Numbered from the stretch's first letter, positions 1-64,000 are shown. The stretch: DNA of 64,000 nucleotides from Saprospiraceae bacterium (GCA_958295895.1 CATQHI010000008.1:119663-183662); one strand, 5' to 3'. Notes: a model not told the origin generated them from the sequence alone. Program-made: numbers and translations.

Positions 1-1
1 C

Positions 2-460
2 CTGCCGCAGCGGCAGCTCAAGAAGGCCGACGACTGCCACCACTGCTACGTTGTAGATGGCTGCTGCGACACCATTAGCCGGGTCAACCAGTTTTGCTAC
101 TCCGCCCAGTGCCACGCCACCACCCGCGCCATTGCCGCCGAGCTGGGGCTACCCGAGGAGCGCTACACCACCAGCTTCCAGAGCCGGCTGGGCTTCGATG
201 ATTGGGCCAAGCCCTACACCATCGACGTACTCGAGGCCTGGGCCAAGGAGCGGGGGGCGAAGAAAATCCTCTGCTTCAGTCCTGCCTTCGTAGCCGACTG
301 CCTGGAGACCACGATCGAGATCGGCGTGGAGTACCAGGAGGAGTTTGAAAAGTGGGGCGGCGAGCACATCGACCTGGTACCCAGCCTCAATGACGACCCC
401 CGCTGGGTGGCCGCCCTAGTGAGTATGATTCGCGAGGAGACCCGCGAGGCAGTCGCGTGA
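2..460 (+). CDS. hemH: Ferrochelatase, C-terminal fragment (5' end outside window)
   Basis: The frame is open from the window edge to TGA 458-460. It is absent from the ORF track because it has no start. Translation ...TTSFQSRLGFDDWAKPYTIDVLEAWAKERGAKKILCFSPAFVADCLETTIEIGVEYQEEF... carries the ferrochelatase FQSRxG and PxFxxDCLET core. Confidence 0.8.
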   Translation: MPQRQLKKADDCHHCYVVDGCCDTISRVNQFCYSAQCHATTRAIAAELGLPEERYTTSFQSRLGFDDWAKPYTIDVLEAWAKERGAKKILCFSPAFVADCLETTIEIGVEYQEEFEKWGGEHIDLVPSLNDDPRWVAALVSMIREETREAVA

Positions 461-1086
461 GTACGGAGCGGCAGGCCTACTTCGTGACGGGCATCAGTAC
501 CGAGGTCGGCAAAACGGTCGTCAGCGCCTTCCTCCAACTTGCCCTCGATGCAGACTACTGGAAACCCGTGCAGGCCGGTGACCTTAACTTCGGCGATACT
601 GACCGGGTGAAAGCGTGGACGGGTATGTCCGAAGATCGCTACCATCCCGAGCGCTACCGACTACGTACTCCGGCCAGCCCTCACTACGCCGCACGGCTGG
701 ATGGATTAGCGATCAAACTGGAAGACTTCACGCTACCGGAACCCGGTGGAAGGCCCTTGTTGGTAGAGGGTGCCGGTGGCCTGCTTGTCCCACTGAATGA
801 GCAGCAAACCATGCTCGACTTAGTGCTACATCTGGATCTGCCGGTTATTCTTGTCTCGCGCCACTACTTAGGTAGCATCAACCATACTTTACTAAGTGTG
901 GAGGTGTTGCGGGGCCGCGGGTGCAGGGTGTGTGGAATAGTTTTCAACGGACACAATGCGGAGTCGGCGCGTATCATTCAGCAGTTAACGGGGGTGCCGG
1001 TGATCGCTGAGGTGCCGGAACTTGCGGAGATAAACCCTACAGCGCTCCGCAAGCTTGCGGCTACTCGGCCGCCGAGCGTTGCGTAG
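457..1086 (+). CDS. bioD: ATP-dependent dethiobiotin synthetase
   Basis: 209 aa with a P-loop (GISTEVGKT) and YWKPVQAG and EGAGGLLVP motifs typical of BioD. The GTG start overlaps the hemH stop (GTGA). Confidence 0.85.
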   Translation: MSTERQAYFVTGISTEVGKTVVSAFLQLALDADYWKPVQAGDLNFGDTDRVKAWTGMSEDRYHPERYRLRTPASPHYAARLDGLAIKLEDFTLPEPGGRPLLVEGAGGLLVPLNEQQTMLDLVLHLDLPVILVSRHYLGSINHTLLSVEVLRGRGCRVCGIVFNGHNAESARIIQQLTGVPVIAEVPELAEINPTALRKLAATRPPSVA

Positions 1087-1104
1087 CTTCGCTCGTCGGC
1101 CGAG
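1064..1104. repeat. REP-like GC-rich hairpin with CTTCGCTCGT core
   Basis: Arms ctcggccgccgagcg (1064-1078) and cgctcgtcggccgag (1090-1104) form a 15-bp stem with 1 mismatch and an 11-nt loop. The bioD stop TAG 1084-1086 lies in the loop. Related copies are at 12166-12203, 40755-40840, 47273-47288 and 51403-51485. Confidence 0.7.
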
Positions 1105-1115
1105 TAATCGTAGTT

Positions 1116-2108
1116 ATGAAAGTCTTAATCGTCCGCTTCAGCTCCATCGGCGACATCGTGCTCACCAGCCCGGTCATCCGCTGCGTGAAGGAGCAGACCG
1201 GAGCTGCGGTGCACTTCCTGACCAAGGTGGCCTTCTCTTCTACCCTACAGCATAATCCTTACGTGGACCAACTGTGGACGATTACTAAAGATGTGGAGGA
1301 AGTTGCGGCTGCGCTAGTTGCCGAAGACTTCACTCACCTGATCGATCTCCACGGTAACCTACGTACGCTGGACCTTAAGCAGCGCCTGTTCTGGGGCCAC
1401 CTACGCAGCGGTCGCCGCCCGCCCCGGGTGCATACCTTTAATAAACTCAACTTCCGGAAGTTCTTACTTACTCGCTTTCGGATCGACCGGATGCCGGCGG
1501 TGCACATCGTAGATCGGTACCTGGACGCAGTACGTGCCCTCGGAGTAACGAACGACGGCAAGGGATTGGACTACTTCATTGCTCCGGAAGAGGAGGTCAC
1601 GCCACCGGCAAAAAATTACCTCGCCTTTGTGATCGGAGCAGCGCACGCCACGAAACGGCTGGAGGAAGAACAAATGATTGCACTATGCCGACGTATCTCC
1701 GTACCAATCGTACTACTGGGCGGTCCGGCGGAGCGGGAGCTAGGCGAACGGATTGCTGCCACCGGGGAGTATATCACGAATGGCTGCGGGGCCTATTCCC
1801 TGAACGGATCAGCCGATGTGGTACGCAAAGCAGCCGCTGTGGTAACCCACGATACGGGTTTGATGCACATCGCAGCGGCCTTTCGTAAGCCTATTGTAAG
1901 CGTGTGGGGAAACACCGTGCCGGCACTCGGAATGTATCCCTATATGCCGAAGGGCCCGGCACCCATAGTAGCGGAGGTAGATGGCCTAGCCTGCCGGCCC
2001 TGCTCGAAGATTGGTTACGAAACTTGTCCACAGGGGCACTTCCGCTGTATGCGCGACCAGGACCTGGCGGCGATTGCCCGGGCGGCCCTACTCGCGGTCG
2101 AAACGTAG
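1116..2108 (+). CDS. Glycosyltransferase family 9 (heptosyltransferase-like)
   Basis: 330 aa. The N-terminus MKVLIVRFSSIGDIVLTSPVIR and the C-terminal THDTGLMHIAAA motif are typical of GT9 ADP-heptose:LPS heptosyltransferases. Confidence 0.8.
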   Translation: MKVLIVRFSSIGDIVLTSPVIRCVKEQTGAAVHFLTKVAFSSTLQHNPYVDQLWTITKDVEEVAAALVAEDFTHLIDLHGNLRTLDLKQRLFWGHLRSGRRPPRVHTFNKLNFRKFLLTRFRIDRMPAVHIVDRYLDAVRALGVTNDGKGLDYFIAPEEEVTPPAKNYLAFVIGAAHATKRLEEEQMIALCRRISVPIVLLGGPAERELGERIAATGEYITNGCGAYSLNGSADVVRKAAAVVTHDTGLMHIAAAFRKPIVSVWGNTVPALGMYPYMPKGPAPIVAEVDGLACRPCSKIGYETCPQGHFRCMRDQDLAAIARAALLAVET

Positions 2109-2516
2109 CTCCTGTAGTACCATCCGTTCGCCCTTCTTAGCGACGTAAATGTACACCCGGTATACCCCGTTGGAGGTGGTCAGGTTGCCGATACAGTACT
2201 CGGCGTTGTCGGATTTCGAGGAGCCCTGGTGCACCTGGCTGAAGCCAGAGGGGGTGTTGGCTCCGAAGAAAGCAGCAAGTTTTTCGCGGGCTTGTTCCTT
2301 CGCGTAGGTGTTTTCGTCAGCGAGGATGCTGAGTTCTACTTCCGCGTCCATCATGCCGGTAAGACTAGCCAGATCACCGCTGCCGAGGGCCTTAGTGATG
2401 TCGCCGATGGACTGGGCACTGATAGCCTCCGTCGTTACCGCGAAGGGCGCAAAGGCCAGGGCAAGGGTGAGCAGGAGGGAGTTCATGGGTAAAAGGTTTG
2501 AGTGTAAAGACGGCAA
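2088..2516 (-). CDS. Small secreted protein, DUF4783-like
   Basis: 142 aa with a signal peptide. The C-terminus ...GVYRVYIYVAKKGERMVLQELRFDRE resembles Bacteroidota DUF4783 proteins. This family name is from memory and unverified. The 3' end overlaps the convergent GT9 gene by 21 nt. Confidence 0.6.
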   Translation of the reverse strand: MPSLHSNLLPMNSLLLTLALAFAPFAVTTEAISAQSIGDITKALGSGDLASLTGMMDAEVELSILADENTYAKEQAREKLAAFFGANTPSGFSQVHQGSSKSDNAEYCIGNLTTSNGVYRVYIYVAKKGERMVLQELRFDRE

Positions 2517-2615
2517 CCTAGAAAGCAGCGTTGCTTTTCTTCAAACGCCGAATTAGGTGCCTTAGGTCTATAGGGCGACGTTAAATGTGGGAGATGAAAT
2601 CTGCCCGGGTGGCAT

Positions 2616-2646
2616 TTGGCCATTGCTAGAATTCAGCTTACCTTTG
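2616..2646 (+). promoter_or_regulatory. Putative Bacteroidota-type promoter (-33 TTG / -7 TAccTTTG) for rplS
   Basis: TTG at 2616-2618, a 20-nt spacer, then TACCTTTG at 2639-2646, 38 nt upstream of the rplS ATG. Confidence 0.4.
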
Positions 2647-2683
2647 CGGTCCGCTACGTGCGGTCTTCAAAACTTTAGCAGCC

Positions 2684-3031
2684 ATGGACGCCATCACCTT
2701 CGTACACCAGCAGGTCAGCAAGCAAAAAGAATTCCCCAAGTTCCGGGCCGGCGACACCGTTGCCGTCGACTACATCATCACGGAGGGTGAAAAGTCGCGC
2801 ATCCAGCAGTTCCGGGGCGATGTCATCCAGATCAAGGGCGAGGGCCTCACCAAGACCTTCACCGTCCGTAAGATTTCCAACGCCATCGGCGTAGAGCGCA
2901 TCTTTCCGCTGTCTAGTCCCAGCATCGATAAAATCACCGTGGTCAAGCGCGGTAAGGTCCGTCGTAGTCGCCTGTTCTACCTGCGTGACCGGGTGGGTAA
3001 GAAGGCCCGCATCAAGGAGCGGCGTATTTAA
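2684..3031 (+). CDS. rplS: 50S ribosomal protein L19
   Basis: 115 aa. [11 protein letters not shown]...[16 protein letters not shown]...[20 protein letters not shown] is the canonical L19 sequence. Confidence 0.95.
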
Positions 3032-3055
3032 TACTATCTGCCTTACCTTGGTCGA

Positions 3056-4429
3056 ATGACCACCCACGCCCAGCGCGCCGCCACCTTCCTCCGGGACGAG
3101 CCCCGCACCGACTGGCACGACCAGAGTCTCTGGCACGTCCGCAGTAAGCGCGATGGCAGTATCGCCGGTATTCCGGAGTGGGAGACGTTGCGGCAACTCG
3201 GTTCCGACATTAAGGATAACGTTCTAAGTCATCTCGACACCTACCTGGAGGAGTTCGAGCGGCAGGCCACGGCCAATGGCGTAGTCGTGCACTGGGCTAG
3301 GGACGCTGCCGAGCACAATCGCATCGTACACGGTATTCTCGAACGCCACGGCGTGGACCGCATCGTGAAGTCGAAGTCGATGCTCACCGAAGAGTGCCAC
3401 CTCAACCAGTACCTGGAGGAGCACGGCGTGGAGGTGATCGATACCGATCTCGGGGAGCGTATCATTCAGCTACGCGGCGAGCCACCCAGCCACATCGTGA
3501 TGCCGGCCATCCACCTGAAGAAGGAAGAGATCGGACAGTTGTTCCACGAGCAGCTCGGCACCGACGTAGGAGCCAGCGACCCGCAGTACCTCACCGAGGC
3601 CGCCCGCCAGCACCTCCGTGAAAAGTTCCTGGCGGCGAAGGCCGGTATTACCGGGGTCAACTTCGCCGTAGCGGAAACGGGCGGCATCGTCGTGTGCACT
3701 AATGAGGGCAATGCCGATATGGGCATCCACCTGGCCCCGGTGCAGATTCACTGCATGGGCATCGAAAAGGTCATCCCGCGCGCGGAGCACCTGGGGGTAT
3801 TTACCCGGCTACTGGCACGTAGTGCTACCGGTCAGCCCGTAACCATTTACACCAGTCACCACCACGCCCCTAAGCCGGGCGGCGAGATGCACGTCGTCAT
3901 CGTCGATAACGGGCGCAGCGAGCAGCTTGGCCGCGAGGACTTCCGTAATAGCCTCAAGTGCATCCGTTGCGGCGCCTGCATGAATACCTGTCCGATCTAC
4001 CGGCGTAGTGGTGGTCATAGCTACGATCACACTATTCCCGGGCCCATCGGCAGCATCCTTTCCCCCGGGTTAGACCTAAAGAAACACGGTGATCTGGCCT
4101 TCGCCTCTACCCTCTGCGGGAGTTGCTCGGACGTCTGCCCCGTCAAGATCGACATCCACGCCCAGCTCTATAAGTGGCGACAGATCGTGAGCGAAGCGGG
4201 CCACCTGGCCAGTACCAAACGCATTCCACTCCTCGGAGCCGGTGCCGTGCTGAGCCGCGGCGGCCTGTACAACTTCGTGGGTAAGGCCGCCCGCACGGCC
4301 CTTAACCTCGCCCCCCGCGCCGTAGTCTACAACCGCTTCAACGCCTGGGGGGAAAGCCGCGAGCTCCCGGAGGTACCTACTGAAAGCTTCAAGGAGTGGT
4401 ACGACCGCACCCAGACTTCCGAAGCGTGA
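3056..4429 (+). CDS. lutB: Lactate utilization protein B (LUD domain, 4Fe-4S binding)
   Basis: 457 aa with two ferredoxin-type Cys clusters (CIRCGACMNTCP, CGSCSDVCP) after a LUD domain, as in LutB/YkgF. Confidence 0.85.
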   Translation: MTTHAQRAATFLRDEPRTDWHDQSLWHVRSKRDGSIAGIPEWETLRQLGSDIKDNVLSHLDTYLEEFERQATANGVVVHWARDAAEHNRIVHGILERHGVDRIVKSKSMLTEECHLNQYLEEHGVEVIDTDLGERIIQLRGEPPSHIVMPAIHLKKEEIGQLFHEQLGTDVGASDPQYLTEAARQHLREKFLAAKAGITGVNFAVAETGGIVVCTNEGNADMGIHLAPVQIHCMGIEKVIPRAEHLGVFTRLLARSATGQPVTIYTSHHHAPKPGGEMHVVIVDNGRSEQLGREDFRNSLKCIRCGACMNTCPIYRRSGGHSYDHTIPGPIGSILSPGLDLKKHGDLAFASTLCGSCSDVCPVKIDIHAQLYKWRQIVSEAGHLASTKRIPLLGAGAVLSRGGLYNFVGKAARTALNLAPRAVVYNRFNAWGESRELPEVPTESFKEWYDRTQTSEA

Positions 4430-5025
4430 GCAGTAAAGAGCATATACTAGCGGCTATCCGGGTCAACAAGCCCGGTCCGCGTGAGCTTCCAATGCTTCCC
4501 CTAGACCCGGCACCCACCGAGCTCGAGCATGCGTTTCGCGAGGTGCTCGCAGCCAGTAAGACGCGCTTTGTCGAGGAAGGAGCGCTGGCGGAGCATGTGC
4601 GGGACTTCGGCACTGACAAGACGATTGTGTCCACGGTAGCGGGAGTCAGTGGTACGCTTAACTTAGCTGACATCAGCGATCCCCTACAACTGGCGGGGGT
4701 GGACCTGGCCGTTTTACACGCCCGGCTTGGTGTAGCGGAGAACGGCGCGATGTGGCTGAGTGAAACCGAGATGGTCTACCGGGCTCTACCCTTCATTACC
4801 CAGCACCTTATTCTAGTACTCGACCGGGCAGCGCTGGTACCCACCATGCACGTGGCCTACCGGCGCATCGACATTCGGCAGACGGGCTTCGGAGTTTTCG
4901 TGGCCGGGCCCAGTAAGACGGCCGATATCGAACAAAGCCTGGTGATCGGGGCGCACGGTCCGCGTAGCCTTACCGTCGTACTGAGGGGGTCTGGGGGGGA
5001 GGAAAACTTTAACATTTCCCCGTAA
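4426..5025 (+). CDS. lutC: Lactate utilization protein C (LUD domain)
   Basis: In-frame GTG at 4426 overlaps the lutB stop (GTGA). The ORF-track start at 4396 is an upstream alternative. Size of about 200 aa and position directly after lutB fit LutC/YkgG. Confidence 0.7.
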   Translation: MSSKEHILAAIRVNKPGPRELPMLPLDPAPTELEHAFREVLAASKTRFVEEGALAEHVRDFGTDKTIVSTVAGVSGTLNLADISDPLQLAGVDLAVLHARLGVAENGAMWLSETEMVYRALPFITQHLILVLDRAALVPTMHVAYRRIDIRQTGFGVFVAGPSKTADIEQSLVIGAHGPRSLTVVLRGSGGEENFNISP

Positions 5026-5143
5026 TACATCGTTTTCCAGCTACGTTATGTAGTCCGCCTGACCTGAGGGTCAGCTACCTTTGGGGTTGCGGGGCAGCGG
5101 TTGCACCCCTCCGCTCAGCGATCCTTCATCAAACCAACGCCAC

Positions 5144-6160
5144 ATGGCTACCATTCAGAGTAATCCCGAACCCTCCTACACCCCCGCTCCTAAACCGGAG
5201 AAGAACCGTACGCCGTTACTGGCGGGAATCATCGGAGTTCTCCTGATCGCGCTGATCGCCCTAGGCATCGGCTTCATGAACCGGGGTACCGATAATGCGG
5301 AGATCAGCACGAACCTGGTCGAGATGGAGCAATTCAAGGCCCAGGCCGAAAAACAGTACTACGAGTCACTGGCCGAACTCGAGGAAATGCGCGGTAGTAA
5401 CGAGGAGCTTAACGCGATGATCGATCAGCAGAAGGAAGAACTGCGCCTACAGAACGAAAAGATCGTGAGCCTCACCAACGATAATCGCAATCTCGGTGCC
5501 GCCCGCCGGGAGCTTGCTGATCTAAAGTCGAAGATGACCGGCTACATGGCCCAACTCGAAGAACTACAGGCGACCAACGAACAACTCACCCAGGACCGCG
5601 ACCGGCTCTCTACCGAGCGCGACCTGCTGAGCAACGACCTACAGGTAAGTCAGCAAACCAACGAGCAACTTAGCACGGAACGCGCCTCCCTGGTCAGCGA
5701 GCGCGAAGAACTTGCCACCAAAAATAGTGAGCTGAGCCGTAAGGTCAACGTAGCCAGCGTCATCAAAACTAATAACATCAGCGCCGAGGGACAAAAGCAG
5801 CGCAACAGTGGCCGCTGGGTCACCCGCACCAATGCCAAGAACGTCGAGCGCCTCTACGTCTGCTTCAATAGCCTGGACAACGCCGTTGCCCGGGCCGGTG
5901 AGGAGGCCTTCCAGCTGCGTATCATTAACCCCACCGGGGAAACCATGAGCATCGAGGCCGCCGGTAGTGGCGTACTGACCACCGACGAGGGAGAGCAAAT
6001 CCCCTACACCAAAAACGTTCCCTTCGATTTCCAGGGCGATGCGGCCAACCACTGTGCCGAGTGGAGCACACCGGGCCAGGAGTTCGCCGAGGGTACCTAC
6101 ACCGTGGAACTCTATAATAAGGGCTTTCTGGTGGGTAATACCTCCCTGGAACTGAAGTAA
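5144..6160 (+). CDS. Membrane-anchored coiled-coil protein with C-terminal beta-rich domain (unknown function)
   Basis: ATG 5144 (MATIQSN...) is preferred over the track start at 5081. The protein has one TM helix (LLAGIIGVLLIALIALGIGF), about 170 aa of heptad-rich sequence, and a roughly 130-aa C-terminal domain. A paralog lies at 39816-40745. Confidence 0.7.
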   Translation: MATIQSNPEPSYTPAPKPEKNRTPLLAGIIGVLLIALIALGIGFMNRGTDNAEISTNLVEMEQFKAQAEKQYYESLAELEEMRGSNEELNAMIDQQKEELRLQNEKIVSLTNDNRNLGAARRELADLKSKMTGYMAQLEELQATNEQLTQDRDRLSTERDLLSNDLQVSQQTNEQLSTERASLVSEREELATKNSELSRKVNVASVIKTNNISAEGQKQRNSGRWVTRTNAKNVERLYVCFNSLDNAVARAGEEAFQLRIINPTGETMSIEAAGSGVLTTDEGEQIPYTKNVPFDFQGDAANHCAEWSTPGQEFAEGTYTVELYNKGFLVGNTSLELK

Positions 6161-6165
6161 GCGGT

Positions 6166-6483
6166 GTGGACGTCGAGGCTGCCACCACCGACCTCCTGCG
6201 CCAGGACTTCGATCTGCCCGCCGGAACTTTAACCGAAGCCGAGCTACTGGACTGGCTAGCTATGTGCGTGGCTGAGTTACTGCGTACGCGCCCTGCGTAC
6301 CTGATGAGTCTCTGCTACACCCTGGATCTCGATCAAGAAAGCGTGGCGGGGGCCCTCCACCCGGCTGCACCGGCGGCCGCGCCCACCGGTCTTGCCCGCT
6401 TGCTGTACGAGCGGCAGTGCGCCCGCGCCCACACCAAGGCCAGCTACACCGCGCCGGCCCTCACTAGCCGGGATGCCTGGTAG
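6166..6483 (+). CDS. Hypothetical protein
   Basis: 105-aa ORF with a GTG start 6 nt after the preceding stop. No recognisable motif. Its 3' end overlaps the methyltransferase start. Confidence 0.4.
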   Translation: MDVEAATTDLLRQDFDLPAGTLTEAELLDWLAMCVAELLRTRPAYLMSLCYTLDLDQESVAGALHPAAPAAAPTGLARLLYERQCARAHTKASYTAPALTSRDAW

Positions 6484-7129
6484 GGCCTCGCGGCGCGACC
6501 GGATCGATCCCCTACGGGACTACGCGGAGGCGATGAGCGGTCCCATTCCGGATTATCTGGTGGAGGTGGAACGGCAGACCTACCTAAAGACTGTGGCACC
6601 GCAGATGATGAGTGGTCGGTTACAGGGACGCTTACTGGCCCTACTGAGTAAGCTGCAGCAACCGGCCCGTATCCTGGAGATCGGCACCTTCACGGGCTAC
6701 GCGACCCTGTGTTTGGCGGAGGGCCTCGGCGAGGCCGGAAGGGTAGATACGATCGAGGGGGATGCGGAGGTGGCCTTCTGGGCGCGGCGAAATTTTGCGG
6801 CATCTCCTTTTGCCAACCGCATTGATTTGCACCTGGGTCAGGCGAATGAGGTGCTGAATCGGCTAGCCGGTCCGTACGATGTGATCTTTCTAGACGGGGA
6901 TAAACGTGGCTACCCGGACTACCTGCCCTTTCTACTGAGTCGACTGAGGGTGGGAGGGCTGTTGCTGGCCGATAACGTGCTGTGGGATGGCCGGGCGGGC
7001 GGGAAGATACGGGATGAGGACGCCGCCGCACTCCAAACGTATAATGAGCTAGTGTACCAAAATAAACGATTAGAAAACCTAATTCTTCCGCTGCGCGATG
7101 GTCTTGCGGTGGCTCGGTTACGGGAGTAA
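6473..7129 (+). CDS. Class I SAM-dependent O-methyltransferase (caffeoyl-CoA OMT-like)
   Basis: ILEIGTFTGYATL (SAM motif I), VIFLDGDK and GGLLLADNVLW are typical of the family-3 O-methyltransferase fold. ATG 6473 is chosen because the conserved N-terminal helix (DPLRDYAEAMSGP) lies upstream of the next Met. Confidence 0.8.
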   Translation: MPGRASRRDRIDPLRDYAEAMSGPIPDYLVEVERQTYLKTVAPQMMSGRLQGRLLALLSKLQQPARILEIGTFTGYATLCLAEGLGEAGRVDTIEGDAEVAFWARRNFAASPFANRIDLHLGQANEVLNRLAGPYDVIFLDGDKRGYPDYLPFLLSRLRVGGLLLADNVLWDGRAGGKIRDEDAAALQTYNELVYQNKRLENLILPLRDGLAVARLRE

Positions 7130-7203
7130 AACATCTAACCCGTGTACCGACATATATAAGCGTGAGTGTATTATTCACACCTAATGCTTTAAATTACCCC
7201 ACT

Positions 7204-8076
7204 ATGCTTTTTGTAAAGACCACCGACCAGCAATCCGGTAAGGAAGTCCGCCTGCGGTACCAGGAATATGGCAGCGGCAAGCCCGTTGTATTCATTCACG
7301 GCTGGCCGCTTTCCGGCGATATGTTCGAGTACCAGATGGACTACCTGAGCCGCGAGGGCCTACGCTGTATCGCCTACGACCGGCGGGGCTTCGGCTTTAG
7401 TTCCAAGGTGGGCGACAGCTATAATTACGATACCCTGGCCGACGATCTGAACGCCGTGCTGACCGAGCTAGATTTGCGTGACGTAGCCCTGGTAGGCTTT
7501 AGCATGGGCGGCGGCGAGATTGCCCGCTACATCGGCAAGTACGGCAACGACCGCATCAGTGCCGCCATACTGGTAAGCTCCGTGACGCCCTATATGTTAG
7601 ATACCGACAACCACGATGGCGTGGAGTGGAGCGTGTTCCAGGAGATGATCGACGGTATCCGCAAGGACCGGCCCGATTTCTACGCCACCTGGGCCAAGCA
7701 ATTCTACGGCATTGGCCTGCTGAGCCACCCGGTGAGCGACTCCTTCCTCGGCTGGACGCAGGGGATGGCCCTGACCGGCTCCAGCAAGGCAGCCATCGAC
7801 TACATCCATGCCTTCGCTGAAACGGACTTCCGGCAGGATATCCAGAAGTTCACCGTCCCCACGCTGATTGTCCACGGCGAGGACGACAAGGTAGTACCGA
7901 TCAATGTGGGAGGTGACGCTACGCATAAGCTCCTACCCAATGCCCTGTACCACAAGTACGACAACGCCCCCCACGGCCTGTTCTACACCCACAAGGACCG
8001 GCTGAATCGCGACATCCTTTCCTTCGTGCAGACGAAGGCGCGGGTGAGCAGCGACCGGGAGGTGGTAGTGAACTAA
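7204..8076 (+). CDS. Alpha/beta hydrolase (non-heme haloperoxidase / arylesterase-like)
   Basis: VVFIHGWPLSG, a nucleophile elbow GFSMGG, and C-terminal APHGL, as in the alpha/beta-fold haloperoxidase/esterase family. ATG 7204 is preferred over 7162. Confidence 0.85.
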   Translation: MLFVKTTDQQSGKEVRLRYQEYGSGKPVVFIHGWPLSGDMFEYQMDYLSREGLRCIAYDRRGFGFSSKVGDSYNYDTLADDLNAVLTELDLRDVALVGFSMGGGEIARYIGKYGNDRISAAILVSSVTPYMLDTDNHDGVEWSVFQEMIDGIRKDRPDFYATWAKQFYGIGLLSHPVSDSFLGWTQGMALTGSSKAAIDYIHAFAETDFRQDIQKFTVPTLIVHGEDDKVVPINVGGDATHKLLPNALYHKYDNAPHGLFYTHKDRLNRDILSFVQTKARVSSDREVVVN

Positions 8077-8096
8077 CCCATTAGCCCGTAATGAAG

Positions 8097-8136
8097 AAAG
8101 CCGGTCGCTCCCTACAGGAACGGCCGGCTTTCTTAT
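8097..8136. terminator. Bidirectional rho-independent terminator
   Basis: Stem aaagccggtcg (8097-8107) / cggccggcttt (8121-8131) followed by a T-rich run. It sits between convergent genes. Confidence 0.5.
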
Positions 8137-8768
8137 TCTTCTTCTTGTTCTACGGGTGGTAGTAGCTCAGCCACTTCGGTCGATCCATTAAAGGGACTTT
8201 CAAACTTAGTTCCATCAGCGTACCGGTGAATAGAATTGAAGTCTCCCGTATCCTCGTTAGGTTCGAGATGAACCTCGATTTGCCTAGCTTTTAGATTTAC
8301 AATTCAGTACTCAGCAATTCCTGCAAAAGCATAAGTTCTGGCTTTTATACTCCGGTCGATAACCAGAATACTATCGGACACCTCCACCACCAGAAGAGTA
8401 TCTTCTGCTTTGGGATGACCATATTTCTTTCCGTACGGTTTATCGACTACGACCATGAAGTCCGGTTCGGGTTCGGATGCACCCGGAAGCGTAGTGGGAT
8501 CCTGAACCCGGTATTTATACTTGCGCTGGTACTTGAGAATGAAATAGACATTAAGCATACTTACACACTCGGCGTGTGTCTCACCAACCGGCATTTTCGG
8601 AATAACTTGACCAAATAATAATTCGAGCTTGTCGTCTTCCTGGAACACGCCTGCATCGATCGCGCGGTGGTAGCGATCGAGTGTCCACAAAAATGGCGTC
8701 ATCTCTACCAGCGGCATCAACGCCACCGTCTTCTCTACCACATCCTGCGTTGACACCGCCTTCGTCAT
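8133..8768 (-). pseudogene. Uma2-family (DUF820) endonuclease interrupted by in-frame TGA
   Basis: The track ORF 8304-8768 ends ...FAGIAEY*. The same frame stays open for 56 more codons (IVNLKARQIEVHLEPNEDTGDF...VEQEEE*, stop 8133-8135). The TGA at 8304-8306 replaces the Trp of the family motif EYW(I/L)V. Confidence 0.7.
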
Positions 8769-8799
8769 GACTTAAAGATAAGGTGTGAGTTGCTTTCCG

Positions 8800-9860
<1,061 letters not shown>

Positions 9861-9892
9861 TTAACACGGGCCGGCGGGGGTGGTTGGGGCAA

Positions 9893-10579
9893 CTAGAGGT
9901 GGAGGCCACACTCGTCCTTTTCCTGCCCCGCCCAGCGCCCGGCCCGCCCCTGCCCGGGCAGCGTGCAGTAGGTGCAGCCGATGGAGCCGTAGCCGAGGGC
10001 CTCGAGCGGATGGCGGGGTAGCTTGTCTTTTTCGAGCAGGTAGAGGAACTCCCCCTCCTCAATGTCGATCAGCGGGTGAAAGTGAATCAGGCCGTCAACC
10101 TCCTCGAAAATCTCCATGGCCGCGCGGTTCATGGTCTGGTAGCTGTGCACGCCCGACATCCATACTTTATGCCGCGCCTTGACGGCCTTCAGGGGCAGTA
10201 CCTTGTTGTAGTGGCAGCAGCGGCCGGGCTGAGATTCCCACATGCGCGTCTCACGGGTGAGACGGTGACGTTCCGGGTCGGGAAGGATCTCCAGGACCTC
10301 CAGACCGGTCAGCTTGGCTAGCGTATTCTTATAAGCCATGGTCTCCGGGAAGTGGTAGCCAGTATTTAGCATGTGTACCTTCTGCCGGGCATTGGCACGG
10401 CTGACCAGTGTGAGCATCACCACCGATTTAGTGCCGAAGCTGGAGGTGAAGAGGACCTCCCCTACGGGAAAGTAATCGTACACCCGCCGGATCCGCTCCT
10501 GGAAGTCCAGGCCGGAGAATTCGTCGTTCAGGGCCGCCAGATTAAAAGTCAGGGCGGTGGTGGAGTGGGGTAAGCTCAT
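9893..10579 (-). CDS. cysH: Phosphoadenosine phosphosulfate (PAPS) reductase
   Basis: Contains SFGTKSVVML (PP-loop-like region) and the C-terminal ECGLHL motif of CysH. ATG 10579 (MSLPHS...) is preferred, because the longer track N-terminus is an Arg-rich translation of a GC repeat. Confidence 0.8.
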   Translation of the reverse strand: MSLPHSTTALTFNLAALNDEFSGLDFQERIRRVYDYFPVGEVLFTSSFGTKSVVMLTLVSRANARQKVHMLNTGYHFPETMAYKNTLAKLTGLEVLEILPDPERHRLTRETRMWESQPGRCCHYNKVLPLKAVKARHKVWMSGVHSYQTMNRAAMEIFEEVDGLIHFHPLIDIEEGEFLYLLEKDKLPRHPLEALGYGSIGCTYCTLPGQGRAGRWAGQEKDECGLHL

Positions 10580-11331
10580 TCGTTCGGTAGTGTATCGTTC
10601 GCGGTAGTATCCATTCGTTCGGGCGGGGACGCAGGTGCGGCGGCGGCGGCGGCCAAAGGCAACCACCCGGGGGGCAGGTACATCCGGCCTGCGCGGAGGT
10701 AAGCAAGCTGCCGGTAAGGGTATTGAGTTCGCGCACCTTCGTCTGAAAATTACCCGTCAGCCGGTCGCGGAATAACTTAAGGTTGTCAATAAGGTCGGTG
10801 GTTTCCAACTCAGGCAGCTCCGCCTCCAGCCACTGCCGAAAGCGTTTGGCAAAGGTAGGGCTCTGTCCGTTGGTGCTGATGGCCACCTTGAGCGGACCGC
10901 GGGTGACGATGCTGCCCAGGTAGAAATCACAGAGCTCGGGCGTATCGGCGATGTTGCACACCCGCCGTGCAGCTTTTGCCGCCTCGTACACGGCTTGGTT
11001 GACCGCGCGGGATGTCGGTAGCCGCTACGATAAGGTCAGCCTGTAAAACGTCCTCCTTTTGAAATTCTCGGTCATACCACACCACCCGTCCCCCACTGCT
11101 GGTAGACCACACGCCCGCAGCCCCTACCCCAAATGACGCAGCCCCCCGGCCGTACTTGTCTAGGGCAGCGCGTAACTCCTCTCCCATCCAGGGTGCTACG
11201 ACGGTCACCCGGGCATTCGGGCTACTCTTTAGGATGAAGCGCAGCTTCTCCTCTCCGACCTGACCGGCCCCTACGACGAGGAGTTGCAGGCGGTCGAGAC
11301 GGAAGAAGGCGGGGTAGAGGGGATTGGTCAT
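10542..11331 (-). pseudogene. Precorrin-2 dehydrogenase / sirohydrochlorin ferrochelatase (CysG N-domain, SirC-like); one frameshift as sequenced
   Basis: ORF 10927-11331 (LLVVGAGQVGEEK Rossmann fold ...LIVAATD) continues in ORF 10542-10991 (AVNQAVYEAAKAARRVCNIADTPELCDF...AISTNGQSP). The shift lies within 11001-11015. The last roughly 45 codons read through a GC repeat and overlap cysH. Confidence 0.7.
10621..10638. repeat. Copy of dispersed GC-rich repeat (gggcggggacgcaggtgc)
   Basis: This 18-mer is identical to 50817-50834. Its reverse complement occurs with 1 mismatch at 35631-35648. Confidence 0.8.
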
Positions 11332-11337
11332 GGGGTT

Positions 11338-12094
11338 TTATACTTGAGTAAGCACGCTCGCTAAACTCCTAAATTTCTCGTGCTGGCGCACCGTCTCCCC
11401 TAAAACAATGATTCCGGGGCCCCGGTCCCGCTCGGCAGCTACCCGCGCGGCAATGTCGTTGACCGTACCCACCCAGCAGTGCTCGTCGGGTCGGCTGCCG
11501 TTCTGGATCACCATGGCGGGGAGTTCTCCCTTTCCTTCCGCGTCCCAGAGGGCACAGATCTGGTCAAGGCGCGCCAGCCCCATCAGGATAATGACCGTAG
11601 CGGATGATTTAGCGGCGCGAAACAAGTCCTCACTCAGCCCTCCGTCGCGGGTATGGGCCGTGAGCACCCAGAAGCTATCGGCGTAGCCCCTGCTGGTGGG
11701 TGCCACGCCCTGTAGCTCCGGCAGACTAATGCAGCTACTGATGCCCGGCACTACGGTGACGGGAATGCCGTGTTGCTCGGCGTAGGCCTTTTCCTCCTGC
11801 CCCCGCCCGAAGACGAAGGGGTCTCCCCCCTTGAGCCGCACTACGTGGCCGTACTCCAGGGCACACGCTACGATCAGCGCATTGATTTGCTCCTGCTTCT
11901 TGTAGTGACAGCCCGCCCGCTTGCCCACGAAGATGTGCTGGCAGTGGGGCCGGGGTCTCGGTCAGTAGCTCATTGCTGCTCAGGGCGTCGTACAGCACGA
12001 CATCCGCCGTAGCCAGCGCGCGCAATCCCTTGCGGGTGATGAGGTCGGGATCGCCGGGGCCGGCGCCGATGAGGGATAGTTTAGGGGTAGGCAT
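11338..12094 (-). pseudogene. cobA: Uroporphyrinogen-III C-methyltransferase; one frameshift as sequenced
   Basis: The N-terminus [29 protein letters not shown] (ORF 11735-12094) joins HIFVGKRAG...[15 protein letters not shown]...VVPGISS (ORF 11338-11928). The extra base lies in tggggccggggt, 11945-11956. Confidence 0.85.
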
Positions 12095-12110
12095 GATTTG
12101 TTTAGGATTT

Positions 12111-12260
12111 GATATGCGATTCTCGATATGCGATTCTCGATATGCGAGGTGCTCCGCTGTTGTCTGCTCGCTTCGCTCGTGCCGCTAGACGAGCGAAGCG
12201 AGCATGCCTTTGCGGTAGCCACCTCATACCTCGCATATCGAGAATCGCATATCGCATATC
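12111..12260. repeat. 150-bp nested palindromic (MITE/REP-like) element between sulfite reductase and cobA
   Basis: The outer perfect 26-bp inverted repeat is gatatgcgattctcgatatgcgaggt (12125-12150) and its complement (12228-12253). The left arm has a tandem 14-nt unit gatatgcgattctc x2 (12111-12138). The inner perfect 14-bp hairpin is gctcgcttcgctcg (12166-12179) / cgagcgaagcgagc (12190-12203). Confidence 0.85.
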
Positions 12261-12261
12261 A

Positions 12262-14382
12262 TTACGCCTTATAGTACTCACTCACCACCGTCTTGCCCAA
12301 CTGCCGCTCCCGCGTAGCAATCGCCCTGCTCACAAAGGCCCGCGCCTGGGCGAGATAGTCAGTGACAAAGTCCGCGGTAGGCTCGTTGCGCTTGATCCCC
12401 AGCACCGTAGCCGCAAAGGGAGCTACCTCCGGAAACTGCTCCCCGAAGTAGGTTTGAAAATCATTCAGGATACCGATGTGGGTGTTACACTTCTGGTCTT
12501 CGGCTAGCAGCAGGGCCTTGGCGGCGGTGACCATGGCGGAGTAAGCGTGGTAACCGGCATCGGCGTAGGCTGCGCCCTCCAGGCTGCGGCCGGCAGCAAC
12601 GAGCTTGTTGCTGCTGTCGTTCAGGATGGCACCGATGACGTCCAGGCTCACCCCGGCGCACTCTCCTACGCCGATCTCCTGCTTGTAGTCTTCGTCCTGG
12701 CCCCAGTCGTAGAATTCCCCGTCGGCGATCTCGCTCGTATCGCCCAGCGGTTTGAGCAGTCCGTAGAAGTAGCGCTTGCCCTGGCGTACGGCGTAATCGT
12801 TGTAGTACTCCCCCTCACTGGCCTGTAGCCGGTAGTCCTCGAAGAGGATACGTACCACATCGGGCACCCGCCGGGTCGGCACCTTAATCACCTTCTCGGC
12901 GATGAAGCCACGTCCGTCGGGGGCAATGCCGCCTCCCACCACCACCTGCATGGCCGGCGCGATTTTATCCCCCACGCGGATGCTCGAGCCGTGGAAGCCT
13001 ATGTTGGCCGCCATGTGCTGTCCGCAGGCATTCATACAGCCGCTAATCTTGATGCGGATGTCGTCTTCGGTGACCAGCTCGGGATACTCGTCACGTACGA
13101 GGGCCTCCAGCACCTGTGCCAGCCCCGTCGAGTTAGTTACGCCCAGGGCACAGGTATCGGTGCCGGGGCAGGCCGTGATGTCGGCCGTGGTATCGTAGCC
13201 GGGTAGGCCCAGGTCCAGGGCGTACAGGGCATTGAAGAGGTGCGGCAGGGCGGTAGGCGGCACGTACCGTAATATCATCCCCTGCTGCACGCTCAGGCGG
13301 ATGTCATCACTGGCGTGGGTACGGATCACCTCAGCCAGTAGACGCGCCTGCTCGGCCTCTAGGTTACCGAGCGGAATACGGATGGCCACGGCGCGATATC
13401 CTCCTTGCTTTTGTTCTAGTACATTGGTCTGCAACCACTCTTCGTACAGGGCGGGGTGCGCAGGTGCAAGCGGCGGGAAGTTGTCACCGGGTACACTCCC
13501 CAGCTTCGGCACCAGCGACTCGTCGATGGCATACTCCCTGTGCGCGATGGCGGGCCACTCCTCGTGCACCAGCTCCATAAAGCGGTCGAAGCCCAGGTCC
13601 TTGATCAGGAACTTCATACGGGCCTTCATGCGCTTCTCCCGCTCCCCGTAGCGGTCGAACACCCGCAGGGCCGCCTCCTGGAACGGGATGATCTGATCGG
13701 CCGGCAGGAACTCGAAGGCCGTATGGGCTACCATCGAGACGGCACCGAGTCCGCCCCCCACGACCACCTTGAAGCCACGCTGCCCGTCCTTGATGCGGGG
13801 GATGAAACCGAAGTCGTGGAAGTAGGTAAAGGCCGAGTCCTTATCACTGCTCGAAAACGCCGGCTTGATCTTACGGCCCATCTCCTGGCAGATCGGGTTG
13901 CGCAGGAAATAATCGAAGGTGGCGTATACGTAAGGACTCACGTCGAAGAGCTCGTCGGGGTCCACGCCGGCCAGCGGGCTGGCGGTGAGATTGCGCACCG
14001 TATTGCCACAGGCCTCGCGGGCGGTCATGCCGGCAGCCACCAGCTCCTCCCAGATGGCGGGGCTGTCGTTGAGCTTCACATAGTGCATTTGCACGTTCTG
14101 CCGGGTGGTAATGTGCAGCCGCCCATTGGTGTACTTCTCGGAGATATTGGCCAGCGCAATGAGCTGGTCGGGCGTGATGTAGCCGAAGGGGATTTTGGTC
14201 CGAAACATGTGTACCCCTACCTGCCGCTGCCCGTACACGCCCCGGGTCAGGCGGTAGTGCTTAAAGCGGTCCTCATCTTCCTTGCCCCGCTGGTAGGCGT
14301 AGATGCGGTCCTTCAGCTCTTCGATATCGGCCCGGTTGGCGGCCTCAGTCCGGTTCGGGGCAGCGGTGTCACTCGTTCTCAT
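12262..14382 (-). CDS. sir: Assimilatory sulfite reductase hemoprotein (ferredoxin-type NirA/Sir family) with C-terminal helical extension
   Basis: 706 aa. The siroheme/4Fe-4S cysteine motifs ACPGTDTCALG and ISGCMNACGQH are present, and the gene lies in an operon with cobA, sirC and cysH. Confidence 0.85.
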   Translation of the reverse strand: MRTSDTAAPNRTEAANRADIEELKDRIYAYQRGKEDEDRFKHYRLTRGVYGQRQVGVHMFRTKIPFGYITPDQLIALANISEKYTNGRLHITTRQNVQMHYVKLNDSPAIWEELVAAGMTAREACGNTVRNLTASPLAGVDPDELFDVSPYVYATFDYFLRNPICQEMGRKIKPAFSSSDKDSAFTYFHDFGFIPRIKDGQRGFKVVVGGGLGAVSMVAHTAFEFLPADQIIPFQEAALRVFDRYGEREKRMKARMKFLIKDLGFDRFMELVHEEWPAIAHREYAIDESLVPKLGSVPGDNFPPLAPAHPALYEEWLQTNVLEQKQGGYRAVAIRIPLGNLEAEQARLLAEVIRTHASDDIRLSVQQGMILRYVPPTALPHLFNALYALDLGLPGYDTTADITACPGTDTCALGVTNSTGLAQVLEALVRDEYPELVTEDDIRIKISGCMNACGQHMAANIGFHGSSIRVGDKIAPAMQVVVGGGIAPDGRGFIAEKVIKVPTRRVPDVVRILFEDYRLQASEGEYYNDYAVRQGKRYFYGLLKPLGDTSEIADGEFYDWGQDEDYKQEIGVGECAGVSLDVIGAILNDSSNKLVAAGRSLEGAAYADAGYHAYSAMVTAAKALLLAEDQKCNTHIGILNDFQTYFGEQFPEVAPFAATVLGIKRNEPTADFVTDYLAQARAFVSRAIATRERQLGKTVVSEYYKA

Positions 14383-14768
14383 ACCCTAACATACCCCACC
14401 GAACCGCCGGCGGTCGATTCCACGTAGGATCAAACGATCATATGAACGGATAATTGAAGGGTGTAATATGCTGACTGTCAGTTATATACATATAAATTAA
14501 TCCTTAAATAACAAATATCTTAACATATATAATTTATTGAATACAATTGAACAGACAAGAACCCAATACGCTAAGCTGCTGAAAATCGTGATGGCCGCCC
14601 CAGCACGGCTAGGTGCTGGCCTCTGTGTTAAGTCAGGATGAAGCAGTTTACACACCATTAAAAAACACCTAACACTGAAGGGAGCAAGCATAACACCAAG
14701 ATAGCATAGCCGTGAACCGGGCTTAACACCCCACCGGGACCTTTGAGCCATTCAAAACCACCCACGCT

Positions 14769-16733
14769 ATGCGCATATTCTACTTGTTATCGCTTACTCT
14801 TTTAACAACCGCAGTTACCGCCCAGCAGATTTTCCCTACTGAGGTGGAGGTGCCCACGGGCTTTGCCCCCCGCGAGATACTCATGCCCCCCAGCCCCCTG
14901 GAAACCCAGGTGCTCTTCGTGGGCGGCGTCGACCTGGTGCAGACTACCGCCACCTACGGCAACGACGCCGGACAGACCAACGCCAAGGAGTGGCACGACT
15001 TCATCGGCTTCACCCCCGACACCACGGGGCAGAGCCTGGGCTGGGTCAGCGTCAACCACGAGAGCATCTACCGCGACGACCGCATCGGTGATGGCGGCGG
15101 CATGACCGTCTTCCGCGTCAACCGCGACGAGAAATCGGGCGACCTAGAGGTTATGGACCAGGAGCTCGAAGACGGCCGCGCCGGCAAGTACTTCAACGTG
15201 GACTTCGTCAACTACGTAGGCGAAACCGGCATGAACTGCGGTGGTATCAGCTCCGTGGTCGATGGCCGTATCTGGACCGCCGAGGAGTGGTTCCGCGACA
15301 ACAACCAGGACATCAACTACGGCAACTTCTCGAACTATAACCAGTTCGATCCCGCCCCGGTCTCCTACCCCTCGGCCGTGGGCTTTGACGAGAACAGCCT
15401 CGGCAGCCCGGTAAACCAGGGTGTGCGGGACCTACGTGCCTGGGCCGTCGACGCCCCCGAGTTCCCCTTCATCGACGGCGACACCATCGCCAAATACGAG
15501 AACTTTAACTGGATGGTGGAGATCGACCCCCGCCAGGCCCGGGCCATCCGCAAGCAGTACAACTTCGGCCGCCAGGGCTTCGAGGGCGGCGTCGTGAGCC
15601 CGGACAATAAGTACATCTACCTGGGTGTGGATGCTACCCCGGCCTTCTTCCTGCGCTTTACGGCCGCTACCCCCGGTGATTTCACCCAGGGCATCCTGGA
15701 AGTGTACAAGCACGATACGGAGGAGAAATGGGTGCAGATCGACAACGACAACGCCGAGGCCGTGCTCCACCTCGACTCCCTCTCCATCGCCGCCGGCGCC
15801 ACCATGTTCAACCGCAACGAGTGGGTAGCTATCGACCCGAAGTCCGGTATGATTTACTGGACCGAAACCGGCCGCGACAACCCCGGCGGCGCCTGGCGCG
15901 ATGAGGCCGAGGCCGGTGCCGTTGTGGCCCCCCACCACGCCGCCCGCGCCGCTGCTCAGAACGCGGCGGCTACTCCGGCTCTTGCCGATTCCATCACCGC
16001 CCTGAGCGATGAGTACTGGGACTACTACGGCCGCGTCATGCAGTACGACCCCACCACCATGGAGATCAGCGTGAAGATCGAGGGCGGCCCCTACTTTAGC
16101 GAGAGCCCCACCGAGGCCGAGTACCCCGATAAGCACCTTTCCAATCCCGACGGCCTCAACGTGATGACCATCGACGACGAGCAGTTCCTCGTCATTTGCG
16201 AGGACCTCAACGGCGAGACCTTCGGCCGCATGCCCGCCGAAAACAACCGCGGCGGCTCCGGCGTGCGCAACCGCATGTGCGAGCTCTACCTGCTGCCGCT
16301 GAGCGTCGACTCGGCTAGTGTCGACGACCTCATCCGCATCACCGCCACCCCCGTCGGTGCCGAGGTCACCGGCGTGAAGCCTACTCCCGACGGCAAAAGC
16401 CTCCTGGTCAACTCCCAGCACCCCAGCAGCGATAACCCCTTCCCCTACAATCACTCGCTGACCTTTGCCATCAACGGCTTCGACGGGCTGACGGTGACCT
16501 CCCTACAGGCTCCCGACCGCGATGCCAATGCGGTGGGACTGGAGATCTACCCCAACCCCACCCTACAGACCGTATTCCTGAACCGGGCACAGGACGTGGC
16601 GATGTACAGCCAGTCCGGCCAGCGTCTACGGGTGTACCGCCAGGTCGATGAGATCGACGTAAGCCAGCTGCCCGCCGGCGTCTACTACCTGCGTAGCGAC
16701 GAGGGCGAGCTCGTCAGGCTCGTCAAACAGTAA
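14769..16733 (+). CDS. PhoX-like (DUF839) secreted protein with T9SS type-A C-terminal sorting domain
   Basis: 654 aa with a signal peptide. Motifs GWVSVNHE, MNCGG...WTAEEW and LSNPDGL are as in the PhoX/DUF839 beta-propeller. The last roughly 75 aa (LEIYPNPT...AGVYYLRSDEGELVRLVKQ) form a Por secretion tail. Confidence 0.7.
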   Translation: MRIFYLLSLTLLTTAVTAQQIFPTEVEVPTGFAPREILMPPSPLETQVLFVGGVDLVQTTATYGNDAGQTNAKEWHDFIGFTPDTTGQSLGWVSVNHESIYRDDRIGDGGGMTVFRVNRDEKSGDLEVMDQELEDGRAGKYFNVDFVNYVGETGMNCGGISSVVDGRIWTAEEWFRDNNQDINYGNFSNYNQFDPAPVSYPSAVGFDENSLGSPVNQGVRDLRAWAVDAPEFPFIDGDTIAKYENFNWMVEIDPRQARAIRKQYNFGRQGFEGGVVSPDNKYIYLGVDATPAFFLRFTAATPGDFTQGILEVYKHDTEEKWVQIDNDNAEAVLHLDSLSIAAGATMFNRNEWVAIDPKSGMIYWTETGRDNPGGAWRDEAEAGAVVAPHHAARAAAQNAAATPALADSITALSDEYWDYYGRVMQYDPTTMEISVKIEGGPYFSESPTEAEYPDKHLSNPDGLNVMTIDDEQFLVICEDLNGETFGRMPAENNRGGSGVRNRMCELYLLPLSVDSASVDDLIRITATPVGAEVTGVKPTPDGKSLLVNSQHPSSDNPFPYNHSLTFAINGFDGLTVTSLQAPDRDANAVGLEIYPNPTLQTVFLNRAQDVAMYSQSGQRLRVYRQVDEIDVSQLPAGVYYLRSDEGELVRLVKQ

Positions 16734-16755
16734 TCCATTTTTTCCCAATTGCATC

Positions 16756-16791
16756 GGCCGGCGGAATCCCGTATTCCGTCGGCCCTTTTTA
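16756..16791 (+). terminator. Putative rho-independent terminator
   Basis: Stem ggccggcggaat (16756-16767) / attccgtcggcc (16773-16784) with 1 mismatch, then cTTTTT. Confidence 0.45.
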
Positions 16792-16804
16792 TTCCCCATC
16801 CCGC

Positions 16805-18727
16805 ATGCGTACACTCACCGATCTGGGGCGCTTTGCCGCCTTTTCTACCCTATTCCTACTGCTCGGACACGGCCTGTCGGTGCGTAACCTCCTGGCCCCA
16901 CCCCCCGAACCACGCCTGGAAGTGGTACTGGCCGGGGTGCAGCAGCAGTTTCGGACCGACCTCGATACCCTGCTGCTGACGGTGGCGGAGTACGCGGAGG
17001 CAGCCGCGGTGGGTGCCCCGGCTTCCACGCTACGGACCCTGCACCTGCGGTCGCGGCTACACTTTAAGCGCTGCGAGTACCTGCTGGAATACATCGAGCC
17101 GGAGACGGTGAAACGCTACCTCAACGGCGCGCCGCTGCCCAAAATCGAGCCCGGGGTGCCCGAGGTCGTGGTGGTCGAACCGGTGGGCCTACAGGTACTC
17201 GACGAGCTGGCTTTTGCCGATAGCCTGGACTACGGGGCGCTCGGCGAACAGACCCGGCTACTGTACCGCACGCTCACGAAGGTCATCCCCTATATGCAGG
17301 GGCGTAGGCTGCAGCACCGCCACGTCTTCGAGGCGGCACGCGAGGAGGTAATCCGGATGTTCACCCTGGGCGTGACCGGCTTCGATACGCCGGGATCGAT
17401 AGCTGCCCTGCCCGAGGCGCTGGCGAGTCTGGAGCGGCTGGAAGCTGTATATATAGGTTACGGGGCGCACGTGGCACGGGGGGATGCGGCACTGGATGAG
17501 ACGATCCGCACCGCGTTCCGTGAGGGGCGGAAGCTGTTACGGGTCGCTGACTTCGACACCTTCGACCGTCTGGCCTTTCTGCAACTCACCGCCGATCCGC
17601 TCCTTGCCGCTCTGCCGCGGGCGCAGGCGCTGCTTGGTATCGAGTCCGTAGCGGACGACAAGCGGCTGGCCCGACCGGTCAATCAACTAGCCACCTCCCT
17701 CTTCGCCCCCGACTTCCTGAACGCCGACTACTACGACCGGCTGAGCGACTCGCCCTACGACGCCGAGCGGCGGGCACTGGGCGAGTTGCTCTTCTTCGAC
17801 CCCGTACTGAGCGAGGAGCTAAGCATGAGCTGCGCCAGCTGTCACCGGCCGGAACTGGCCTTTACCGACGGAAAGGCCCTGAGCGTGCGCCGCAATGCCC
17901 CCACTCTGGTCAATAGCGTATACGCCGAGCGGTACTTCTACGACCTGCGCGAGGAGTTTCTGGAGCGGCAGGCCCGCCACGTGGTGATGGACGCCCACGA
18001 GTTTGCCACCGACTTCGGCTCCATCGAGGCGCGGCTGCGGCAGAGCGATACCTACCGCTTGCTGTTCGACTCGGCCTACGCCGACCAGCCGCAGTACGCC
18101 CTGAGCGCCTGGAGCGTGAGTGATGCCCTGGCCCACTATGTGAGTAACCTACGGGGCTTCGATAGCGCCTTTGATCGCTATGCCCGCGGGGAAACCGAGG
18201 TGCTGGAGCCAGGCGTACGCCGGGGATTCAACCTGTTCATGGGCAAGGCCGCCTGCGGCAGTTGTCACTTCGCTCCTACCTTCAGCGGACTCGTACCGCC
18301 CTTCTATCGGGAAAACGAGAGTGAGGTGCTGGGCGTGCCGGCGGCCGTGCGCTGGGAGGGGGCTGCGGTAGATCCCGATCCGGGCCGCATTGCTAGCGGT
18401 CGGCCGGAGGATGAGGCCTACTTTCACGCCTATGCCTTCAAGACGCCGACGGTGCGCAACGTGACCGTCACCGCGCCCTACATGCACAATGGCGTGTACT
18501 TGACCCTTGCTGAGGTACTGGACTTCTACAACCGCGGCGGCGGTAAGGGCATCGGTATATACCTGGAGCACCAGACGCTACCCTTTGATTCCCTAGGGCT
18601 CACCGCGCCGGAGATGGCCGATATCGTTACCTTTATGGAGTCCCTGACCGACTATAAACAGCTGGACCATCGCCCCACCGAGCTACCCCGCTTCGAGCGG
18701 CGGGCGGAGTGGAACGGGCGCAACTAA
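16805..18727 (+). CDS. Di-heme cytochrome c peroxidase / MauG-family protein with about 300-aa N-terminal extension
   Basis: 640 aa. Two CxxCH motifs (CASCHRPELAFTDG and CGSCHFAPTFSG) and PTVRNV..TAPYMHNG are typical of the CCP/MauG family. The N-terminal third has no motif I recognise. Confidence 0.8.
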   Translation: MRTLTDLGRFAAFSTLFLLLGHGLSVRNLLAPPPEPRLEVVLAGVQQQFRTDLDTLLLTVAEYAEAAAVGAPASTLRTLHLRSRLHFKRCEYLLEYIEPETVKRYLNGAPLPKIEPGVPEVVVVEPVGLQVLDELAFADSLDYGALGEQTRLLYRTLTKVIPYMQGRRLQHRHVFEAAREEVIRMFTLGVTGFDTPGSIAALPEALASLERLEAVYIGYGAHVARGDAALDETIRTAFREGRKLLRVADFDTFDRLAFLQLTADPLLAALPRAQALLGIESVADDKRLARPVNQLATSLFAPDFLNADYYDRLSDSPYDAERRALGELLFFDPVLSEELSMSCASCHRPELAFTDGKALSVRRNAPTLVNSVYAERYFYDLREEFLERQARHVVMDAHEFATDFGSIEARLRQSDTYRLLFDSAYADQPQYALSAWSVSDALAHYVSNLRGFDSAFDRYARGETEVLEPGVRRGFNLFMGKAACGSCHFAPTFSGLVPPFYRENESEVLGVPAAVRWEGAAVDPDPGRIASGRPEDEAYFHAYAFKTPTVRNVTVTAPYMHNGVYLTLAEVLDFYNRGGGKGIGIYLEHQTLPFDSLGLTAPEMADIVTFMESLTDYKQLDHRPTELPRFERRAEWNGRN

Positions 18728-18747
18728 ACAAGGCAGATGCCCGCTAG

Positions 18748-20178
18748 GTGAGGCGATACACGGGTGTGGTGATGGGTCTGTTTACGGTGCTCCTGCTGGG
18801 CAGTCTGGGTCGCTGTGCCGGATCGGGGGAGGATGCCGACGGGCAACGGCTGTTTCGTGCGGCCTGCGCCTCCTGTCACCAACTGCCCGAACCTACCGAT
18901 CTGCCCCGTGCTACCTGGGACACCATCATTCTACCCCGAATGCGTGCGTTTATGGCCGACGCTACGCCACTGCGTACTACCGGCTACACGGATGCCGAGT
19001 GGGTAAGCATCCGTCGCTACCTGCTACAGCATGCCCCCGATACCCTCACCGCACCTCAGCTGGCCGTGGCGGGTACGGCCCCCTTCCGGGCTAGGTTCAC
19101 CGAGACCTTTATGAGTCCGCCGAGTACGAGCTACGTAGAGATCCTACCCGGGCGTGGACTACTAGCGGCTGACATCAATAAGGAGCGGCTCTGGGTGTAC
19201 GATACCGCGCTCGTGGCCCGGCAGGAGTTAGCTACGGGTCCGGGCATAACGGACATCAGTACCTACGCCGGGGTGAGCTACGCCACGGTACTGGGTTCCT
19301 TCACCCCTACCGATGACCTGGTAGGCACGCTGGTACGTATCGACGCGGAGGGGGTGAGCCTACTGCACCAGGGGCTGCGCCGGCCGACCACCCTACTGGC
19401 CATGAACACGGATGCCGACCCGGAGCCGGAGTTCGTGGTCACGGAGTACGGACGCTGGGGGGGCGCCCTAAAACTGTACGACCGGCAGGTGGACGGAAGC
19501 TACCGCGCGGAGGTGCTCGGCGCACAGACCGGAGCGGTAAGCGTATTGCAGGAGTCGGACTCCACGCTGCTGGTCCTCTACGCTCAGGGCAACGAATCGT
19601 TGGTACGCTACACCCTGGGGGCTGGGGGATTCCGGGGCCGGCAGGTGCTACGGTTTCCCCCTTCCTACGGCTCGGTCGCTATCCACCTGGTGGACTGGAA
19701 CGGCGACGGGCGGCGAGACCTCCTGTACGTGAACGGGGACAATGCCGACTACCATCCGGTCGTCAAGCCCTACCACGGCCTGCGCATTTTCCTGGCCGGG
19801 GCCGCTGGAGGCTACACCGAGGAGTTATTTTTGCCGGTACCCGGAGCTTACGATGCCGTGGCTACCGATCTGGACGGGGACGGCAACCTGGAGCTGGCCG
19901 CCATTTCGTTTTTTCCGGACTACCGGCAGCCGGAGCCGCTGGCGGCGGTCGTCTTTCGCAAGTCCGAAGGGAAGTGGCAGCGCTACCGACTACCGGCGAG
20001 TGATAAGGGGCGCTGGGTCTGTCTTTCGGCCGGTGATCTGGATGGTGATGGGGATACGGACCTAGTGGCTGGGAGTCTTAGCATGCAGCCGGTACCGGAT
20101 CGGGGACAACTGGCTGGCTGGGTAGCCAATGGTCTTCCCTTCATCCTGTGGGAAAACCGGGGCATGGGGTGGGAGTAA
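18748..20178 (+). CDS. FG-GAP/VCBS-repeat protein with N-terminal c-type heme motif
   Basis: 476 aa. It has a signal peptide, then CASCHQ, and later DWNGDGRRDLLYVNGD, TDLDGDGNLELA and GDLDGDGDTDLV repeats. The start could be GTG 18748 or ATG 18772. Confidence 0.7.
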   Translation: MRRYTGVVMGLFTVLLLGSLGRCAGSGEDADGQRLFRAACASCHQLPEPTDLPRATWDTIILPRMRAFMADATPLRTTGYTDAEWVSIRRYLLQHAPDTLTAPQLAVAGTAPFRARFTETFMSPPSTSYVEILPGRGLLAADINKERLWVYDTALVARQELATGPGITDISTYAGVSYATVLGSFTPTDDLVGTLVRIDAEGVSLLHQGLRRPTTLLAMNTDADPEPEFVVTEYGRWGGALKLYDRQVDGSYRAEVLGAQTGAVSVLQESDSTLLVLYAQGNESLVRYTLGAGGFRGRQVLRFPPSYGSVAIHLVDWNGDGRRDLLYVNGDNADYHPVVKPYHGLRIFLAGAAGGYTEELFLPVPGAYDAVATDLDGDGNLELAAISFFPDYRQPEPLAAVVFRKSEGKWQRYRLPASDKGRWVCLSAGDLDGDGDTDLVAGSLSMQPVPDRGQLAGWVANGLPFILWENRGMGWE

Positions 20179-20362
20179 CCCCATTATTCGACTGAATTGT
20201 CATGAAAAACTCATCTCGTGGAATAGTCAGAACGACAAACTATAATTTGCTCCCAACCGCCTAAATGTCGAACTTGTCGCAATTTTTTGGGGTTCGACCC
20301 AAAGCAAATTTTGTAGCAACTGTTAAACGGGCGTTAAATGATACCATTTGGGTAAGAAAATC

Positions 20363-20394
20363 TTGCACATGTCATGCCGCTCGGTCTATATTTG
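20363..20394 (+). promoter_or_regulatory. Putative promoter (-33 TTG / -7 TATATTTG) for the ECF sigma factor
   Basis: TTG at 20363-20365, a 21-nt spacer, then TATATTTG at 20387-20394. This implies a roughly 135-nt leader. Confidence 0.35.
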
Positions 20395-20528
20395 AATCAT
20401 CAAAGGGGCTGCACCCCCTCTTACAGTTTCTAAAGTCTTTATATCGTCTAACGTCTACACTAACTGTGACTGGCAGTCGCGCCAGCCTCCTGCTTCGGGG
20501 ATAATCCCAAATTGAAACATTGTTAGTA

Positions 20529-21110
20529 ATGGACGTTACCACGTACAACGATCAGGAACTGATCAACCTCTACCTTTCTGGCCAGGACCGCGCATTCGAG
20601 GAGCTCCTCGGACGCCACCAGCAGAAAATCTACACCTCCATCTACCTCTTCACGAAGGACCACAGCAAGGCTGAGGACATCTTCCAGGAGGTGTTCATCA
20701 AAATCATCGACACGCTGCGGCGCGGCAAGTACAACCACGAGGGCAAGTTCCTGCAGTGGGCCATGCGCATCTCGTACAACATGTGCGTCGATTCGTTCCG
20801 CCGCAACAAGCGCCGCCCCCAGGTCGGCCAGACGGAAACCTTCAACATCTTCGACGTGCTGCAGGCCCCCGAGGACAACGCCGAGCAGGGCATGATCCGC
20901 TCGCAGACCCACGATAAGGTGCGCAAGCTCGTCGACGCTCTGCCGCCCGAGCAGCGCGAGGTGGTCATCCTGCGCCACTACGCCGACATGAGCTTCAAGG
21001 AGATCGCCAAGCTTACCCGCGTCAGCATCAACACCGCCCTGGGCCGGATGCGCTACGCCCTGATCAACATGCGCAAGATGATCGAGGAGAAGGAGATCGT
21101 GCTGCAGTAG
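20529..21110 (+). CDS. RNA polymerase sigma-70 family ECF sigma factor
   Basis: Region 2 (AEDIFQEVFIKI, FLQWAMRISYNMCVDSFRR) and region 4 (REVVILRHYADMSFKEIAKLTRVSINTALGRMRYA) are present. ATG 20529 is preferred over TTG 20520. Confidence 0.85.
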   Translation: MDVTTYNDQELINLYLSGQDRAFEELLGRHQQKIYTSIYLFTKDHSKAEDIFQEVFIKIIDTLRRGKYNHEGKFLQWAMRISYNMCVDSFRRNKRRPQVGQTETFNIFDVLQAPEDNAEQGMIRSQTHDKVRKLVDALPPEQREVVILRHYADMSFKEIAKLTRVSINTALGRMRYALINMRKMIEEKEIVLQ

Positions 21111-21142
21111 GCACACGCCTCCGTTTTCCCGAAGCAAGTTAG

Positions 21143-21177
21143 AAGCCCCGCTACCTATTCAGGTGGCGGGGCTTTTC
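21143..21177. terminator. Bidirectional rho-independent terminator
   Basis: aagccccgctacc (21143-21155) pairs with ggtggcggggctt (21162-21174), followed by TTT. It sits between the convergent sigma factor and susD-like genes. Confidence 0.55.
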
Positions 21178-21199
21178 TCGTCTCCTCGTCGGCCGAGGC

Positions 21200-22501
21200 C
21201 TACCCCTCAGAAAGCGGCACCGGAAACTGAGTAAACACATCATCCCCCTCCCGATCGATGGGCAAGAAATTAGCATTTAATCGCCCGTAGCGGCGTAGGT
21301 CCCACATCCGGTGGCCTTCGCCCCAGAGGCTGTAGCAGCGCTGGTAGAGCATCTCGTCGATAAGAGCCTCCTGGGTCATGGCCCCGTCGTAGTCATCTAG
21401 CCCGGCAGCCTCCCGGATCACGTTCAGCGCCTCCACGCCCTCCTCCAGGTTACCGAGGTTGATGTTAGCCTCGGCGTAGATGAGTACGAGCTCCTCGTTA
21501 CGGATGATATCGATGGGCGAGGTGGCGGATGTGTAGAGAGCGGTCTCGTACTGCCCGTTAAGGCCGTCCTGTCCGGCGGTCTGCTCCCGCAGGCGAAACT
21601 TATTCAGACGATTATCCCCCTCGGTGGCGTTCTCGATGATACGGGGGTGCACTACGAGTTGATCGCCGCTCTGGCCGGGGGCTTTATAGAGCGGGTTGAG
21701 CAAATCGCCTGGGTTAGTGCTGAAGACATGCTGGACCGCCGTGCCAAGGTTTCCGTTCAGGTCCAGGAAACTACTATCTACGTAGTCCAGTGCGGCCTGG
21801 TAGCGGGCCGCATGCGTAGCCACTCGGGCGGCAATGGCCCGGTTGAATAGGGAAAACGTCTCCGGGGTATTGAAGCCGGCAAAGCCGTCCGATAGGGTGA
21901 AGGCAAACGAGGCCCCATCGAGCTGACCGTCCGCCTCGTCGAGGAGCCCCAGGATCGCATCGTAGCTTGCCTCCTCACTCAGAAAGGGGCCCAGATTTTC
22001 GGGATCGGCTACATCGAGGCGGATGCCATTGCTACCCAGCATATCGAGCACCTGGCTTAGCATGTAGGCCTTGATGGTGTTGGCATACGCCCGGTAGCCC
22101 TGCTTCTCCGCATCACTAAGTAGATCGGCGTTCTCTAGGGCCTGTAGCAATAGGTTTACATCCTTGACCACCCGGTACCGCGAGGCGAAGGGTCCGGTCA
22201 GGTAAAAGGTGTTGGCGTCCAGTACTAGGTCTCCCTTACCCAGTAGATCTCGCGTATTGCGGGGATCGGCATCGAAAATGTACAACTCCCGTGCAATGGT
22301 ACCCGAGGCAGTAACATAGCTGGTAAAGCCGGCGCGCATATCCGCCTCGATACCCGTGGCGAGCAGGGCCAGCTGGGCGGGCGTGGCGGTCTCCAGGACG
22401 CCGGCTATACTCGTGCCGTTCGGGTCCGATTGTTCGTCAAAGCTACAGGCTACACCCGTCAGGCAGAGCATGCTACAGAGAAAATAGTGATGGATCTTCA
22501 T
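21200..22501 (-). CDS. SusD/RagB-family nutrient-binding outer-membrane lipoprotein
   Basis: 433 aa with a lipoprotein signal (LCLTGVACS). The C-terminal region ...RCYSLWGEGHRMWDLRRYGRLN is typical of SusD-like proteins, and the gene lies directly downstream of a SusC-like gene. Confidence 0.85.
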   Translation of the reverse strand: MKIHHYFLCSMLCLTGVACSFDEQSDPNGTSIAGVLETATPAQLALLATGIEADMRAGFTSYVTASGTIARELYIFDADPRNTRDLLGKGDLVLDANTFYLTGPFASRYRVVKDVNLLLQALENADLLSDAEKQGYRAYANTIKAYMLSQVLDMLGSNGIRLDVADPENLGPFLSEEASYDAILGLLDEADGQLDGASFAFTLSDGFAGFNTPETFSLFNRAIAARVATHAARYQAALDYVDSSFLDLNGNLGTAVQHVFSTNPGDLLNPLYKAPGQSGDQLVVHPRIIENATEGDNRLNKFRLREQTAGQDGLNGQYETALYTSATSPIDIIRNEELVLIYAEANINLGNLEEGVEALNVIREAAGLDDYDGAMTQEALIDEMLYQRCYSLWGEGHRMWDLRRYGRLNANFLPIDREGDDVFTQFPVPLSEG

Positions 22502-22527
22502 CAGGAGGTATATTAGAAGCGCACGCC

Positions 22528-22550
22528 GGGGCGGGGCCGCAGGTGCGGGG
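22528..22550. repeat. Copy of dispersed GC-rich repeat in the susC-susD spacer
   Basis: ggggcggggccgcaggtgcgggg. It differs from 61158-61183 by 2 substitutions over 26 nt and contains the dyad CCGCA-GG-TGCGG. Confidence 0.8.
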
Positions 22551-22570
22551 TGGTTAGAGAAGGAGCCGGA

Positions 22571-25501
22571 CTAAAAGTCAAAACCGAGGTTAAGGTAAAA
22601 CTGCTTGCTGCTGGGGAAGGGGGCCACCTCCAGGTTGGTAGACAGGCCAGAACCCCCGTTGACGGAGGCTTCCGGATCGTAGCTGCTGTAATCGGTAATG
22701 GTGAAAATATTGCGGCCCGAAATGCCAATGCGAAGGCCCTGGATGAAGGTGTCGCCGAGCGGGACCCGGTAGGCAATCCCGGCCTCCCGGAGCCGGAAGT
22801 AGGAGCCGTCCTCGATGAAGCCTTCCAGATTGTCGAACTCCCGGGGAGTGGTATTGCCCAGATTAGTCAGCAGCCGCGTAAGGTTAAGCACATCACTACC
22901 CTGCCGCCAGTGGAAAAGAAAGTTTACGTCCAAATTCTGAAAAAGGGTGAAGTTGTTGCCCCAGCCAAATTGGAAGTCCGGCTCGGCATTGCCGATCTGA
23001 GTAGGGACGCCTCCTACGTTACCCCAGAGCCCCGTAATCGGCGAGCCTTCGTTGAGGTAGAAGGTACCCAAACTAAGACCGAAGCCCACGTTTGGGGGTA
23101 CAAAGCTGGGAATGTCCTCGCCCTCACTACCGTCCGGTATGCCCAGTCGTGTTACTTCACTACGGTTGAGCCAGAAGTTAAGGGTAGTGCGGTACTCGAA
23201 GTCGGGCCCCCGGAAGGGTGTGAGCCCGAGTTGAAATTCAAAGCCCTGGTTGCGCAGATCGAGGTCACTGCGGATCTCGCTACTGAAGCCCGTAGAAGTA
23301 GGAATGGAGCGATCGTACAGCAGGTTGTTTACGTCGCGGATGTAGTAGGTTGCCGTGACGTTGACCTTGTTGTCGAATAGGCCAAAATCGGTACCGAACT
23401 CCAGCTCCGAACTGGTCTCCGGCTCTAAGTCTTCTCGGCCCTGACTACCGGCTACGGTCAGGCCAGGGCGCCCCCCGATACCATTGGTGGCCAGCGAGGT
23501 AAAGAGCCTACCAAACGTGGCACTGTTGCCGGTTTGGCCGTAGGCCACCCGTAGCTTCAATTGGTCGATGGGCCCGCCCTCATTCCAGAACTCGAACTCG
23601 TGGAGGTTGAGGGCCACCGAGGCGCGTGGGAAGGCGAAAAACTTGTTAGGATCGCCGTTAAGGGTAGATTTGTCGAAGCGTACGCCGGCCGTCATGATCA
23701 CCCGGTCACTGACGTTGACTTCTTCCTGAATGAGGTAGCCAAACTCCTCCACGTCCGACAGATTCTGGAAGGTCTGCTGGGCGCCGCCCTGCGCCAGGTT
23801 GGTCTGTAGCGGGATCAGCTGGGTGGTCTGGCTCAGGAGGTTATCCGCCGATTGGTTGAGGTAGGTGATGCCCGCCTGGGTCGTGAAGTTAATACCGCTA
23901 TCGGTGTAAAAATCGTGTACCGCTATAGCGCTGTAGTTGTAGTTGAACAGGTCATTCTTGCCCTCTGCCAGGAAGCCATTCTGTAGGCCGCGCTGCGATT
24001 GAAAGGTTTCGGGCACGTAGACGAAAGTTTTGCCCAGGATAAAATCGAGGCCACCGTTGAAAATCAGACTCAGCGACTGCTGATTGGTTTGGAGTAAGCG
24101 ATAGTTCACATTGATGCCCTCCAGGATACGGTCGATGTTCTCCTCGTTACGCGTCTGGTCGCGCGTCTGTAGGGGATTACCGGAGAAGTTAGGATTATCG
24201 GGGTAGATGCCGTTTTCGTCCGGAAACAGGTTGACGTAGTCGCGGGTAAAGGCCAGGGTGTAGCCGTAGCTTAGTCCGCCCTCGTTTTCGTTGCCGCTGA
24301 AGGAGCGGGAGGCCTGGGAGCGGATGTAACTCGTATTAGACTGTACCTTGAGCCGATCGTTAACCTGATGCGAAACGTTGCCCCGCAGGGTGAAGCGCTT
24401 GTATCCGGTGTTCTTGATGATGCCATCTTCATCGCGCCAACTGCCGCTAACGAAGAAGTTGGTCTTTTCGTTACCCCCGCTGACCTTGAGGCGGCTATCG
24501 GTGATGAAGCCCTCCTCTCCGTAGATGATGTCTTCGTAGTCGAAGATCTCACCGCGGGCCAGGGCGGCTTCATAGTCGGCACGGGCCTGGCGGCCGGCGG
24601 CCTGTTGGTCGGGGTTTGCTCCGCCAAATTCGGCCTCCGCCTGCTCGGGGGTAAAGGTCCGGCGGCCTACTTTGCGGATGATGGTGTTGAAACCGAGGTC
24701 CTGGTTAAAGGTCACCTTGGTGCGTCCCGACGTTCCCTTTTTCGTGGTGATGATGACCACGCCGGCATTGGCCCGGGTGCCGTAGATCGCGGCCGCGGAG
24801 GCTCCCTTCAGCACCTCGATACTTTCGATGTCGTCCGGGTTTAGGTCGGCCACGCGATTAGAGGCAGACTCCTCGTTGGGTGAATTGGCTCCGGAGGCAA
24901 AGCGCGATCCGCTGGGGATCTCTGCGTTGGAGATGTAGATACCATCGACGATGAATAGCGGCTGGTTGTTGCCCGATAGCGACGACACTCCCCGTAGGCG
25001 AACGGCGTAGCCACCTCCCGGCGCACCACTGGTCTGGGTGATGTTTACCCCCGTTAGCTTACCGTACAGCGCGCCATCTACCGTCTGCTGGGTGGTAACG
25101 CCCGTGAGCTCCTCCCCACTGACCACCGACACGGCATTGGCCAGATTAGACCGCTTGATGGTACTGGCCAGGCCCGTCACCACTACCTGCTCCAGGTTGG
25201 CTACATCTTCTTCCAGGGTGATGTCTAGGGGGGCAATGTCGCGCTCGACGTCCACCACCTGAGTAGCAAAGCCCGTATAGCTTAGGCGAAGTTGACTGCG
25301 GTCGTCCGGGATCTGCACCTCGAAATTGCCCTCGAAGTCCGTAACGGTACCGGTCGTCGTACCTACTACCAGGATGGAGACCCCCACCAATGGTTCGCCG
25401 GTAGCATCCTTGACGGTGCCGGAGACGGGGTACTGAGCAAGTAAAATTGTCGGTAGTAGCAGGCAAAGGGCTACCCGCCAGTGGGTAAGGGTGCTAAGCA
25501 T
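22571..25501 (-). CDS. SusC/RagA-family TonB-dependent outer-membrane receptor
   Basis: 976 aa. It has an N-terminal carboxypeptidase-regulatory-like domain (VSGTVKDATGEPLVGVSILV), a TonB box/plug region, and a C-terminal beta-barrel ending ...FYLNLGFDF. Confidence 0.9.
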   Translation of the reverse strand: MLSTLTHWRVALCLLLPTILLAQYPVSGTVKDATGEPLVGVSILVVGTTTGTVTDFEGNFEVQIPDDRSQLRLSYTGFATQVVDVERDIAPLDITLEEDVANLEQVVVTGLASTIKRSNLANAVSVVSGEELTGVTTQQTVDGALYGKLTGVNITQTSGAPGGGYAVRLRGVSSLSGNNQPLFIVDGIYISNAEIPSGSRFASGANSPNEESASNRVADLNPDDIESIEVLKGASAAAIYGTRANAGVVIITTKKGTSGRTKVTFNQDLGFNTIIRKVGRRTFTPEQAEAEFGGANPDQQAAGRQARADYEAALARGEIFDYEDIIYGEEGFITDSRLKVSGGNEKTNFFVSGSWRDEDGIIKNTGYKRFTLRGNVSHQVNDRLKVQSNTSYIRSQASRSFSGNENEGGLSYGYTLAFTRDYVNLFPDENGIYPDNPNFSGNPLQTRDQTRNEENIDRILEGINVNYRLLQTNQQSLSLIFNGGLDFILGKTFVYVPETFQSQRGLQNGFLAEGKNDLFNYNYSAIAVHDFYTDSGINFTTQAGITYLNQSADNLLSQTTQLIPLQTNLAQGGAQQTFQNLSDVEEFGYLIQEEVNVSDRVIMTAGVRFDKSTLNGDPNKFFAFPRASVALNLHEFEFWNEGGPIDQLKLRVAYGQTGNSATFGRLFTSLATNGIGGRPGLTVAGSQGREDLEPETSSELEFGTDFGLFDNKVNVTATYYIRDVNNLLYDRSIPTSTGFSSEIRSDLDLRNQGFEFQLGLTPFRGPDFEYRTTLNFWLNRSEVTRLGIPDGSEGEDIPSFVPPNVGFGLSLGTFYLNEGSPITGLWGNVGGVPTQIGNAEPDFQFGWGNNFTLFQNLDVNFLFHWRQGSDVLNLTRLLTNLGNTTPREFDNLEGFIEDGSYFRLREAGIAYRVPLGDTFIQGLRIGISGRNIFTITDYSSYDPEASVNGGSGLSTNLEVAPFPSSKQFYLNLGFDF

Positions 25502-25650
25502 ATATACGGTTGTTGGCGCGTTATTCGCCGCTCAATGTACCGCATTTAGTCACGTGCGCAAATTTATTCTTGGTATCAAGGTTAATGGGCCGAATTCCAC
25601 GGGGTGATCGGCGGACCGGGAGGCCACGCTGCCTTGCCCTACTCGTATCA

Positions 25651-25677
25651 GTTTGCACCGGCGCACCCGCCCCCTGC
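25651..25677. repeat. Copy (reverse orientation) of dispersed GC-rich repeat, intergenic
   Basis: The reverse complement gcagggggcgggtgcgccggtgcaaac resembles 13447-13472 and 43161-43180. Confidence 0.6.
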
Positions 25678-25704
25678 TTACCTTTGTGCCCCGGAATCTC
25701 ACCT

Positions 25705-26820
25705 ATGCTGCAACCCACCCCGAACCACCAAACTCCGCCGACCCACCTGCTGGGCGTGCTGCGTACCCTCTGGCAGTGGCGCCGGCCGATCGTGCTGACT
25801 ACCCTGGCCGGAGCCGTGCTGGCCGTAGTGATCTCGCTACTGCTGCCGGTCTACTACACCGGCTTTACCTCCTTCGTGGCAATTAGTCCGGAGCAGATTT
25901 CGATCGAGAGCACCTTCGGCACGAGTACTAACCGTATCCAGTTTTACGGCACGGGCGACGATATTGACCGCCTGTTGAGCATCGCGGAGAGTAACGAACT
26001 GGTCGATTTCATGGTCGATACCTTCAAGCTGTACGGCGTCTACGGCATCGACAGCACCTCCCTGAAGGGGCCGGTGAAGGTGGCCCAGAAGTTCCGCAGC
26101 TACTACGAGGTGGAGCGCTCGCCGCGCGACATCCTGGAGCTGACCGTCGAAGACCGCAACCCGGTGCGGGCCGCCGCCATGGCCACCGCCGCCCGCCGCC
26201 ACATCGATGCGCTGAACCTGAGCCTGATCCGCGCTACCCACCGCCGCAATGCCGACGGACTGGCCCAGGAGGTGGGGCAGAGTGAGCAGCAACTGGCCGA
26301 GTTGAGCACCCGGCTCTCGGAACTGCGCCGTACCTCGGGGGTATACAGTACCGAGGCCCAGAGCGAGGCGCTCTCTACCCTCTCCGGGCAGCTCGATCAG
26401 CAACTGGCCCTTACGGAGGCGCGGCTGGAGGCCTTCCGGGAGCGGGGGGTACGCGACAGCATCAACCGGTTGAGCGTGAACCTGATCGGTCTGCAGCGCT
26501 CGCGCGCCGCGCTCGATGAGCAGCTTCAGAAGTACAACGGCAGTGTGAGCCAGATCGCGAGCCTGGAGGAGGAACGCCTCCAGGCCAATGAGTCCCTGAC
26601 GGAGAACCGCCTACGCCTGCAGCAGTATCAGACGATCCTGAACGGGGAGCGGCGTACCCTGGAGGTCATCGAGGAGGCCCAGGTACCGCTGGTAAAATCC
26701 TCGCCCGTCCGCTGGCTGATCGTCAGTATCGCTACCACCGTGACCTTCTTCTTCGCCGTGATCGGCGTGCTGCTGCTGGATACGGGGCGGCGGTACGACT
26801 GGACAAGCATCACCCGGTGA
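25705..26820 (+). CDS. Wzz/GumC-like polysaccharide chain-length determinant protein
   Basis: ATG 25705 (MLQPTPN...). The protein has an N-terminal TM helix, a long coiled-coil periplasmic region, and a C-terminal TM helix (WLIVSIATTVTFFFAVIGVLLL), the typical PCP/Wzz topology. Confidence 0.65.
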   Translation: MLQPTPNHQTPPTHLLGVLRTLWQWRRPIVLTTLAGAVLAVVISLLLPVYYTGFTSFVAISPEQISIESTFGTSTNRIQFYGTGDDIDRLLSIAESNELVDFMVDTFKLYGVYGIDSTSLKGPVKVAQKFRSYYEVERSPRDILELTVEDRNPVRAAAMATAARRHIDALNLSLIRATHRRNADGLAQEVGQSEQQLAELSTRLSELRRTSGVYSTEAQSEALSTLSGQLDQQLALTEARLEAFRERGVRDSINRLSVNLIGLQRSRAALDEQLQKYNGSVSQIASLEEERLQANESLTENRLRLQQYQTILNGERRTLEVIEEAQVPLVKSSPVRWLIVSIATTVTFFFAVIGVLLLDTGRRYDWTSITR

Positions 26821-28276
26821 CCCCCACCCTGCTCCGCATCTACGTGGGCTACGCTGCCACGGTACTGCTCAGCGTAGGCGTGGCCACTGTTAGCGGCGCT
26901 TACTGGGTGGCGGGCTTGCCCGTGCTGCTGTGGGTGGCAGTGCAGTCGGTGCTCGATTTTCGGGCCCTGTTCTGGCTACTACTCATCATGATCCCGCTGG
27001 GTACGGAGGTGAACCTGCCGGGGGGTATCGGTACGGACCTGCCTACGGAGCCGATCGCCGTGGGGCTTACCGGACTGCTGATCGTGCACCTGGTACGCTA
27101 CTGGCCGCAGTACGACCGGCGGACCTTTCTGCATCCCATCGCCTTACTGCTGTACCTACACGTGGTCTGGATTCTGGTGGCCAGCGTATTCGGGAGATTC
27201 CACTGATCAGTCTGAAGTTTTCGCTGGCCAAGCTGTGGTACGTGGGGGCATTCTTCCTGCTCCCGCTGCTACTGCTGACCACACCACGGCGGGTAACCAT
27301 CTTTGCGCACTGTGTTTTCTGGCCGCTACTCTTCGTGGCGGTTCAGACGCTGCTACGGCACGCCGGCTACGGCTTTAGCTTCGCCGATCAGTTCCACACC
27401 ATGCACCCCTTCATGCGCAACCACGTAAGCTACGCGGGGTGCCTGGCCACCTTCACGCCCTGGCTGGGGTACCTGATCGTGCAGCGGCGGCGGGCGGGGC
27501 GTAGCTACAAGTGGCTGCTTTACGGCATCGGCGCGCTGTGGCTGCTGGCTATCGGACTGGCCTTCACCCGGGCGGCCTACGTGGCGCTGGTGGGGGCCGC
27601 AGCGGCCTTTTACGTCATCCGGCAGCGGCTACTTCGTCCCGCGCTCGTACTGGTCCTAGTGGCCGGCGTGGCTACGGCGGTGTACTTCACCTACGACGAC
27701 AAGTACCTGGACTACGCGCCGGACTACGACACGACGATCTCCCACCAGCAGTTCAACGACCTCCTCTCGGCTACCTACCAGCTCGAGGACATCTCCACGA
27801 TGGAACGCTTTTACCGCTGGGTAGCGGGCGGTAATATGATCCCCTACCGCCCCCTCACGGGCTTCGGCCCGGGCAACTTCGTCGAGCACTACCAAGCCTA
27901 TACCAACAACAACTTCGTTACCTACGTCAGCGATAATCTGGAGCGTAGCGGCATCCACAATTACTACCTGATGACGCTGGTGGAGCAGGCTATCCGGGCT
28001 TATTCTTTCTACTGCTCTTTATGGCCGGCGTGCTCGTGTACGGTGAGCAGCTCTACCACCGGCAGCCGGACCCGGAGGCGCGGGGCGGCCATCATGGCGG
28101 GGCTGCTGTCAGTACTCATTGTGGCGGCCTTCTGTATCATCAACGACGTACTGGAGACCGACAAGATCGGCACGCTCTTTTTTCTCAGCATCGCCATCAT
28201 CATCACCATGGGCACTTACCGGAGCGGGCAACTACCTAGTAGTCCGCCAGCCAGTACAGGACCATCCATAGGCTGA
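26817..28276 (+). pseudogene. O-antigen ligase (Wzy_C)-family membrane protein; three frameshifts as sequenced
   Basis: The GTG start overlaps the wzz-like stop (GTGA). The frames run 0, then 2 at GGG 27192-27194, then 1 at GG 27988-27989, then back to 2 at GGGG 28082-28085. The segment LVEQGYPGLFFLLLFMAGVLVYGEQLYHR reads sensibly only in the third frame. Confidence 0.7.
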
Positions 28277-28611
28277 GCACTCCACTCACCAGGCTCACCG
28301 TCAGGTAGGTCAGTGCCAGCGTCCAGTACCCGCCGTGGGCAAGCTCGAGGATCTCGACGGCGTAGGTGGAAAAGGTCGAAAACCCGCCGCAGAAGCCCGT
28401 GAGTAGAAACAGCTGCGCCGGTCGGCCGAGCTGACCGCGACTTAGTAGCGCTACGCCTAACCCTAGGAGGAGGCAGGCTACAAAATTTGCCGCGAAGGTG
28501 GACCAGGGAAAGTGACCCTGCCGCAGGGGTCCCCGCGGGCAGCAGTACGGCGAGCCCGTACCGACCCACCGCACCCAGGCCCCCGCCCAGGAACACCCAG
28601 GCTACATTCAT
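28236..28611 (-). pseudogene. crcB: Fluoride channel CrcB; one frameshift as sequenced
   Basis: The N-terminus MNVAWVFLGGGLGAVGRYGL (frame of 28216-28611) joins FPWSTFAANFVACLLLG...GFCGGFSTFSTY (ORF 28236-28574). The shift lies within 28508-28540. The ATG overlaps the upstream stop (ATGA). Confidence 0.8.
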
Positions 28612-29765
28612 GCGGGTTGGCCCACCTGCCGATTCTGGCTCGGCACGGAAGCGGGTGCTGCCGCCGTGGTCGTGGCGGCCTCGGTGGCGGCCTCCTCGAT
28701 TTGCCGTTTGGTGCGCTTGATGGTGCGGGCGTGGGCATTGAGCCAGTAGGTAAGTCCTACGGCCGCGGCAATCTCGATGGCTAAAATCAGGTGCAGGTCC
28801 AGGACAGGATCCAGATAGAGGGCCAGGCTGATAAAAAACAAGTTCACCAGCGCCAGCACAAATGTCGCCTGGATGTGGCTGAAGTCAGAATCAATGAGCA
28901 GGTGATGAATGTGCCGCCGGTCGGGCTTCATCGGGCTCACGCCCCGCAGTGCCCGGGTGACGAACACCCGGATGGTATCGAAGAGCGGAATGATCAGGAT
29001 GCCCACCGCCACGCTGATGGGGTGCTCGAAGCGGTACACCGCCGGGATAGCAGCCGTGGAGCAAATGTCGATGAATTCTACCGTCATCACGCCCAGCAGC
29101 GTACCGATCACCAGGGCCCCGGTATCTCCCATGAAGGTCTTCTGCGTCCTGGAGATATTGTAGTAAAGAAACGCCAGCAAGCCCCCCGCCGCAGCTAGGG
29201 CCAGGATGCCCAGGTGCGCCATACCCACTACGAAAAACCAGGTGCCGAAGCTCAGCATGGCGATGATGCCTACCGTACCGGCTAGCCCATCAATGCCATC
29301 GATGAGGTTGAAGGCATTACTGATGACCAGCAGGGTGAATACACTAAAGGTGATCGAGAGCCAGTACGGCAGGGTACCCGAGATGTAAAAGAGGTCGTAA
29401 AGGCCCTCCAGCCGCACCTCGCCCCGGGTGACCAAAATGGCAATGGCGATCATCAACCCGGCGGTTTTTTTGCCCGCGCTGAGCTCGGTGATATCGTCCT
29501 TAGTCCCAATCATGAACACAATAACGAGGGCGCTGAGGATGTACTGTAGACTATCCCACTCGCCGATCGGAGTAAGCAGCAGCGAGCAGAAGAGTATACC
29601 CAGAAAGATCGGGATACCCCCCAGGCAGGGAGTGATGATGTCGTGACTGCTCCGCGCTTCGGGGTGTGCCACTAGCTTTTTTTCGATGGCGATCTTGATC
29701 ACGTTGGGCATGATCGCAAACACAAGGGCAAAAGAAATGAGGAAGCTGAGTATAAATTCGAACAT
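28608..29765 (-). CDS. Glycosyltransferase family 4 polyprenyl-phosphate sugar-1-phosphate transferase (WecA/MraY family)
   Basis: 385 aa, polytopic membrane protein. NAFNLIDGIDGLA and FMGDTGALVIG motifs are typical of the MraY/WecA family. Confidence 0.85.
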   Translation of the reverse strand: MFEFILSFLISFALVFAIMPNVIKIAIEKKLVAHPEARSSHDIITPCLGGIPIFLGILFCSLLLTPIGEWDSLQYILSALVIVFMIGTKDDITELSAGKKTAGLMIAIAILVTRGEVRLEGLYDLFYISGTLPYWLSITFSVFTLLVISNAFNLIDGIDGLAGTVGIIAMLSFGTWFFVVGMAHLGILALAAAGGLLAFLYYNISRTQKTFMGDTGALVIGTLLGVMTVEFIDICSTAAIPAVYRFEHPISVAVGILIIPLFDTIRVFVTRALRGVSPMKPDRRHIHHLLIDSDFSHIQATFVLALVNLFFISLALYLDPVLDLHLILAIEIAAAVGLTYWLNAHARTIKRTKRQIEEAATEAATTTAAAPASVPSQNRQVGQPA

Positions 29766-29883
29766 ACACGTGGGCTTGGTGGGAGTAAGTCGGGCAACGT
29801 AAGGACTAACAAATTTACCTCTGAAGCTATTGCTCTGGTATTACCTCAGGGTTAATTTTCGCAAAGATACGCCTGCCGCTAAC

Positions 29884-30651
29884 TTATGAATCGAGCCGGC
29901 ACCAGCTTGTTCGAGTATACTGTACCCGTGTCAAAAATAATCCGCAGGCCGGCACACTCAGGGGTCGCGGTAGCCGCTCCTGCCGGTCCAGTGCCCGGCG
30001 CACCTCGTCGGCCCGGAGTCGCCCGGTACCCATCTGCAGACACATGCCCACGATGAGCCGCACCATGCCCCGCAAAAAGCGGTCGGCACTGACCCGGTAG
30101 CACAGCTCTTCCACCCCGAAGTCCCATCGGCTCTCCGTCAGCGTACACCGCATGGTGTAGGCATCCGAGTTCGTCTTACAGAAGGGGGCAAATTCGTCAT
30201 AGGTAAGGAGCAGTGCGGCGGCCTCCTGCATCCGTTCCCGATTCAGGTCACGTAGCTGCGGTAGCCAGGCCACCGTATCGGGCCGGAATGGGTCCTTCGC
30301 ATGACTGATGCAGTAGCGGTAGCTGCGCTGCGTAGCGGAAAAGCGCGCGTGTACGTCCGTTGGCACTTCGTACAGGCCCCGTAGCGCGATATCATCGGGC
30401 AGGTAGCGATTGAGCCGGCCGAGCAGCCGCGGCGGCAACTCCCCCCCGAAGTCGAAGTGGGCGGCGTAGTCACTAGCGTGCACCCCGGCATCCGTCCTGC
30501 CGCAGCCCACCAGCTTGATCGGCGCCCCCAGTACAGTGCTCAGGGCCGTGTCGATCGTCTCCTCCACGGAGCGGGCGTTGGGCTGCCGCTGCCACCCGGC
30601 GTAGGCCGTTCCCCGGTAGGCGAGTTCCAGCATGTAGCGGACCTCACTCAC
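29884..30651 (-). CDS. truA: tRNA pseudouridine(38-40) synthase
   Basis: 255 aa. YRGTAYAGWQRQ, the catalytic GCGRTDAGVHA motif and RFLRGMVR are characteristic of TruA. Confidence 0.9.
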   Translation of the reverse strand: MSEVRYMLELAYRGTAYAGWQRQPNARSVEETIDTALSTVLGAPIKLVGCGRTDAGVHASDYAAHFDFGGELPPRLLGRLNRYLPDDIALRGLYEVPTDVHARFSATQRSYRYCISHAKDPFRPDTVAWLPQLRDLNRERMQEAAALLLTYDEFAPFCKTNSDAYTMRCTLTESRWDFGVEELCYRVSADRFLRGMVRLIVGMCLQMGTGRLRADEVRRALDRQERLPRPLSVPACGLFLTRVQYTRTSWCRLDS

Positions 30652-31337
30652 AGCAGCGCCCGTTTTTTCGACTGGGTCACGAAGGGCGGGTTCAGGTAGA
30701 ACGGTTCGTAGGCGGCAACGGGTGGGCGGCGGCGCGCAGGTGCAAGCAGTAGGGAGGCGCTACAGGCGTAGGGCCCGGAAAAGCTAAAGGCATTATCCAC
30801 CGGATCGAGCGCCTCGCGCAGTCGCTGCTGACCGGGTCCACACACCAGCATCCGACCCAGTCCCTCGCCCCCCAGCAGTCGTCCGCGCCAGGTCGGATCG
30901 GTGAGGCGCACGTTCATCACCCCGCTGCGGGCCTCCGGCCGGGCCGTGGCGGTAAACACCTGTCCGTACACTTCCCCCCGGCGGGAGGTGATGGTGGCCA
31001 GGATATGGTCCTTTCCCGCCGTATCGCGGGCCGCGTAGGCCAGGGCCGTAAGTGTGGGGACTACCGAAAAGTCCAGTTCGGGCAGCGCCATACATAATCC
31101 TTTGACGGTAGCGGCTCCGACGCGCAGGCTGGTGTAACTGCCCGGCCCGTCGCTGAGTACGATTTCGGTAAGCCGGTCCATACCGATACCCGCTTCGCGT
31201 ACCGCCTGCTGGATAAATAGCGTGAGGTGACTGGCGTGCTGGTGCACTTCGGTCGCCGTGACCTCCGCCAGGATCTTTCCTGCGTACGCCACGGCGACCG
31301 AGCATACGTCGGTGGCGGTTTCCAGCAGTAACTCCAT
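30648..31337 (-). CDS. tsaB: tRNA t6A biosynthesis protein TsaB
   Basis: 229 aa. The N-terminus LLLETATDVCSVAV and the GPGSYTSLRVG motif match the TsaB/YeaZ family. The stop overlaps the truA start. Confidence 0.85.
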   Translation of the reverse strand: MELLLETATDVCSVAVAYAGKILAEVTATEVHQHASHLTLFIQQAVREAGIGMDRLTEIVLSDGPGSYTSLRVGAATVKGLCMALPELDFSVVPTLTALAYAARDTAGKDHILATITSRRGEVYGQVFTATARPEARSGVMNVRLTDPTWRGRLLGGEGLGRMLVCGPGQQRLREALDPVDNAFSFSGPYACSASLLLAPARRRPPVAAYEPFYLNPPFVTQSKKRALL

Positions 31338-31663
31338 CAGTCGAATAGTTCGGTGGGCGACCAGAATACGGTGGCAAAGTCCCGTACCGTGGCATCCACC
31401 ACGGCTACCCCCTCGGCCTCCAGGCGCTCCTGCATCAGGGTGGGGGTGGCGAAGTGGTTGCGTCCGCTCAATTCCCCCCGACGGTTGACCACCCGGTGGG
31501 CGGGTACGTCATCGGCAACGGTGAGGCACTGAAACAAGGCCCAACCCACCATGCGGGCGCTGCCCAGGGTGAGGTAATCGGCAATAGCCCCGTAGGTCGT
31601 GACGCGGCCGGGGGGAATGAGGCGGGTCACGTCGTGTACGTCGGCGATGTACGGTGCGGCCAA
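31337..31663 (-). CDS. Alkyltransferase-like (ATL) protein, MGMT DNA-binding domain without catalytic Cys
   Basis: 108 aa. IPPGRVTTYGAIA matches the MGMT fold, and the active-site motif reads PAHRVV instead of PCHRV. Confidence 0.75.
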   Translation of the reverse strand: MAAPYIADVHDVTRLIPPGRVTTYGAIADYLTLGSARMVGWALFQCLTVADDVPAHRVVNRRGELSGRNHFATPTLMQERLEAEGVAVVDATVRDFATVFWSPTELFD

Positions 31664-31666
31664 GGA

Positions 31667-32329
31667 CTAACGGTGAATCTCGCGCGCCATCTGCTTATCG
31701 CGGGCGGATCTGGGCAGCGTGCCGAATACGTAGTCCCACAGCGGCTGGCTTACCCCGAATAGCACCTCGTCCTCACTGTAGTGATGGATGGAGTGGTTGA
31801 CCCAGAGCGCGCGCAGAAAATTGCGGGGTGGGGCATAAATGTGCACCGTATAGTGTACCATGAGGTAGAGGGCGTAGCCGACTACGAAGCCCGCCAGGTA
31901 GGAGAAGGCGTACTGTCCCAGTACCAGTTCGAACACAAAGAGCAGGCTGGTAGCCAGGGCGATGGCGACCAGGGGGGGCATGGCCAGACGACGCTTGTCC
32001 TTGGGATAGTCGTGGTGCATACCGTGTAGCTTGTAGGTGGCCTGCCTATAGGCCTCCGACGCCCCGTGGGGCGGGTGGTATACCCAGCGGTGTACGGCAT
32101 ACTCCATGAAGGTAAAGCCCAGGGTGCCGACCAGGAAGACGAGCACGACGATCAGGGTAGGGATATCGGTTTTTACCTCGGTGTACCAGAGTAACCCGGT
32201 GGCGTAGACGAAAAAAATCACGATCGGGGTAGCGATGTGCGTCTGCGACAGCCGGTTCAACAGCTTATTTTCGAACATTGGCGGAGCCTGCTCCGCGTTC
32301 GATTTGAATTTTTGGGTGCGCGTCGTCAT
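31667..32329 (-). CDS. Fatty acid hydroxylase / sterol desaturase superfamily membrane protein
   Basis: 220 aa with His boxes HRWVYH, HGMHH and HSIHHY on a 4-TM scaffold. Confidence 0.75.
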   Translation of the reverse strand: MTTRTQKFKSNAEQAPPMFENKLLNRLSQTHIATPIVIFFVYATGLLWYTEVKTDIPTLIVVLVFLVGTLGFTFMEYAVHRWVYHPPHGASEAYRQATYKLHGMHHDYPKDKRRLAMPPLVAIALATSLLFVFELVLGQYAFSYLAGFVVGYALYLMVHYTVHIYAPPRNFLRALWVNHSIHHYSEDEVLFGVSQPLWDYVFGTLPRSARDKQMAREIHR

Positions 32330-32333
32330 AGGG

Positions 32334-33419
32334 TTAGACTAGGTTGAAGCGTTTTTTGATCTTGCGCCCGTACATCCGCTTATACACCCGGTACATTCGT
32401 TGCAGGTGCTTGACGCTGTAAGTCGCCGGCTCCCCGTTTGGTTTTAGGTAACCCTGTTCTTGCATCCAGGCATCGTTAAAGACCTTACCCAGGTACTTGC
32501 TGCCGTGGTCGGGAAACAACACAACGACGACGTCCTCCGGAGTGAGTTGCTTACGGATGGAGAAAACGGCCTCCAGGGCCGCTCCGCTACTGTAGCCCAG
32601 CAACAACCCCTCGCGCTGCGCCAGCTCCCGTACCCGCAGGGCCGCCGCCCGGTCGCCTACCTTAATGAACTCATCGATGAGGTCGAAGGCCACGTTGTCC
32701 GGGATGATGGTCTTACCGAGCCCCTCCACCTTCCAGCTGAAGATCTCGTCGGGGTCAAAAACGCCCGTTTGCCAGTATTTCTTCAGTACCGAGCCGTAGG
32801 CATCCACCCCTACAACCGTTACGTCAGGATTTTGCTCCTTGAGGTAGCGGGCCGTGCCGGAAAGCGTGCCCCCGGTGCCGGCGCAGCAGACGTAGTGGGT
32901 GATCTTGCCCTCGGTATCCTTCCAGATTTCGGGGCCGGTAGAATGGTAGTGCGCCCCGCTGTTATCCAGGTTCCAATTCTGGCGCAGGTAGAAACTGTTG
33001 GGAATGGTACCGGCTAGCTCCTCGGCGCGGCTGTAGTAGGACTCCGGGTCCTCAGGTGCGGCGTCCTTAGGGCAGAGGACGATTTTTGCTCCCAGGGCGG
33101 TCAGGAGCGCCTGCTTTTCCGGCCCCGCCTTATCCGTCAGGGTCAGGATGCACTTATAGCCCTTGATGGCCGCGATCATGGCGATGCTGAAGCCGGTATT
33201 GCCGCTGGTGGCCTCGATGAGGGTAGCCCCGGGTTGGATGCGCCCCTTGCGCTCCGCTTGCTCGATCATGTACAGGGCGGCGCGATCCTTGGCCGACTGC
33301 CCCGGGTTCATCGATTCCATCTTGCCGTACACGGCGGCCGGGATGCGACTGCCGCAAATGCGGTCGAGTCGGATTAGCGGCGTATTCCCGATGGCTTGTA
33401 GGACACTGTCGTAGTGCAT
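32334..33419 (-). CDS. PLP-dependent cysteine synthase / cystathionine beta-synthase family enzyme
   Basis: 361 aa. NPGQSAKDRAA (PLP lysine), TSGNTGFSIA and GTGGTLSG motifs match the CysK/CBS fold type II. Confidence 0.85.
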   Translation of the reverse strand: MHYDSVLQAIGNTPLIRLDRICGSRIPAAVYGKMESMNPGQSAKDRAALYMIEQAERKGRIQPGATLIEATSGNTGFSIAMIAAIKGYKCILTLTDKAGPEKQALLTALGAKIVLCPKDAAPEDPESYYSRAEELAGTIPNSFYLRQNWNLDNSGAHYHSTGPEIWKDTEGKITHYVCCAGTGGTLSGTARYLKEQNPDVTVVGVDAYGSVLKKYWQTGVFDPDEIFSWKVEGLGKTIIPDNVAFDLIDEFIKVGDRAAALRVRELAQREGLLLGYSSGAALEAVFSIRKQLTPEDVVVVLFPDHGSKYLGKVFNDAWMQEQGYLKPNGEPATYSVKHLQRMYRVYKRMYGRKIKKRFNLV

Positions 33420-33545
33420 AAAGGGGCAGGGGGTTTAGCGAGTGGGTCCAGCAAAGTTAGTAGCTGGGGGCTTAACGTGGCAACCGGGCCGGGGGTTGGT
33501 TCTCTATCTTACGCCCCCACTCACCCAAACACCCCCAAAGGACGA

Positions 33546-33971
33546 ATGGCTAAATTTCGGGTCACCCTCAAGGCTAGACTTGTTCTCGAAGATCGCGGAC
33601 GCATCCTACTACTGAAACAAACCAAGCCCAACGGCGGCAACTACAGCCTCATCGGTGGTACCATCGAGCGGCAGGAGTACGCCGCCGAAACCCTCATTCG
33701 CGAAAGCTATGAGGAGGCCGGGGTAGAACTCACCCGCGCCGACCTGACCCTGGTCCACACCCTGCATAAACGCTACAAACGCGCCCACCGCATCGTGCTT
33801 TACTTCCGGGCCCACCACTACGAGGGGCAGATCCGCAGCCGCGAGCGCGACAAATTCGAGAACGTAGCCTGGCATCCCTACGATGCCCTGCCCCCCAACC
33901 TGACCCCCACCGTGCGCCACGTGCTACAGGAGTACCGCCGCGGCCGCATCTACTCCGAAATGGAGAAGTAG
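33546..33971 (+). CDS. NUDIX hydrolase
   Basis: ATG 33546 (MAKFRV...). The Nudix box is GGTIERQEYAAETLIRESYEEAGV. Confidence 0.8.
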   Translation: MAKFRVTLKARLVLEDRGRILLLKQTKPNGGNYSLIGGTIERQEYAAETLIRESYEEAGVELTRADLTLVHTLHKRYKRAHRIVLYFRAHHYEGQIRSRERDKFENVAWHPYDALPPNLTPTVRHVLQEYRRGRIYSEMEK

Positions 33972-34040
33972 CCGGGCCTACCCTATATTTGTGGCGCAAA
34001 GAATAGCTTCCCTTCCGGTCCTCAGTCTTACTACCGGAAC

Positions 34041-34763
34041 ATGACCAAGCCTCCCTACCCGCCACCGGCCCTACGCATCTGCGACCTGGCCGAAGACGAG
34101 CAGCCCCGCGAAAAACTCCTGGCCCGCGGCCCCCGCGCCCTCACCGACGCCGAGGTGCTCGCCATCCTGATCCGCAACGGTACCCGGGGTACCTCCGCCC
34201 TCGATCTGGCCCGCCGGGTCCTGCTCTCTACCGGTCACGACCTGCACGAACTCGCCCGCCGTGAGGTACAGGACCTTACCCGCATCAACGGCATGGGTAA
34301 GGTAAAGGCCATGCAACTCATTGCCGCCCTGGAGCTGGGCCGCCGCCGCGAGGCCGCCCCGTCCCGTTCCTCCCCCACCCTGGCCAATAGTGAGGCCTGC
34401 TTTCGCTACCTGCGCCCCCTGCTCGGCGATCTCTACCACGAGGAGTTTCACCTACTGTGCCTCAACCGCGCCAACCGACTCCTGGGTGCTCACCTGATCA
34501 GCCGCGGCGGCACCACGGGCACGGTGGCCGATGCCAAGACCATCTTCCGCACCGCCCTTCAGCACGGTAGCGTCACCTCCCTGGTGCTGGCCCACAATCA
34601 TCCCAGCGGACAGGCCCAGCCCAGCAGTGCGGATATCCGGCTGACCAGCAAACTGAGTCGCGGTGCCCGCGACCTGGACCTGCACGTCATCGACCACCTC
34701 ATCGTGGCCGGTCACCGCTACTACAGCTTTGCCGACCACCAGCTACTGGAGCGGGCGGAATGA
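34041..34763 (+). CDS. radC: RadC-family (JAB/MPN domain) protein
   Basis: 240 aa. It has an N-terminal HhH region (LTDAEVLAILIRNGT) and a C-terminal JAMM motif LAHNHPSGQAQPSSADI. Confidence 0.85.
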   Translation: MTKPPYPPPALRICDLAEDEQPREKLLARGPRALTDAEVLAILIRNGTRGTSALDLARRVLLSTGHDLHELARREVQDLTRINGMGKVKAMQLIAALELGRRREAAPSRSSPTLANSEACFRYLRPLLGDLYHEEFHLLCLNRANRLLGAHLISRGGTTGTVADAKTIFRTALQHGSVTSLVLAHNHPSGQAQPSSADIRLTSKLSRGARDLDLHVIDHLIVAGHRYYSFADHQLLERAE

Positions 34764-34849
34764 CAAAGGAGGAGATGACATATCTTCGCGCTTCCTTAAC
34801 CAGATCCGGCTGCCGTGCTTACATTGGCCGCAGCGACAAACGCACCCCC

Positions 34850-35410
34850 ATGGCCTCTACGTCCGATATCCGCAACGGATTCACCTTCCGCCACAACCAC
34901 GACATCTACAGCGTGGTCGAGTTTCAGCACGTCAAGCCCGGCAAGGGAGCCGCCTTCGTGCGCACCAAGATCAAGAGCCTGAGCACGGGCCGGGTACTGA
35001 GTGAGACCTTCCCCTCCGGCCATAAGGTCGATGAGGTACGCGTGGAACGCCATAAGATGCAGTACCTCTACAAGGATGACATGGGCTACCACTTCATGAA
35101 CACCGAGACCTACGAGCAGGCGCGTATCCGCGAGGAGCTGATCGAAAACCCGGGCTTCCTGCGCGAGGGTGATACCATCGAGGTGCTCTACAATACGGAG
35201 GACAATACGGCCCTGACGGTCGATCTGCCGCAGTACATCGAAATGGAAATTACCTATACCGAACCCGGCATCAAGGGCGATACGGCCACCAACACCCTCA
35301 AACCGGCCACCATCGAAACGGGTGCCGAGGTGCGGGTACCCCTCTTCGTCGGCACCGGCGACCGGATCAAGATCGACACCCGCAGCGGCGCTTACGTAAG
35401 CCGTGTATAA
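34850..35410 (+). CDS. efp: Translation elongation factor P
   Basis: ATG 34850 (MASTSDIRNG...). VEFQHVKPGKGAAFVRTKIKSL is the canonical EF-P loop region. Confidence 0.95.
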   Translation: MASTSDIRNGFTFRHNHDIYSVVEFQHVKPGKGAAFVRTKIKSLSTGRVLSETFPSGHKVDEVRVERHKMQYLYKDDMGYHFMNTETYEQARIREELIENPGFLREGDTIEVLYNTEDNTALTVDLPQYIEMEITYTEPGIKGDTATNTLKPATIETGAEVRVPLFVGTGDRIKIDTRSGAYVSRV

Positions 35411-35422
35411 CTACCCCCACGC

Positions 35423-35972
35423 ATGACGCTAAAAGACCATCCAGGAGCTAATCAAGCTGGTCGCCAAAACCGAGATTACGGAGTTTAAGTACAAGGACGC
35501 CGAGGTGGCCGTGCACATTCGCGGCAAGTCCTACGTGCCCCCCAGTAGCGGCAGACTAGCCACTACGGCAGCCCCCTCCATCATCAACGTGCCCGCCGCG
35601 GCCCCGGCCATTGCCCCGGCCTTTTCCGCCGCACCCGCGTCCCCGCCCGCTGCTGCCGCACCCGCCGCTGCCACCACCGGCGGCGCTCATGCCGATGCGG
35701 GAGGCACGAGTGGCCAGGAAGATAGTGGCAAGCTCGTGCAGATTAAATCGCCCATGATCGGCACCTTCTACCGCTCTTCCTCGCCGGACAAGCCGGTGTA
35801 CGTGAAGGTGGGTGACCGCGTTGCCAAGGGGGATACGGTCTGTGTTGTGGAGGCCATGAAACTCTTCAATGAGATCGAGTCGGAAGTAGCCGGCAAAATC
35901 GTCAAGGTGCTCGTGGAGGACGCCCAGCCCATCGAGTACGATCAGCCGCTATTTTTGGTAGACCCCGCATAA
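35423..35972 (+). pseudogene. accB: Biotin carboxyl carrier protein of acetyl-CoA carboxylase; N-terminal frameshift as sequenced
   Basis: ATG 35423 gives MTLKD. After skipping base 35438 the frame reads [28 protein letters not shown], the conserved BCCP N-terminus. The track ORF begins only at GTG 35505. The C-terminus carries the EAMKLFNEI biotinyl-lysine motif. Confidence 0.8.
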
Positions 35973-35975
35973 GGT

Positions 35976-37328
35976 ATGGCCAAGAAATTCAACAAAGTCC
36001 TGATCGCCAACCGCGGGGAGATCGCCCTGCGCATCATCCGCACTTGCCGCGAGATGGGCATCAAAACGGTGGCCATCTACTCCACGGCCGACCGCGAGAG
36101 CCTGCACGTGCGCTTTGCCGACGAGGCCGTCTGCATCGGACCGCCCGCCTCGGCCGAGAGCTACCTCAACATCCCCCGTATCATGGCCGCCGTGGAGATC
36201 ACGAACGCCGATGCGGTCCACCCCGGCTACGGGTTCCTGAGTGAGAATGCGGACTTCGCCGAGATCTGTACCGATTACGGCGTAAAGTTTATCGGGCCCG
36301 ACCCGGAGCAGATCCGCACCATGGGAGATAAGATCACGGCCAAGGACACCATGATCCGTGCCGGCGTACCCGTGGTGCCCGGCGATGGCACCCTTTTGAA
36401 GAGCGCCGAGGACGGTATGGAGCGCGCCGAACGAATGGGCTACCCCGTCATGATCAAAGCCACGGCCGGCGGCGGGGGCAAGGGGATGCGCATCGTGACC
36501 CGTAAGGAGGACTTCGTCGATCTATGGGACAGTGCCAGAAAGGAGGCCAAGGCCAGCTTCGGTAACGACGGCATCTACATGGAAAAGTACATCACCCAGC
36601 CGCGCCACATCGAGATCCAGGTGATCGGTGACCAGTACGGCACGGTGGTACACCTGAGCGAGCGCGACTGCTCCGTGCAGCGCCGCCACCAGAAACTGCT
36701 GGAGGAGTGCCCCAGCCCCTTCATGACCGATGAGCTCCGCGACCGCATGGGCCGGGCAGCCATCGAGGCCGGTAAGGCCATCAGCTACGAGGGCGTAGGT
36801 ACGGTAGAGTTTCTGGTCGATGCCGACCGTAACTTCTATTTCATGGAGATGAATACCCGCATCCAGGTGGAACACCCGGTGACCGAGGAGAGCATCGACC
36901 ACGACCTGATCAAGGAGCAGATTAAGGTAGCCTACGGCGAGGAGCTTTCGGGTAAGAACTACTTCCCCAAGGGCCACGTCATCGAGTGCCGCATCAATGC
37001 CGAGGACCCCTGGAACGGTTTTCGGCCCAGTCCGGGTAAGATCACCAGCTTCCACAGTTCTAAGGGTCATGGCGTGCGGGTCGATACCCACGTCTACGCC
37101 GGCTACACCGTAAGCCCCTACTACGACAGCATGATCGCTAAACTGATCGTCCGTGCGCCCACCCGCGCCGAGGCCATCACCAAGATGGAACGGGCCCTGG
37201 ATGAATTTATCATCGAGGGCATTAAGACCACCGTGCCCTTTCACCAGTGGCTACTGCGGCAGGAGGACTTCCGTGACGGCAACTTCGATACCGGTTGGCT
37301 GAGCAAGCAGGAGTTGCCCACCAAGTAG
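35976..37328 (+). CDS. accC: Acetyl-CoA carboxylase biotin carboxylase subunit
   Basis: 450 aa. [23 protein letters not shown], the ATP-grasp motifs [10 protein letters not shown] and [14 protein letters not shown] match AccC. Confidence 0.95.
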
Positions 37329-37334
37329 GTCGGC

Positions 37335-37589
37335 CTACACCCCCCACCAGCCGAAGTACTCGCACACCCGGTAGATGAGGTAGCTCACTGCGATCACTCC
37401 GGTGAGCCAGCCGATCAGCTCTCCCACCAGCTGCCCGGAGAACGGCCGCTGAATGGATAGCTCCTCCTCCTCACTGACGATGACCGGCTCCGGAATGCCA
37501 TCAAAGAGCATACCGATGGGATCGGGGCGGGGCCCCTTCCCAGTCCGCCGCTGTTCCGGCCAGTCGTCGAGAAGATCGTCGTGCATCAC
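37335..37589 (-). CDS. Small tail-anchored membrane protein (hypothetical)
   Basis: 84 aa with an acidic N-terminus and one C-terminal TM helix. It starts immediately after the stop of the upstream TIM-barrel gene. Confidence 0.4.
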   Translation of the reverse strand: MMHDDLLDDWPEQRRTGKGPRPDPIGMLFDGIPEPVIVSEEEELSIQRPFSGQLVGELIGWLTGVIAVSYLIYRVCEYFGWWGV

Positions 37590-38539
37590 TTACACCATAC
37601 TGCCGGCGCGGCGCAGCAGTTCGATGGTGGCGCGGATTCCGGCCTCGGGGGTCATGCTATCGCCTTCGTACTCGATGCCCATCCAGCCCCGGTAGCCGGC
37701 CTCCTTGATGATTTTGAGCATGCGTACGTAGTCGGTGTGCAGCTCCGTACCGTCGTCGGCAAAGTCATACGTTTTGGCGGAAACAGCCTTGGCGTAGGGC
37801 ATCATTTCCCTGACGCCCTTGTAGCGGTCGTATTCTTTGGCGCAGCCATCGGACGAACGCTCCAGGCAGAAATTACCGAAGTCGGGCAGGGTGCCGCAGT
37901 TATCCATGCCGGTGGCGGCGATCACGTCGGCCAGCCACTTACCGTCGCTGCTGTAGCCGCCGTGGTTTTCGACGATGACGTTGAGACCGGCCTGCTGCCC
38001 GTATTCACTCAGGCGGGCCAGGCCGTCGGCGGCAGCGGCGGCTACTTCCTCGCGGCTGCCCTGTCCGGCGGCATTGACGCGGATGCTGTGGCAGCCGAGG
38101 TACTTGGCCGCGTCAATCCACTTGTAGTGGTTTTCTACGGCGGTGCTACGCTCCGCATCATCCGGTGCGCCCAGATTGCCTTCCCGGTCAATCATGATCA
38201 GCAGGGAGCGTACGCCGTTGTCCTCGGCCCGCTGCTTCATCTGGGCTAGGTAGGCCTGGTCGGTGGCTTTGTCCTGGAAAAAACTGGTTGACGTACTCGA
38301 TGCCGCCCAGGCCGTAGGTCTCGCGGGTAATGCGGGCGAAGTCGAGGTTATCGAGCTCTCCGGAAAAGAAGGCCTTATTGAGGCTCCACTGCGCCAGGCT
38401 GATATCGAACCAGAGGTCGCCCTCGGGTGCAGTGGAGGCGGTGCTCACGGTATTTTTTTTTGCCCGTTGGGGTACAACCGGTGAGGGCGGCGGCGGCGGC
38501 AAAAACACCGGTAGCGTGGAGGAAGGTTCTACGTTGCAT
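37590..38539 (-). pseudogene. Exported sugar phosphate isomerase/epimerase (xylose-isomerase-like TIM barrel); two frameshifts as sequenced
   Basis: ATG 38539 encodes a Tat/lipoprotein-type signal MQRRTFLHATGVFAAAAALTGC. The frame breaks at the T9 run 38453-38461, and again at ggaaaaaa 38276-38283 (EYVNQFF|[21 protein letters not shown]). The rest is ORF 37590-38240. Confidence 0.75.
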
Positions 38540-38697
38540 AGTGATCGACTTACTTCAGGGAAGTGTAGCGGGCAGTTTGCTTAGCCCGCCGGAAGATAAG
38601 GTAATCAACCGGACCCTCAAAGGTCCGAAGTCCTCGGTTGCCGCCCCTTCTCTACCACCACGTACATTGCACCAGCGACCCCGCCCGTTTACCCACC

Positions 38698-39783
38698 ATG
38701 CGCATCACCAATCTCCTCCGCTCCAAAGAAGAAAAATCCGCCATGACGCGGAAAAAGGCCGGCGCGCCCCCGGGCACCATGGTGTATACCGGCGTGCGCG
38801 AGATGGACCACATCATGGTACACCTGACGCAGTACCACGGCAACTTCTATGACTGTCAGACCATCCAGGACGACTTTCCCGAGCCGGTCACCCCGCAGGC
38901 CACCCTCTGGTACGATATGCGCGGACTGCACAATGTGGAACTGGTGGAGCGCCTCGGTAAGCGGTACGGCATGCACCCCCTCGCCCTGGAGGACGTGGTG
39001 GACGTGCAGCAGCGTCCCAAAATGGAGGTCTACAGTGACGGCGTGATGTTTGTCATCAAGGCCTTTGCCTTCAACCCGGACCGGCTGGAACTGAGCATCG
39101 AACAGGTAAGTATCTACGTCACCGACGGCGTGGTGCTAAGCCTACAGGAAGACAGCGGCGACTTATTCAAGAGCGTACGTAAACGCCTGGAAACCAGCAG
39201 TGGCCGTATCCGTACACGGGGGGCTGACTACCTGGCCTACGCCCTGGTCGATAACGTGGTGGATAAGTACTTCTCGGTCATCGACCAGATTGAAAACGAG
39301 CTCGACAAACTGGAGGAAACCATCATGCGCTCGCCGGAGGTGGAGACGAAGTCGAAGATTCACGACATCCGCCTCTCCCTACTCACTCTACGTAAGAGTA
39401 TCAGCCCCCTGCGCGAGCTCATGAACCGCTTCGCCGATACCGAAAGCACGCTGATCACGGCCGACACCCAGCTCTACGTACGCGACCTGCGCGATCACGT
39501 GATCCAGATCACCGATCTGGTGGAGACCTACCGCGACGTCACTAACGGCCTCTACGACCTCTATACCAGCGAGATCAGCTTCCGCATGAACTCGGTGATG
39601 CAGACCCTGACGATCGTGTCCACTATCTTCATCCCGCTGAGTTTCCTGGTAGGGGTCTACGGCATGAACTGGGACAATATGCCGGAGCTGCATACCCGCT
39701 ACGGTTACTTCGTGCTGTGGGGGGTGATGCTGTGTCTGATCCTGGGGATGCTGGGGTGGTTTCGGTCGCGTCGTTGGATTTAA
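38698..39783 (+). CDS. corA: Magnesium/cobalt transporter CorA
   Basis: The C-terminal YGMNW motif (GVYGMNWDNMPEL) is followed by the second TM helix. The start could be ATG 38698 or 38743. Confidence 0.85.
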   Translation: MRITNLLRSKEEKSAMTRKKAGAPPGTMVYTGVREMDHIMVHLTQYHGNFYDCQTIQDDFPEPVTPQATLWYDMRGLHNVELVERLGKRYGMHPLALEDVVDVQQRPKMEVYSDGVMFVIKAFAFNPDRLELSIEQVSIYVTDGVVLSLQEDSGDLFKSVRKRLETSSGRIRTRGADYLAYALVDNVVDKYFSVIDQIENELDKLEETIMRSPEVETKSKIHDIRLSLLTLRKSISPLRELMNRFADTESTLITADTQLYVRDLRDHVIQITDLVETYRDVTNGLYDLYTSEISFRMNSVMQTLTIVSTIFIPLSFLVGVYGMNWDNMPELHTRYGYFVLWGVMLCLILGMLGWFRSRRWI

Positions 39784-39815
39784 CCGTAAATTCGCCCCTC
39801 ACCAGCCTATGGCCA

Positions 39816-40745
39816 ATGAACAAGCGTACTCTCACCATCATCGCCGTCCTACTAGCCCTACTCTTCGTGGGGACCCTGATCTGGGGCGTTACGACCAAGA
39901 GCCGGCTGGAAACTGTCTACGTAGAAAAGTCCGGCGAGGCCGAGCAGCTCACTTTACTGCGCGATAACCTGATGAAGTCAGTGGACAGCCTCGATCAGGC
40001 CTTCAAGGAGGTCAGCGGGGAGAATGCGCAGCTACAGGGCGAGCTCACCGAAGCGCAGGAGACCGCCCAGCGCGCCCTCTACGACATGCGCCAGGCCCAG
40101 AAGTCGCGCAAGAACGACAACGAGGTAGCCTACGAAATGCGCAAGCAGATCGAGGACCTGATCAATGTGCGCACCATGCTCGAGACCAGCATCACGGAGC
40201 TGACCGAGGAGAATAAGGACCTGCGACAGCGCAACGTCGTGCTCCGTCAGGATCTCAGCACCGCCAAGACCGAGGCCTACGAGAACGCCAAGCAGGTCGA
40301 TAACCTGAGCCGCATGAACGAGAGCATCGAGGCTGACCTGGAACGCATGACGCTGGGCAACTTCAAGGCCACCGCCATCCAGGTCGACCTGCTGCGCAAG
40401 AACGGCAGCAACACCGCCAACGCTAGCCGCGCCCGCCGCATCGCCGTGAGCTTCGACCTGACCGACGTGCCGCAGGAGTACCTCGGCGTACGCCCCATCT
40501 TCCTGGTGCTGACGGATGAATCCTCCACCCCCGTGATCAGCGAGAACCCCGTGCGGGCCAAGTCAATCGTCAACGGCGCGGAGAAGGACATCATCGCCCT
40601 CGAGGGCCGCGACGTGAACCTGGAGCGCAACCAGCGCATCAGCTTTACCCACGAGCTGAACGATAAGCTAGCGGAGGGCTTTTACCGGGCGGAGATCTAC
40701 ACGGATATTGGAATGCTGGGCTCGGCTAAAGTCCAGCTTCGCTAA
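39816..40745 (+). CDS. Membrane-anchored coiled-coil protein, paralog of 5144-6160
   Basis: ATG 39816 (MNKRTLTIIAVLLALLFVGTLIWGV). It has the same architecture as the paralog, and the C-terminal domain ends ...LAEGFYRAEIYTDIGMLGSAKVQLR versus ...FAEGTYTVELYNKGFLVGNTSLELK. Confidence 0.7.
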   Translation: MNKRTLTIIAVLLALLFVGTLIWGVTTKSRLETVYVEKSGEAEQLTLLRDNLMKSVDSLDQAFKEVSGENAQLQGELTEAQETAQRALYDMRQAQKSRKNDNEVAYEMRKQIEDLINVRTMLETSITELTEENKDLRQRNVVLRQDLSTAKTEAYENAKQVDNLSRMNESIEADLERMTLGNFKATAIQVDLLRKNGSNTANASRARRIAVSFDLTDVPQEYLGVRPIFLVLTDESSTPVISENPVRAKSIVNGAEKDIIALEGRDVNLERNQRISFTHELNDKLAEGFYRAEIYTDIGMLGSAKVQLR

Positions 40746-40754
40746 CCTCGTCGG

Positions 40755-40840
40755 CCGAGCGTTGCGCAGCTTCGTTCGTCCGCCGAGTGGCCAGCGATCT
40801 CTGATTTTTCGGCGGACGAACCAAGCTCCGCAAGGCTCGG
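40755..40840. repeat. REP-like imperfect palindromic element (32-bp arms, 3 mismatches, 22-nt spacer)
   Basis: ccgagcgttgcgcagcttcgttcgtccgccga (40755-40786) pairs with tcggcggacgaaccaagctccgcaaggctcgg (40809-40840). The left arm is about 85% identical to 1071-1104. Confidence 0.75.
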
Positions 40841-40863
40841 TCTACGAAAAGTAAACTACGATT

Positions 40864-41823
40864 ATGATATTCCTGGATTTCGAGCAGCCACTAGAGAAGC
40901 TACACGAGCAGCTGGAAAAGGTCCGCGCGGTCAGCGACGACGGAGTAGTTGACATGCAGCCCACCATCACTGAGCTGGAGGAGCGAATCAAACAGACACG
41001 CCGCGACATCTACAGCAACCTGAATGGCTGGCAGCGCGTACAGCTGAGCCGGCATCCGGAACGGCCGTATACCCTCTACTACATCGAGCAGATGTGCCGC
41101 AAGTTCGTGGAGCTACACGGCGACCGCTGCTTTGGCGACGATAAGGCCGTCGTGGGCGGTATCGGGGAACATGGACGGGCAGACCGTCGTCTTCATCGGT
41201 CACCAGAAGGGCGTCAATACGAAAATGCGGCAGTACCGCAACTTCGGGGATGGCCAATCCGGAGGGCTACCGCAAGGCCCTACGGCTGATGAAGCTGGCC
41301 GAGCGTTTTCGGCTTTCCCGTAGTCTCCCTGATCGACACCCCCGGGGCCTTCCCCGGCATCGAGGCCGAGGAGCGCGGGCAGGCCGAGGCCATTGCCCGC
41401 AACCTCTTCGAGATGGCGCAGCTGCGCGTACCCATCGTCTGCGCCGTGATCGGCGAGGGGGCCAGCGGTGGGGCCATCGGTATCGGCCTGGGTGACCACG
41501 TGATGATGCTCGAAAACACCTGGTATTCGGTCATCTCTCCGGAAAGCTGCAGCAGCATCCTCTGGCGCAGCTGGGACTTCAAGGAGCAGGCCGCCGAGAC
41601 CCTCAAGCTCACCGCCGAGGACATGCACGGCTTCGGCATCGTGGACGAGATCATCAAGGAGCCGCAGGGCGGTGCCCACAACGCCCCCGAGGAAATGGCC
41701 AAACTACTGAAGCGCCAGCTTAAGAAGGCCATCGCCGCCGTGCAGGAAAAGTCGGTCGATCAGATGGTCGAGGACCGCATCGAGAAGTACGCCTCCATCG
41801 GGCAGGTCACCCACGCTGACTGA
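40864..41823 (+). pseudogene. accA: Acetyl-CoA carboxylase carboxyltransferase alpha subunit; three frameshifts as sequenced
   Basis: Four ORF pieces in frames 1, 2, 0, 1 give a continuous AccA: ...DDKAVVGGIGE|MDGQTVVFIGHQKGVNTKMRQYRNFG|[22 protein letters not shown]|[30 protein letters not shown]...[10 protein letters not shown]. The shifts are at 41164-41172, GGGG 41246-41249 and 41313-41319. Confidence 0.85.
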
Positions 41824-41828
41824 TCACC

Positions 41829-42738
41829 ATGCGCACCCCTCCCCCCCCCACATTTACCGGCACCGGCGTTGCGCTCATCACCCCGTTTCGGGCCGCTAAG
41901 TCCGTGGACTACCCCGCACTAGGTGGTATTATCGACCACGTGATCGCCGGCGGGGTGGACTACGTCGTCTGCCTCGGCACCACCGGGGAGGCCATCACGC
42001 TAAGCTCCCAGGAGTGTCGGGAGATCCTGGACTTCACCATCCGCCACGTCGACGGGCGGGTACCCATCGTGGCCGGCTTCTTCGGCGGCAACTACACGGA
42101 GCGGTTGGTCGGCACCATCCGCGATTACAATTTTGACGGGGGTGGCGGGCATCATGTCCAGCAGCCCCGCCTACAGCAAACCGCCCCAGGAGGGCATCTA
42201 CCAGCACTATATGCGGGTAGCCGAGGTAGCTCCCCGGCCGCTCATCATCTACAACGTTCCCGGCCGCACCAGCTCCAACGTGCATCCGGAAACCGTGCTG
42301 CGCCTGGCTGAGGCTACCGACCGCTTCGCCGCTGTCAAGGAAGCCAGTGGCGTGCTGGATCAGGCTGCCCAAATCCTCAAGCACCGTCCGGATCACCTGG
42401 CCGTGCTCTGCGGCGACGACCCCCTGGCTACGGCTATGATCGCGGTAGGCGCCCACGGCGGCATCAGCGTCATCGCCAATGCCCTGCCCGCCCAGTTCAG
42501 CCGCATGGTGCGCGCTGCATTGAATAACGACATAGCCGAGGCCCGCCAGCTCAACTTTGACCTGCTCGACGTCCACCCCCTGCTCTACGTCGAGGGCAAT
42601 CCCATCGGCATCAAGGCGGCCTGCGCGCTGCTGGGGCTGTGCGACAATTACCTACGCGTGCCCCTCGTTCCCCTCTCGGCGGCCAATGAGGACAAGCTAC
42701 GTGAGGTACTCGCCCACGTCCCCGAGTTGGTGCCCTAG
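41829..42738 (+). pseudogene. dapA: 4-hydroxy-tetrahydrodipicolinate synthase; one frameshift as sequenced
   Basis: GVALITPF...GVDYVVCLGTTGEA...IRDYNFDG|VAGIMSSSPAYSKPPQEGIYQHY...IIYNVPGRT. The extra G lies in the GGGGG run 42138-42142. Confidence 0.85.
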
Positions 42739-42755
42739 CGGAAGCCCGTCCCTGC

Positions 42756-45272
42756 ATGCGATTCATCCGGCGTTTTGCCCTATTGCTCCTCACCCTGGCC
42801 CTGCTGCTCCTAGCGGCAGTCCATCTCCTGGGTGATCCCATCGCCCGCCGCGTCGTCCACTCCCTCAACGCCCAACTTCAGACCCCCATCACGGTGGGTC
42901 ACTACGACCTGAGTCTCCTGCGGGCCTTTCCCCAACTCTCCGTCGAGCTACAGCAGGTACGGGTGGGCGGCAGCGACGGCAGTACCCTCCTGGAGGCCGA
43001 GCACCTGGACTGCGTGCTGGATTTAACGAGCATATTCGGCACCCCCCGTATCAACGGCATCCGCGTTCGCGACGGCAAGCTCCAGCTCTTCACCGACCGC
43101 GACGGCAACACCAACTACCAGGTCACCCACACCTCCGTAGGCGACCGGGCGGAGCAACCAACGGGCGGGGCCGCGGGTGCAAACTTTCTGGTACGGGCGG
43201 CCGAGTTCACCAACGTGACCGTAGTCTACCAGGACGCCCGCCTAAAAACCGACGCCGTGTTCACGATCCGGGAAGGTAGGCTCGACGGCAACTTCGGGGC
43301 TACCACCGCCGAGCTGAAAACGGAAAGCCAGGTCGCGGTCACCTACTTCGATCAGGACGGCACCCGCTACCTAGCCCGGAAAACCTTCGGGCTCAGTGGG
43401 ACGGTGAGCATCAACCAGGAAGAAGGTAGCTACCGCTTCACCCCCCTGGTCCTCGCCGCGCGCGACCTCACCGTGGAAACTACCGGGGTACTCACCCTTA
43501 CGGAGCGGGGCCTCATCACTAATCTACGGCTAAGTAGTACCGCCGGGGAACTCAACGACGTACTCTCTCTGTTACCGCCCGGCTACGCTGCTACCTTGGG
43601 TGAGCTAGAGACCGACGGTCAGCTTGCCCTCGCAGCTGACGTAACCGGCGAATGGACCGAGCGGGATTACCCCCACCTCAACGGCCATCTGACCTTCACC
43701 AACGGCCGCCTCAGCAGCCCCCGCATAAATGCCACAGGCCGCGACGTAGCCCTGCGGGCCAGCTTTGCCTACCTGGAAGGGCCCCGGGGCGGTATACAGA
43801 CCTTCGCCGTCGAGGAGCTGAGCGGCACCTTCGCCGGCGCACCCTTCGATCTCCGGCTCCGGCTGGAAGATTTAGCCGATCCCTACCTCACGTTCAGTGG
43901 CCGGGGTAGCCTGCCACTGGGTGTGCTACCGGCTCTGCTACCGGAGGCAGCAGCCGTGACTGAGGCAGCGGGACTACTCCACCTGGATGATCTCACCCTG
44001 AGCGGTCGCTACGCCGATATGGTGGAGCCCCGGCGGGCGGGCCGAATAATTTCAACCGGTACGCTGCGCTTAGAAGATGCTCACCTGATGTACCGTGAGC
44101 TGCCGATCGCGCTCCCTTCCGGCACCGTAGTCCTCGACGATAACGCAATCACGGTGAAAGACCTTACCGTGACCCTCCCCAGTACCCGCTGCACGCTTAA
44201 CGGACGGGGCAGCAACCTGATCCCCGTACTTTTTTCCGATAGCCTTAACTCCCGCGATGCGGCCCTGCGCTTCACCGCCACGCTGAGCGGCGAGCGCCTG
44301 GATGTGGCCGAAATACTAGCCCTAACCGGAGAAAGTGGGGATGCAGGAGATACTTCTGCAGTCGTATCATCCGGTACCCCAGTAGTACAGCGTGCCACCC
44401 TCACCGATCTCCTCCACGGCACCTTCGAAGCCAAACTGGCCGAGTGGCGGTGGGACGGGATGCATGGCGAAAACTTCAGTGGCCAACTCGTATTCCTACC
44501 CGGTCGCCTCGACGTGCGGGGGCTCACCGCCGCCATGGGGGGCCGCTTTCGGGTAGATGCGGTGACCTACTTCGAGGATAGCACCATCGTCGATGCTAGG
44601 GTGACGGCGCAGAATGTAGACGCCACCGAGTTCTTTCGCCAGTGCGACAACTTCGGTCAGGAGGTACTTACCGCCGACCACCTCACCGGTCACCTGAACG
44701 CTCAACTTCTCCTAGATATGACCTACGACGCGGCGGGAGCGCTCGACTACGAGCGACTGGGCGTGCGGGCTAGTTTGGAGGTCCAGGATGGGGAACTACG
44801 CAACTTCGGTATGCTGGAAAATTTTGCCTTCGCCCTCAAGTCCGGTGACCTCGAGCGCGTCCGCTTTAACCGCTTGGCCAATGTCTTCGAGATCCGGGAC
44901 CGGACGATCTATATTCCGGCCATGTTCATCCAGTCCAGTGCCCTCAACCTTACCCTCAGTGGCAGCCATACCTTCGATCAGTACCTGGATTATAGCGTGA
45001 AGGTTAACGCAGGTCAGGTAGTGACTAATAAACTGAGCCGCCACGATAGCGCACTGGAAGTGCTACCGGCCCGCAACGGACTGTTCAACGTATACTACAC
45101 CATCCGGGGACCGCTGGAAACCTACACGGTGCGGAGCGATAAACGGGCGGTAAAAACGGACTTTCGGCGCAGTCTTTCCCGCCGCGACCGGATCCGTCGT
45201 GAATTGGCCGCCCGTTTTCGCACGCCCATCACCCTGTTCGACCTATCTGGCACGGATGATGTAACGGACTAG
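42756..45272 (+). CDS. AsmA-family outer-membrane assembly protein (large, N-terminally anchored)
   Basis: 838 aa with one N-terminal TM helix and a long beta-rich body. The C-terminal region (...RTIYIPAMFIQSSALNLTLSGSHTFDQYLDYSVKV) resembles the AsmA-like C-terminal domain. This assignment is by resemblance only. Confidence 0.6.
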   Translation: MRFIRRFALLLLTLALLLLAAVHLLGDPIARRVVHSLNAQLQTPITVGHYDLSLLRAFPQLSVELQQVRVGGSDGSTLLEAEHLDCVLDLTSIFGTPRINGIRVRDGKLQLFTDRDGNTNYQVTHTSVGDRAEQPTGGAAGANFLVRAAEFTNVTVVYQDARLKTDAVFTIREGRLDGNFGATTAELKTESQVAVTYFDQDGTRYLARKTFGLSGTVSINQEEGSYRFTPLVLAARDLTVETTGVLTLTERGLITNLRLSSTAGELNDVLSLLPPGYAATLGELETDGQLALAADVTGEWTERDYPHLNGHLTFTNGRLSSPRINATGRDVALRASFAYLEGPRGGIQTFAVEELSGTFAGAPFDLRLRLEDLADPYLTFSGRGSLPLGVLPALLPEAAAVTEAAGLLHLDDLTLSGRYADMVEPRRAGRIISTGTLRLEDAHLMYRELPIALPSGTVVLDDNAITVKDLTVTLPSTRCTLNGRGSNLIPVLFSDSLNSRDAALRFTATLSGERLDVAEILALTGESGDAGDTSAVVSSGTPVVQRATLTDLLHGTFEAKLAEWRWDGMHGENFSGQLVFLPGRLDVRGLTAAMGGRFRVDAVTYFEDSTIVDARVTAQNVDATEFFRQCDNFGQEVLTADHLTGHLNAQLLLDMTYDAAGALDYERLGVRASLEVQDGELRNFGMLENFAFALKSGDLERVRFNRLANVFEIRDRTIYIPAMFIQSSALNLTLSGSHTFDQYLDYSVKVNAGQVVTNKLSRHDSALEVLPARNGLFNVYYTIRGPLETYTVRSDKRAVKTDFRRSLSRRDRIRRELAARFRTPITLFDLSGTDDVTD

Positions 45273-45353
45273 GGAGGCTGTCCGCCGTGCGCCATAACAT
45301 GGGTACCCCCGCTTGCGTTGGATGGCTGAGTTATCGACGCTAAGTACACACAA

Positions 45354-47087
45354 TTGTTCCTCCGCTATCTTATCTGGGCCCTGGCCCTCTGTAGTTGGCT
45401 GCCCGCCCAGGAGGTAGCCGCGCCGGACTTTCTGTGTACTCGCTCGGAGGCCGGTGGCGAGATACTCACCTGGAGTAACATAGATAACTCCTGCGGCCCT
45501 TACCAGGCAACTGAGATCTACCGCAGTACTGCGGAAGCCGGCCCCTATACCTTACTCGCTACCCTCACCGATCCTACTGTCACCGAGTACCGCGACGAGA
45601 ACCCCACCGGCGAGCAGTTTTTCTACTACCTCACGTACCGTTACGACTGCCCGGGCGCTACCACCCTCACCAGTGACACCCTCGACAATCGCATCCCGGC
45701 GGCCATTAACCTGCGCTACGTCAGTGTGGAGGATGGCGACCTGCTCATCGGCTGGGACCCCTCGCCTTCCCCGGAGGTAAGTGGCTACGTGATTCTGGAA
45801 GTCACCGACACCGGCACCTTCCCCCTCGACACGGTAGGTGCCGAGACCACCTACCGGATTACCGGCGTACCGGTTGATTCCCTCACTGCACGCGACTACG
45901 TCGTAGTGGCCATCGACCCCTGTGGCAACGATACCCCCCAGAGTCAGATCACCTCGGCGGTGGGCCTTACCGGTAGCGGTGGGCAGGGCTGTACCTCGGA
46001 GGTAAGTCTAGTCCGCGCAACCACCGGCACCGCTACCCTACTCGATACCCTGGCCGAGCCCCTGCGCCTCTATGCCTCGATAGACGGTGGTCCCTTTACG
46101 GAGGAGCCTTACCAGACCGGGAGTGCCGATACACTTATTTATGATGGGGGCAACGACGGCGAGACCATCTGCTTCTACCAGGAGGGTACCTACGCTACCG
46201 GGGAGACGGTGCGCACCGATACCTTCTGTATTACACTGGACATCATCCCCCCTATTCGCGCCTTCGATGTGTACGGTATTGAGGTCAATGATGGAGCGGT
46301 ACGTCTGCCGTTTGAGCTTACCGACAATCCACTGCCCGTAGCGGCCAGCCTGGAGTTATACCGTGGCTTCACTGTGGAGGAGCTTCCCGTTACTCCGGAG
46401 TCCTTTGGTACTACCGAGCTCATCTTACCCTTCGGTGGGTCCGGTCAGGAGGTCATCGACTCTGCCCGCCTGATACTTCAAGATGAGTGTGGTGATACGC
46501 TGATCACCAACGCCGTGAGTCCCGTTTATCTTTTTGCCGAGCCGGCCTCCGGTGGTGCTACCCTCAACTGGACTCCACTGATCAATAACCTACCCGGCAC
46601 CATCACCTACACGGTACTCGCCGTCAGCCCTGATGGCAGCTTCACACCGTTAGCCGACTCCCTTACGGACCTCACCTACCTCGATGGATCCCCTGCCCCC
46701 GCCGGCGGCCCCCGCTGCTACCGCATCGCAGCTACCTACGCCCCCGTCGATAGTGCGGCCACCTTTTCTTTCCTCTCCAATCAGGCCTGTCTCTTCGAGG
46801 AGCCCGAGGTGTTTTTCCCCAACGTCTTCAGCCCTACCGCTCAGCAACCCGAGAACCGTGTCTTCGGTCCCATCTTCGGCAGCGCCCCCCAACTAGCAAG
46901 CTACGAGTTCCTCATCTTCGACCGCTGGGGTGCCCTGGTTTTCTCCTCCGACCAGCCCGGCCTGCCCTGGACCGGTGTCATCGGCAGCACCGCCGCCCCC
47001 ACCGGCACCTACCTCTACACCCTTAGCTACACCACCCCCACGGGGAACTTAAGCCGTCGCACGGGCGTTGTCCACTTAATTCGGTAA
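45354..47087 (+). CDS. Gliding-motility-associated / T9SS type-B C-terminal domain protein
   Basis: 577 aa with a signal peptide. The C-terminus FFPNVFSPT...YEFLIFDRWGALVFSS...WTG...GTYLYTLSYT is the CHU_C/type-B sorting domain. The predicted start is TTG. Confidence 0.75.
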   Translation: MFLRYLIWALALCSWLPAQEVAAPDFLCTRSEAGGEILTWSNIDNSCGPYQATEIYRSTAEAGPYTLLATLTDPTVTEYRDENPTGEQFFYYLTYRYDCPGATTLTSDTLDNRIPAAINLRYVSVEDGDLLIGWDPSPSPEVSGYVILEVTDTGTFPLDTVGAETTYRITGVPVDSLTARDYVVVAIDPCGNDTPQSQITSAVGLTGSGGQGCTSEVSLVRATTGTATLLDTLAEPLRLYASIDGGPFTEEPYQTGSADTLIYDGGNDGETICFYQEGTYATGETVRTDTFCITLDIIPPIRAFDVYGIEVNDGAVRLPFELTDNPLPVAASLELYRGFTVEELPVTPESFGTTELILPFGGSGQEVIDSARLILQDECGDTLITNAVSPVYLFAEPASGGATLNWTPLINNLPGTITYTVLAVSPDGSFTPLADSLTDLTYLDGSPAPAGGPRCYRIAATYAPVDSAATFSFLSNQACLFEEPEVFFPNVFSPTAQQPENRVFGPIFGSAPQLASYEFLIFDRWGALVFSSDQPGLPWTGVIGSTAAPTGTYLYTLSYTTPTGNLSRRTGVVHLIR

Positions 47088-47105
47088 ATAAACCGACGGC
47101 AAAGT

Positions 47106-47137
47106 TTGGTACTCCCCCCGTGGGCCACCTACTTTTG
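47106..47137 (+). promoter_or_regulatory. Putative promoter (-33 TTG / -7 TACTTTTG) for tRNA-Cys
   Basis: TTG at 47106-47108, a 21-nt spacer, then TACTTTTG at 47130-47137. The box ends 10 nt before the tRNA 5' end. Confidence 0.45.
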
Positions 47138-47146
47138 CCCTCCCCT

Positions 47147-47217
47147 GGTTGGGTGGCCGAGTGGCTAGGCAAAGGTCTGCAAAACCTTGTACGGCGGTTC
47201 GAATCCGCTCCCAACCT
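47147..47217 (+). tRNA. tRNA-Cys (GCA)
   Basis: Manual cloverleaf fold. Acceptor stem ggttggg/cccaacc; anticodon stem aaggt/acctt with loop ctGCAaa; T arm ggcgg-ttcgaat-ccgct; discriminator U. CCA is not encoded. Confidence 0.85.
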
Positions 47218-47218
47218 C

Positions 47219-47255
47219 AAAAACCGCGTTGGGCTTTGCCCTTCGCGGTTTTTTT
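47219..47255 (+). terminator. Rho-independent terminator after tRNA-Cys
   Basis: Stem accgcg (47223-47228) / cgcggt (47244-47249) with inner gggc/gccc pairing, followed by T7. Confidence 0.6.
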
Positions 47256-47272
47256 AGATTGCCTTCAGCTCT

Positions 47273-47288
47273 AACGAGCGAAGCGATC
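47273..47288. repeat. REP-like core unit (reverse orientation)
   Basis: The reverse complement of aacgagcgaagcgatc is gatcgcttcgctcgtt, which matches 51403-51419 (gaccgcttcgctcgtta) with 1 mismatch. Confidence 0.6.
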
Positions 47289-47395
47289 TATTTCCCTTAT
47301 CTTTGCGCTCCCTTAACCGGCACCCCCGGAAAAGGAAGGGGACTGGCCGCCCCCGAAGCGGCCCAAATGTTTAACCGTTTAAACCCCATCATCGA

Positions 47396-49552
47396 ATGCA
47401 AGTAGATGATAATCAGGACCCGCAAGTAGACGGGACCGAGGAGACCTCCACCGATTCCCTTACCCCGGAGGCCCAACCCACCATTGAAGAACAAGCCAAC
47501 CCCGGCGCTGCCGCGGACGGCTCTATCTCTGTAAGCGAGACCCGGTCCGTGATCAAGCCCACACCCGGCGCCCCCGCCGAGGTCGTAGATGAGGCACTGG
47601 AAGACGCCACCGAAAGCCTCGACGAGGAGGAAGAATCCTCTGCGCCTACCGCCAAGGTGATCCGCAAGGAAAGCTCCAAGGTATCCGTAGCCCTGACCGA
47701 AGAGGTGAAGGAGGAAGCCGTGGAAATCGAAGAAGCCGATACCAGCGGTGCTACCGGCTCCGCCCACGACGATTTTGCCTGGGATGCCATTGCCAAGATC
47801 GACAACCGCTACAGCGATGCCGAGCGCCTGGCCATGGAAAAGGAGTACGAGGCCTCGATGACCAACATCCAGGAAGCCGAGATCATGTCGGCCAAGGTGT
47901 CGGCCATCATCGACGGCGACGTCATCCTGGACCTCAACTACAAGAGCGACGGACTGCTGCCCCTCTCCGAGTTCCGCGATCAGGATATCGAGGTCGGTAC
48001 GACCGTAGAGGTCTACGTAGAACAACAGGAGGATGAGCGCGGCCAGCTCGTACTCAGCCGCCGCAAAGCCAAGTTGCTCCGGGCCTGGGATCGCATCCGC
48101 GACTCCTACGCTAATGGCACCGTAATCAACGGTAAGGTAATCAGCAAGACCAAGGGCGGCCTCATTGCCGACTGCGGTGGACTGGAGACCTTCCTACCCG
48201 GCTCGCAGATCGACATCAAGCCCATCATCGACTACGATGCCTACGTGGGCAAGACCATGGAATTCAAGGTGGTTAAGATCAACGAGACCATCAAGAACGC
48301 CGTAGTGAGCCATAAGGCCCTCATCGAGTCCGATCTGGCCGAGCAGCGCGAGGCCATCATCGCCAGCCTCGAGCGCGGTCAGGTACTGGAGGGTATCGTC
48401 AAGAACATCACCGACTTCGGGGCCTTCCTCGACCTGGGTGGCGTCGACGGACTACTCTACATCACCGACATCAGCTGGGGCCGGATCAACCACCCCTCCG
48501 ACATCCTGGAGCTCAACCAGAAGGTCAACGTGGCCGTACTGGACTTCGACGAGAACAAAAAGCGGATCAGCCTCGGCCTGAAGCAACTCCAGCCCCACCC
48601 CTGGGAGGTACTGGACGAGAACATCACCGAGGGCAGCACCGTCGAGGGCCGCGTAGTCAACATCGAAGACTACGGTGCCTTCCTCGAAATCATGCCCGGT
48701 GTAGAAGGCCTGGTGCACGTCAGCGAGGTAACCTGGAGCAACCAGCCCATCAACGCCCGCGAGTACTTCACCGTCGGCGAGACCCGCGACGCCAAGGTGG
48801 TCACCATCGACCGCGACGACCGCAAGATGTCGCTATCGATCAAGCAGCTGCAGCAGGATCCCTGGGATACGATCAACATCAACTTCCCCGTCGGCTCCAA
48901 GCACACCGGTAAGGTCAAGAACCTCACCCCCTATGGTGTATTCGTCGAGCTCAATGACGGCATCGGCGGTATGATCCACATCAGCGACCTGAGCTGGACC
49001 AAACGCTTCGGCCACCCCAGCGAGTTCGTCAAGGTGGGTGATGACATCGACACCGTAGTACTGGAAGTGGATGACCGCGACCGCAAAATGTCGCTCGGCC
49101 ACAAGCAACTCGAGGAGAACCCCTGGGACAGCTTCGAGAGCGTCTTCCCCGAGGGTAGCTACCACGAGGCCACCGTGCTGCGTAAGGACGACCGCGGTGC
49201 CATCGTACAGATGCCCTACGGTCTGGAAGCCTACGCACCGATCAAGCTCATGCGTAAGGAGGACGGTACCATCGCCGAGGTGGACGAGACGCTGACCGTA
49301 AAGGTCATCGAGTTCGACCGCGACCAGAAGAAGCTGATGGTCAGCCACAGCCGCTACGTCAACGACATTCGCCGCGAGGCCAAGGACACCGTCGTGCGCG
49401 AGCGCCGCGAGGAGCAGCAGTACACCCGCAAGGCCGTCAAGCAGACCAACGCCAGCAACGAGCGCTCCACCCTGGGTGATCTGAGCGCCTTCGAGCAGCT
49501 GCGCGAGCAGCTCAGCAACGAAGGAGAAGACAATGAGGACGACGACAACTAG
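47396..49552 (+). CDS. rpsA: 30S ribosomal protein S1 with acidic N-terminal extension
   Basis: 718 aa with six S1 (OB-fold) repeats, e.g. GQVLEGIVKNITDFGAFLDLGGVDGLLYITDIS and GSTVEGRVVNIEDYGAFLEI. About 125 aa of acidic low-complexity sequence precede the conserved DFAWDA start region. A TATCTTTG box lies at 47298-47305. Confidence 0.9.
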   Translation: MQVDDNQDPQVDGTEETSTDSLTPEAQPTIEEQANPGAAADGSISVSETRSVIKPTPGAPAEVVDEALEDATESLDEEEESSAPTAKVIRKESSKVSVALTEEVKEEAVEIEEADTSGATGSAHDDFAWDAIAKIDNRYSDAERLAMEKEYEASMTNIQEAEIMSAKVSAIIDGDVILDLNYKSDGLLPLSEFRDQDIEVGTTVEVYVEQQEDERGQLVLSRRKAKLLRAWDRIRDSYANGTVINGKVISKTKGGLIADCGGLETFLPGSQIDIKPIIDYDAYVGKTMEFKVVKINETIKNAVVSHKALIESDLAEQREAIIASLERGQVLEGIVKNITDFGAFLDLGGVDGLLYITDISWGRINHPSDILELNQKVNVAVLDFDENKKRISLGLKQLQPHPWEVLDENITEGSTVEGRVVNIEDYGAFLEIMPGVEGLVHVSEVTWSNQPINAREYFTVGETRDAKVVTIDRDDRKMSLSIKQLQQDPWDTININFPVGSKHTGKVKNLTPYGVFVELNDGIGGMIHISDLSWTKRFGHPSEFVKVGDDIDTVVLEVDDRDRKMSLGHKQLEENPWDSFESVFPEGSYHEATVLRKDDRGAIVQMPYGLEAYAPIKLMRKEDGTIAEVDETLTVKVIEFDRDQKKLMVSHSRYVNDIRREAKDTVVRERREEQQYTRKAVKQTNASNERSTLGDLSAFEQLREQLSNEGEDNEDDDN

Positions 49553-49579
49553 TCACTGCCCGTAGCTATTGATTGACAC

Positions 49580-49616
49580 AAGGCCACGCTGCTTCGGTAG
49601 CGTGGCCTTTTCTTTG
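49580..49616 (+). terminator. Rho-independent terminator after rpsA
   Basis: aaggccacgct (49580-49590) pairs with agcgtggcctt (49599-49609), followed by ttctttg. Confidence 0.6.
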
Positions 49617-49623
49617 TGCCCCC

Positions 49624-50553
49624 ATGCTTCAGGAGTACTACTACCACGGCAAACTACTGCTGACCGGCGAATACTTCGTGCTCGACGGCGCGACCGCCCT
49701 GGCCATTCCCACCCGGCCGGGCCAGCGCTTTACGGTTACGCCGTATCCCTTCCCGACCCGCTACGATCTGACGTGGTCGGTCGGCGGTGTCAGCACTTCC
49801 CAGCCGATAAGTAGCTACTCTTTCCATGCCGGGGAATGGAAGGATCCGCGGCCGGGCGGGAAGCCGGTTCGGGACCGCCTGCTGCAACTATTTCACGCGG
49901 CGGAGCAGCTCAGGCCGGGCTGTACGGAGGAGGTACTGGTCGGTAAGCACGTAGACTGTTACCTTGAGTTCGAGCCTAACTGGGGACTGGGTAGTAGCTC
50001 CACGCTAGTCAGCTTTCTGGCCGAGTTTCTCGGGATGGACCCCTACGCCCTGCTGGCCGGCACCTTCGGCGGTAGCGGCTACGATCTAGCCTGCGCCACC
50101 GCCGCGGGCCCCGTCCTGTACGAGCGAGGAGAATCCGGCAGGCCCCTGGTCACCCCCATCGACTGGCGAACGGACTGGCTCCGGCAGACCTACTTCGTGC
50201 ACCGCAACCGAAAACAGGATAGTCGGCAGGGTATTCGGGCGTACCGAGCGGCGGACGTGGCACCCCAGGTGGCCGGGGAGGTAAGTGAGCTCACCGGTCT
50301 TTTACAAGCTACGCTGCACCTGCGCGCCGCCGCCCAACTGCTCGCACGGCACGAACGACTTATTGCCGAAGCGCTAGCGTTGCGCCCCGTGCAGGAAACA
50401 TTTCCCGACTTCCCCGGTACACTCAAAAGCCTGGGTGCCTGGGGCGGCGACTTCATCTGGGCCCTGAGCGAGCAACCTAGGGAACGGCTGCGGGCCTACT
50501 TCGCCGAGCGGGGCTACGGCACCTTCATCCCCTACCACGATATGGCACTATGA
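49624..50553 (+). CDS. GHMP-kinase-fold protein, GYDIA-family-like
   Basis: ATG 49624 (MLQEYYYHGKLLLTGEYFVLDGA...). It has a GHMP motif II-like NWGLGSSST and GSGYDLACA in place of the GYDIA signature. The family name is from memory and unverified. Confidence 0.6.
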   Translation: MLQEYYYHGKLLLTGEYFVLDGATALAIPTRPGQRFTVTPYPFPTRYDLTWSVGGVSTSQPISSYSFHAGEWKDPRPGGKPVRDRLLQLFHAAEQLRPGCTEEVLVGKHVDCYLEFEPNWGLGSSSTLVSFLAEFLGMDPYALLAGTFGGSGYDLACATAAGPVLYERGESGRPLVTPIDWRTDWLRQTYFVHRNRKQDSRQGIRAYRAADVAPQVAGEVSELTGLLQATLHLRAAAQLLARHERLIAEALALRPVQETFPDFPGTLKSLGAWGGDFIWALSEQPRERLRAYFAERGYGTFIPYHDMAL

Positions 50554-51281
50554 GTAAATGGAAGGAGGCGGTGATCACGCGCACCCAGGACCGGAGCCCT
50601 ACGGTACGCAGTTTCTGGGTGGCCCTACCCGACCGCGAGCGGCTTGACTTTCGGCCCGGACAGTTTCTGACCCTCGACCTGCCCATCAGCGAGAACCGCC
50701 GCGAGCGCTGGCGCAGCTACTCCATTGCCTCGCCCCCCAACGAGACCAACGAAGCCGAGCTCTGCATCGTACAGCTTCCGGGCGGGCGGGGCACCAAGTA
50801 CCTTTTCGAGGAGGCCGGGGCGGGGACGCAGGTGCTGACCAAGGAGCCAGGGGGCGTATTTACCCTACCCGAACGGCCGCTCGACCATGACCTAGTGATG
50901 GTCTGTACGGGCACCGGGGTGGCGCCCTTTCGGTCCATGCTCTACCAGCGCCTGCCCCGGGAGAAACGCCACTTTCACCTCATCTTCGGCTGCCGGCGGC
51001 CGGAGGATTTGCTCTACCGGGAGGAATTCGAGCGACTGGGCGAGCGGTATCCCAACTTCACCTATACGACTACGCTGAGCCGTGAACTTCCCGGAGAAAC
51101 TACCTCATTTGAAGCCCTAGCAGGTTACGTGCACCAGGTGTACCAGCGCGACTACGCTACGCCCCGCAGCGATCTGCGGTTTTACCTCTGTGGCTGGAGT
51201 GCGATGGTCGACGAGGCGCGCGCCAGTCTCCTCGGTATGGGTTACGCCGAGCAGCAGGTTATTTTGGAGCTCTACGGCTAG
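50550..51281 (+). CDS. Ferredoxin-NADP reductase-type FAD/NAD(P)-binding oxidoreductase
   Basis: 243 aa. It has the RSYSIAS FAD-binding motif and the GTGVAPFRSM NAD(P)-binding motif. The ATG overlaps the upstream stop (ATGA). Confidence 0.8.
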   Translation: MSKWKEAVITRTQDRSPTVRSFWVALPDRERLDFRPGQFLTLDLPISENRRERWRSYSIASPPNETNEAELCIVQLPGGRGTKYLFEEAGAGTQVLTKEPGGVFTLPERPLDHDLVMVCTGTGVAPFRSMLYQRLPREKRHFHLIFGCRRPEDLLYREEFERLGERYPNFTYTTTLSRELPGETTSFEALAGYVHQVYQRDYATPRSDLRFYLCGWSAMVDEARASLLGMGYAEQQVILELYG

Positions 51282-51294
51282 CCGCTTATCTTTG
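51264..51294 (+). promoter_or_regulatory. Putative promoter (-33 TTG / -7 TATCTTTG) for tRNA-Met
   Basis: TTG at 51264-51266, a 20-nt spacer, then TATCTTTG at 51287-51294. The box ends 10 nt before the tRNA 5' end. The promoter lies inside the 3' end of the upstream CDS. Confidence 0.45.
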
Positions 51295-51304
51295 CGCGCT
51301 GACC

Positions 51305-51377
51305 GGGCCCATAGCTCAGCGGTTAGAGCCGCGGACTCATAATCCGTTGGTCGTAGGTTCAAATCCTACTGGGCCCA
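51305..51377 (+). tRNA. tRNA with CAT anticodon (elongator Met, or Ile2 if lysidine-modified)
   Basis: Manual cloverleaf fold. Acceptor stem gggccca/tgggccc is fully paired, so this is not an initiator. D arm gctc-agcggtta-gagc; anticodon stem gcgga/tccgt with loop ctCATaa; T arm gtagg-ttcaaat-cctac. Confidence 0.85.
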
Positions 51378-51402
51378 CGAGGTAGACCCCCTGCGGGGGG
51401 TA

Positions 51403-51485
51403 GACCGCTTCGCTCGTTAGCGGCAATCAGTACAATGCTGCCTCCGGCTGCGCTGCTGTTCGGTGGCGAACCAAGCCTCGTGAGG
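51403..51485. repeat. REP-like imperfect palindromic element downstream of tRNA-Met
   Basis: The left unit gaccgcttcgctcgttagcgg (51403-51423) and right unit tcggtggcgaaccaagcctcgtgagg (51460-51485) resemble the two arms of 40755-40840. Confidence 0.55.
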
Positions 51486-51512
51486 ATAGGTTACCCCACA
51501 AAGCCCTTCACC

Positions 51513-51725
51513 ATGCAATTTAACCGCACGCCCACCCGCTACCGCCTCTTCGACGCCAAAAGTCAACGCCCCCTTCTGGCCGACGATAAGGACGATAAAA
51601 AGACCGACAAGACCCCGAAAAAAGACCACGCCGATCAGGACGATGACGACCTGAAGAACGTGGACCAGAGCAAGGGCGGCTACGGTCACGGCACCGGCTT
51701 CGATGACGACGACGAGCGCCGCTAG
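51513..51725 (+). CDS. Small highly charged, probably disordered protein (hypothetical)
   Basis: 70 aa from ATG 51513 (MQFNRTPTRYRLF...DKDDKKTDKTPKKDHADQDDDDLKNVDQSKGGYGHGTGFDDDDERR). The longer track ORF would read through the REP-like element. Coding status is uncertain. Confidence 0.35.
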   Translation: MQFNRTPTRYRLFDAKSQRPLLADDKDDKKTDKTPKKDHADQDDDDLKNVDQSKGGYGHGTGFDDDDERR

Positions 51726-51738
51726 TTATCGGGGGGAC

Positions 51739-52545
51739 CTATTTCTTTTTGCGTTCTTCCTCGATCACCTGTACTAGGGTTTTTACCTCGGTAGTGAAGT
51801 CCTTTTCCAAAATCCAACGCAGGTAGCTTGGCTCCTTGGCGAAAACCTCGGCGACGGGCTTGCCGGCGTGTTTGCCGAAGTTGAATACGGGTACGCCGTC
51901 GGGACCGCGCTTAAGGCGGCGGGTGGCATCCAGGAAGCGGTCGTCTTTGCAGAAATCGGCCACGGCATCTAGGTCGGCGAAGGGCTCGATGACGGTACCA
52001 TCCTCGCGTTCGTAGGTCGCGCCGGCATAGTGACGCAGCTGCCCGGTGAATACATCGACCGTAGCGCGCACGTCGGCCAGCGCATCGTGGGCATTTTCCA
52101 TCTTCTTGCCGGCGTAGAACTTGAGGGCGGCGCTCAGCGTACGCGGCTCCATCTGGTAGAAGATTTGCTGGGCGTCGATCAGGCGGCGGCCGCTGGTGTC
52201 AAAAAAGATACCGGCGCGGTAGAACTCCTCCTGTAGCAGGGGCACGTCGTAGCGGTTTGAGTTGTAGCCCGCTAGATCGGCCTTTCCGATAAAGTCCTGA
52301 ACTTTAGTGGCTACCTCCTGAAAAGTAGGCGCATCGCGCACGTCGGCATCGCTGAGTCCGTGAATGGCGCTGGCCTCGGCGCTGATCGGTACGGTGGGGT
52401 TGATCTTCATTTCCAGCTCCTGCTGCGGACTGCCGTCGGCAAAGAGCTTGATGAGGGCAATCTGCACGATGCGGTCGCGCGTCAGGTTGAGTCCGGTGGC
52501 CTCGAGGTCGAAGAAGACCAGGTCGTTGGTGAGGGGAAGGGTCAT
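51739..52545 (-). CDS. DnaQ/epsilon-like 3'-5' exonuclease with C-terminal accessory domain
   Basis: 268 aa with Exo I (VFFDLEATGL), Exo II (LAGYNSNRYDVPLL) and Exo III (HDALADVRAT) motifs. Confidence 0.85.
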   Translation of the reverse strand: MTLPLTNDLVFFDLEATGLNLTRDRIVQIALIKLFADGSPQQELEMKINPTVPISAEASAIHGLSDADVRDAPTFQEVATKVQDFIGKADLAGYNSNRYDVPLLQEEFYRAGIFFDTSGRRLIDAQQIFYQMEPRTLSAALKFYAGKKMENAHDALADVRATVDVFTGQLRHYAGATYEREDGTVIEPFADLDAVADFCKDDRFLDATRRLKRGPDGVPVFNFGKHAGKPVAEVFAKEPSYLRWILEKDFTTEVKTLVQVIEEERKKK

Positions 52546-52557
52546 GGTGTAGCAAGG

Positions 52558-53544
52558 TTAGGCCAGAAGCCGAAGGTAAAGTGCGTGGTAGGCGGCGGTC
52601 ATTTTCCGCACGTCAAACCGTTCCACCGCATAGGTACGACACACGGCGCGATCGAGGGCGGCGGCCCGGGGGAGGGCGGCGGCAAGTCCTAGCACATCCC
52701 CCACCGGCACGAGGGTACTCACCCGATCGTCCAATAACTCCGGTGCGGCCCCGCTCGCAAATCCCGCCACCGGCGTACCGCAGGCCAGCAGCTCCGGAAT
52801 CACCAGGCCGAAGGGCTCGTCCCACACCGAGGTAAACAGCCCCACCGCCACGGCCGTATGGGGCAGTAACTCCGCGCCTCCCAGGTGGCCCAGGTAAACC
52901 GCGTCTTCTCCCAGGAGAGGCAGCAGTTGTGTTGCGTGGTAATCCTTATCCACCACCGGACCGGCCAGTTCCAGCGTGTAGCCCGCCCGTCGTGCTGCCA
53001 GCACGGCCAGGTGCGGAGCCTTCTCCGGCGTGATCCGTCCGTACCACAGGGCGGTACACGCAGGTGCAACCCTAGCAAAGGGCCACTCCCCGGGATCAAT
53101 CCCGTTATGAATTACCGGCACCGGCCCCGTATACCGTACCCAACGCTGCGCCAGGTGCGCGCTGATGGCTACGAATGTCGATCCGCAGAGCAGTCGCGAG
53201 GCCACGGCACCCGGCAGTAAGCGCCGGTAAGGCGGCGTGTGCAGGGTAGTGACCACCGGAAAGGGCAGGCGAAACGAAAGCAGCGTGGGCAGAAAGTTGA
53301 TCGTGTTGTTGTGCAGCAGATCGATGGGGGCGGTGCGTAGGTAGCGCAGTAACGTTCGGTAATCTTCAAAATCAGTGATCAGCTCCACCCCCGGCAGCGG
53401 ATCGGAGCCCCGGCGGGCAAAGACGGTCACCGTCTGGCCTAGCTCCGCCAGCCCCCGGGCGAGTTGCACGGTGTGTCGCTCCAGCCCTCCCGCATAGGGT
53501 TCGGTGAGGGGGTACTCCAGGGGGGCCAGCAGCGCCAGTCGCAC
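52558..53544 (-). CDS. Glycosyltransferase family 4 (GT-B fold)
   Basis: 328 aa. It has the N-terminal GGLERHTVQLARGL motif and the C-terminal EPFGLVIPELLACGTPV motif (E-x7-E type). The start is GTG. Confidence 0.8.
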   Translation of the reverse strand: MRLALLAPLEYPLTEPYAGGLERHTVQLARGLAELGQTVTVFARRGSDPLPGVELITDFEDYRTLLRYLRTAPIDLLHNNTINFLPTLLSFRLPFPVVTTLHTPPYRRLLPGAVASRLLCGSTFVAISAHLAQRWVRYTGPVPVIHNGIDPGEWPFARVAPACTALWYGRITPEKAPHLAVLAARRAGYTLELAGPVVDKDYHATQLLPLLGEDAVYLGHLGGAELLPHTAVAVGLFTSVWDEPFGLVIPELLACGTPVAGFASGAAPELLDDRVSTLVPVGDVLGLAAALPRAAALDRAVCRTYAVERFDVRKMTAAYHALYLRLLA

Positions 53545-53548
53545 GAAC

Positions 53549-55963
53549 CTACGCGGGCTGTAGCGCGTCGACGAACCCGAGCTGGAGCTCCAGCTCGCGG
53601 GCCAGGCCTAGTCCGGCCGTACGCTCCGAGGTGGTGAGGGAATTGGCGTAGTCAGGCGTCCAGGCTTTGAGCAGGCTGGTCTGGGCGCGGTAAAAGTTGG
53701 GTTGTAGACCCAGCTGGCGCAGCGCATGGACCAGTTCCAGGATCCACTGCCACAGGGCGGGCTGCCGGACTGCCTGCTGAATCAGGGCGTGGATCCGCTG
53801 CTCTGCAGCGTTTTCCAGTAGGGCCGGTTCCTTGTAGCGATGGTTCCAGTGGCGGTGGTCGGCCACGATACGCTGTAGGCGGGGGCGGTCTACCCCCTGC
53901 TGGGCCGAAAGTAGGTTCAGGAGTCGCCGCCGCATCGTGAAACTAATGGTAGCTCGGTAACTATCGGGCAGCGGGAGCCCACTAGCCCGCATGGTGCTCA
54001 TCAGCTGGTAGTTGTCGTAGTAGACGTCCGAAAAACTGGCCGCGGCAATGTCTAGCGTGCGCTCCGTCATCTCCAGCAGAATCTTGCGCTTCTCATCGCG
54101 GAACAGGTGGTAGACCGAAAAGCTCTGGTGGCAGAAGTAGTCCTTCATGAGGTTGATCACCTCACTGACGTGTCCGTCGCGGAACTCCTGCTCGAGCTCC
54201 GGTAGCAGCCCGTTGAACTGCTCGGCGGACATATCCTGACAGATTTCCCCAATCATCGCCTGCTGCCCCAGGTACAGCACCGCGTAGCTGAAGGCCGACG
54301 AGCTGTGGGTGATCTTGGACACGATGCGCATCTGGCCCACCGTGAGCCGAAACGCACCGGCCCGGAACTGCCGCAGGGCCTGTAGCTCACTCCGGTAGTT
54401 GAACAGTTCCAACTGCGCGGGCTGCTCCTCGAATAGACTGGCGGCAGCGAAGTGCATGCCTACCCGGAGTAGACCCACCCGGGCCGGCATGACGGTATCG
54501 CGGTAGGCTACCGCGGCACTGGGTAGTACGTTGCTTTCGATGTGCTCCAGAGCGGCGACGAAGTCCGTGTGGTAGTCCTTACCGGTGAGTACCTCACAAA
54601 GATGTAGGGCCCGGTTAGCGTACTGTAGCACCTGGAGGGTTTCGATACCGGTCACCTCGTTGAAGAACCAGGCGCAGCTGGTGTACATCAGCATCGCGTG
54701 CCGCTGCATTTCCAGTAGCCGGAGCATCCTGATCTTTTGCTGGTCGGTGACGGAATCAAGTTTCGCCACCCGGCTAATGAAGGCGGCGGTCTGCTCGGTC
54801 GAGCGGTCCAGCACCAGGTCGATGTACCGGTCGCGAGCCGCCCAGCAGTCGGTGAATAAGCTTCCACCCTCCGTTTCGAATACCTCGATTAACCGGTCGC
54901 GTACCCCATCCAGCGCGGCACGCAGGGGGGCACGCCAGCGCTGGTGCCAGCCCGGCCCACCGCCCGTCTCGCAGCCACAGTCGCTACGCCAGCGTTCTAC
55001 CCCGTGCACGCACGACCAGGAGCTCCTTTCGTGGATACGGGCCTCCCAGGTGGGGGGGTGGAGCTTCAGGAACTCCCCGTAATTGGTGAGGTGGTAGTCG
55101 GGGTGCTGATCGATATCGTCCAGGCAGGCGGCCAGGGCCATCTCCCCCTTGCCGTGGTGGTGCCCGTAGCTTTCGCCGTCGGTAGCGATGTGGGCCAGCT
55201 GTACCTCGTCGTTGTGATCGAGGCTATTCATCAGACGATTAGCCAGCAGGCGACCGTCATTAAGGAGGCCCTCAAAGGCTACGGCCTTGGCTACGTCGCC
55301 GTCGTAAAAAAATAAGGCGATGCTGCGGCCACTGGGAAGTACGCAGCGGTAGGGGCGCCGGGTATCTACTCCACCGTGTACCTCGTGCCACTGCTCGCCA
55401 TCGCCGGCCCGTACCGCCCTACACTGCCGGGGGGCTAAGATGGTATAGCGGATGCCGTTATCGACCAGTGCTTCCAGGCAGGCCGTATCGACGGCCGTCT
55501 CGGCGAGCCACATGCCCTCCGGCTGACGGCCGAAGCGGTGAACGAAGTCGGCGATGCCCCACTTGATCTGCGTCTGCTGATCGCGTGCACCGGCCAGCGG
55601 CATGATAATGTGGTTGTAGCTCTGGGCAACGGCCGATCCGTGTCCGCTAAACTGCTGCCGGCTCTGCCGGTCGGCCTCGATGACGTGAGCGTAGGTGGCC
55701 GGATCATGTACCTCCAGCCACGACAGCAGGGTGGGCCCCATGTTCCAGCTGATGCGGGCGTAGTTATTCGATATGCGGGTGATGTGCTGCTCGGAATTCA
55801 GTACCCGAGCCGTGGCATTGGGTGCATAGCATTCTTCATTGATGCGCTCGTTCCAGTCGTGGTAGGGGGCGGCACTATCCTGAATCTCGATCGTTTCCAA
55901 CCAGGCATTCTCACGGGGGGGCTGGTAATAATGACCGTGAATGCAGATATACTTAGTGGGCAT
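53549..55963 (-). CDS. Glycoside hydrolase family 57 protein with long C-terminal domain (DUF3536-like)
   Basis: 804 aa. The N-terminus YICIHGHYYQPPRENAWLE..., plus WLAETAVD and ATDGESYGHH, are GH57 catalytic-region signatures. Confidence 0.85.
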   Translation of the reverse strand: MPTKYICIHGHYYQPPRENAWLETIEIQDSAAPYHDWNERINEECYAPNATARVLNSEQHITRISNNYARISWNMGPTLLSWLEVHDPATYAHVIEADRQSRQQFSGHGSAVAQSYNHIIMPLAGARDQQTQIKWGIADFVHRFGRQPEGMWLAETAVDTACLEALVDNGIRYTILAPRQCRAVRAGDGEQWHEVHGGVDTRRPYRCVLPSGRSIALFFYDGDVAKAVAFEGLLNDGRLLANRLMNSLDHNDEVQLAHIATDGESYGHHHGKGEMALAACLDDIDQHPDYHLTNYGEFLKLHPPTWEARIHERSSWSCVHGVERWRSDCGCETGGGPGWHQRWRAPLRAALDGVRDRLIEVFETEGGSLFTDCWAARDRYIDLVLDRSTEQTAAFISRVAKLDSVTDQQKIRMLRLLEMQRHAMLMYTSCAWFFNEVTGIETLQVLQYANRALHLCEVLTGKDYHTDFVAALEHIESNVLPSAAVAYRDTVMPARVGLLRVGMHFAAASLFEEQPAQLELFNYRSELQALRQFRAGAFRLTVGQMRIVSKITHSSSAFSYAVLYLGQQAMIGEICQDMSAEQFNGLLPELEQEFRDGHVSEVINLMKDYFCHQSFSVYHLFRDEKRKILLEMTERTLDIAAASFSDVYYDNYQLMSTMRASGLPLPDSYRATISFTMRRRLLNLLSAQQGVDRPRLQRIVADHRHWNHRYKEPALLENAAEQRIHALIQQAVRQPALWQWILELVHALRQLGLQPNFYRAQTSLLKAWTPDYANSLTTSERTAGLGLARELELQLGFVDALQPA

Positions 55964-56093
55964 TCCGCAAAGGTAGTGCCCCTGCGGAGGAGCGCGGGGT
56001 CAACCCTGCCCGGACTGCTACGTTGTAGCAAGGCGGCGGTCGGACACCACTTGTCGTGGCCTTACGCACATTAATTCATTCATCCCACCCACT

Positions 56094-56699
56094 ATGTTCA
56101 CCCTTCCCAATCTTCCCTATCCCTTCAATGCCCTCGAGCCCAGCATCGATGCCCGCACGATGGAAATCCACCACGATAAGCACCACGCTGGCTACACCAC
56201 TAAGCTAAATGCCGCCCTGGAAGGTACCGATATGGGCGATAAGTCCATCGAGGATATCCTCAAAAACATCAGCAGCGCCAGCACTACGGTGCGTAATAAC
56301 GGAGGGGGCTACTACAATCACAGCCTCTTCTGGACGGTGATGAGCCCCAACGGCGGTGGCCAGCCCAGTGGCGAACTGGCCCAGGCCATTGATAAAGCTT
56401 TCGGTAGCTACGACGCCTTTAAGCAGAAGTTTTCCGACGCTGCCGGTGGGCAGTTTGGCTCCGGCTGGGCCTGGCTCATCGTCAAGGACAACGGCGAATT
56501 GGCCGTGACCTCCACTGCGAATCAGGACAACCCCCTGATGGATGTAGTCGACGAAAAGGGCACCCCTATCCTCGGCCTCGACGTCTGGGAGCACGCCTAT
56601 TACCTCAATTACCAGAATCGCCGGCCGGATTATATCTCGGCCTTTTTCGACGTGGTCGACTGGCAGGAGGTCAACCGCCGCTACATGGCCGCGAAGTAA
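56094..56699 (+). CDS. Fe/Mn superoxide dismutase
   Basis: 201 aa. [25 protein letters not shown] and [18 protein letters not shown] are canonical Fe/Mn-SOD motifs. Confidence 0.95.
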
Positions 56700-56714
56700 G
56701 CTGACCGTAACGCA

Positions 56715-56757
56715 CAAAAAAACCGCCATCCGTTTCCGGATGGCGGTTTTCTTTTTT
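56715..56757. terminator. Bidirectional rho-independent terminator
   Basis: accgccatccg (56722-56732) pairs with cggatggcggt (56737-56747), with a 4-nt loop, an A-run upstream and a T-run downstream. It sits between convergent genes. Confidence 0.7.
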
Positions 56758-56772
56758 GACCTACCTGGCGGA

Positions 56773-57610
56773 TTAGGCCTCCATGGCCTCACGGGCAGCC
56801 TCACGGTAGCCCTCCATACGGGCGGCATCGGCACTACGGTACCGGGGGCCGCACTTCTGTAGTACTTCCTTCATATCGTCGTCCGAAAGCTTGGAAAACT
56901 CTTCCACGGTGGTGACACCGGCCTCCTCGAAGCGGGTAGCCATCGTGACGCCTACGCCACTGATTTTGGTCAGGGGGCTTGCGGGCGGCTTGGTGGAGGG
57001 ACGACCCCGGCGTCCATTACCGGAGTTGGTCTTCTTCGGACCACTGGTCTTGCGGGCGGCCTTGGCGGCACCTTCCGTCTTGCGGGGGCGACCACGGCGG
57101 GGCTTGGGACCGGACTTCGTGTCGTCGTCGGAGGTCTTTTCTGCGGCAGCCTCGCTCACCGTATCGGGGGCGTCTGAAACGGCCTGGGCGAGTTCTTCGG
57201 CCGAGACGTTCTTATTGTAATCGGTCGTGTCGGTGCCGTTGTCCGATTGACCGTTGGCGTAGGCGCTGTCGTCGGAGGAAGAAGAGTTATCGCTCGCGGT
57301 AGCTACGCTCTTTTTCGGACGCCCCGCGACGGGCACCGGTGGATTTGGTACCGCGCTTGGGCTTGTCGGCGGTGGTTGCCGTAGAATCAAGCGGGGCAGC
57401 GGGTGCCTTATCGGCCTTGCTGGCCTTCTTGGCGAGCTTGAGCTCCTGTTCTAGGCTGGCGACCTTTTGCTCCAAACTTTTAATCTTAGCCTTGGCGGAT
57501 TTAAGCTTTTTCTTCGATTTCTTGTGCTTGTTAGCCCCCTCGGTGAAGGCTTCCTGGGCGGCATCGAAGCGGGACATGACTGCCTTGAGCTCTTTTTTAA
57601 AATTAGCCAT
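56773..57610 (-). pseudogene. Lys-rich coiled-coil / AT-hook / C-terminal helix-hairpin-helix DNA-binding protein; probable frameshift as sequenced
   Basis: ORF 57287-57610 (MANFKKELK...KKSKKKLKSAKAKIKSLEQK...KPKRGTKSTGA) runs into ORF 56773-57390 (..VAGRPKKSV...RRGRPRKTEG...GRRGRPSTK...ISGVGVTMATRFEEAGVTTVEEF). The shift lies within 57321-57336. Two separate overlapping genes cannot be excluded. Confidence 0.55.
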
Positions 57611-57864
57611 TAAGGTTGATTTGAGTGAACTGACGGGCTATGTACCGGAGAATACCGCTCCGTCAACTGGAGGGGGGTACGAACCGATCAGTGGATAAAT
57701 GGATAAAGACAATTCTCCTATACAATAACTAGGGTAGGTAATTGAACCGGGGTTATAAGGCCGCGCCAACCACGCTGGTTGCCGCACTCTGGATGCTTTG
57801 ATATAAAAACCTCTATATAATCAAATGTTCCGGTACGGGGCAAATATATATAAAATTATTTTGC

Positions 57865-58749
57865 CTAATGGTTACGGCGGTCTTCTCCCCAGTTGAGCTT
57901 ACCGCGCAGGGTATCCATAAAGGTGATTTCGGGTAGCTTGACCAGGTGAATACCGAAATCGTTCTTCCGCACTGCTAGCTCGTGCACCGCGGTTACGGTT
58001 TCAAAGCGGCTATCTAGGGTGGAGAGAAAGTTTTCCGCCCGGCCTTCAATCTGGAAACTCACCACCGCGTCGTCACTAATGACGATGGGGCGTACGTTCA
58101 GGTTATGCGGTGCCACCGGAGTTACCACGAAATTACCACTGCCGGGAAATACAATGGGGCCTCCGCAACTTAGGCTATAACCCGTGCTGCCGGTCGGCGT
58201 GGCTACAATGATGCCGTCGGCCCAGTAACTATTCAGGTAGGCCCCATTGATGTAGGTATGAATCGTGATCATCGAGGAGGTATCCCGCTTGAGGAGGGTA
58301 AAGTCGTTGAGCGCATAGGGCGTATCGCCAAATACCGGCAGGTTACTTTCCAGGTAGAGCATGTCGCGCCGCTCGGTCTCAAAGCGGCCCCGGGCCAGCA
58401 ACCGCAACGCCTCCCGCATTTTTGATTTTTCTACCCGCGCCAGAAACCCGAGTCGCCCTAGATTGATCCCCAAAATAGGGATGTTATAGTCCCTGACCAT
58501 CAGTAAGGCACTGAGTATGGTCCCATCCCCTCCTAGGGTGATGAGCATATCAAATTTCTTGATACGAAAGTCAAGATGGGTGTCAAACGTACCTACATCG
58601 CGCTTAAATCGAAGGTGGGGCCTGATCTGCTCCAGATACGGCCCGTAGACGTAGGTAGAAAACTGCTCGTCCGCCAGTAGGTCAAACAACTCCTGTACGG
58701 GTTGGCGATCGTCCTGCTTGAATACCTGACTGTAGATAACTACCTGCAT
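57865..58749 (-). CDS. nadK: NAD+ kinase
   Basis: 294 aa. The GGDGT motif (LITLGGDGTILSA) and the PTGSTGYSLSCGGPI motif match NAD kinase. Confidence 0.9.
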   Translation of the reverse strand: MQVVIYSQVFKQDDRQPVQELFDLLADEQFSTYVYGPYLEQIRPHLRFKRDVGTFDTHLDFRIKKFDMLITLGGDGTILSALLMVRDYNIPILGINLGRLGFLARVEKSKMREALRLLARGRFETERRDMLYLESNLPVFGDTPYALNDFTLLKRDTSSMITIHTYINGAYLNSYWADGIIVATPTGSTGYSLSCGGPIVFPGSGNFVVTPVAPHNLNVRPIVISDDAVVSFQIEGRAENFLSTLDSRFETVTAVHELAVRKNDFGIHLVKLPEITFMDTLRGKLNWGEDRRNH

Positions 58750-58775
58750 CCGGCAAGGTTACGAAATCTTAACGC

Positions 58776-60179
58776 TTAAAATGCTAGGTTCAGGTTCAGG
58801 TACACCCCATTTTCGCCCAGGTGGTTGTGGTTATACTGGATACCGGCTACCATATCGTAGTAGAGCACCAGGTCGATGCCCGCGCCCACGCCGGTAAGCA
58901 GAATATTATTGAGCCGGTTGGATCCATCTACGAAGGGGGCATTGGCTACCCCCTGGTTGAATTGTAAGTTGACGAGCATTCGCAGCGGAATGTACCGGAA
59001 GGCGTCGATAAATACCAGCTTGCCGAGATCGAGCCTGGTCTTGAATAGCTCCCGGCGTAGTCCCAGGCGCCAGATGAGCATGTCCAGGCCGTCCACGACG
59101 TAGAATTGGTACCCGATCAGACCATTATTACCGAAGCCAATGGCCCGGTTTTCCAAAAACGGCTGGCGGGTGCGAATGATGCTGTACTTACCCGCCAGCC
59201 CATAATTAAACGAAGCGTGCTTTCCGAAGGGTAAGTACCGCCGGTAATCAGCGTGCACCTCCATGCCATCGCGTTCCCCGTAGACGCCCAGGCCCTCCTT
59301 GGCGATACCCACCGAATAGTACTTTCCCGCCCAGGGGTAATTGCGCACGTCCCGCCGGTCGTTCGTAAAGTCATAGCCGATACGGAAGTACTTCTGCTCG
59401 GTACGCCCCCCCCCGAAAAAATCGGGATTAAGAACCTGCCCGATCGTATCGGCAATGGCTGAATGCCGCCACCCCAGGGTCCAATCGTGGGTGATGTAAA
59501 TGCGGCGGCGGTACGAAAGGCCTACGTTGACCGCGGCGTTCTGGTACACGAAATTATCCGGGTCGGCATAAAATTCCTGGCGGTTGTCCCGCGTCAAAAA
59601 ATTCTGCTCCCGCCGCCGTAGTAGATTGATTTCAATGCCTAGGCCAATGGAGCCCGCCCGGTTGAGGTAGGGGAAGTTGTAGGCCGCCTGCAAGGAGCGC
59701 GTGTAGCCGGTCGTAAAGCCTAGTTTAAGTCGATCGCGCTGCCCCGAAAAGTTGTAGTACGTCAGTTTTCCCCCCACGTTGACCCGGTCCAGGGAGCGCT
59801 CCTGCTCATTCCACCACACGTTAAAATTACGGTCGGCTAGCTCGAATACCGGCACGGGATAGATGTACCACGTCTCGCGCATATTCACGATGACGGCCAT
59901 ACGCCCTCCCGCTTCCAACTGCGTCGTATCGTAGGTAATCGTAGCCGAGGCAAATAGGCCGGTATTCATCAGGTTGTTATAGCTCCGCGTGACCTCCTGC
60001 TCGAAATCAGCCACGGCCACCCGGTCGCCCTGCCCGAAGGTCATCTCCCGGAATACCACCCGCGGCCGCGTCTTCTTATGCCCCACCAGATACACCTCCT
60101 GAATGTAGAGGGAGTCACCCGGGCCCGCCCAGCTCGCCAGAGACAGTAACACAAACAGCGTAAGTAAAAATACCTTCAT
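58776..60179 (-). CDS. Omp85/BamA-family outer-membrane protein with POTRA domain
   Basis: 467 aa. It has a signal peptide, one POTRA-like segment (VYLVGHKKTRPRVVFREMTFGQGDRV...) and a beta-barrel ending ...GVYLNLNLAF with a terminal aromatic residue. Confidence 0.75.
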   Translation of the reverse strand: MKVFLLTLFVLLSLASWAGPGDSLYIQEVYLVGHKKTRPRVVFREMTFGQGDRVAVADFEQEVTRSYNNLMNTGLFASATITYDTTQLEAGGRMAVIVNMRETWYIYPVPVFELADRNFNVWWNEQERSLDRVNVGGKLTYYNFSGQRDRLKLGFTTGYTRSLQAAYNFPYLNRAGSIGLGIEINLLRRREQNFLTRDNRQEFYADPDNFVYQNAAVNVGLSYRRRIYITHDWTLGWRHSAIADTIGQVLNPDFFGGGRTEQKYFRIGYDFTNDRRDVRNYPWAGKYYSVGIAKEGLGVYGERDGMEVHADYRRYLPFGKHASFNYGLAGKYSIIRTRQPFLENRAIGFGNNGLIGYQFYVVDGLDMLIWRLGLRRELFKTRLDLGKLVFIDAFRYIPLRMLVNLQFNQGVANAPFVDGSNRLNNILLTGVGAGIDLVLYYDMVAGIQYNHNHLGENGVYLNLNLAF

Positions 60180-60255
60180 GCAGCCAGCTTAGCAGCCCAC
60201 CGTAGGAAACAGCGGCAGAACAAGAACGACAAAATCGGTGAGATAAAGTGTCCCT

Positions 60256-61143
60256 TCACTTGCGCTTGCTCAGAAAAATACCCACCAACACCAACGCCAC
60301 CGCCGGCAGTTGCTGCCACAGTACCCCCTCCCCGTCGGCTAGTCCCCAAATAAGTGCCACTACCGGGATCAAATAACTCACCGTGCTGGCAAACACCGCC
60401 CCCGCCCGTTGGATTAAGCGGTAGTAGACCAGACCGGCCAGCACCGTACTACCGAGGGCCAGGATACTGACATACGCCAGCGCCGTTGCACCCGCGGTGC
60501 CCGCCCGCATCACCGCCGGTATGACCCCCGACGCACCCACCGCATACCCCAGGGCCGGCAAGCCCACCAGGAAGTAACTCACCACCGTAATGGTCAGGGC
60601 CGGTACCTCGCGGAGGTAATTAGCCACCAGATTGGCGGCCGTACCATAGCACAGACAGGCCAGTAGCACCAGTCCAGCATACCCTAGCTGCTGGGTACTA
60701 TTTCCCTCCCCCGCCGGGGAAATGTAGGCCAGTGCTAGCGCGCCCGCAAGCCCCAGCACGATACCGGTCACCTGCTGCCGCACCGGCCGGTTGCGAAAGG
60801 CCAGCCAGGCCACCAGGAAGGTGCACAGCGGCGTGAGGCTGCTCAGCATCCCCGTCAGACTACTACTTAGGTACTGCTGCGCGGTGGGAAACAGAAAAGC
60901 CGGCAGGGCTGTACCGGTGAGCCCCACTACGATCAGCAGCGGGAGCTGGCGTAGCCGTACCCGCCGTAGGTGAATCGCGGCCAGGGGGGCCAGCGCCAGG
61001 GCGGAGATACCCAGTCGCAGCACCCCCACCTGCCGGGCGGTAAATACCTCCAGCCCCCACTTGATGAGCACGTAGCTACTGCCCCAGATTAGACTCAGGC
61101 CGAGTAGCGTAAGAAAGTCGCGTAGCGTGGGGCCCTCCTGCAT
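60256..61143 (-). CDS. DMT-superfamily (EamA) transporter
   Basis: 295 aa with 10 predicted TM helices in two EamA-like halves. Confidence 0.8.
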   Translation of the reverse strand: MQEGPTLRDFLTLLGLSLIWGSSYVLIKWGLEVFTARQVGVLRLGISALALAPLAAIHLRRVRLRQLPLLIVVGLTGTALPAFLFPTAQQYLSSSLTGMLSSLTPLCTFLVAWLAFRNRPVRQQVTGIVLGLAGALALAYISPAGEGNSTQQLGYAGLVLLACLCYGTAANLVANYLREVPALTITVVSYFLVGLPALGYAVGASGVIPAVMRAGTAGATALAYVSILALGSTVLAGLVYYRLIQRAGAVFASTVSYLIPVVALIWGLADGEGVLWQQLPAVALVLVGIFLSKRK

Positions 61144-61155
61144 GCCGGCGAAGGT

Positions 61156-61183
61156 ACGGGCGGGGCCGCGGGTGCGGGGCGGG
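61156..61183. repeat. Copy of dispersed GC-rich repeat, G-quadruplex-capable, intergenic
   Basis: acgggcggggccgcgggtgcggggcggg. The first 20 nt are identical to 43161-43180. It has five G3-4 tracts with loops of 1-4 nt. Confidence 0.8.
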
Positions 61184-61222
61184 ACGACCAGATAACGTAT
61201 ATTTACTGGCTACCCATCGATC

Positions 61223-64000
61223 ATGCAGTACGTACTATCCCTAGCCGCCCTTCTTCTAGCGTTCTCCGCCTGCGAGCGCCGCGAGTCCACCCCCGAGCCG
61301 CCGGCCATCGACTACGGCAGCCTGACCGAAGAGCAGAAACGCCAGCCGGAAAATGCCCTGGCCTCCTTCACCCTGCACCAGGGACTAGACGTAGGGCTGT
61401 TTGCCGCCGAGCCCATGCTCATCAATCCCACTAATCTAGACGTAGACGAGCGGGGTCGGGTATGGGTATGCGAGGCGCAGAACTACCGCCGCTTCAACCA
61501 CGACCACCCGGCCCGGGAGGCCGGTGACCGGATCATGATCCTGGAGGACCTGGACGGGGACGGCCGCGCAGATACCTCCAAGGTGTTTTACCAGGGCCCC
61601 GAGGTGAATGCCGCCCTGGGCATTGCTAAGCTGGGCGAGAAGGTGTACGTGGCCGCCAGCCCCAACATGCTGGTATTCACCGATGCGGACGGAGACGATG
61701 TGCCGGAGTCGCTGGATACCTTGTTTACCGGTATCTCCGGGGTGGACCACGACCACGGGGTGCACGCCATCGTATTCGGGCCCGACGGGAAGCTGTACTT
61801 CAACTTCGGCAACGAGGGCAAGCAGCTGCGGACGACCAGTGGGGAGCTGGCTAAAGATCTGCGCGGCGAAACGGTGGAGGAGGGCAAATCGCACCGGCAG
61901 GGCATGATATTTCGCTGCAACGCCGATGGCTCGGAGCTCGAGATCATGGGCCACAACTTCCGCAACAACTTCGAGGTGGCGCTGGACGCATACGGCCGTA
62001 TGTGGCAGAGCGACAACGACGACGATGGCAACGAGGGCACGCGCATCAACTTCGTAATGGACTACGGCAACTACGGCTACCACGACGAGATCACGGGGGC
62101 GGCCTGGCAGCAGGCCCGGGTGGGGATGGAGGAAGAGATCCCCCTGCGCCACTGGCACCTCAATGACCCCGGCGTAGTGCCCAATCTGTTGCAAACTGGC
62201 AGTGGCTCACCGACCGGTATCCTCGTGTACGAGGGACATAAACTGCCGCAAGTCTTCGAGGGACAGATGATCCACTGCGAGCCGGGCCATAACGTAGTGC
62301 GTTCCTACCCCGTCGCGGCGCAGGGCGCGGGCTTTACGGCCGATGTGGTCAATCTGATGGAAAGCCAGGACCAGTGGTTCCGCCCCAGTGATGTCTGTGC
62401 GGCCCCCGATGGGTCGCTAATGATCGCCGACTGGTACGATAGCGGCGTGGGCGGTCACCTGATGGGCGATATCGTGCGGGGGCGGGTGTACCGACTGCAC
62501 AGCGTGGGGCAGGAGTCGTATACGGTACAGGCTCCGGATCTAAGTGACCTACATACAGCGATAGCCTCCCTGGGCCACGTCAACCAGGCGACGCGCTACC
62601 TTGCTTACCGGCGGGTCGTAGACGACCCCGCTGCGGCCCGGCAACTGCGTACCACGGTAGCTAACGGCAAGGCAGACGTACGCCTGCGGGCCCGGGCGGC
62701 CTGGGCGCTGGCCGAGATCGAGGGGAGTATCGGCGAGGTAGCCCCCCTGCTACGCAAGAGTGGGTACCCGCCCCTGCGGGAACTGGCCCTGCGTATGGCC
62801 CGTCAGTACCCCGGGGAGGGGAACCGCGACCTGCTGGACCTGATCGGGTGGGCGGCCGACCGGGAGGATGCCGCCCTGTGGCGGGAGGCGGCCCTGGGGC
62901 TACGCTTTCTGGAGGGTGAGGCAGCCGATCAGCTCTTCGTGCGATTGGCAAATCGTTACGATGGCAGCGACCGCTGGTACCTGGAGGCACTGGGTATCGG
63001 GTCCGACCTGTACGCCGAGGACCGTTTTGCGGCCTGGCTCGCTACGGACCCGCCGCTGAAGAAAAAGGCTACCCGCGATCTTGTCTGGCGTAGTCGTTCG
63101 CCGGAGGCGCTGGCGCAGGTCGAAGACTACATCCGGGAGGCGGAGGACACTCAGGAGCTTGCTCGCTTCTTCCGCACGCTTCACTTTCAGCCCGCTGAGC
63201 GCACCGCCCCCCTTATCGAACGCGCCGTGTATACCAAGGAGCATCCGCAGCAGGCGGAAATGGTACGCTTTGCCCTGGCTAGTATTGATCCCGAGCAGCT
63301 ACGCACCAACCCCCGCCTGCAACGGCGGGTGAAGGAGATCATGCCCAGCCTACGTGGTACGGACGCCTGGCTACTGGTCGTCAGGAATGCCGGCATCACC
63401 AGTGAGGCCCCCATGCTATTAGACTCCGCCCTGCAGCATACCGACAACGACTACCGGGAGGGGGCCGTGAAACTGGCCTACGAGCTTGCTGGACCAGCCT
63501 TCTACCTGAAGCGCTACGCCGCCGCCGACGTGACCGAACGCAGCCGATTGGTCGACCTGGCCCGCCACCTGCACACCGAAGAGATCATGAGCTGGTTACA
63601 GGACATACGCAACGACACTACCCAGGAGCTAGCCATGCGCCAACTAGCCACCCGTAGCCTTGCCAATATGTGGCAGGGGATGGCGATCCTACTCGAAGAG
63701 GTTAAGGACGGCAATCTACCACGGGAGGAAGGAGAATACATCGCCCGGGTGCTCAGCCGGTCCTGGCGTGCCGACATCCGGGATGAAGCCATAAGCTGGC
63801 TCGCGGCTAACCGGACCGGTGAAGTGGTTGATCTGGATGGAATTGCCGCCAGGCAGGGTGACCGGGCGCGGGGGGAGGCTGTATTCAGTGAGTATTGCGC
63901 GGCCTGCCATCAGGTAAACGGGCAGGGCGTCCAGTTCGGCCCCAACCTGAGCCGCATCGGAGAAAAGCTGGGTAAGGATGCACTAGTAGCCGCCATCGCT
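61223..64000 (+). CDS. PVC-type heme-binding CxxCH lipoprotein (beta-propeller dehydrogenase-like domain + HEAT repeats + cytochrome c domain), 3' end outside window
   Basis: The frame is open for 926 codons from ATG 61223 to the window end, which I checked codon by codon. It is absent from the ORF track because it has no stop. It has a lipoprotein signal (LLLAFSAC), the motifs DERGRVWVCEAQNYR and DLDGDGRAD, HEAT-like repeats and CAACH near 63895-63909. Confidence 0.8.
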   Translation, partial: MQYVLSLAALLLAFSACERRESTPEPPAIDYGSLTEEQKRQPENALASFTLHQGLDVGLFAAEPMLINPTNLDVDERGRVWVCEAQNYRRFNHDHPAREAGDRIMILEDLDGDGRADTSKVFYQGPEVNAALGIAKLGEKVYVAASPNMLVFTDADGDDVPESLDTLFTGISGVDHDHGVHAIVFGPDGKLYFNFGNEGKQLRTTSGELAKDLRGETVEEGKSHRQGMIFRCNADGSELEIMGHNFRNNFEVALDAYGRMWQSDNDDDGNEGTRINFVMDYGNYGYHDEITGAAWQQARVGMEEEIPLRHWHLNDPGVVPNLLQTGSGSPTGILVYEGHKLPQVFEGQMIHCEPGHNVVRSYPVAAQGAGFTADVVNLMESQDQWFRPSDVCAAPDGSLMIADWYDSGVGGHLMGDIVRGRVYRLHSVGQESYTVQAPDLSDLHTAIASLGHVNQATRYLAYRRVVDDPAAARQLRTTVANGKADVRLRARAAWALAEIEGSIGEVAPLLRKSGYPPLRELALRMARQYPGEGNRDLLDLIGWAADREDAALWREAALGLRFLEGEAADQLFVRLANRYDGSDRWYLEALGIGSDLYAEDRFAAWLATDPPLKKKATRDLVWRSRSPEALAQVEDYIREAEDTQELARFFRTLHFQPAERTAPLIERAVYTKEHPQQAEMVRFALASIDPEQLRTNPRLQRRVKEIMPSLRGTDAWLLVVRNAGITSEAPMLLDSALQHTDNDYREGAVKLAYELAGPAFYLKRYAAADVTERSRLVDLARHLHTEEIMSWLQDIRNDTTQELAMRQLATRSLANMWQGMAILLEEVKDGNLPREEGEYIARVLSRSWRADIRDEAISWLAANRTGEVVDLDGIAARQGDRARGEAVFSEYCAACHQVNGQGVQFGPNLSRIGEKLGKDALVAAIA

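Follow-up and report, generated by a model that had tools for sequence, protein, structure and literature searches.

A Lewinellaceae-specific GC-rich repeat found in spacers, in inverted pairs and inside unrelated genes

A 64,000-nt stretch of Neolewinella (Bacteroidota) DNA, analyzed as a whole and referred to here as the window, carries the same short GC-rich word within genes and between them. What kind of repeat is this word, and what keeps it intact? The preliminary description, made from the sequence of the window, had proposed a dispersed repeat that was over-represented beyond composition and found on either strand, both between genes and within unrelated genes, where its frame differed from copy to copy. 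The repeat is real, and these points were borne out, the over-representation in the window by shuffles and Markov simulations. All quoted repeat strings were found in the window, the quoted frames and peptides (LAPARRRP, LHLRAAAQ, PLAPAHPALY, and RVAPACTALW) were correct, and the gene labels had Pfam support.

Form, frequency and lineage range of the repeat

The motif was an 18-base GC-rich word, GGGCGGGG-N-CGC-N-GGTGC(A-R-R-G). Its architecture was non-palindromic and comprised three blocks (GGGCGGGG, CGC, and GGTGC) with two free positions and 16 fixed bases. The gap between the first and second blocks was sometimes longer (variant-spacer copies), and the six bases 5' of the motif had no consensus. 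The base preceding GG was A 21 times, G eight times, C three times, and T twice. The window contained seven canonical copies and about nine variant or partial copies:

10621..10638, plus strand: canonical copy GGGCGGGGACGCAGGTGC; C-terminal tail of a sirC-like gene, read APASPP; the cysH start follows after 41 nt
22529..22546, plus strand: canonical copy; 69-nt susC-susD spacer, its reverse-complement form 27 nt upstream of the susD start
35631..35648, minus strand: canonical copy; accB Ala/Pro linker, read APASPP
38669..38686, minus strand: canonical copy with T at position 13; non-coding, 11 nt before the corA start codon
43161..43182, plus strand: canonical copy; inside an AsmA-like gene, read TGGAAGA
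50818..50835, plus strand: canonical copy; inside an FNR-like oxidoreductase gene, read GAGTQV
61156..61183, plus strand: canonical copy followed by an extra GGGGCGGG; 79-nt divergent region between an EamA gene (start 14 nt away) and a lipoprotein-type gene at 61223
6367..6384, minus strand: one-mismatch copy GGGCGCGGCCGCCGGTGC; small ORF with no Pfam match
25655..25672, minus strand: one-mismatch copy; spacer between the divergent susC and Wzz-like genes, 32 nt before the Wzz-like start (25705)
13447..13472, plus strand: variant with 2-nt spacer, GGGCGGGG-TG-CGCAGGTGC; sulfite reductase, read LAPAHPAL
53046..53070, plus strand: variant-spacer copy; GT4 glycosyltransferase gene, read VAPACTAL
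60488..60505, minus strand: variant-spacer copy; inside the EamA gene
30723..30744, plus strand: 22-mer variant TGGGCGGCGGCGCGCAGGTGCA; tsaB, read LAPARRRP
50315..50336, minus strand: reverse complement of the 22-mer TGGGCGGCGGCGCGCAGGTGCA; GHMP kinase gene, read LHLRAAAQ
907..924, plus strand: partial copy TTGCGGGGCCGCGGGTGC; bioD-like gene, its 16-mer common to the 43165 and 61160 copies
17037..17056, minus strand: right half only, CCGCAGGTGCAGGG; di-haem peroxidase gene, the weakest member

The GGGCGGGGNCGCRGGTGC form had six exact matches in the window and essentially none in shuffles. At three mismatches or fewer there were 14 matches where 2.0 were expected, and none of 100 shuffles reached 14. 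CGCRGGTGC occurred 13 times (3.2 expected). Nearly all exact dispersed repeats of at least 16 nt in the window were this motif, the longest being a 22-mer (30723/50315, reverse complement), a 20-mer (43161/61156), and an 18-mer (10621/50818); in Markov simulations of order 1, 3, and 5 the longest dispersed repeat averaged 16–17 nt, with a maximum of 20. The strings of the 18-mer sub-family and its first copy stood as previously described, and its second copy lies at 50818–50835 instead of 50817–50834. Three matches within the three-mismatch limit (28571, 57389, and 43360) were rejected as chance look-alikes with silent sites that differ among species; the one at 28571 is the CrcB GGxxGA motif.

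Two structural suggestions and one functional suggestion were not supported. A GCA-GG-TGC dyad is not a conserved feature of the motif: the base before GG varies, and a lone unit is no more structured than its shuffles. Nor is a G-quadruplex supported as the defining structure: the consensus has two G3+ tracts; four or more G-tracts were found in the 61158–61183 copy only. Among the listed copies (bioD copy excluded), nine lay on the plus strand and six on the minus strand. This absence of strand skew and the 18-nt length of the word speak against a Chi-like sequence, and a KOPS-like reading was rejected on the same grounds.

A scan of 185,579 species genomes returned at least 113 matches, and Lewinellaceae accounted for 53 among the 113 matches listed. 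The Lewinellaceae carriers included named isolates and genomes of 45–54% GC. The motif is thus specific to Lewinellaceae and common to the whole family, a point absent from the preliminary description, and since independent isolate genomes carry it, the assembly artefact considered there is ruled out. N. aquimaris had a dialect-like GGAGC variant. Motif density in Neolewinella/Lewinella was about one per 8–10 kb; in 275 kb of Neolewinella sequence, selected independently of motif presence, there were 34 matches at one mismatch or fewer (about one per 8 kb).

Intergenic copies, inverted pairs and turnover

Thirty-six of 61 exact copies were clearly intergenic, with no open frame within 150 nt on either side, and most copies in Lewinellaceae loci other than the window were likewise intergenic. 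Intergenic enrichment was 10-fold or greater, and the intergenic copies had AT-rich flanks.

Close pairs of copies were always convergent (forward-then-reverse; 11 of 11). An inner inverted partner at two mismatches or fewer was found for seven of 59 exact copies (~12%) versus 0, 0, and 1 in three control configurations, and ~88% of exact copies were solo. The pairs bounded hairpin elements of 94–400 nt. That small elements end in inverted copies of the motif had gone unnoticed in the preliminary description. Paired elements folded with z from −4.6 to −7.7, whereas single units folded no better than shuffles (z = +0.8, −1.8, and +0.1), with a stem of only 3 bp. Examples of paired elements with terminal inverted repeats, and their sizes, were:

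L075: 94 nt
L137: 96 nt
L112: 124 nt
L136: 125 nt
L051: 144 nt
L147: 185 nt
L046: 226 nt

Sequence on the inner side of the motif was shared between copies, both paired and solo, and sequence between the terminal repeats was poorly conserved. No target-site duplication was found in the flanks of nine paired elements, which carried no more than a left-hand T-run and a right-hand A-run. Convergent copies 1–2.4 kb apart enclosed ordinary genes, not transposases, in the loci examined.

Close relatives differed by motif-bearing insertions of 28–100 nt. Two inserts, one of 28 nt and one of ~100 nt, were present in L157 only, and a further copy, downstream of corA in L162, had no counterpart in the window or L001. 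All intergenic gains seen were insertions of this size; none was a point change. The 22529 copy was found in L157, L161, and L162 and was missing from the 20-nt susC-susD spacer of N. aquimaris, which identifies it as an insertion.

Many copies were also conserved at orthologous positions, which had likewise gone unnoticed. Genus-wide conservation amid diverged flanks was seen for the non-coding copies before corA and within the susC/Wzz-like region. The corA-upstream copy was kept 11–15 nt before the start in L161, L162, and N. aquimaris (L163), with divergence on both sides. The orthologue of the 25655 copy was exact in L162 and interrupted in L161 by a 27-nt palindromic insert, and N. aquimaris had a motif copy within the same intergenic region. 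The 6367 copy was kept in L157 (exact) and L158 despite strongly diverged flanks.

Copies within genes

Three to four exact coding copies were observed against 0.02–0.04 expected under a synonymous-shuffle null. Coding copies occurred in both orientations and all frames, in parts of the proteins that vary: loops, tails, and linkers. Four genomes shared 16 of 18 motif codons (6.8 expected from a codon-matched background; P ~5e-6). The look-alikes at 28571 and 57389 served as negative controls and varied at silent sites.

Conserved in-gene copies were found in the AsmA-like, FNR-like, accB, tsaB, GHMP kinase, GT4, and EamA genes. The AsmA-like and GT4 copies were conserved in L001–L003; the former showed silent-site constraint and varied at motif position 13 only, and the position-13 base varied in the latter too. 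The motif was the best-conserved stretch of the indel-rich accB linker in four genomes. The tsaB 22-mer was identical in L161 and L162 and almost so in N. aquimaris, and the GHMP kinase codons CTG CGC GCC GCC GCC were identical in six species with protein identity of just 57–91%. The EamA site read GCACCYGCG-TA-CCCCGCCC in L002 and L003, and CCGCAGGTGCA of the peroxidase copy was retained in L157.

Comparison with orthologs, suggested earlier as a check, covered sulfite reductase, GHMP kinase, tsaB, and GT4; the FNR-like and sulfite reductase copies were found to overlay loops of unchanged length. At least one coding copy arose by substitution. The FNR-like loop of two outgroups, N. aquimaris and N. 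xylanilytica, had equal length and different residues and bases, so the copy in this gene was created by substitution. The sulfite reductase copy was common to L157, and N. aquimaris had other residues over an equal length. The suggestion of in-frame insertion of the Rickettsia palindromic element (RPE) kind fails on these unchanged lengths. The 10621 copy arose in the window lineage, as the orthologous segments of L157 and N. aquimaris (L158) did not contain the motif.

Candidate explanations and known systems

The motif may well serve a REPIN/MITE-like family as terminal repeat and recognition sequence, kept at the DNA level as a putative protein-binding site, although we put the chances somewhat short of even. 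The 18-bp word would be the recognition unit of this Lewinellaceae-specific family. Two convergent inverted units make the ends of small non-autonomous elements of 94–400 nt, which fold as long hairpins in the REPIN/MITE manner and enter and leave intergenic spacers, and most units persist as solo copies. The word would act at the DNA level as a site bound or processed by a sequence-specific protein, possibly a transposase cognate to the elements, or else a host factor that has grown dependent on the sites. Such a site would explain why 16 fixed bases stay intact amid decaying flanks and why silent positions are retained where copies overlap coding sequence. Coding copies may have arisen through selection on point mutations or through short-patch conversion from other copies.

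Some observations count against the REPIN/MITE-like reading. Pairs were few (~12%), and neither target-site duplication nor a cognate transposase was found in the loci examined. The unit forms no hairpin and lacks a GTAG/CGTC tag, unlike classical REPs. In-gene origin by substitution, with no change in length, also counts against it, such repeats being unexpected in coding DNA. An alternative, unlikely but worth weighing, is a chromosome-wide signal written into DNA, coding sequence included, by selection or conversion-like drive, with the hairpin elements as one vehicle only; this would be the first uptake-signal-like or chromosome-organizing site to be described for Bacteroidota.

The preliminary description had likened the repeat to uptake signals. 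As an analogue of DUS/USS, the word would mark 'self' DNA preferred by uptake or recombination machinery, accumulate by mutation and biased transfer where proteins tolerate it, and then be conserved, with the paired elements as secondary carriers. The coding copies fit: they arose by substitution in variable loops, tails, and linkers with length unchanged, were then held at silent sites, and represent both orientations and all frames. The family specificity with a dialect-like variant in N. aquimaris and the AT-rich flanks of intergenic copies fit too. The likeness fails at the density, ~1 per 8–10 kb compared with ~1 per kb for DUS and USS, and at the strong intergenic enrichment, the intergenic gains by insertion polymorphism instead of point change, and the inner sequence shared next to the motif between paired and solo copies. 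No report of sequence-specific uptake in Bacteroidota was found in the literature searched, and we consider this explanation unlikely, though a serious rival.

A cis-regulatory site is decidedly unlikely. The copies would be operators or 5'-leader elements of one abundant regulator, mainly just upstream of envelope and transport gene starts, and those in genes would be internal or antisense sites. The reverse-complement form did precede the starts of corA, EamA, susD, the Wzz-like gene, and cysH, by 11–41 nt, and the corA position was kept in four genomes. In that orientation 20 of 61 copies were within 50 nt upstream of a start versus 11 of 61 in the other, a weak bias (P = 0.095). Hundreds of sites per genome would be required, many conserved copies lay deep within genes on either strand, adjoining genes had no common functional theme, and no Rfam family matched.

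Invertible promoters (invertons) are common in Bacteroidota, and the copies could be their inverted repeats, flipped by a master recombinase. Convergent pairs bounding 94–400 nt beside gene starts in this lineage would suit such a role, as would the copy adjoining a Wzz/Wzy polysaccharide locus and a susC gene. We regard it as very improbable: ~88% of exact copies had no partner, some lay inside genes, orientation variants were not seen among the orthologous loci compared, and no recombinase gene adjoined the pairs.

Some copies do resemble by-products of coding and base composition, that is, of Ala/Pro linkers (APASPP), Gly/Ala-rich peptides, or a signal-peptide c-region (..LLCTCGPA|Q) with biased codons. 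Phase-0 copies read A-P-A, the L056 'pair' lay in linkers flanking the peripheral subunit-binding domain of a dihydrolipoamide acyltransferase, and the 28571 and 57389 look-alikes were of this compositional kind. In several proteins predicted to be secreted, the motif is translated as LLCTC[GV]PAQ, in agreement with the Bacteroidetes Q-rule (PMC5837995). As a general explanation this is contradicted and deserves next to no credence; it applies to no more than a minority of look-alikes. The synonymous-shuffle null rules it out for exact copies, most copies are non-coding, the 27 copies before a long open frame fell in the C-T-C frame (13), +1 (10), and +2 (4), the proteins with the signal-peptide-like reading were not homologous to each other, and the L157 Pyr_redox 'signal peptide' was a gene-call artefact through an inserted element.

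Element ends produce spurious signal-peptide-like N-termini in gene calls, and silent-site conservation at the motif signals constraint on the DNA itself, which a codon model would misinterpret. Short interspersed repeats have been studied in depth in Proteobacteria and cyanobacteria but barely in Bacteroidota; none was found described for Lewinella or Neolewinella in the literature searched. The family offers a tractable case for separating word persistence as selfish DNA from host-used binding sites and from biased recombination.

A REP unit is a 20–40-nt imperfect palindrome with its own hairpin and a GT[AG]G or CGTC tag at one end. The motif resembles REP/REPIN-RAYT systems in its short GC-rich units, hundreds per genome and, though conserved copies also lie within genes, mostly intergenic; in occurring as singlets and inverted doublets that fold as ~100-nt hairpins, here a minority of copies; and in vertical inheritance, long persistence at orthologous sites, and absence of target-site duplication. 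GGGCGGGG/CCCCGCCC stems are known from some published REPs (PMC6006769 Table S1). The motif unit differs in having no hairpin and no GT[AG]G or CGTC tag (CGTC appears only when the free base is T or A), in having ~12% of exact copies in doublets, and in being conserved inside genes and able to arise there by substitution. No RAYT-like or HuH-Y1 ORF was found in the ~650 kb of loci examined.

Neisseria Correia elements are bacterial MITEs of 100–400 nt with ~20-bp terminal inverted repeats, intergenic near gene starts. The motif elements share with them terminal inverted repeats bounding a short non-coding element, an intergenic position near gene starts, and presence/absence polymorphism between relatives. 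Unlike MITEs, they lack target-site duplication, their inner sequence is poorly conserved, and solo terminal repeats keep their sequence as the rest decays. No related full-length insertion sequence was found in the loci examined.

Like DUS/USS, the motif is specific to a family and has dialects, occurs on both strands and in all frames, overlays tolerant protein parts, is conserved beyond coding needs, and sometimes forms inverted pairs. It is, however, a longer word (18 nt, fixed blocks) at roughly a tenth of their density, is strongly intergenic, and spreads in spacers by insertion. RPEs likewise lie in-frame inside unrelated protein-coding genes, but they are palindromic 100–150-nt insertions that add residues, whereas the tested motif copies (FNR-like, sulfite reductase) replace bases with loop length unchanged. 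Cyanobacterial HIP1 (GCGATCGC) is a highly iterated word of genes and spacers conserved beyond codon constraints, as is the motif; HIP1 is an 8-bp perfect palindrome and far denser, and the motif is 18 bp and asymmetric. The Lewinellaceae repeat family unites two behaviors that are usually separate: it is REPIN/MITE-like in spacers and uptake-sequence-like in genes.

Occurrence of the motif in the window

The 18-nt motif (GGGCGGGGNCGCRGGTGC), in which 16 bases are fixed and positions 9 and 13 are free, had six exact matches in the window and 14 at up to three mismatches, against 2.0 expected. The dispersed repeat of the preliminary description was confirmed. All of the strings it quoted were present, its frames, peptides and gene labels were correct, and its coordinates stood except for one copy displaced by one base, located at 50818-50835 and not at 50817-50834. 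The principal copies were as follows:

10621, sirC tail; 18-mer repeated exactly at 50818
22529, susC-susD spacer
25655, between susC and a Wzz-like gene
35631, accB
38669, upstream of corA
43161, AsmA-like gene; 20-mer repeated exactly at 61156
50818, FNR-like gene
13447, 53046 and 60488, variants in the sulfite reductase, GT4 and EamA genes
30723, tsaB; 22-mer variant repeated as its exact reverse complement at 50315 in a GHMP kinase gene

A local palindrome at 12.1 kb aside, the motif accounted for almost all exact repeats of at least 16 nt in the window; in simulated windows (Markov order 1, 3 and 5) the longest dispersed repeat averaged 16-17 nt. Chance or composition as the origin was ruled out by simulation under Markov models and by shuffling of dinucleotides and of synonymous codons. 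An assembly artefact was ruled out because independent isolate genomes carry the motif, though the window does contain 1-nt homopolymer errors. Comparison of the 50-nt flanks of window copies showed similarity stopping at about 24 nt, with no longer common element. The G-quadruplex and dyad of the preliminary description failed as general features of the motif, and known RNA families sought in the window and 11 loci returned none. Exact copies were spaced 7.5-13 kb apart, an evenness that was lost when near-exact copies were counted.

Other recurring exact 16-mers, at 31537/47469 and 32645/43137, were AGGCCCAACCCACCAT, and CCGCCCGGTCGCCTAC with its reverse complement. Over-represented 9- and 10-mers included CTGCGCCAG (11 vs 1.3 expected) and GAAGGTGCCG (8 vs 0.6 expected). 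Relative to three relatives, the window had single-base insertions or deletions within runs of G or T at 39794, 41164, 41246, 41306, 42138 and in Pyr_redox (~8800-9833). These fragment accA, dapA and a pyridine-nucleotide oxidoreductase gene, and look like long-read assembly errors, not pseudogenes.

Taxonomic range and copies in spacers

The motif is a real, family-wide dispersed motif. A scan of 185,579 species genomes gave at least 113 matching stretches; 53 of the 113 listed belonged to Lewinella, Neolewinella or Lewinellaceae, and the isolates among them include N. persica, N. aurantiaca, N. marina, N. maritima, N. aquimaris and N. litorea. Among the matches listed, motif-bearing Lewinellaceae included genomes of only 45-54% GC. 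The remaining listed stretches had one match each, in high-GC Actinobacteria and similar taxa, which is what chance predicts. A phage origin was rejected, as 39 of 40 matching stretches in viral contigs held a single match, resembling noise. The window GHMP kinase had its top matches in Neolewinella (Bacteroidota).

Within 275 kb of Neolewinella sequence not chosen for the motif, 34 matches at up to one mismatch corresponded to about one per 8 kb. In this sample one free position preferred C, then A, with G and T far behind; the other preferred A, then G, with C and T far behind; and A-R-R-G usually followed directly. In N. aquimaris, GGAGC often replaced GGTGC (locus L158 at 9817, 13111, 17207 and 19134; locus L159 at 4071), and these copies could represent a dialect of that species. 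In the 21-kb N. xylanilytica locus (L160) there were zero matches at up to two mismatches.

The window was aligned by synteny with close relatives (loci L001-L003, L157, L161 and L162) and with N. aquimaris and N. xylanilytica (L158-L160 and L163). The window shares its susC-susD spacer copy with the L157/L162 genome and with L161, two close relatives; the 20-nt N. aquimaris spacer was without it. Locus L157 alone carried a 28-nt motif-bearing insert 3' of the peroxidase gene and a ~100-nt insert 3' of cysH, and L162 had an additional copy downstream of corA. The copy upstream of corA, 11-15 nt before the start codon, was intact in four of four genomes including N. aquimaris, with both flanks diverged. 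Relatives also kept the copy located between susC and a Wzz-like gene; at the L161 orthologue (~15650-15720) a 27-nt palindromic insert, CATGTGGGGAGGGGGCCCCACATG, interrupts it.

Across the Lewinellaceae loci, 36 of 61 exact copies had no open frame within 150 nt on either side. All 11 pairs less than 600 nt apart ran forward-then-reverse, one of them a coding look-alike in protein linkers. An inner inverted partner (up to two mismatches) was found for 7 of 59 exact copies, compared with 0, 0 and 1 in three control arrangements. Paired elements measured 94, 96, 124, 125, 144, 185, 226 nt and longer, formed long hairpins (fold z -4.6 to -7.7), had a T-run as left flank and an A-run as right flank, and occurred in divergent and co-directional spacers alike; no target-site duplication was visible at their flanks. 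Solo copies made up ~88% of the total and often had 20-30 nt of motif-adjacent sequence in common; the isolated unit folded no better than shuffles. Distant convergent copies enclosed ordinary genes and no transposase, and RAYT-like ORFs sought in the compared loci were absent. An apparent pair in the AsmA-like gene (43163+/43360-) was discarded, since the second arm is plain conserved coding sequence.

A second intergenic repeat, (GCTA[AG])ACGAGCGAAGCGAGCA, is distinct from the main motif:

1085-1095, 12165-12205, 47275-47285 and 51406-51416, window
3700-3840, locus L047 of a relative
2995-3125 and 6954-6995, locus L116 of a relative

It follows both tRNA genes in the window, forms tandem arrays of ~60-nt period in relatives and adjoins the main motif in 7 of 111 copies. 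The unit at 12165-12205 is a hairpin with a 16-bp stem, set within a large palindrome (12111-12250) whose left side holds tandem GATATGCGATTCTC units and whose right side holds an inverted copy. The palindrome's neighbours are a gene at 11338-11928 on one side and, with its 3' end towards the palindrome, the sulfite reductase gene (12262-14382) on the other.

Copies inside genes

The window held four exact coding copies, compared with 0.02-0.04 expected when synonymous codons were drawn anew or permuted under an unchanged protein sequence; 0 of 300 shuffles reached four, which argues against coding by-products. The encoded proteins do not explain the coding copies. Among motif codons with a conserved residue, 16 of 18 were identical in the window and L001-L003, against 6.8 expected from identical codons elsewhere in the region (P ~5e-6), and the sole varying base was the motif's own free position. 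Also retained across species were the accB linker copy, a small-ORF copy at 6367, the GT4 and EamA variants and the tsaB/GHMP kinase 22-mer. Silent sites drifted at three weaker matches (28571, 57389 and 43360), so these are usable as negative controls.

In-frame insertion, suggested earlier, was contradicted by outgroup alignments for the coding copies compared, which keep segment length. The FNR-like loop is equally long in N. aquimaris (AAVGTEL) and N. xylanilytica (AEPGTRV), with ~9 of 19 bases differing, and the sulfite reductase copy occupies a segment of unchanged length. The sirC-tail copy was confined to the window lineage; a sirC-loop copy common to L157 and N. aquimaris was lost from the window through deletion.

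A signal-peptide-coding module was rejected as a general cause: only ~8 of 115 copies conformed to it, the frame skew was too small and one case was a gene-call artefact. Signal-peptide-like N-termini reading ..LLCTC[GV]PA|Q, in agreement with the Bacteroidetes Q-rule, run through the element end in non-homologous predicted secreted proteins:

L050 ~3820-3932, minus strand
L076 2488-2560, plus strand, and a second copy on the minus strand
L079, L121, L136 and L141, further copies

The L157 Pyr_redox N-terminus is a clear gene-call artefact, produced where an element has inserted; the remaining ones may be further artefacts or elements that have been co-opted.

Comparison with known systems

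Behaviour in spacers and in genes would share one cause if the 16 fixed bases were, as DNA, the target of selection or of a drive, and on this ground the word is taken as a protein recognition site. A sequence-specific protein would recognise the word, which also forms the ends of small hairpin elements. We offer this as a plausible but tentative reading, in which we infer both the protein and its binding. In genes the motif behaves like known uptake sequences, overlaying tolerant protein regions by substitution and then coming under silent-site constraint; as an explanation of its own, an uptake-signal-like word seems unlikely. A site acting as operator or leader immediately 5' of start codons is a weak candidate: 20 of 61 copies in one orientation and 11 of 61 in the other lay there, a suggestive but weak bias that did not establish a fixed orientation. 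Inverton repeats and by-products of coding or composition were the other rivals.

In spacers the motif behaves like a REPIN/MITE family: paired copies are inverted and bound hairpin elements, insertions differ between relatives, intergenic DNA is favoured and the lineage range is restricted. A RAYT subclass particular to Bacteroidetes, 2.6, is associated with atypical REPs made of GCTAG plus a CGCGAGCG hairpin (PMC6006769), which the second repeat resembles better than the main motif does. REPs published for another subclass include some with GGGCGGGG/CCCCGCCC stems (PMC6006769 Table S1); the main motif is like these, a resemblance only and not a test. Our literature search found no paper linking Lewinella with REP-type repeats. 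Overall, the motif is best filed with the REP/MITE kind, for which its well-supported constraint at the DNA level inside genes is unusual.
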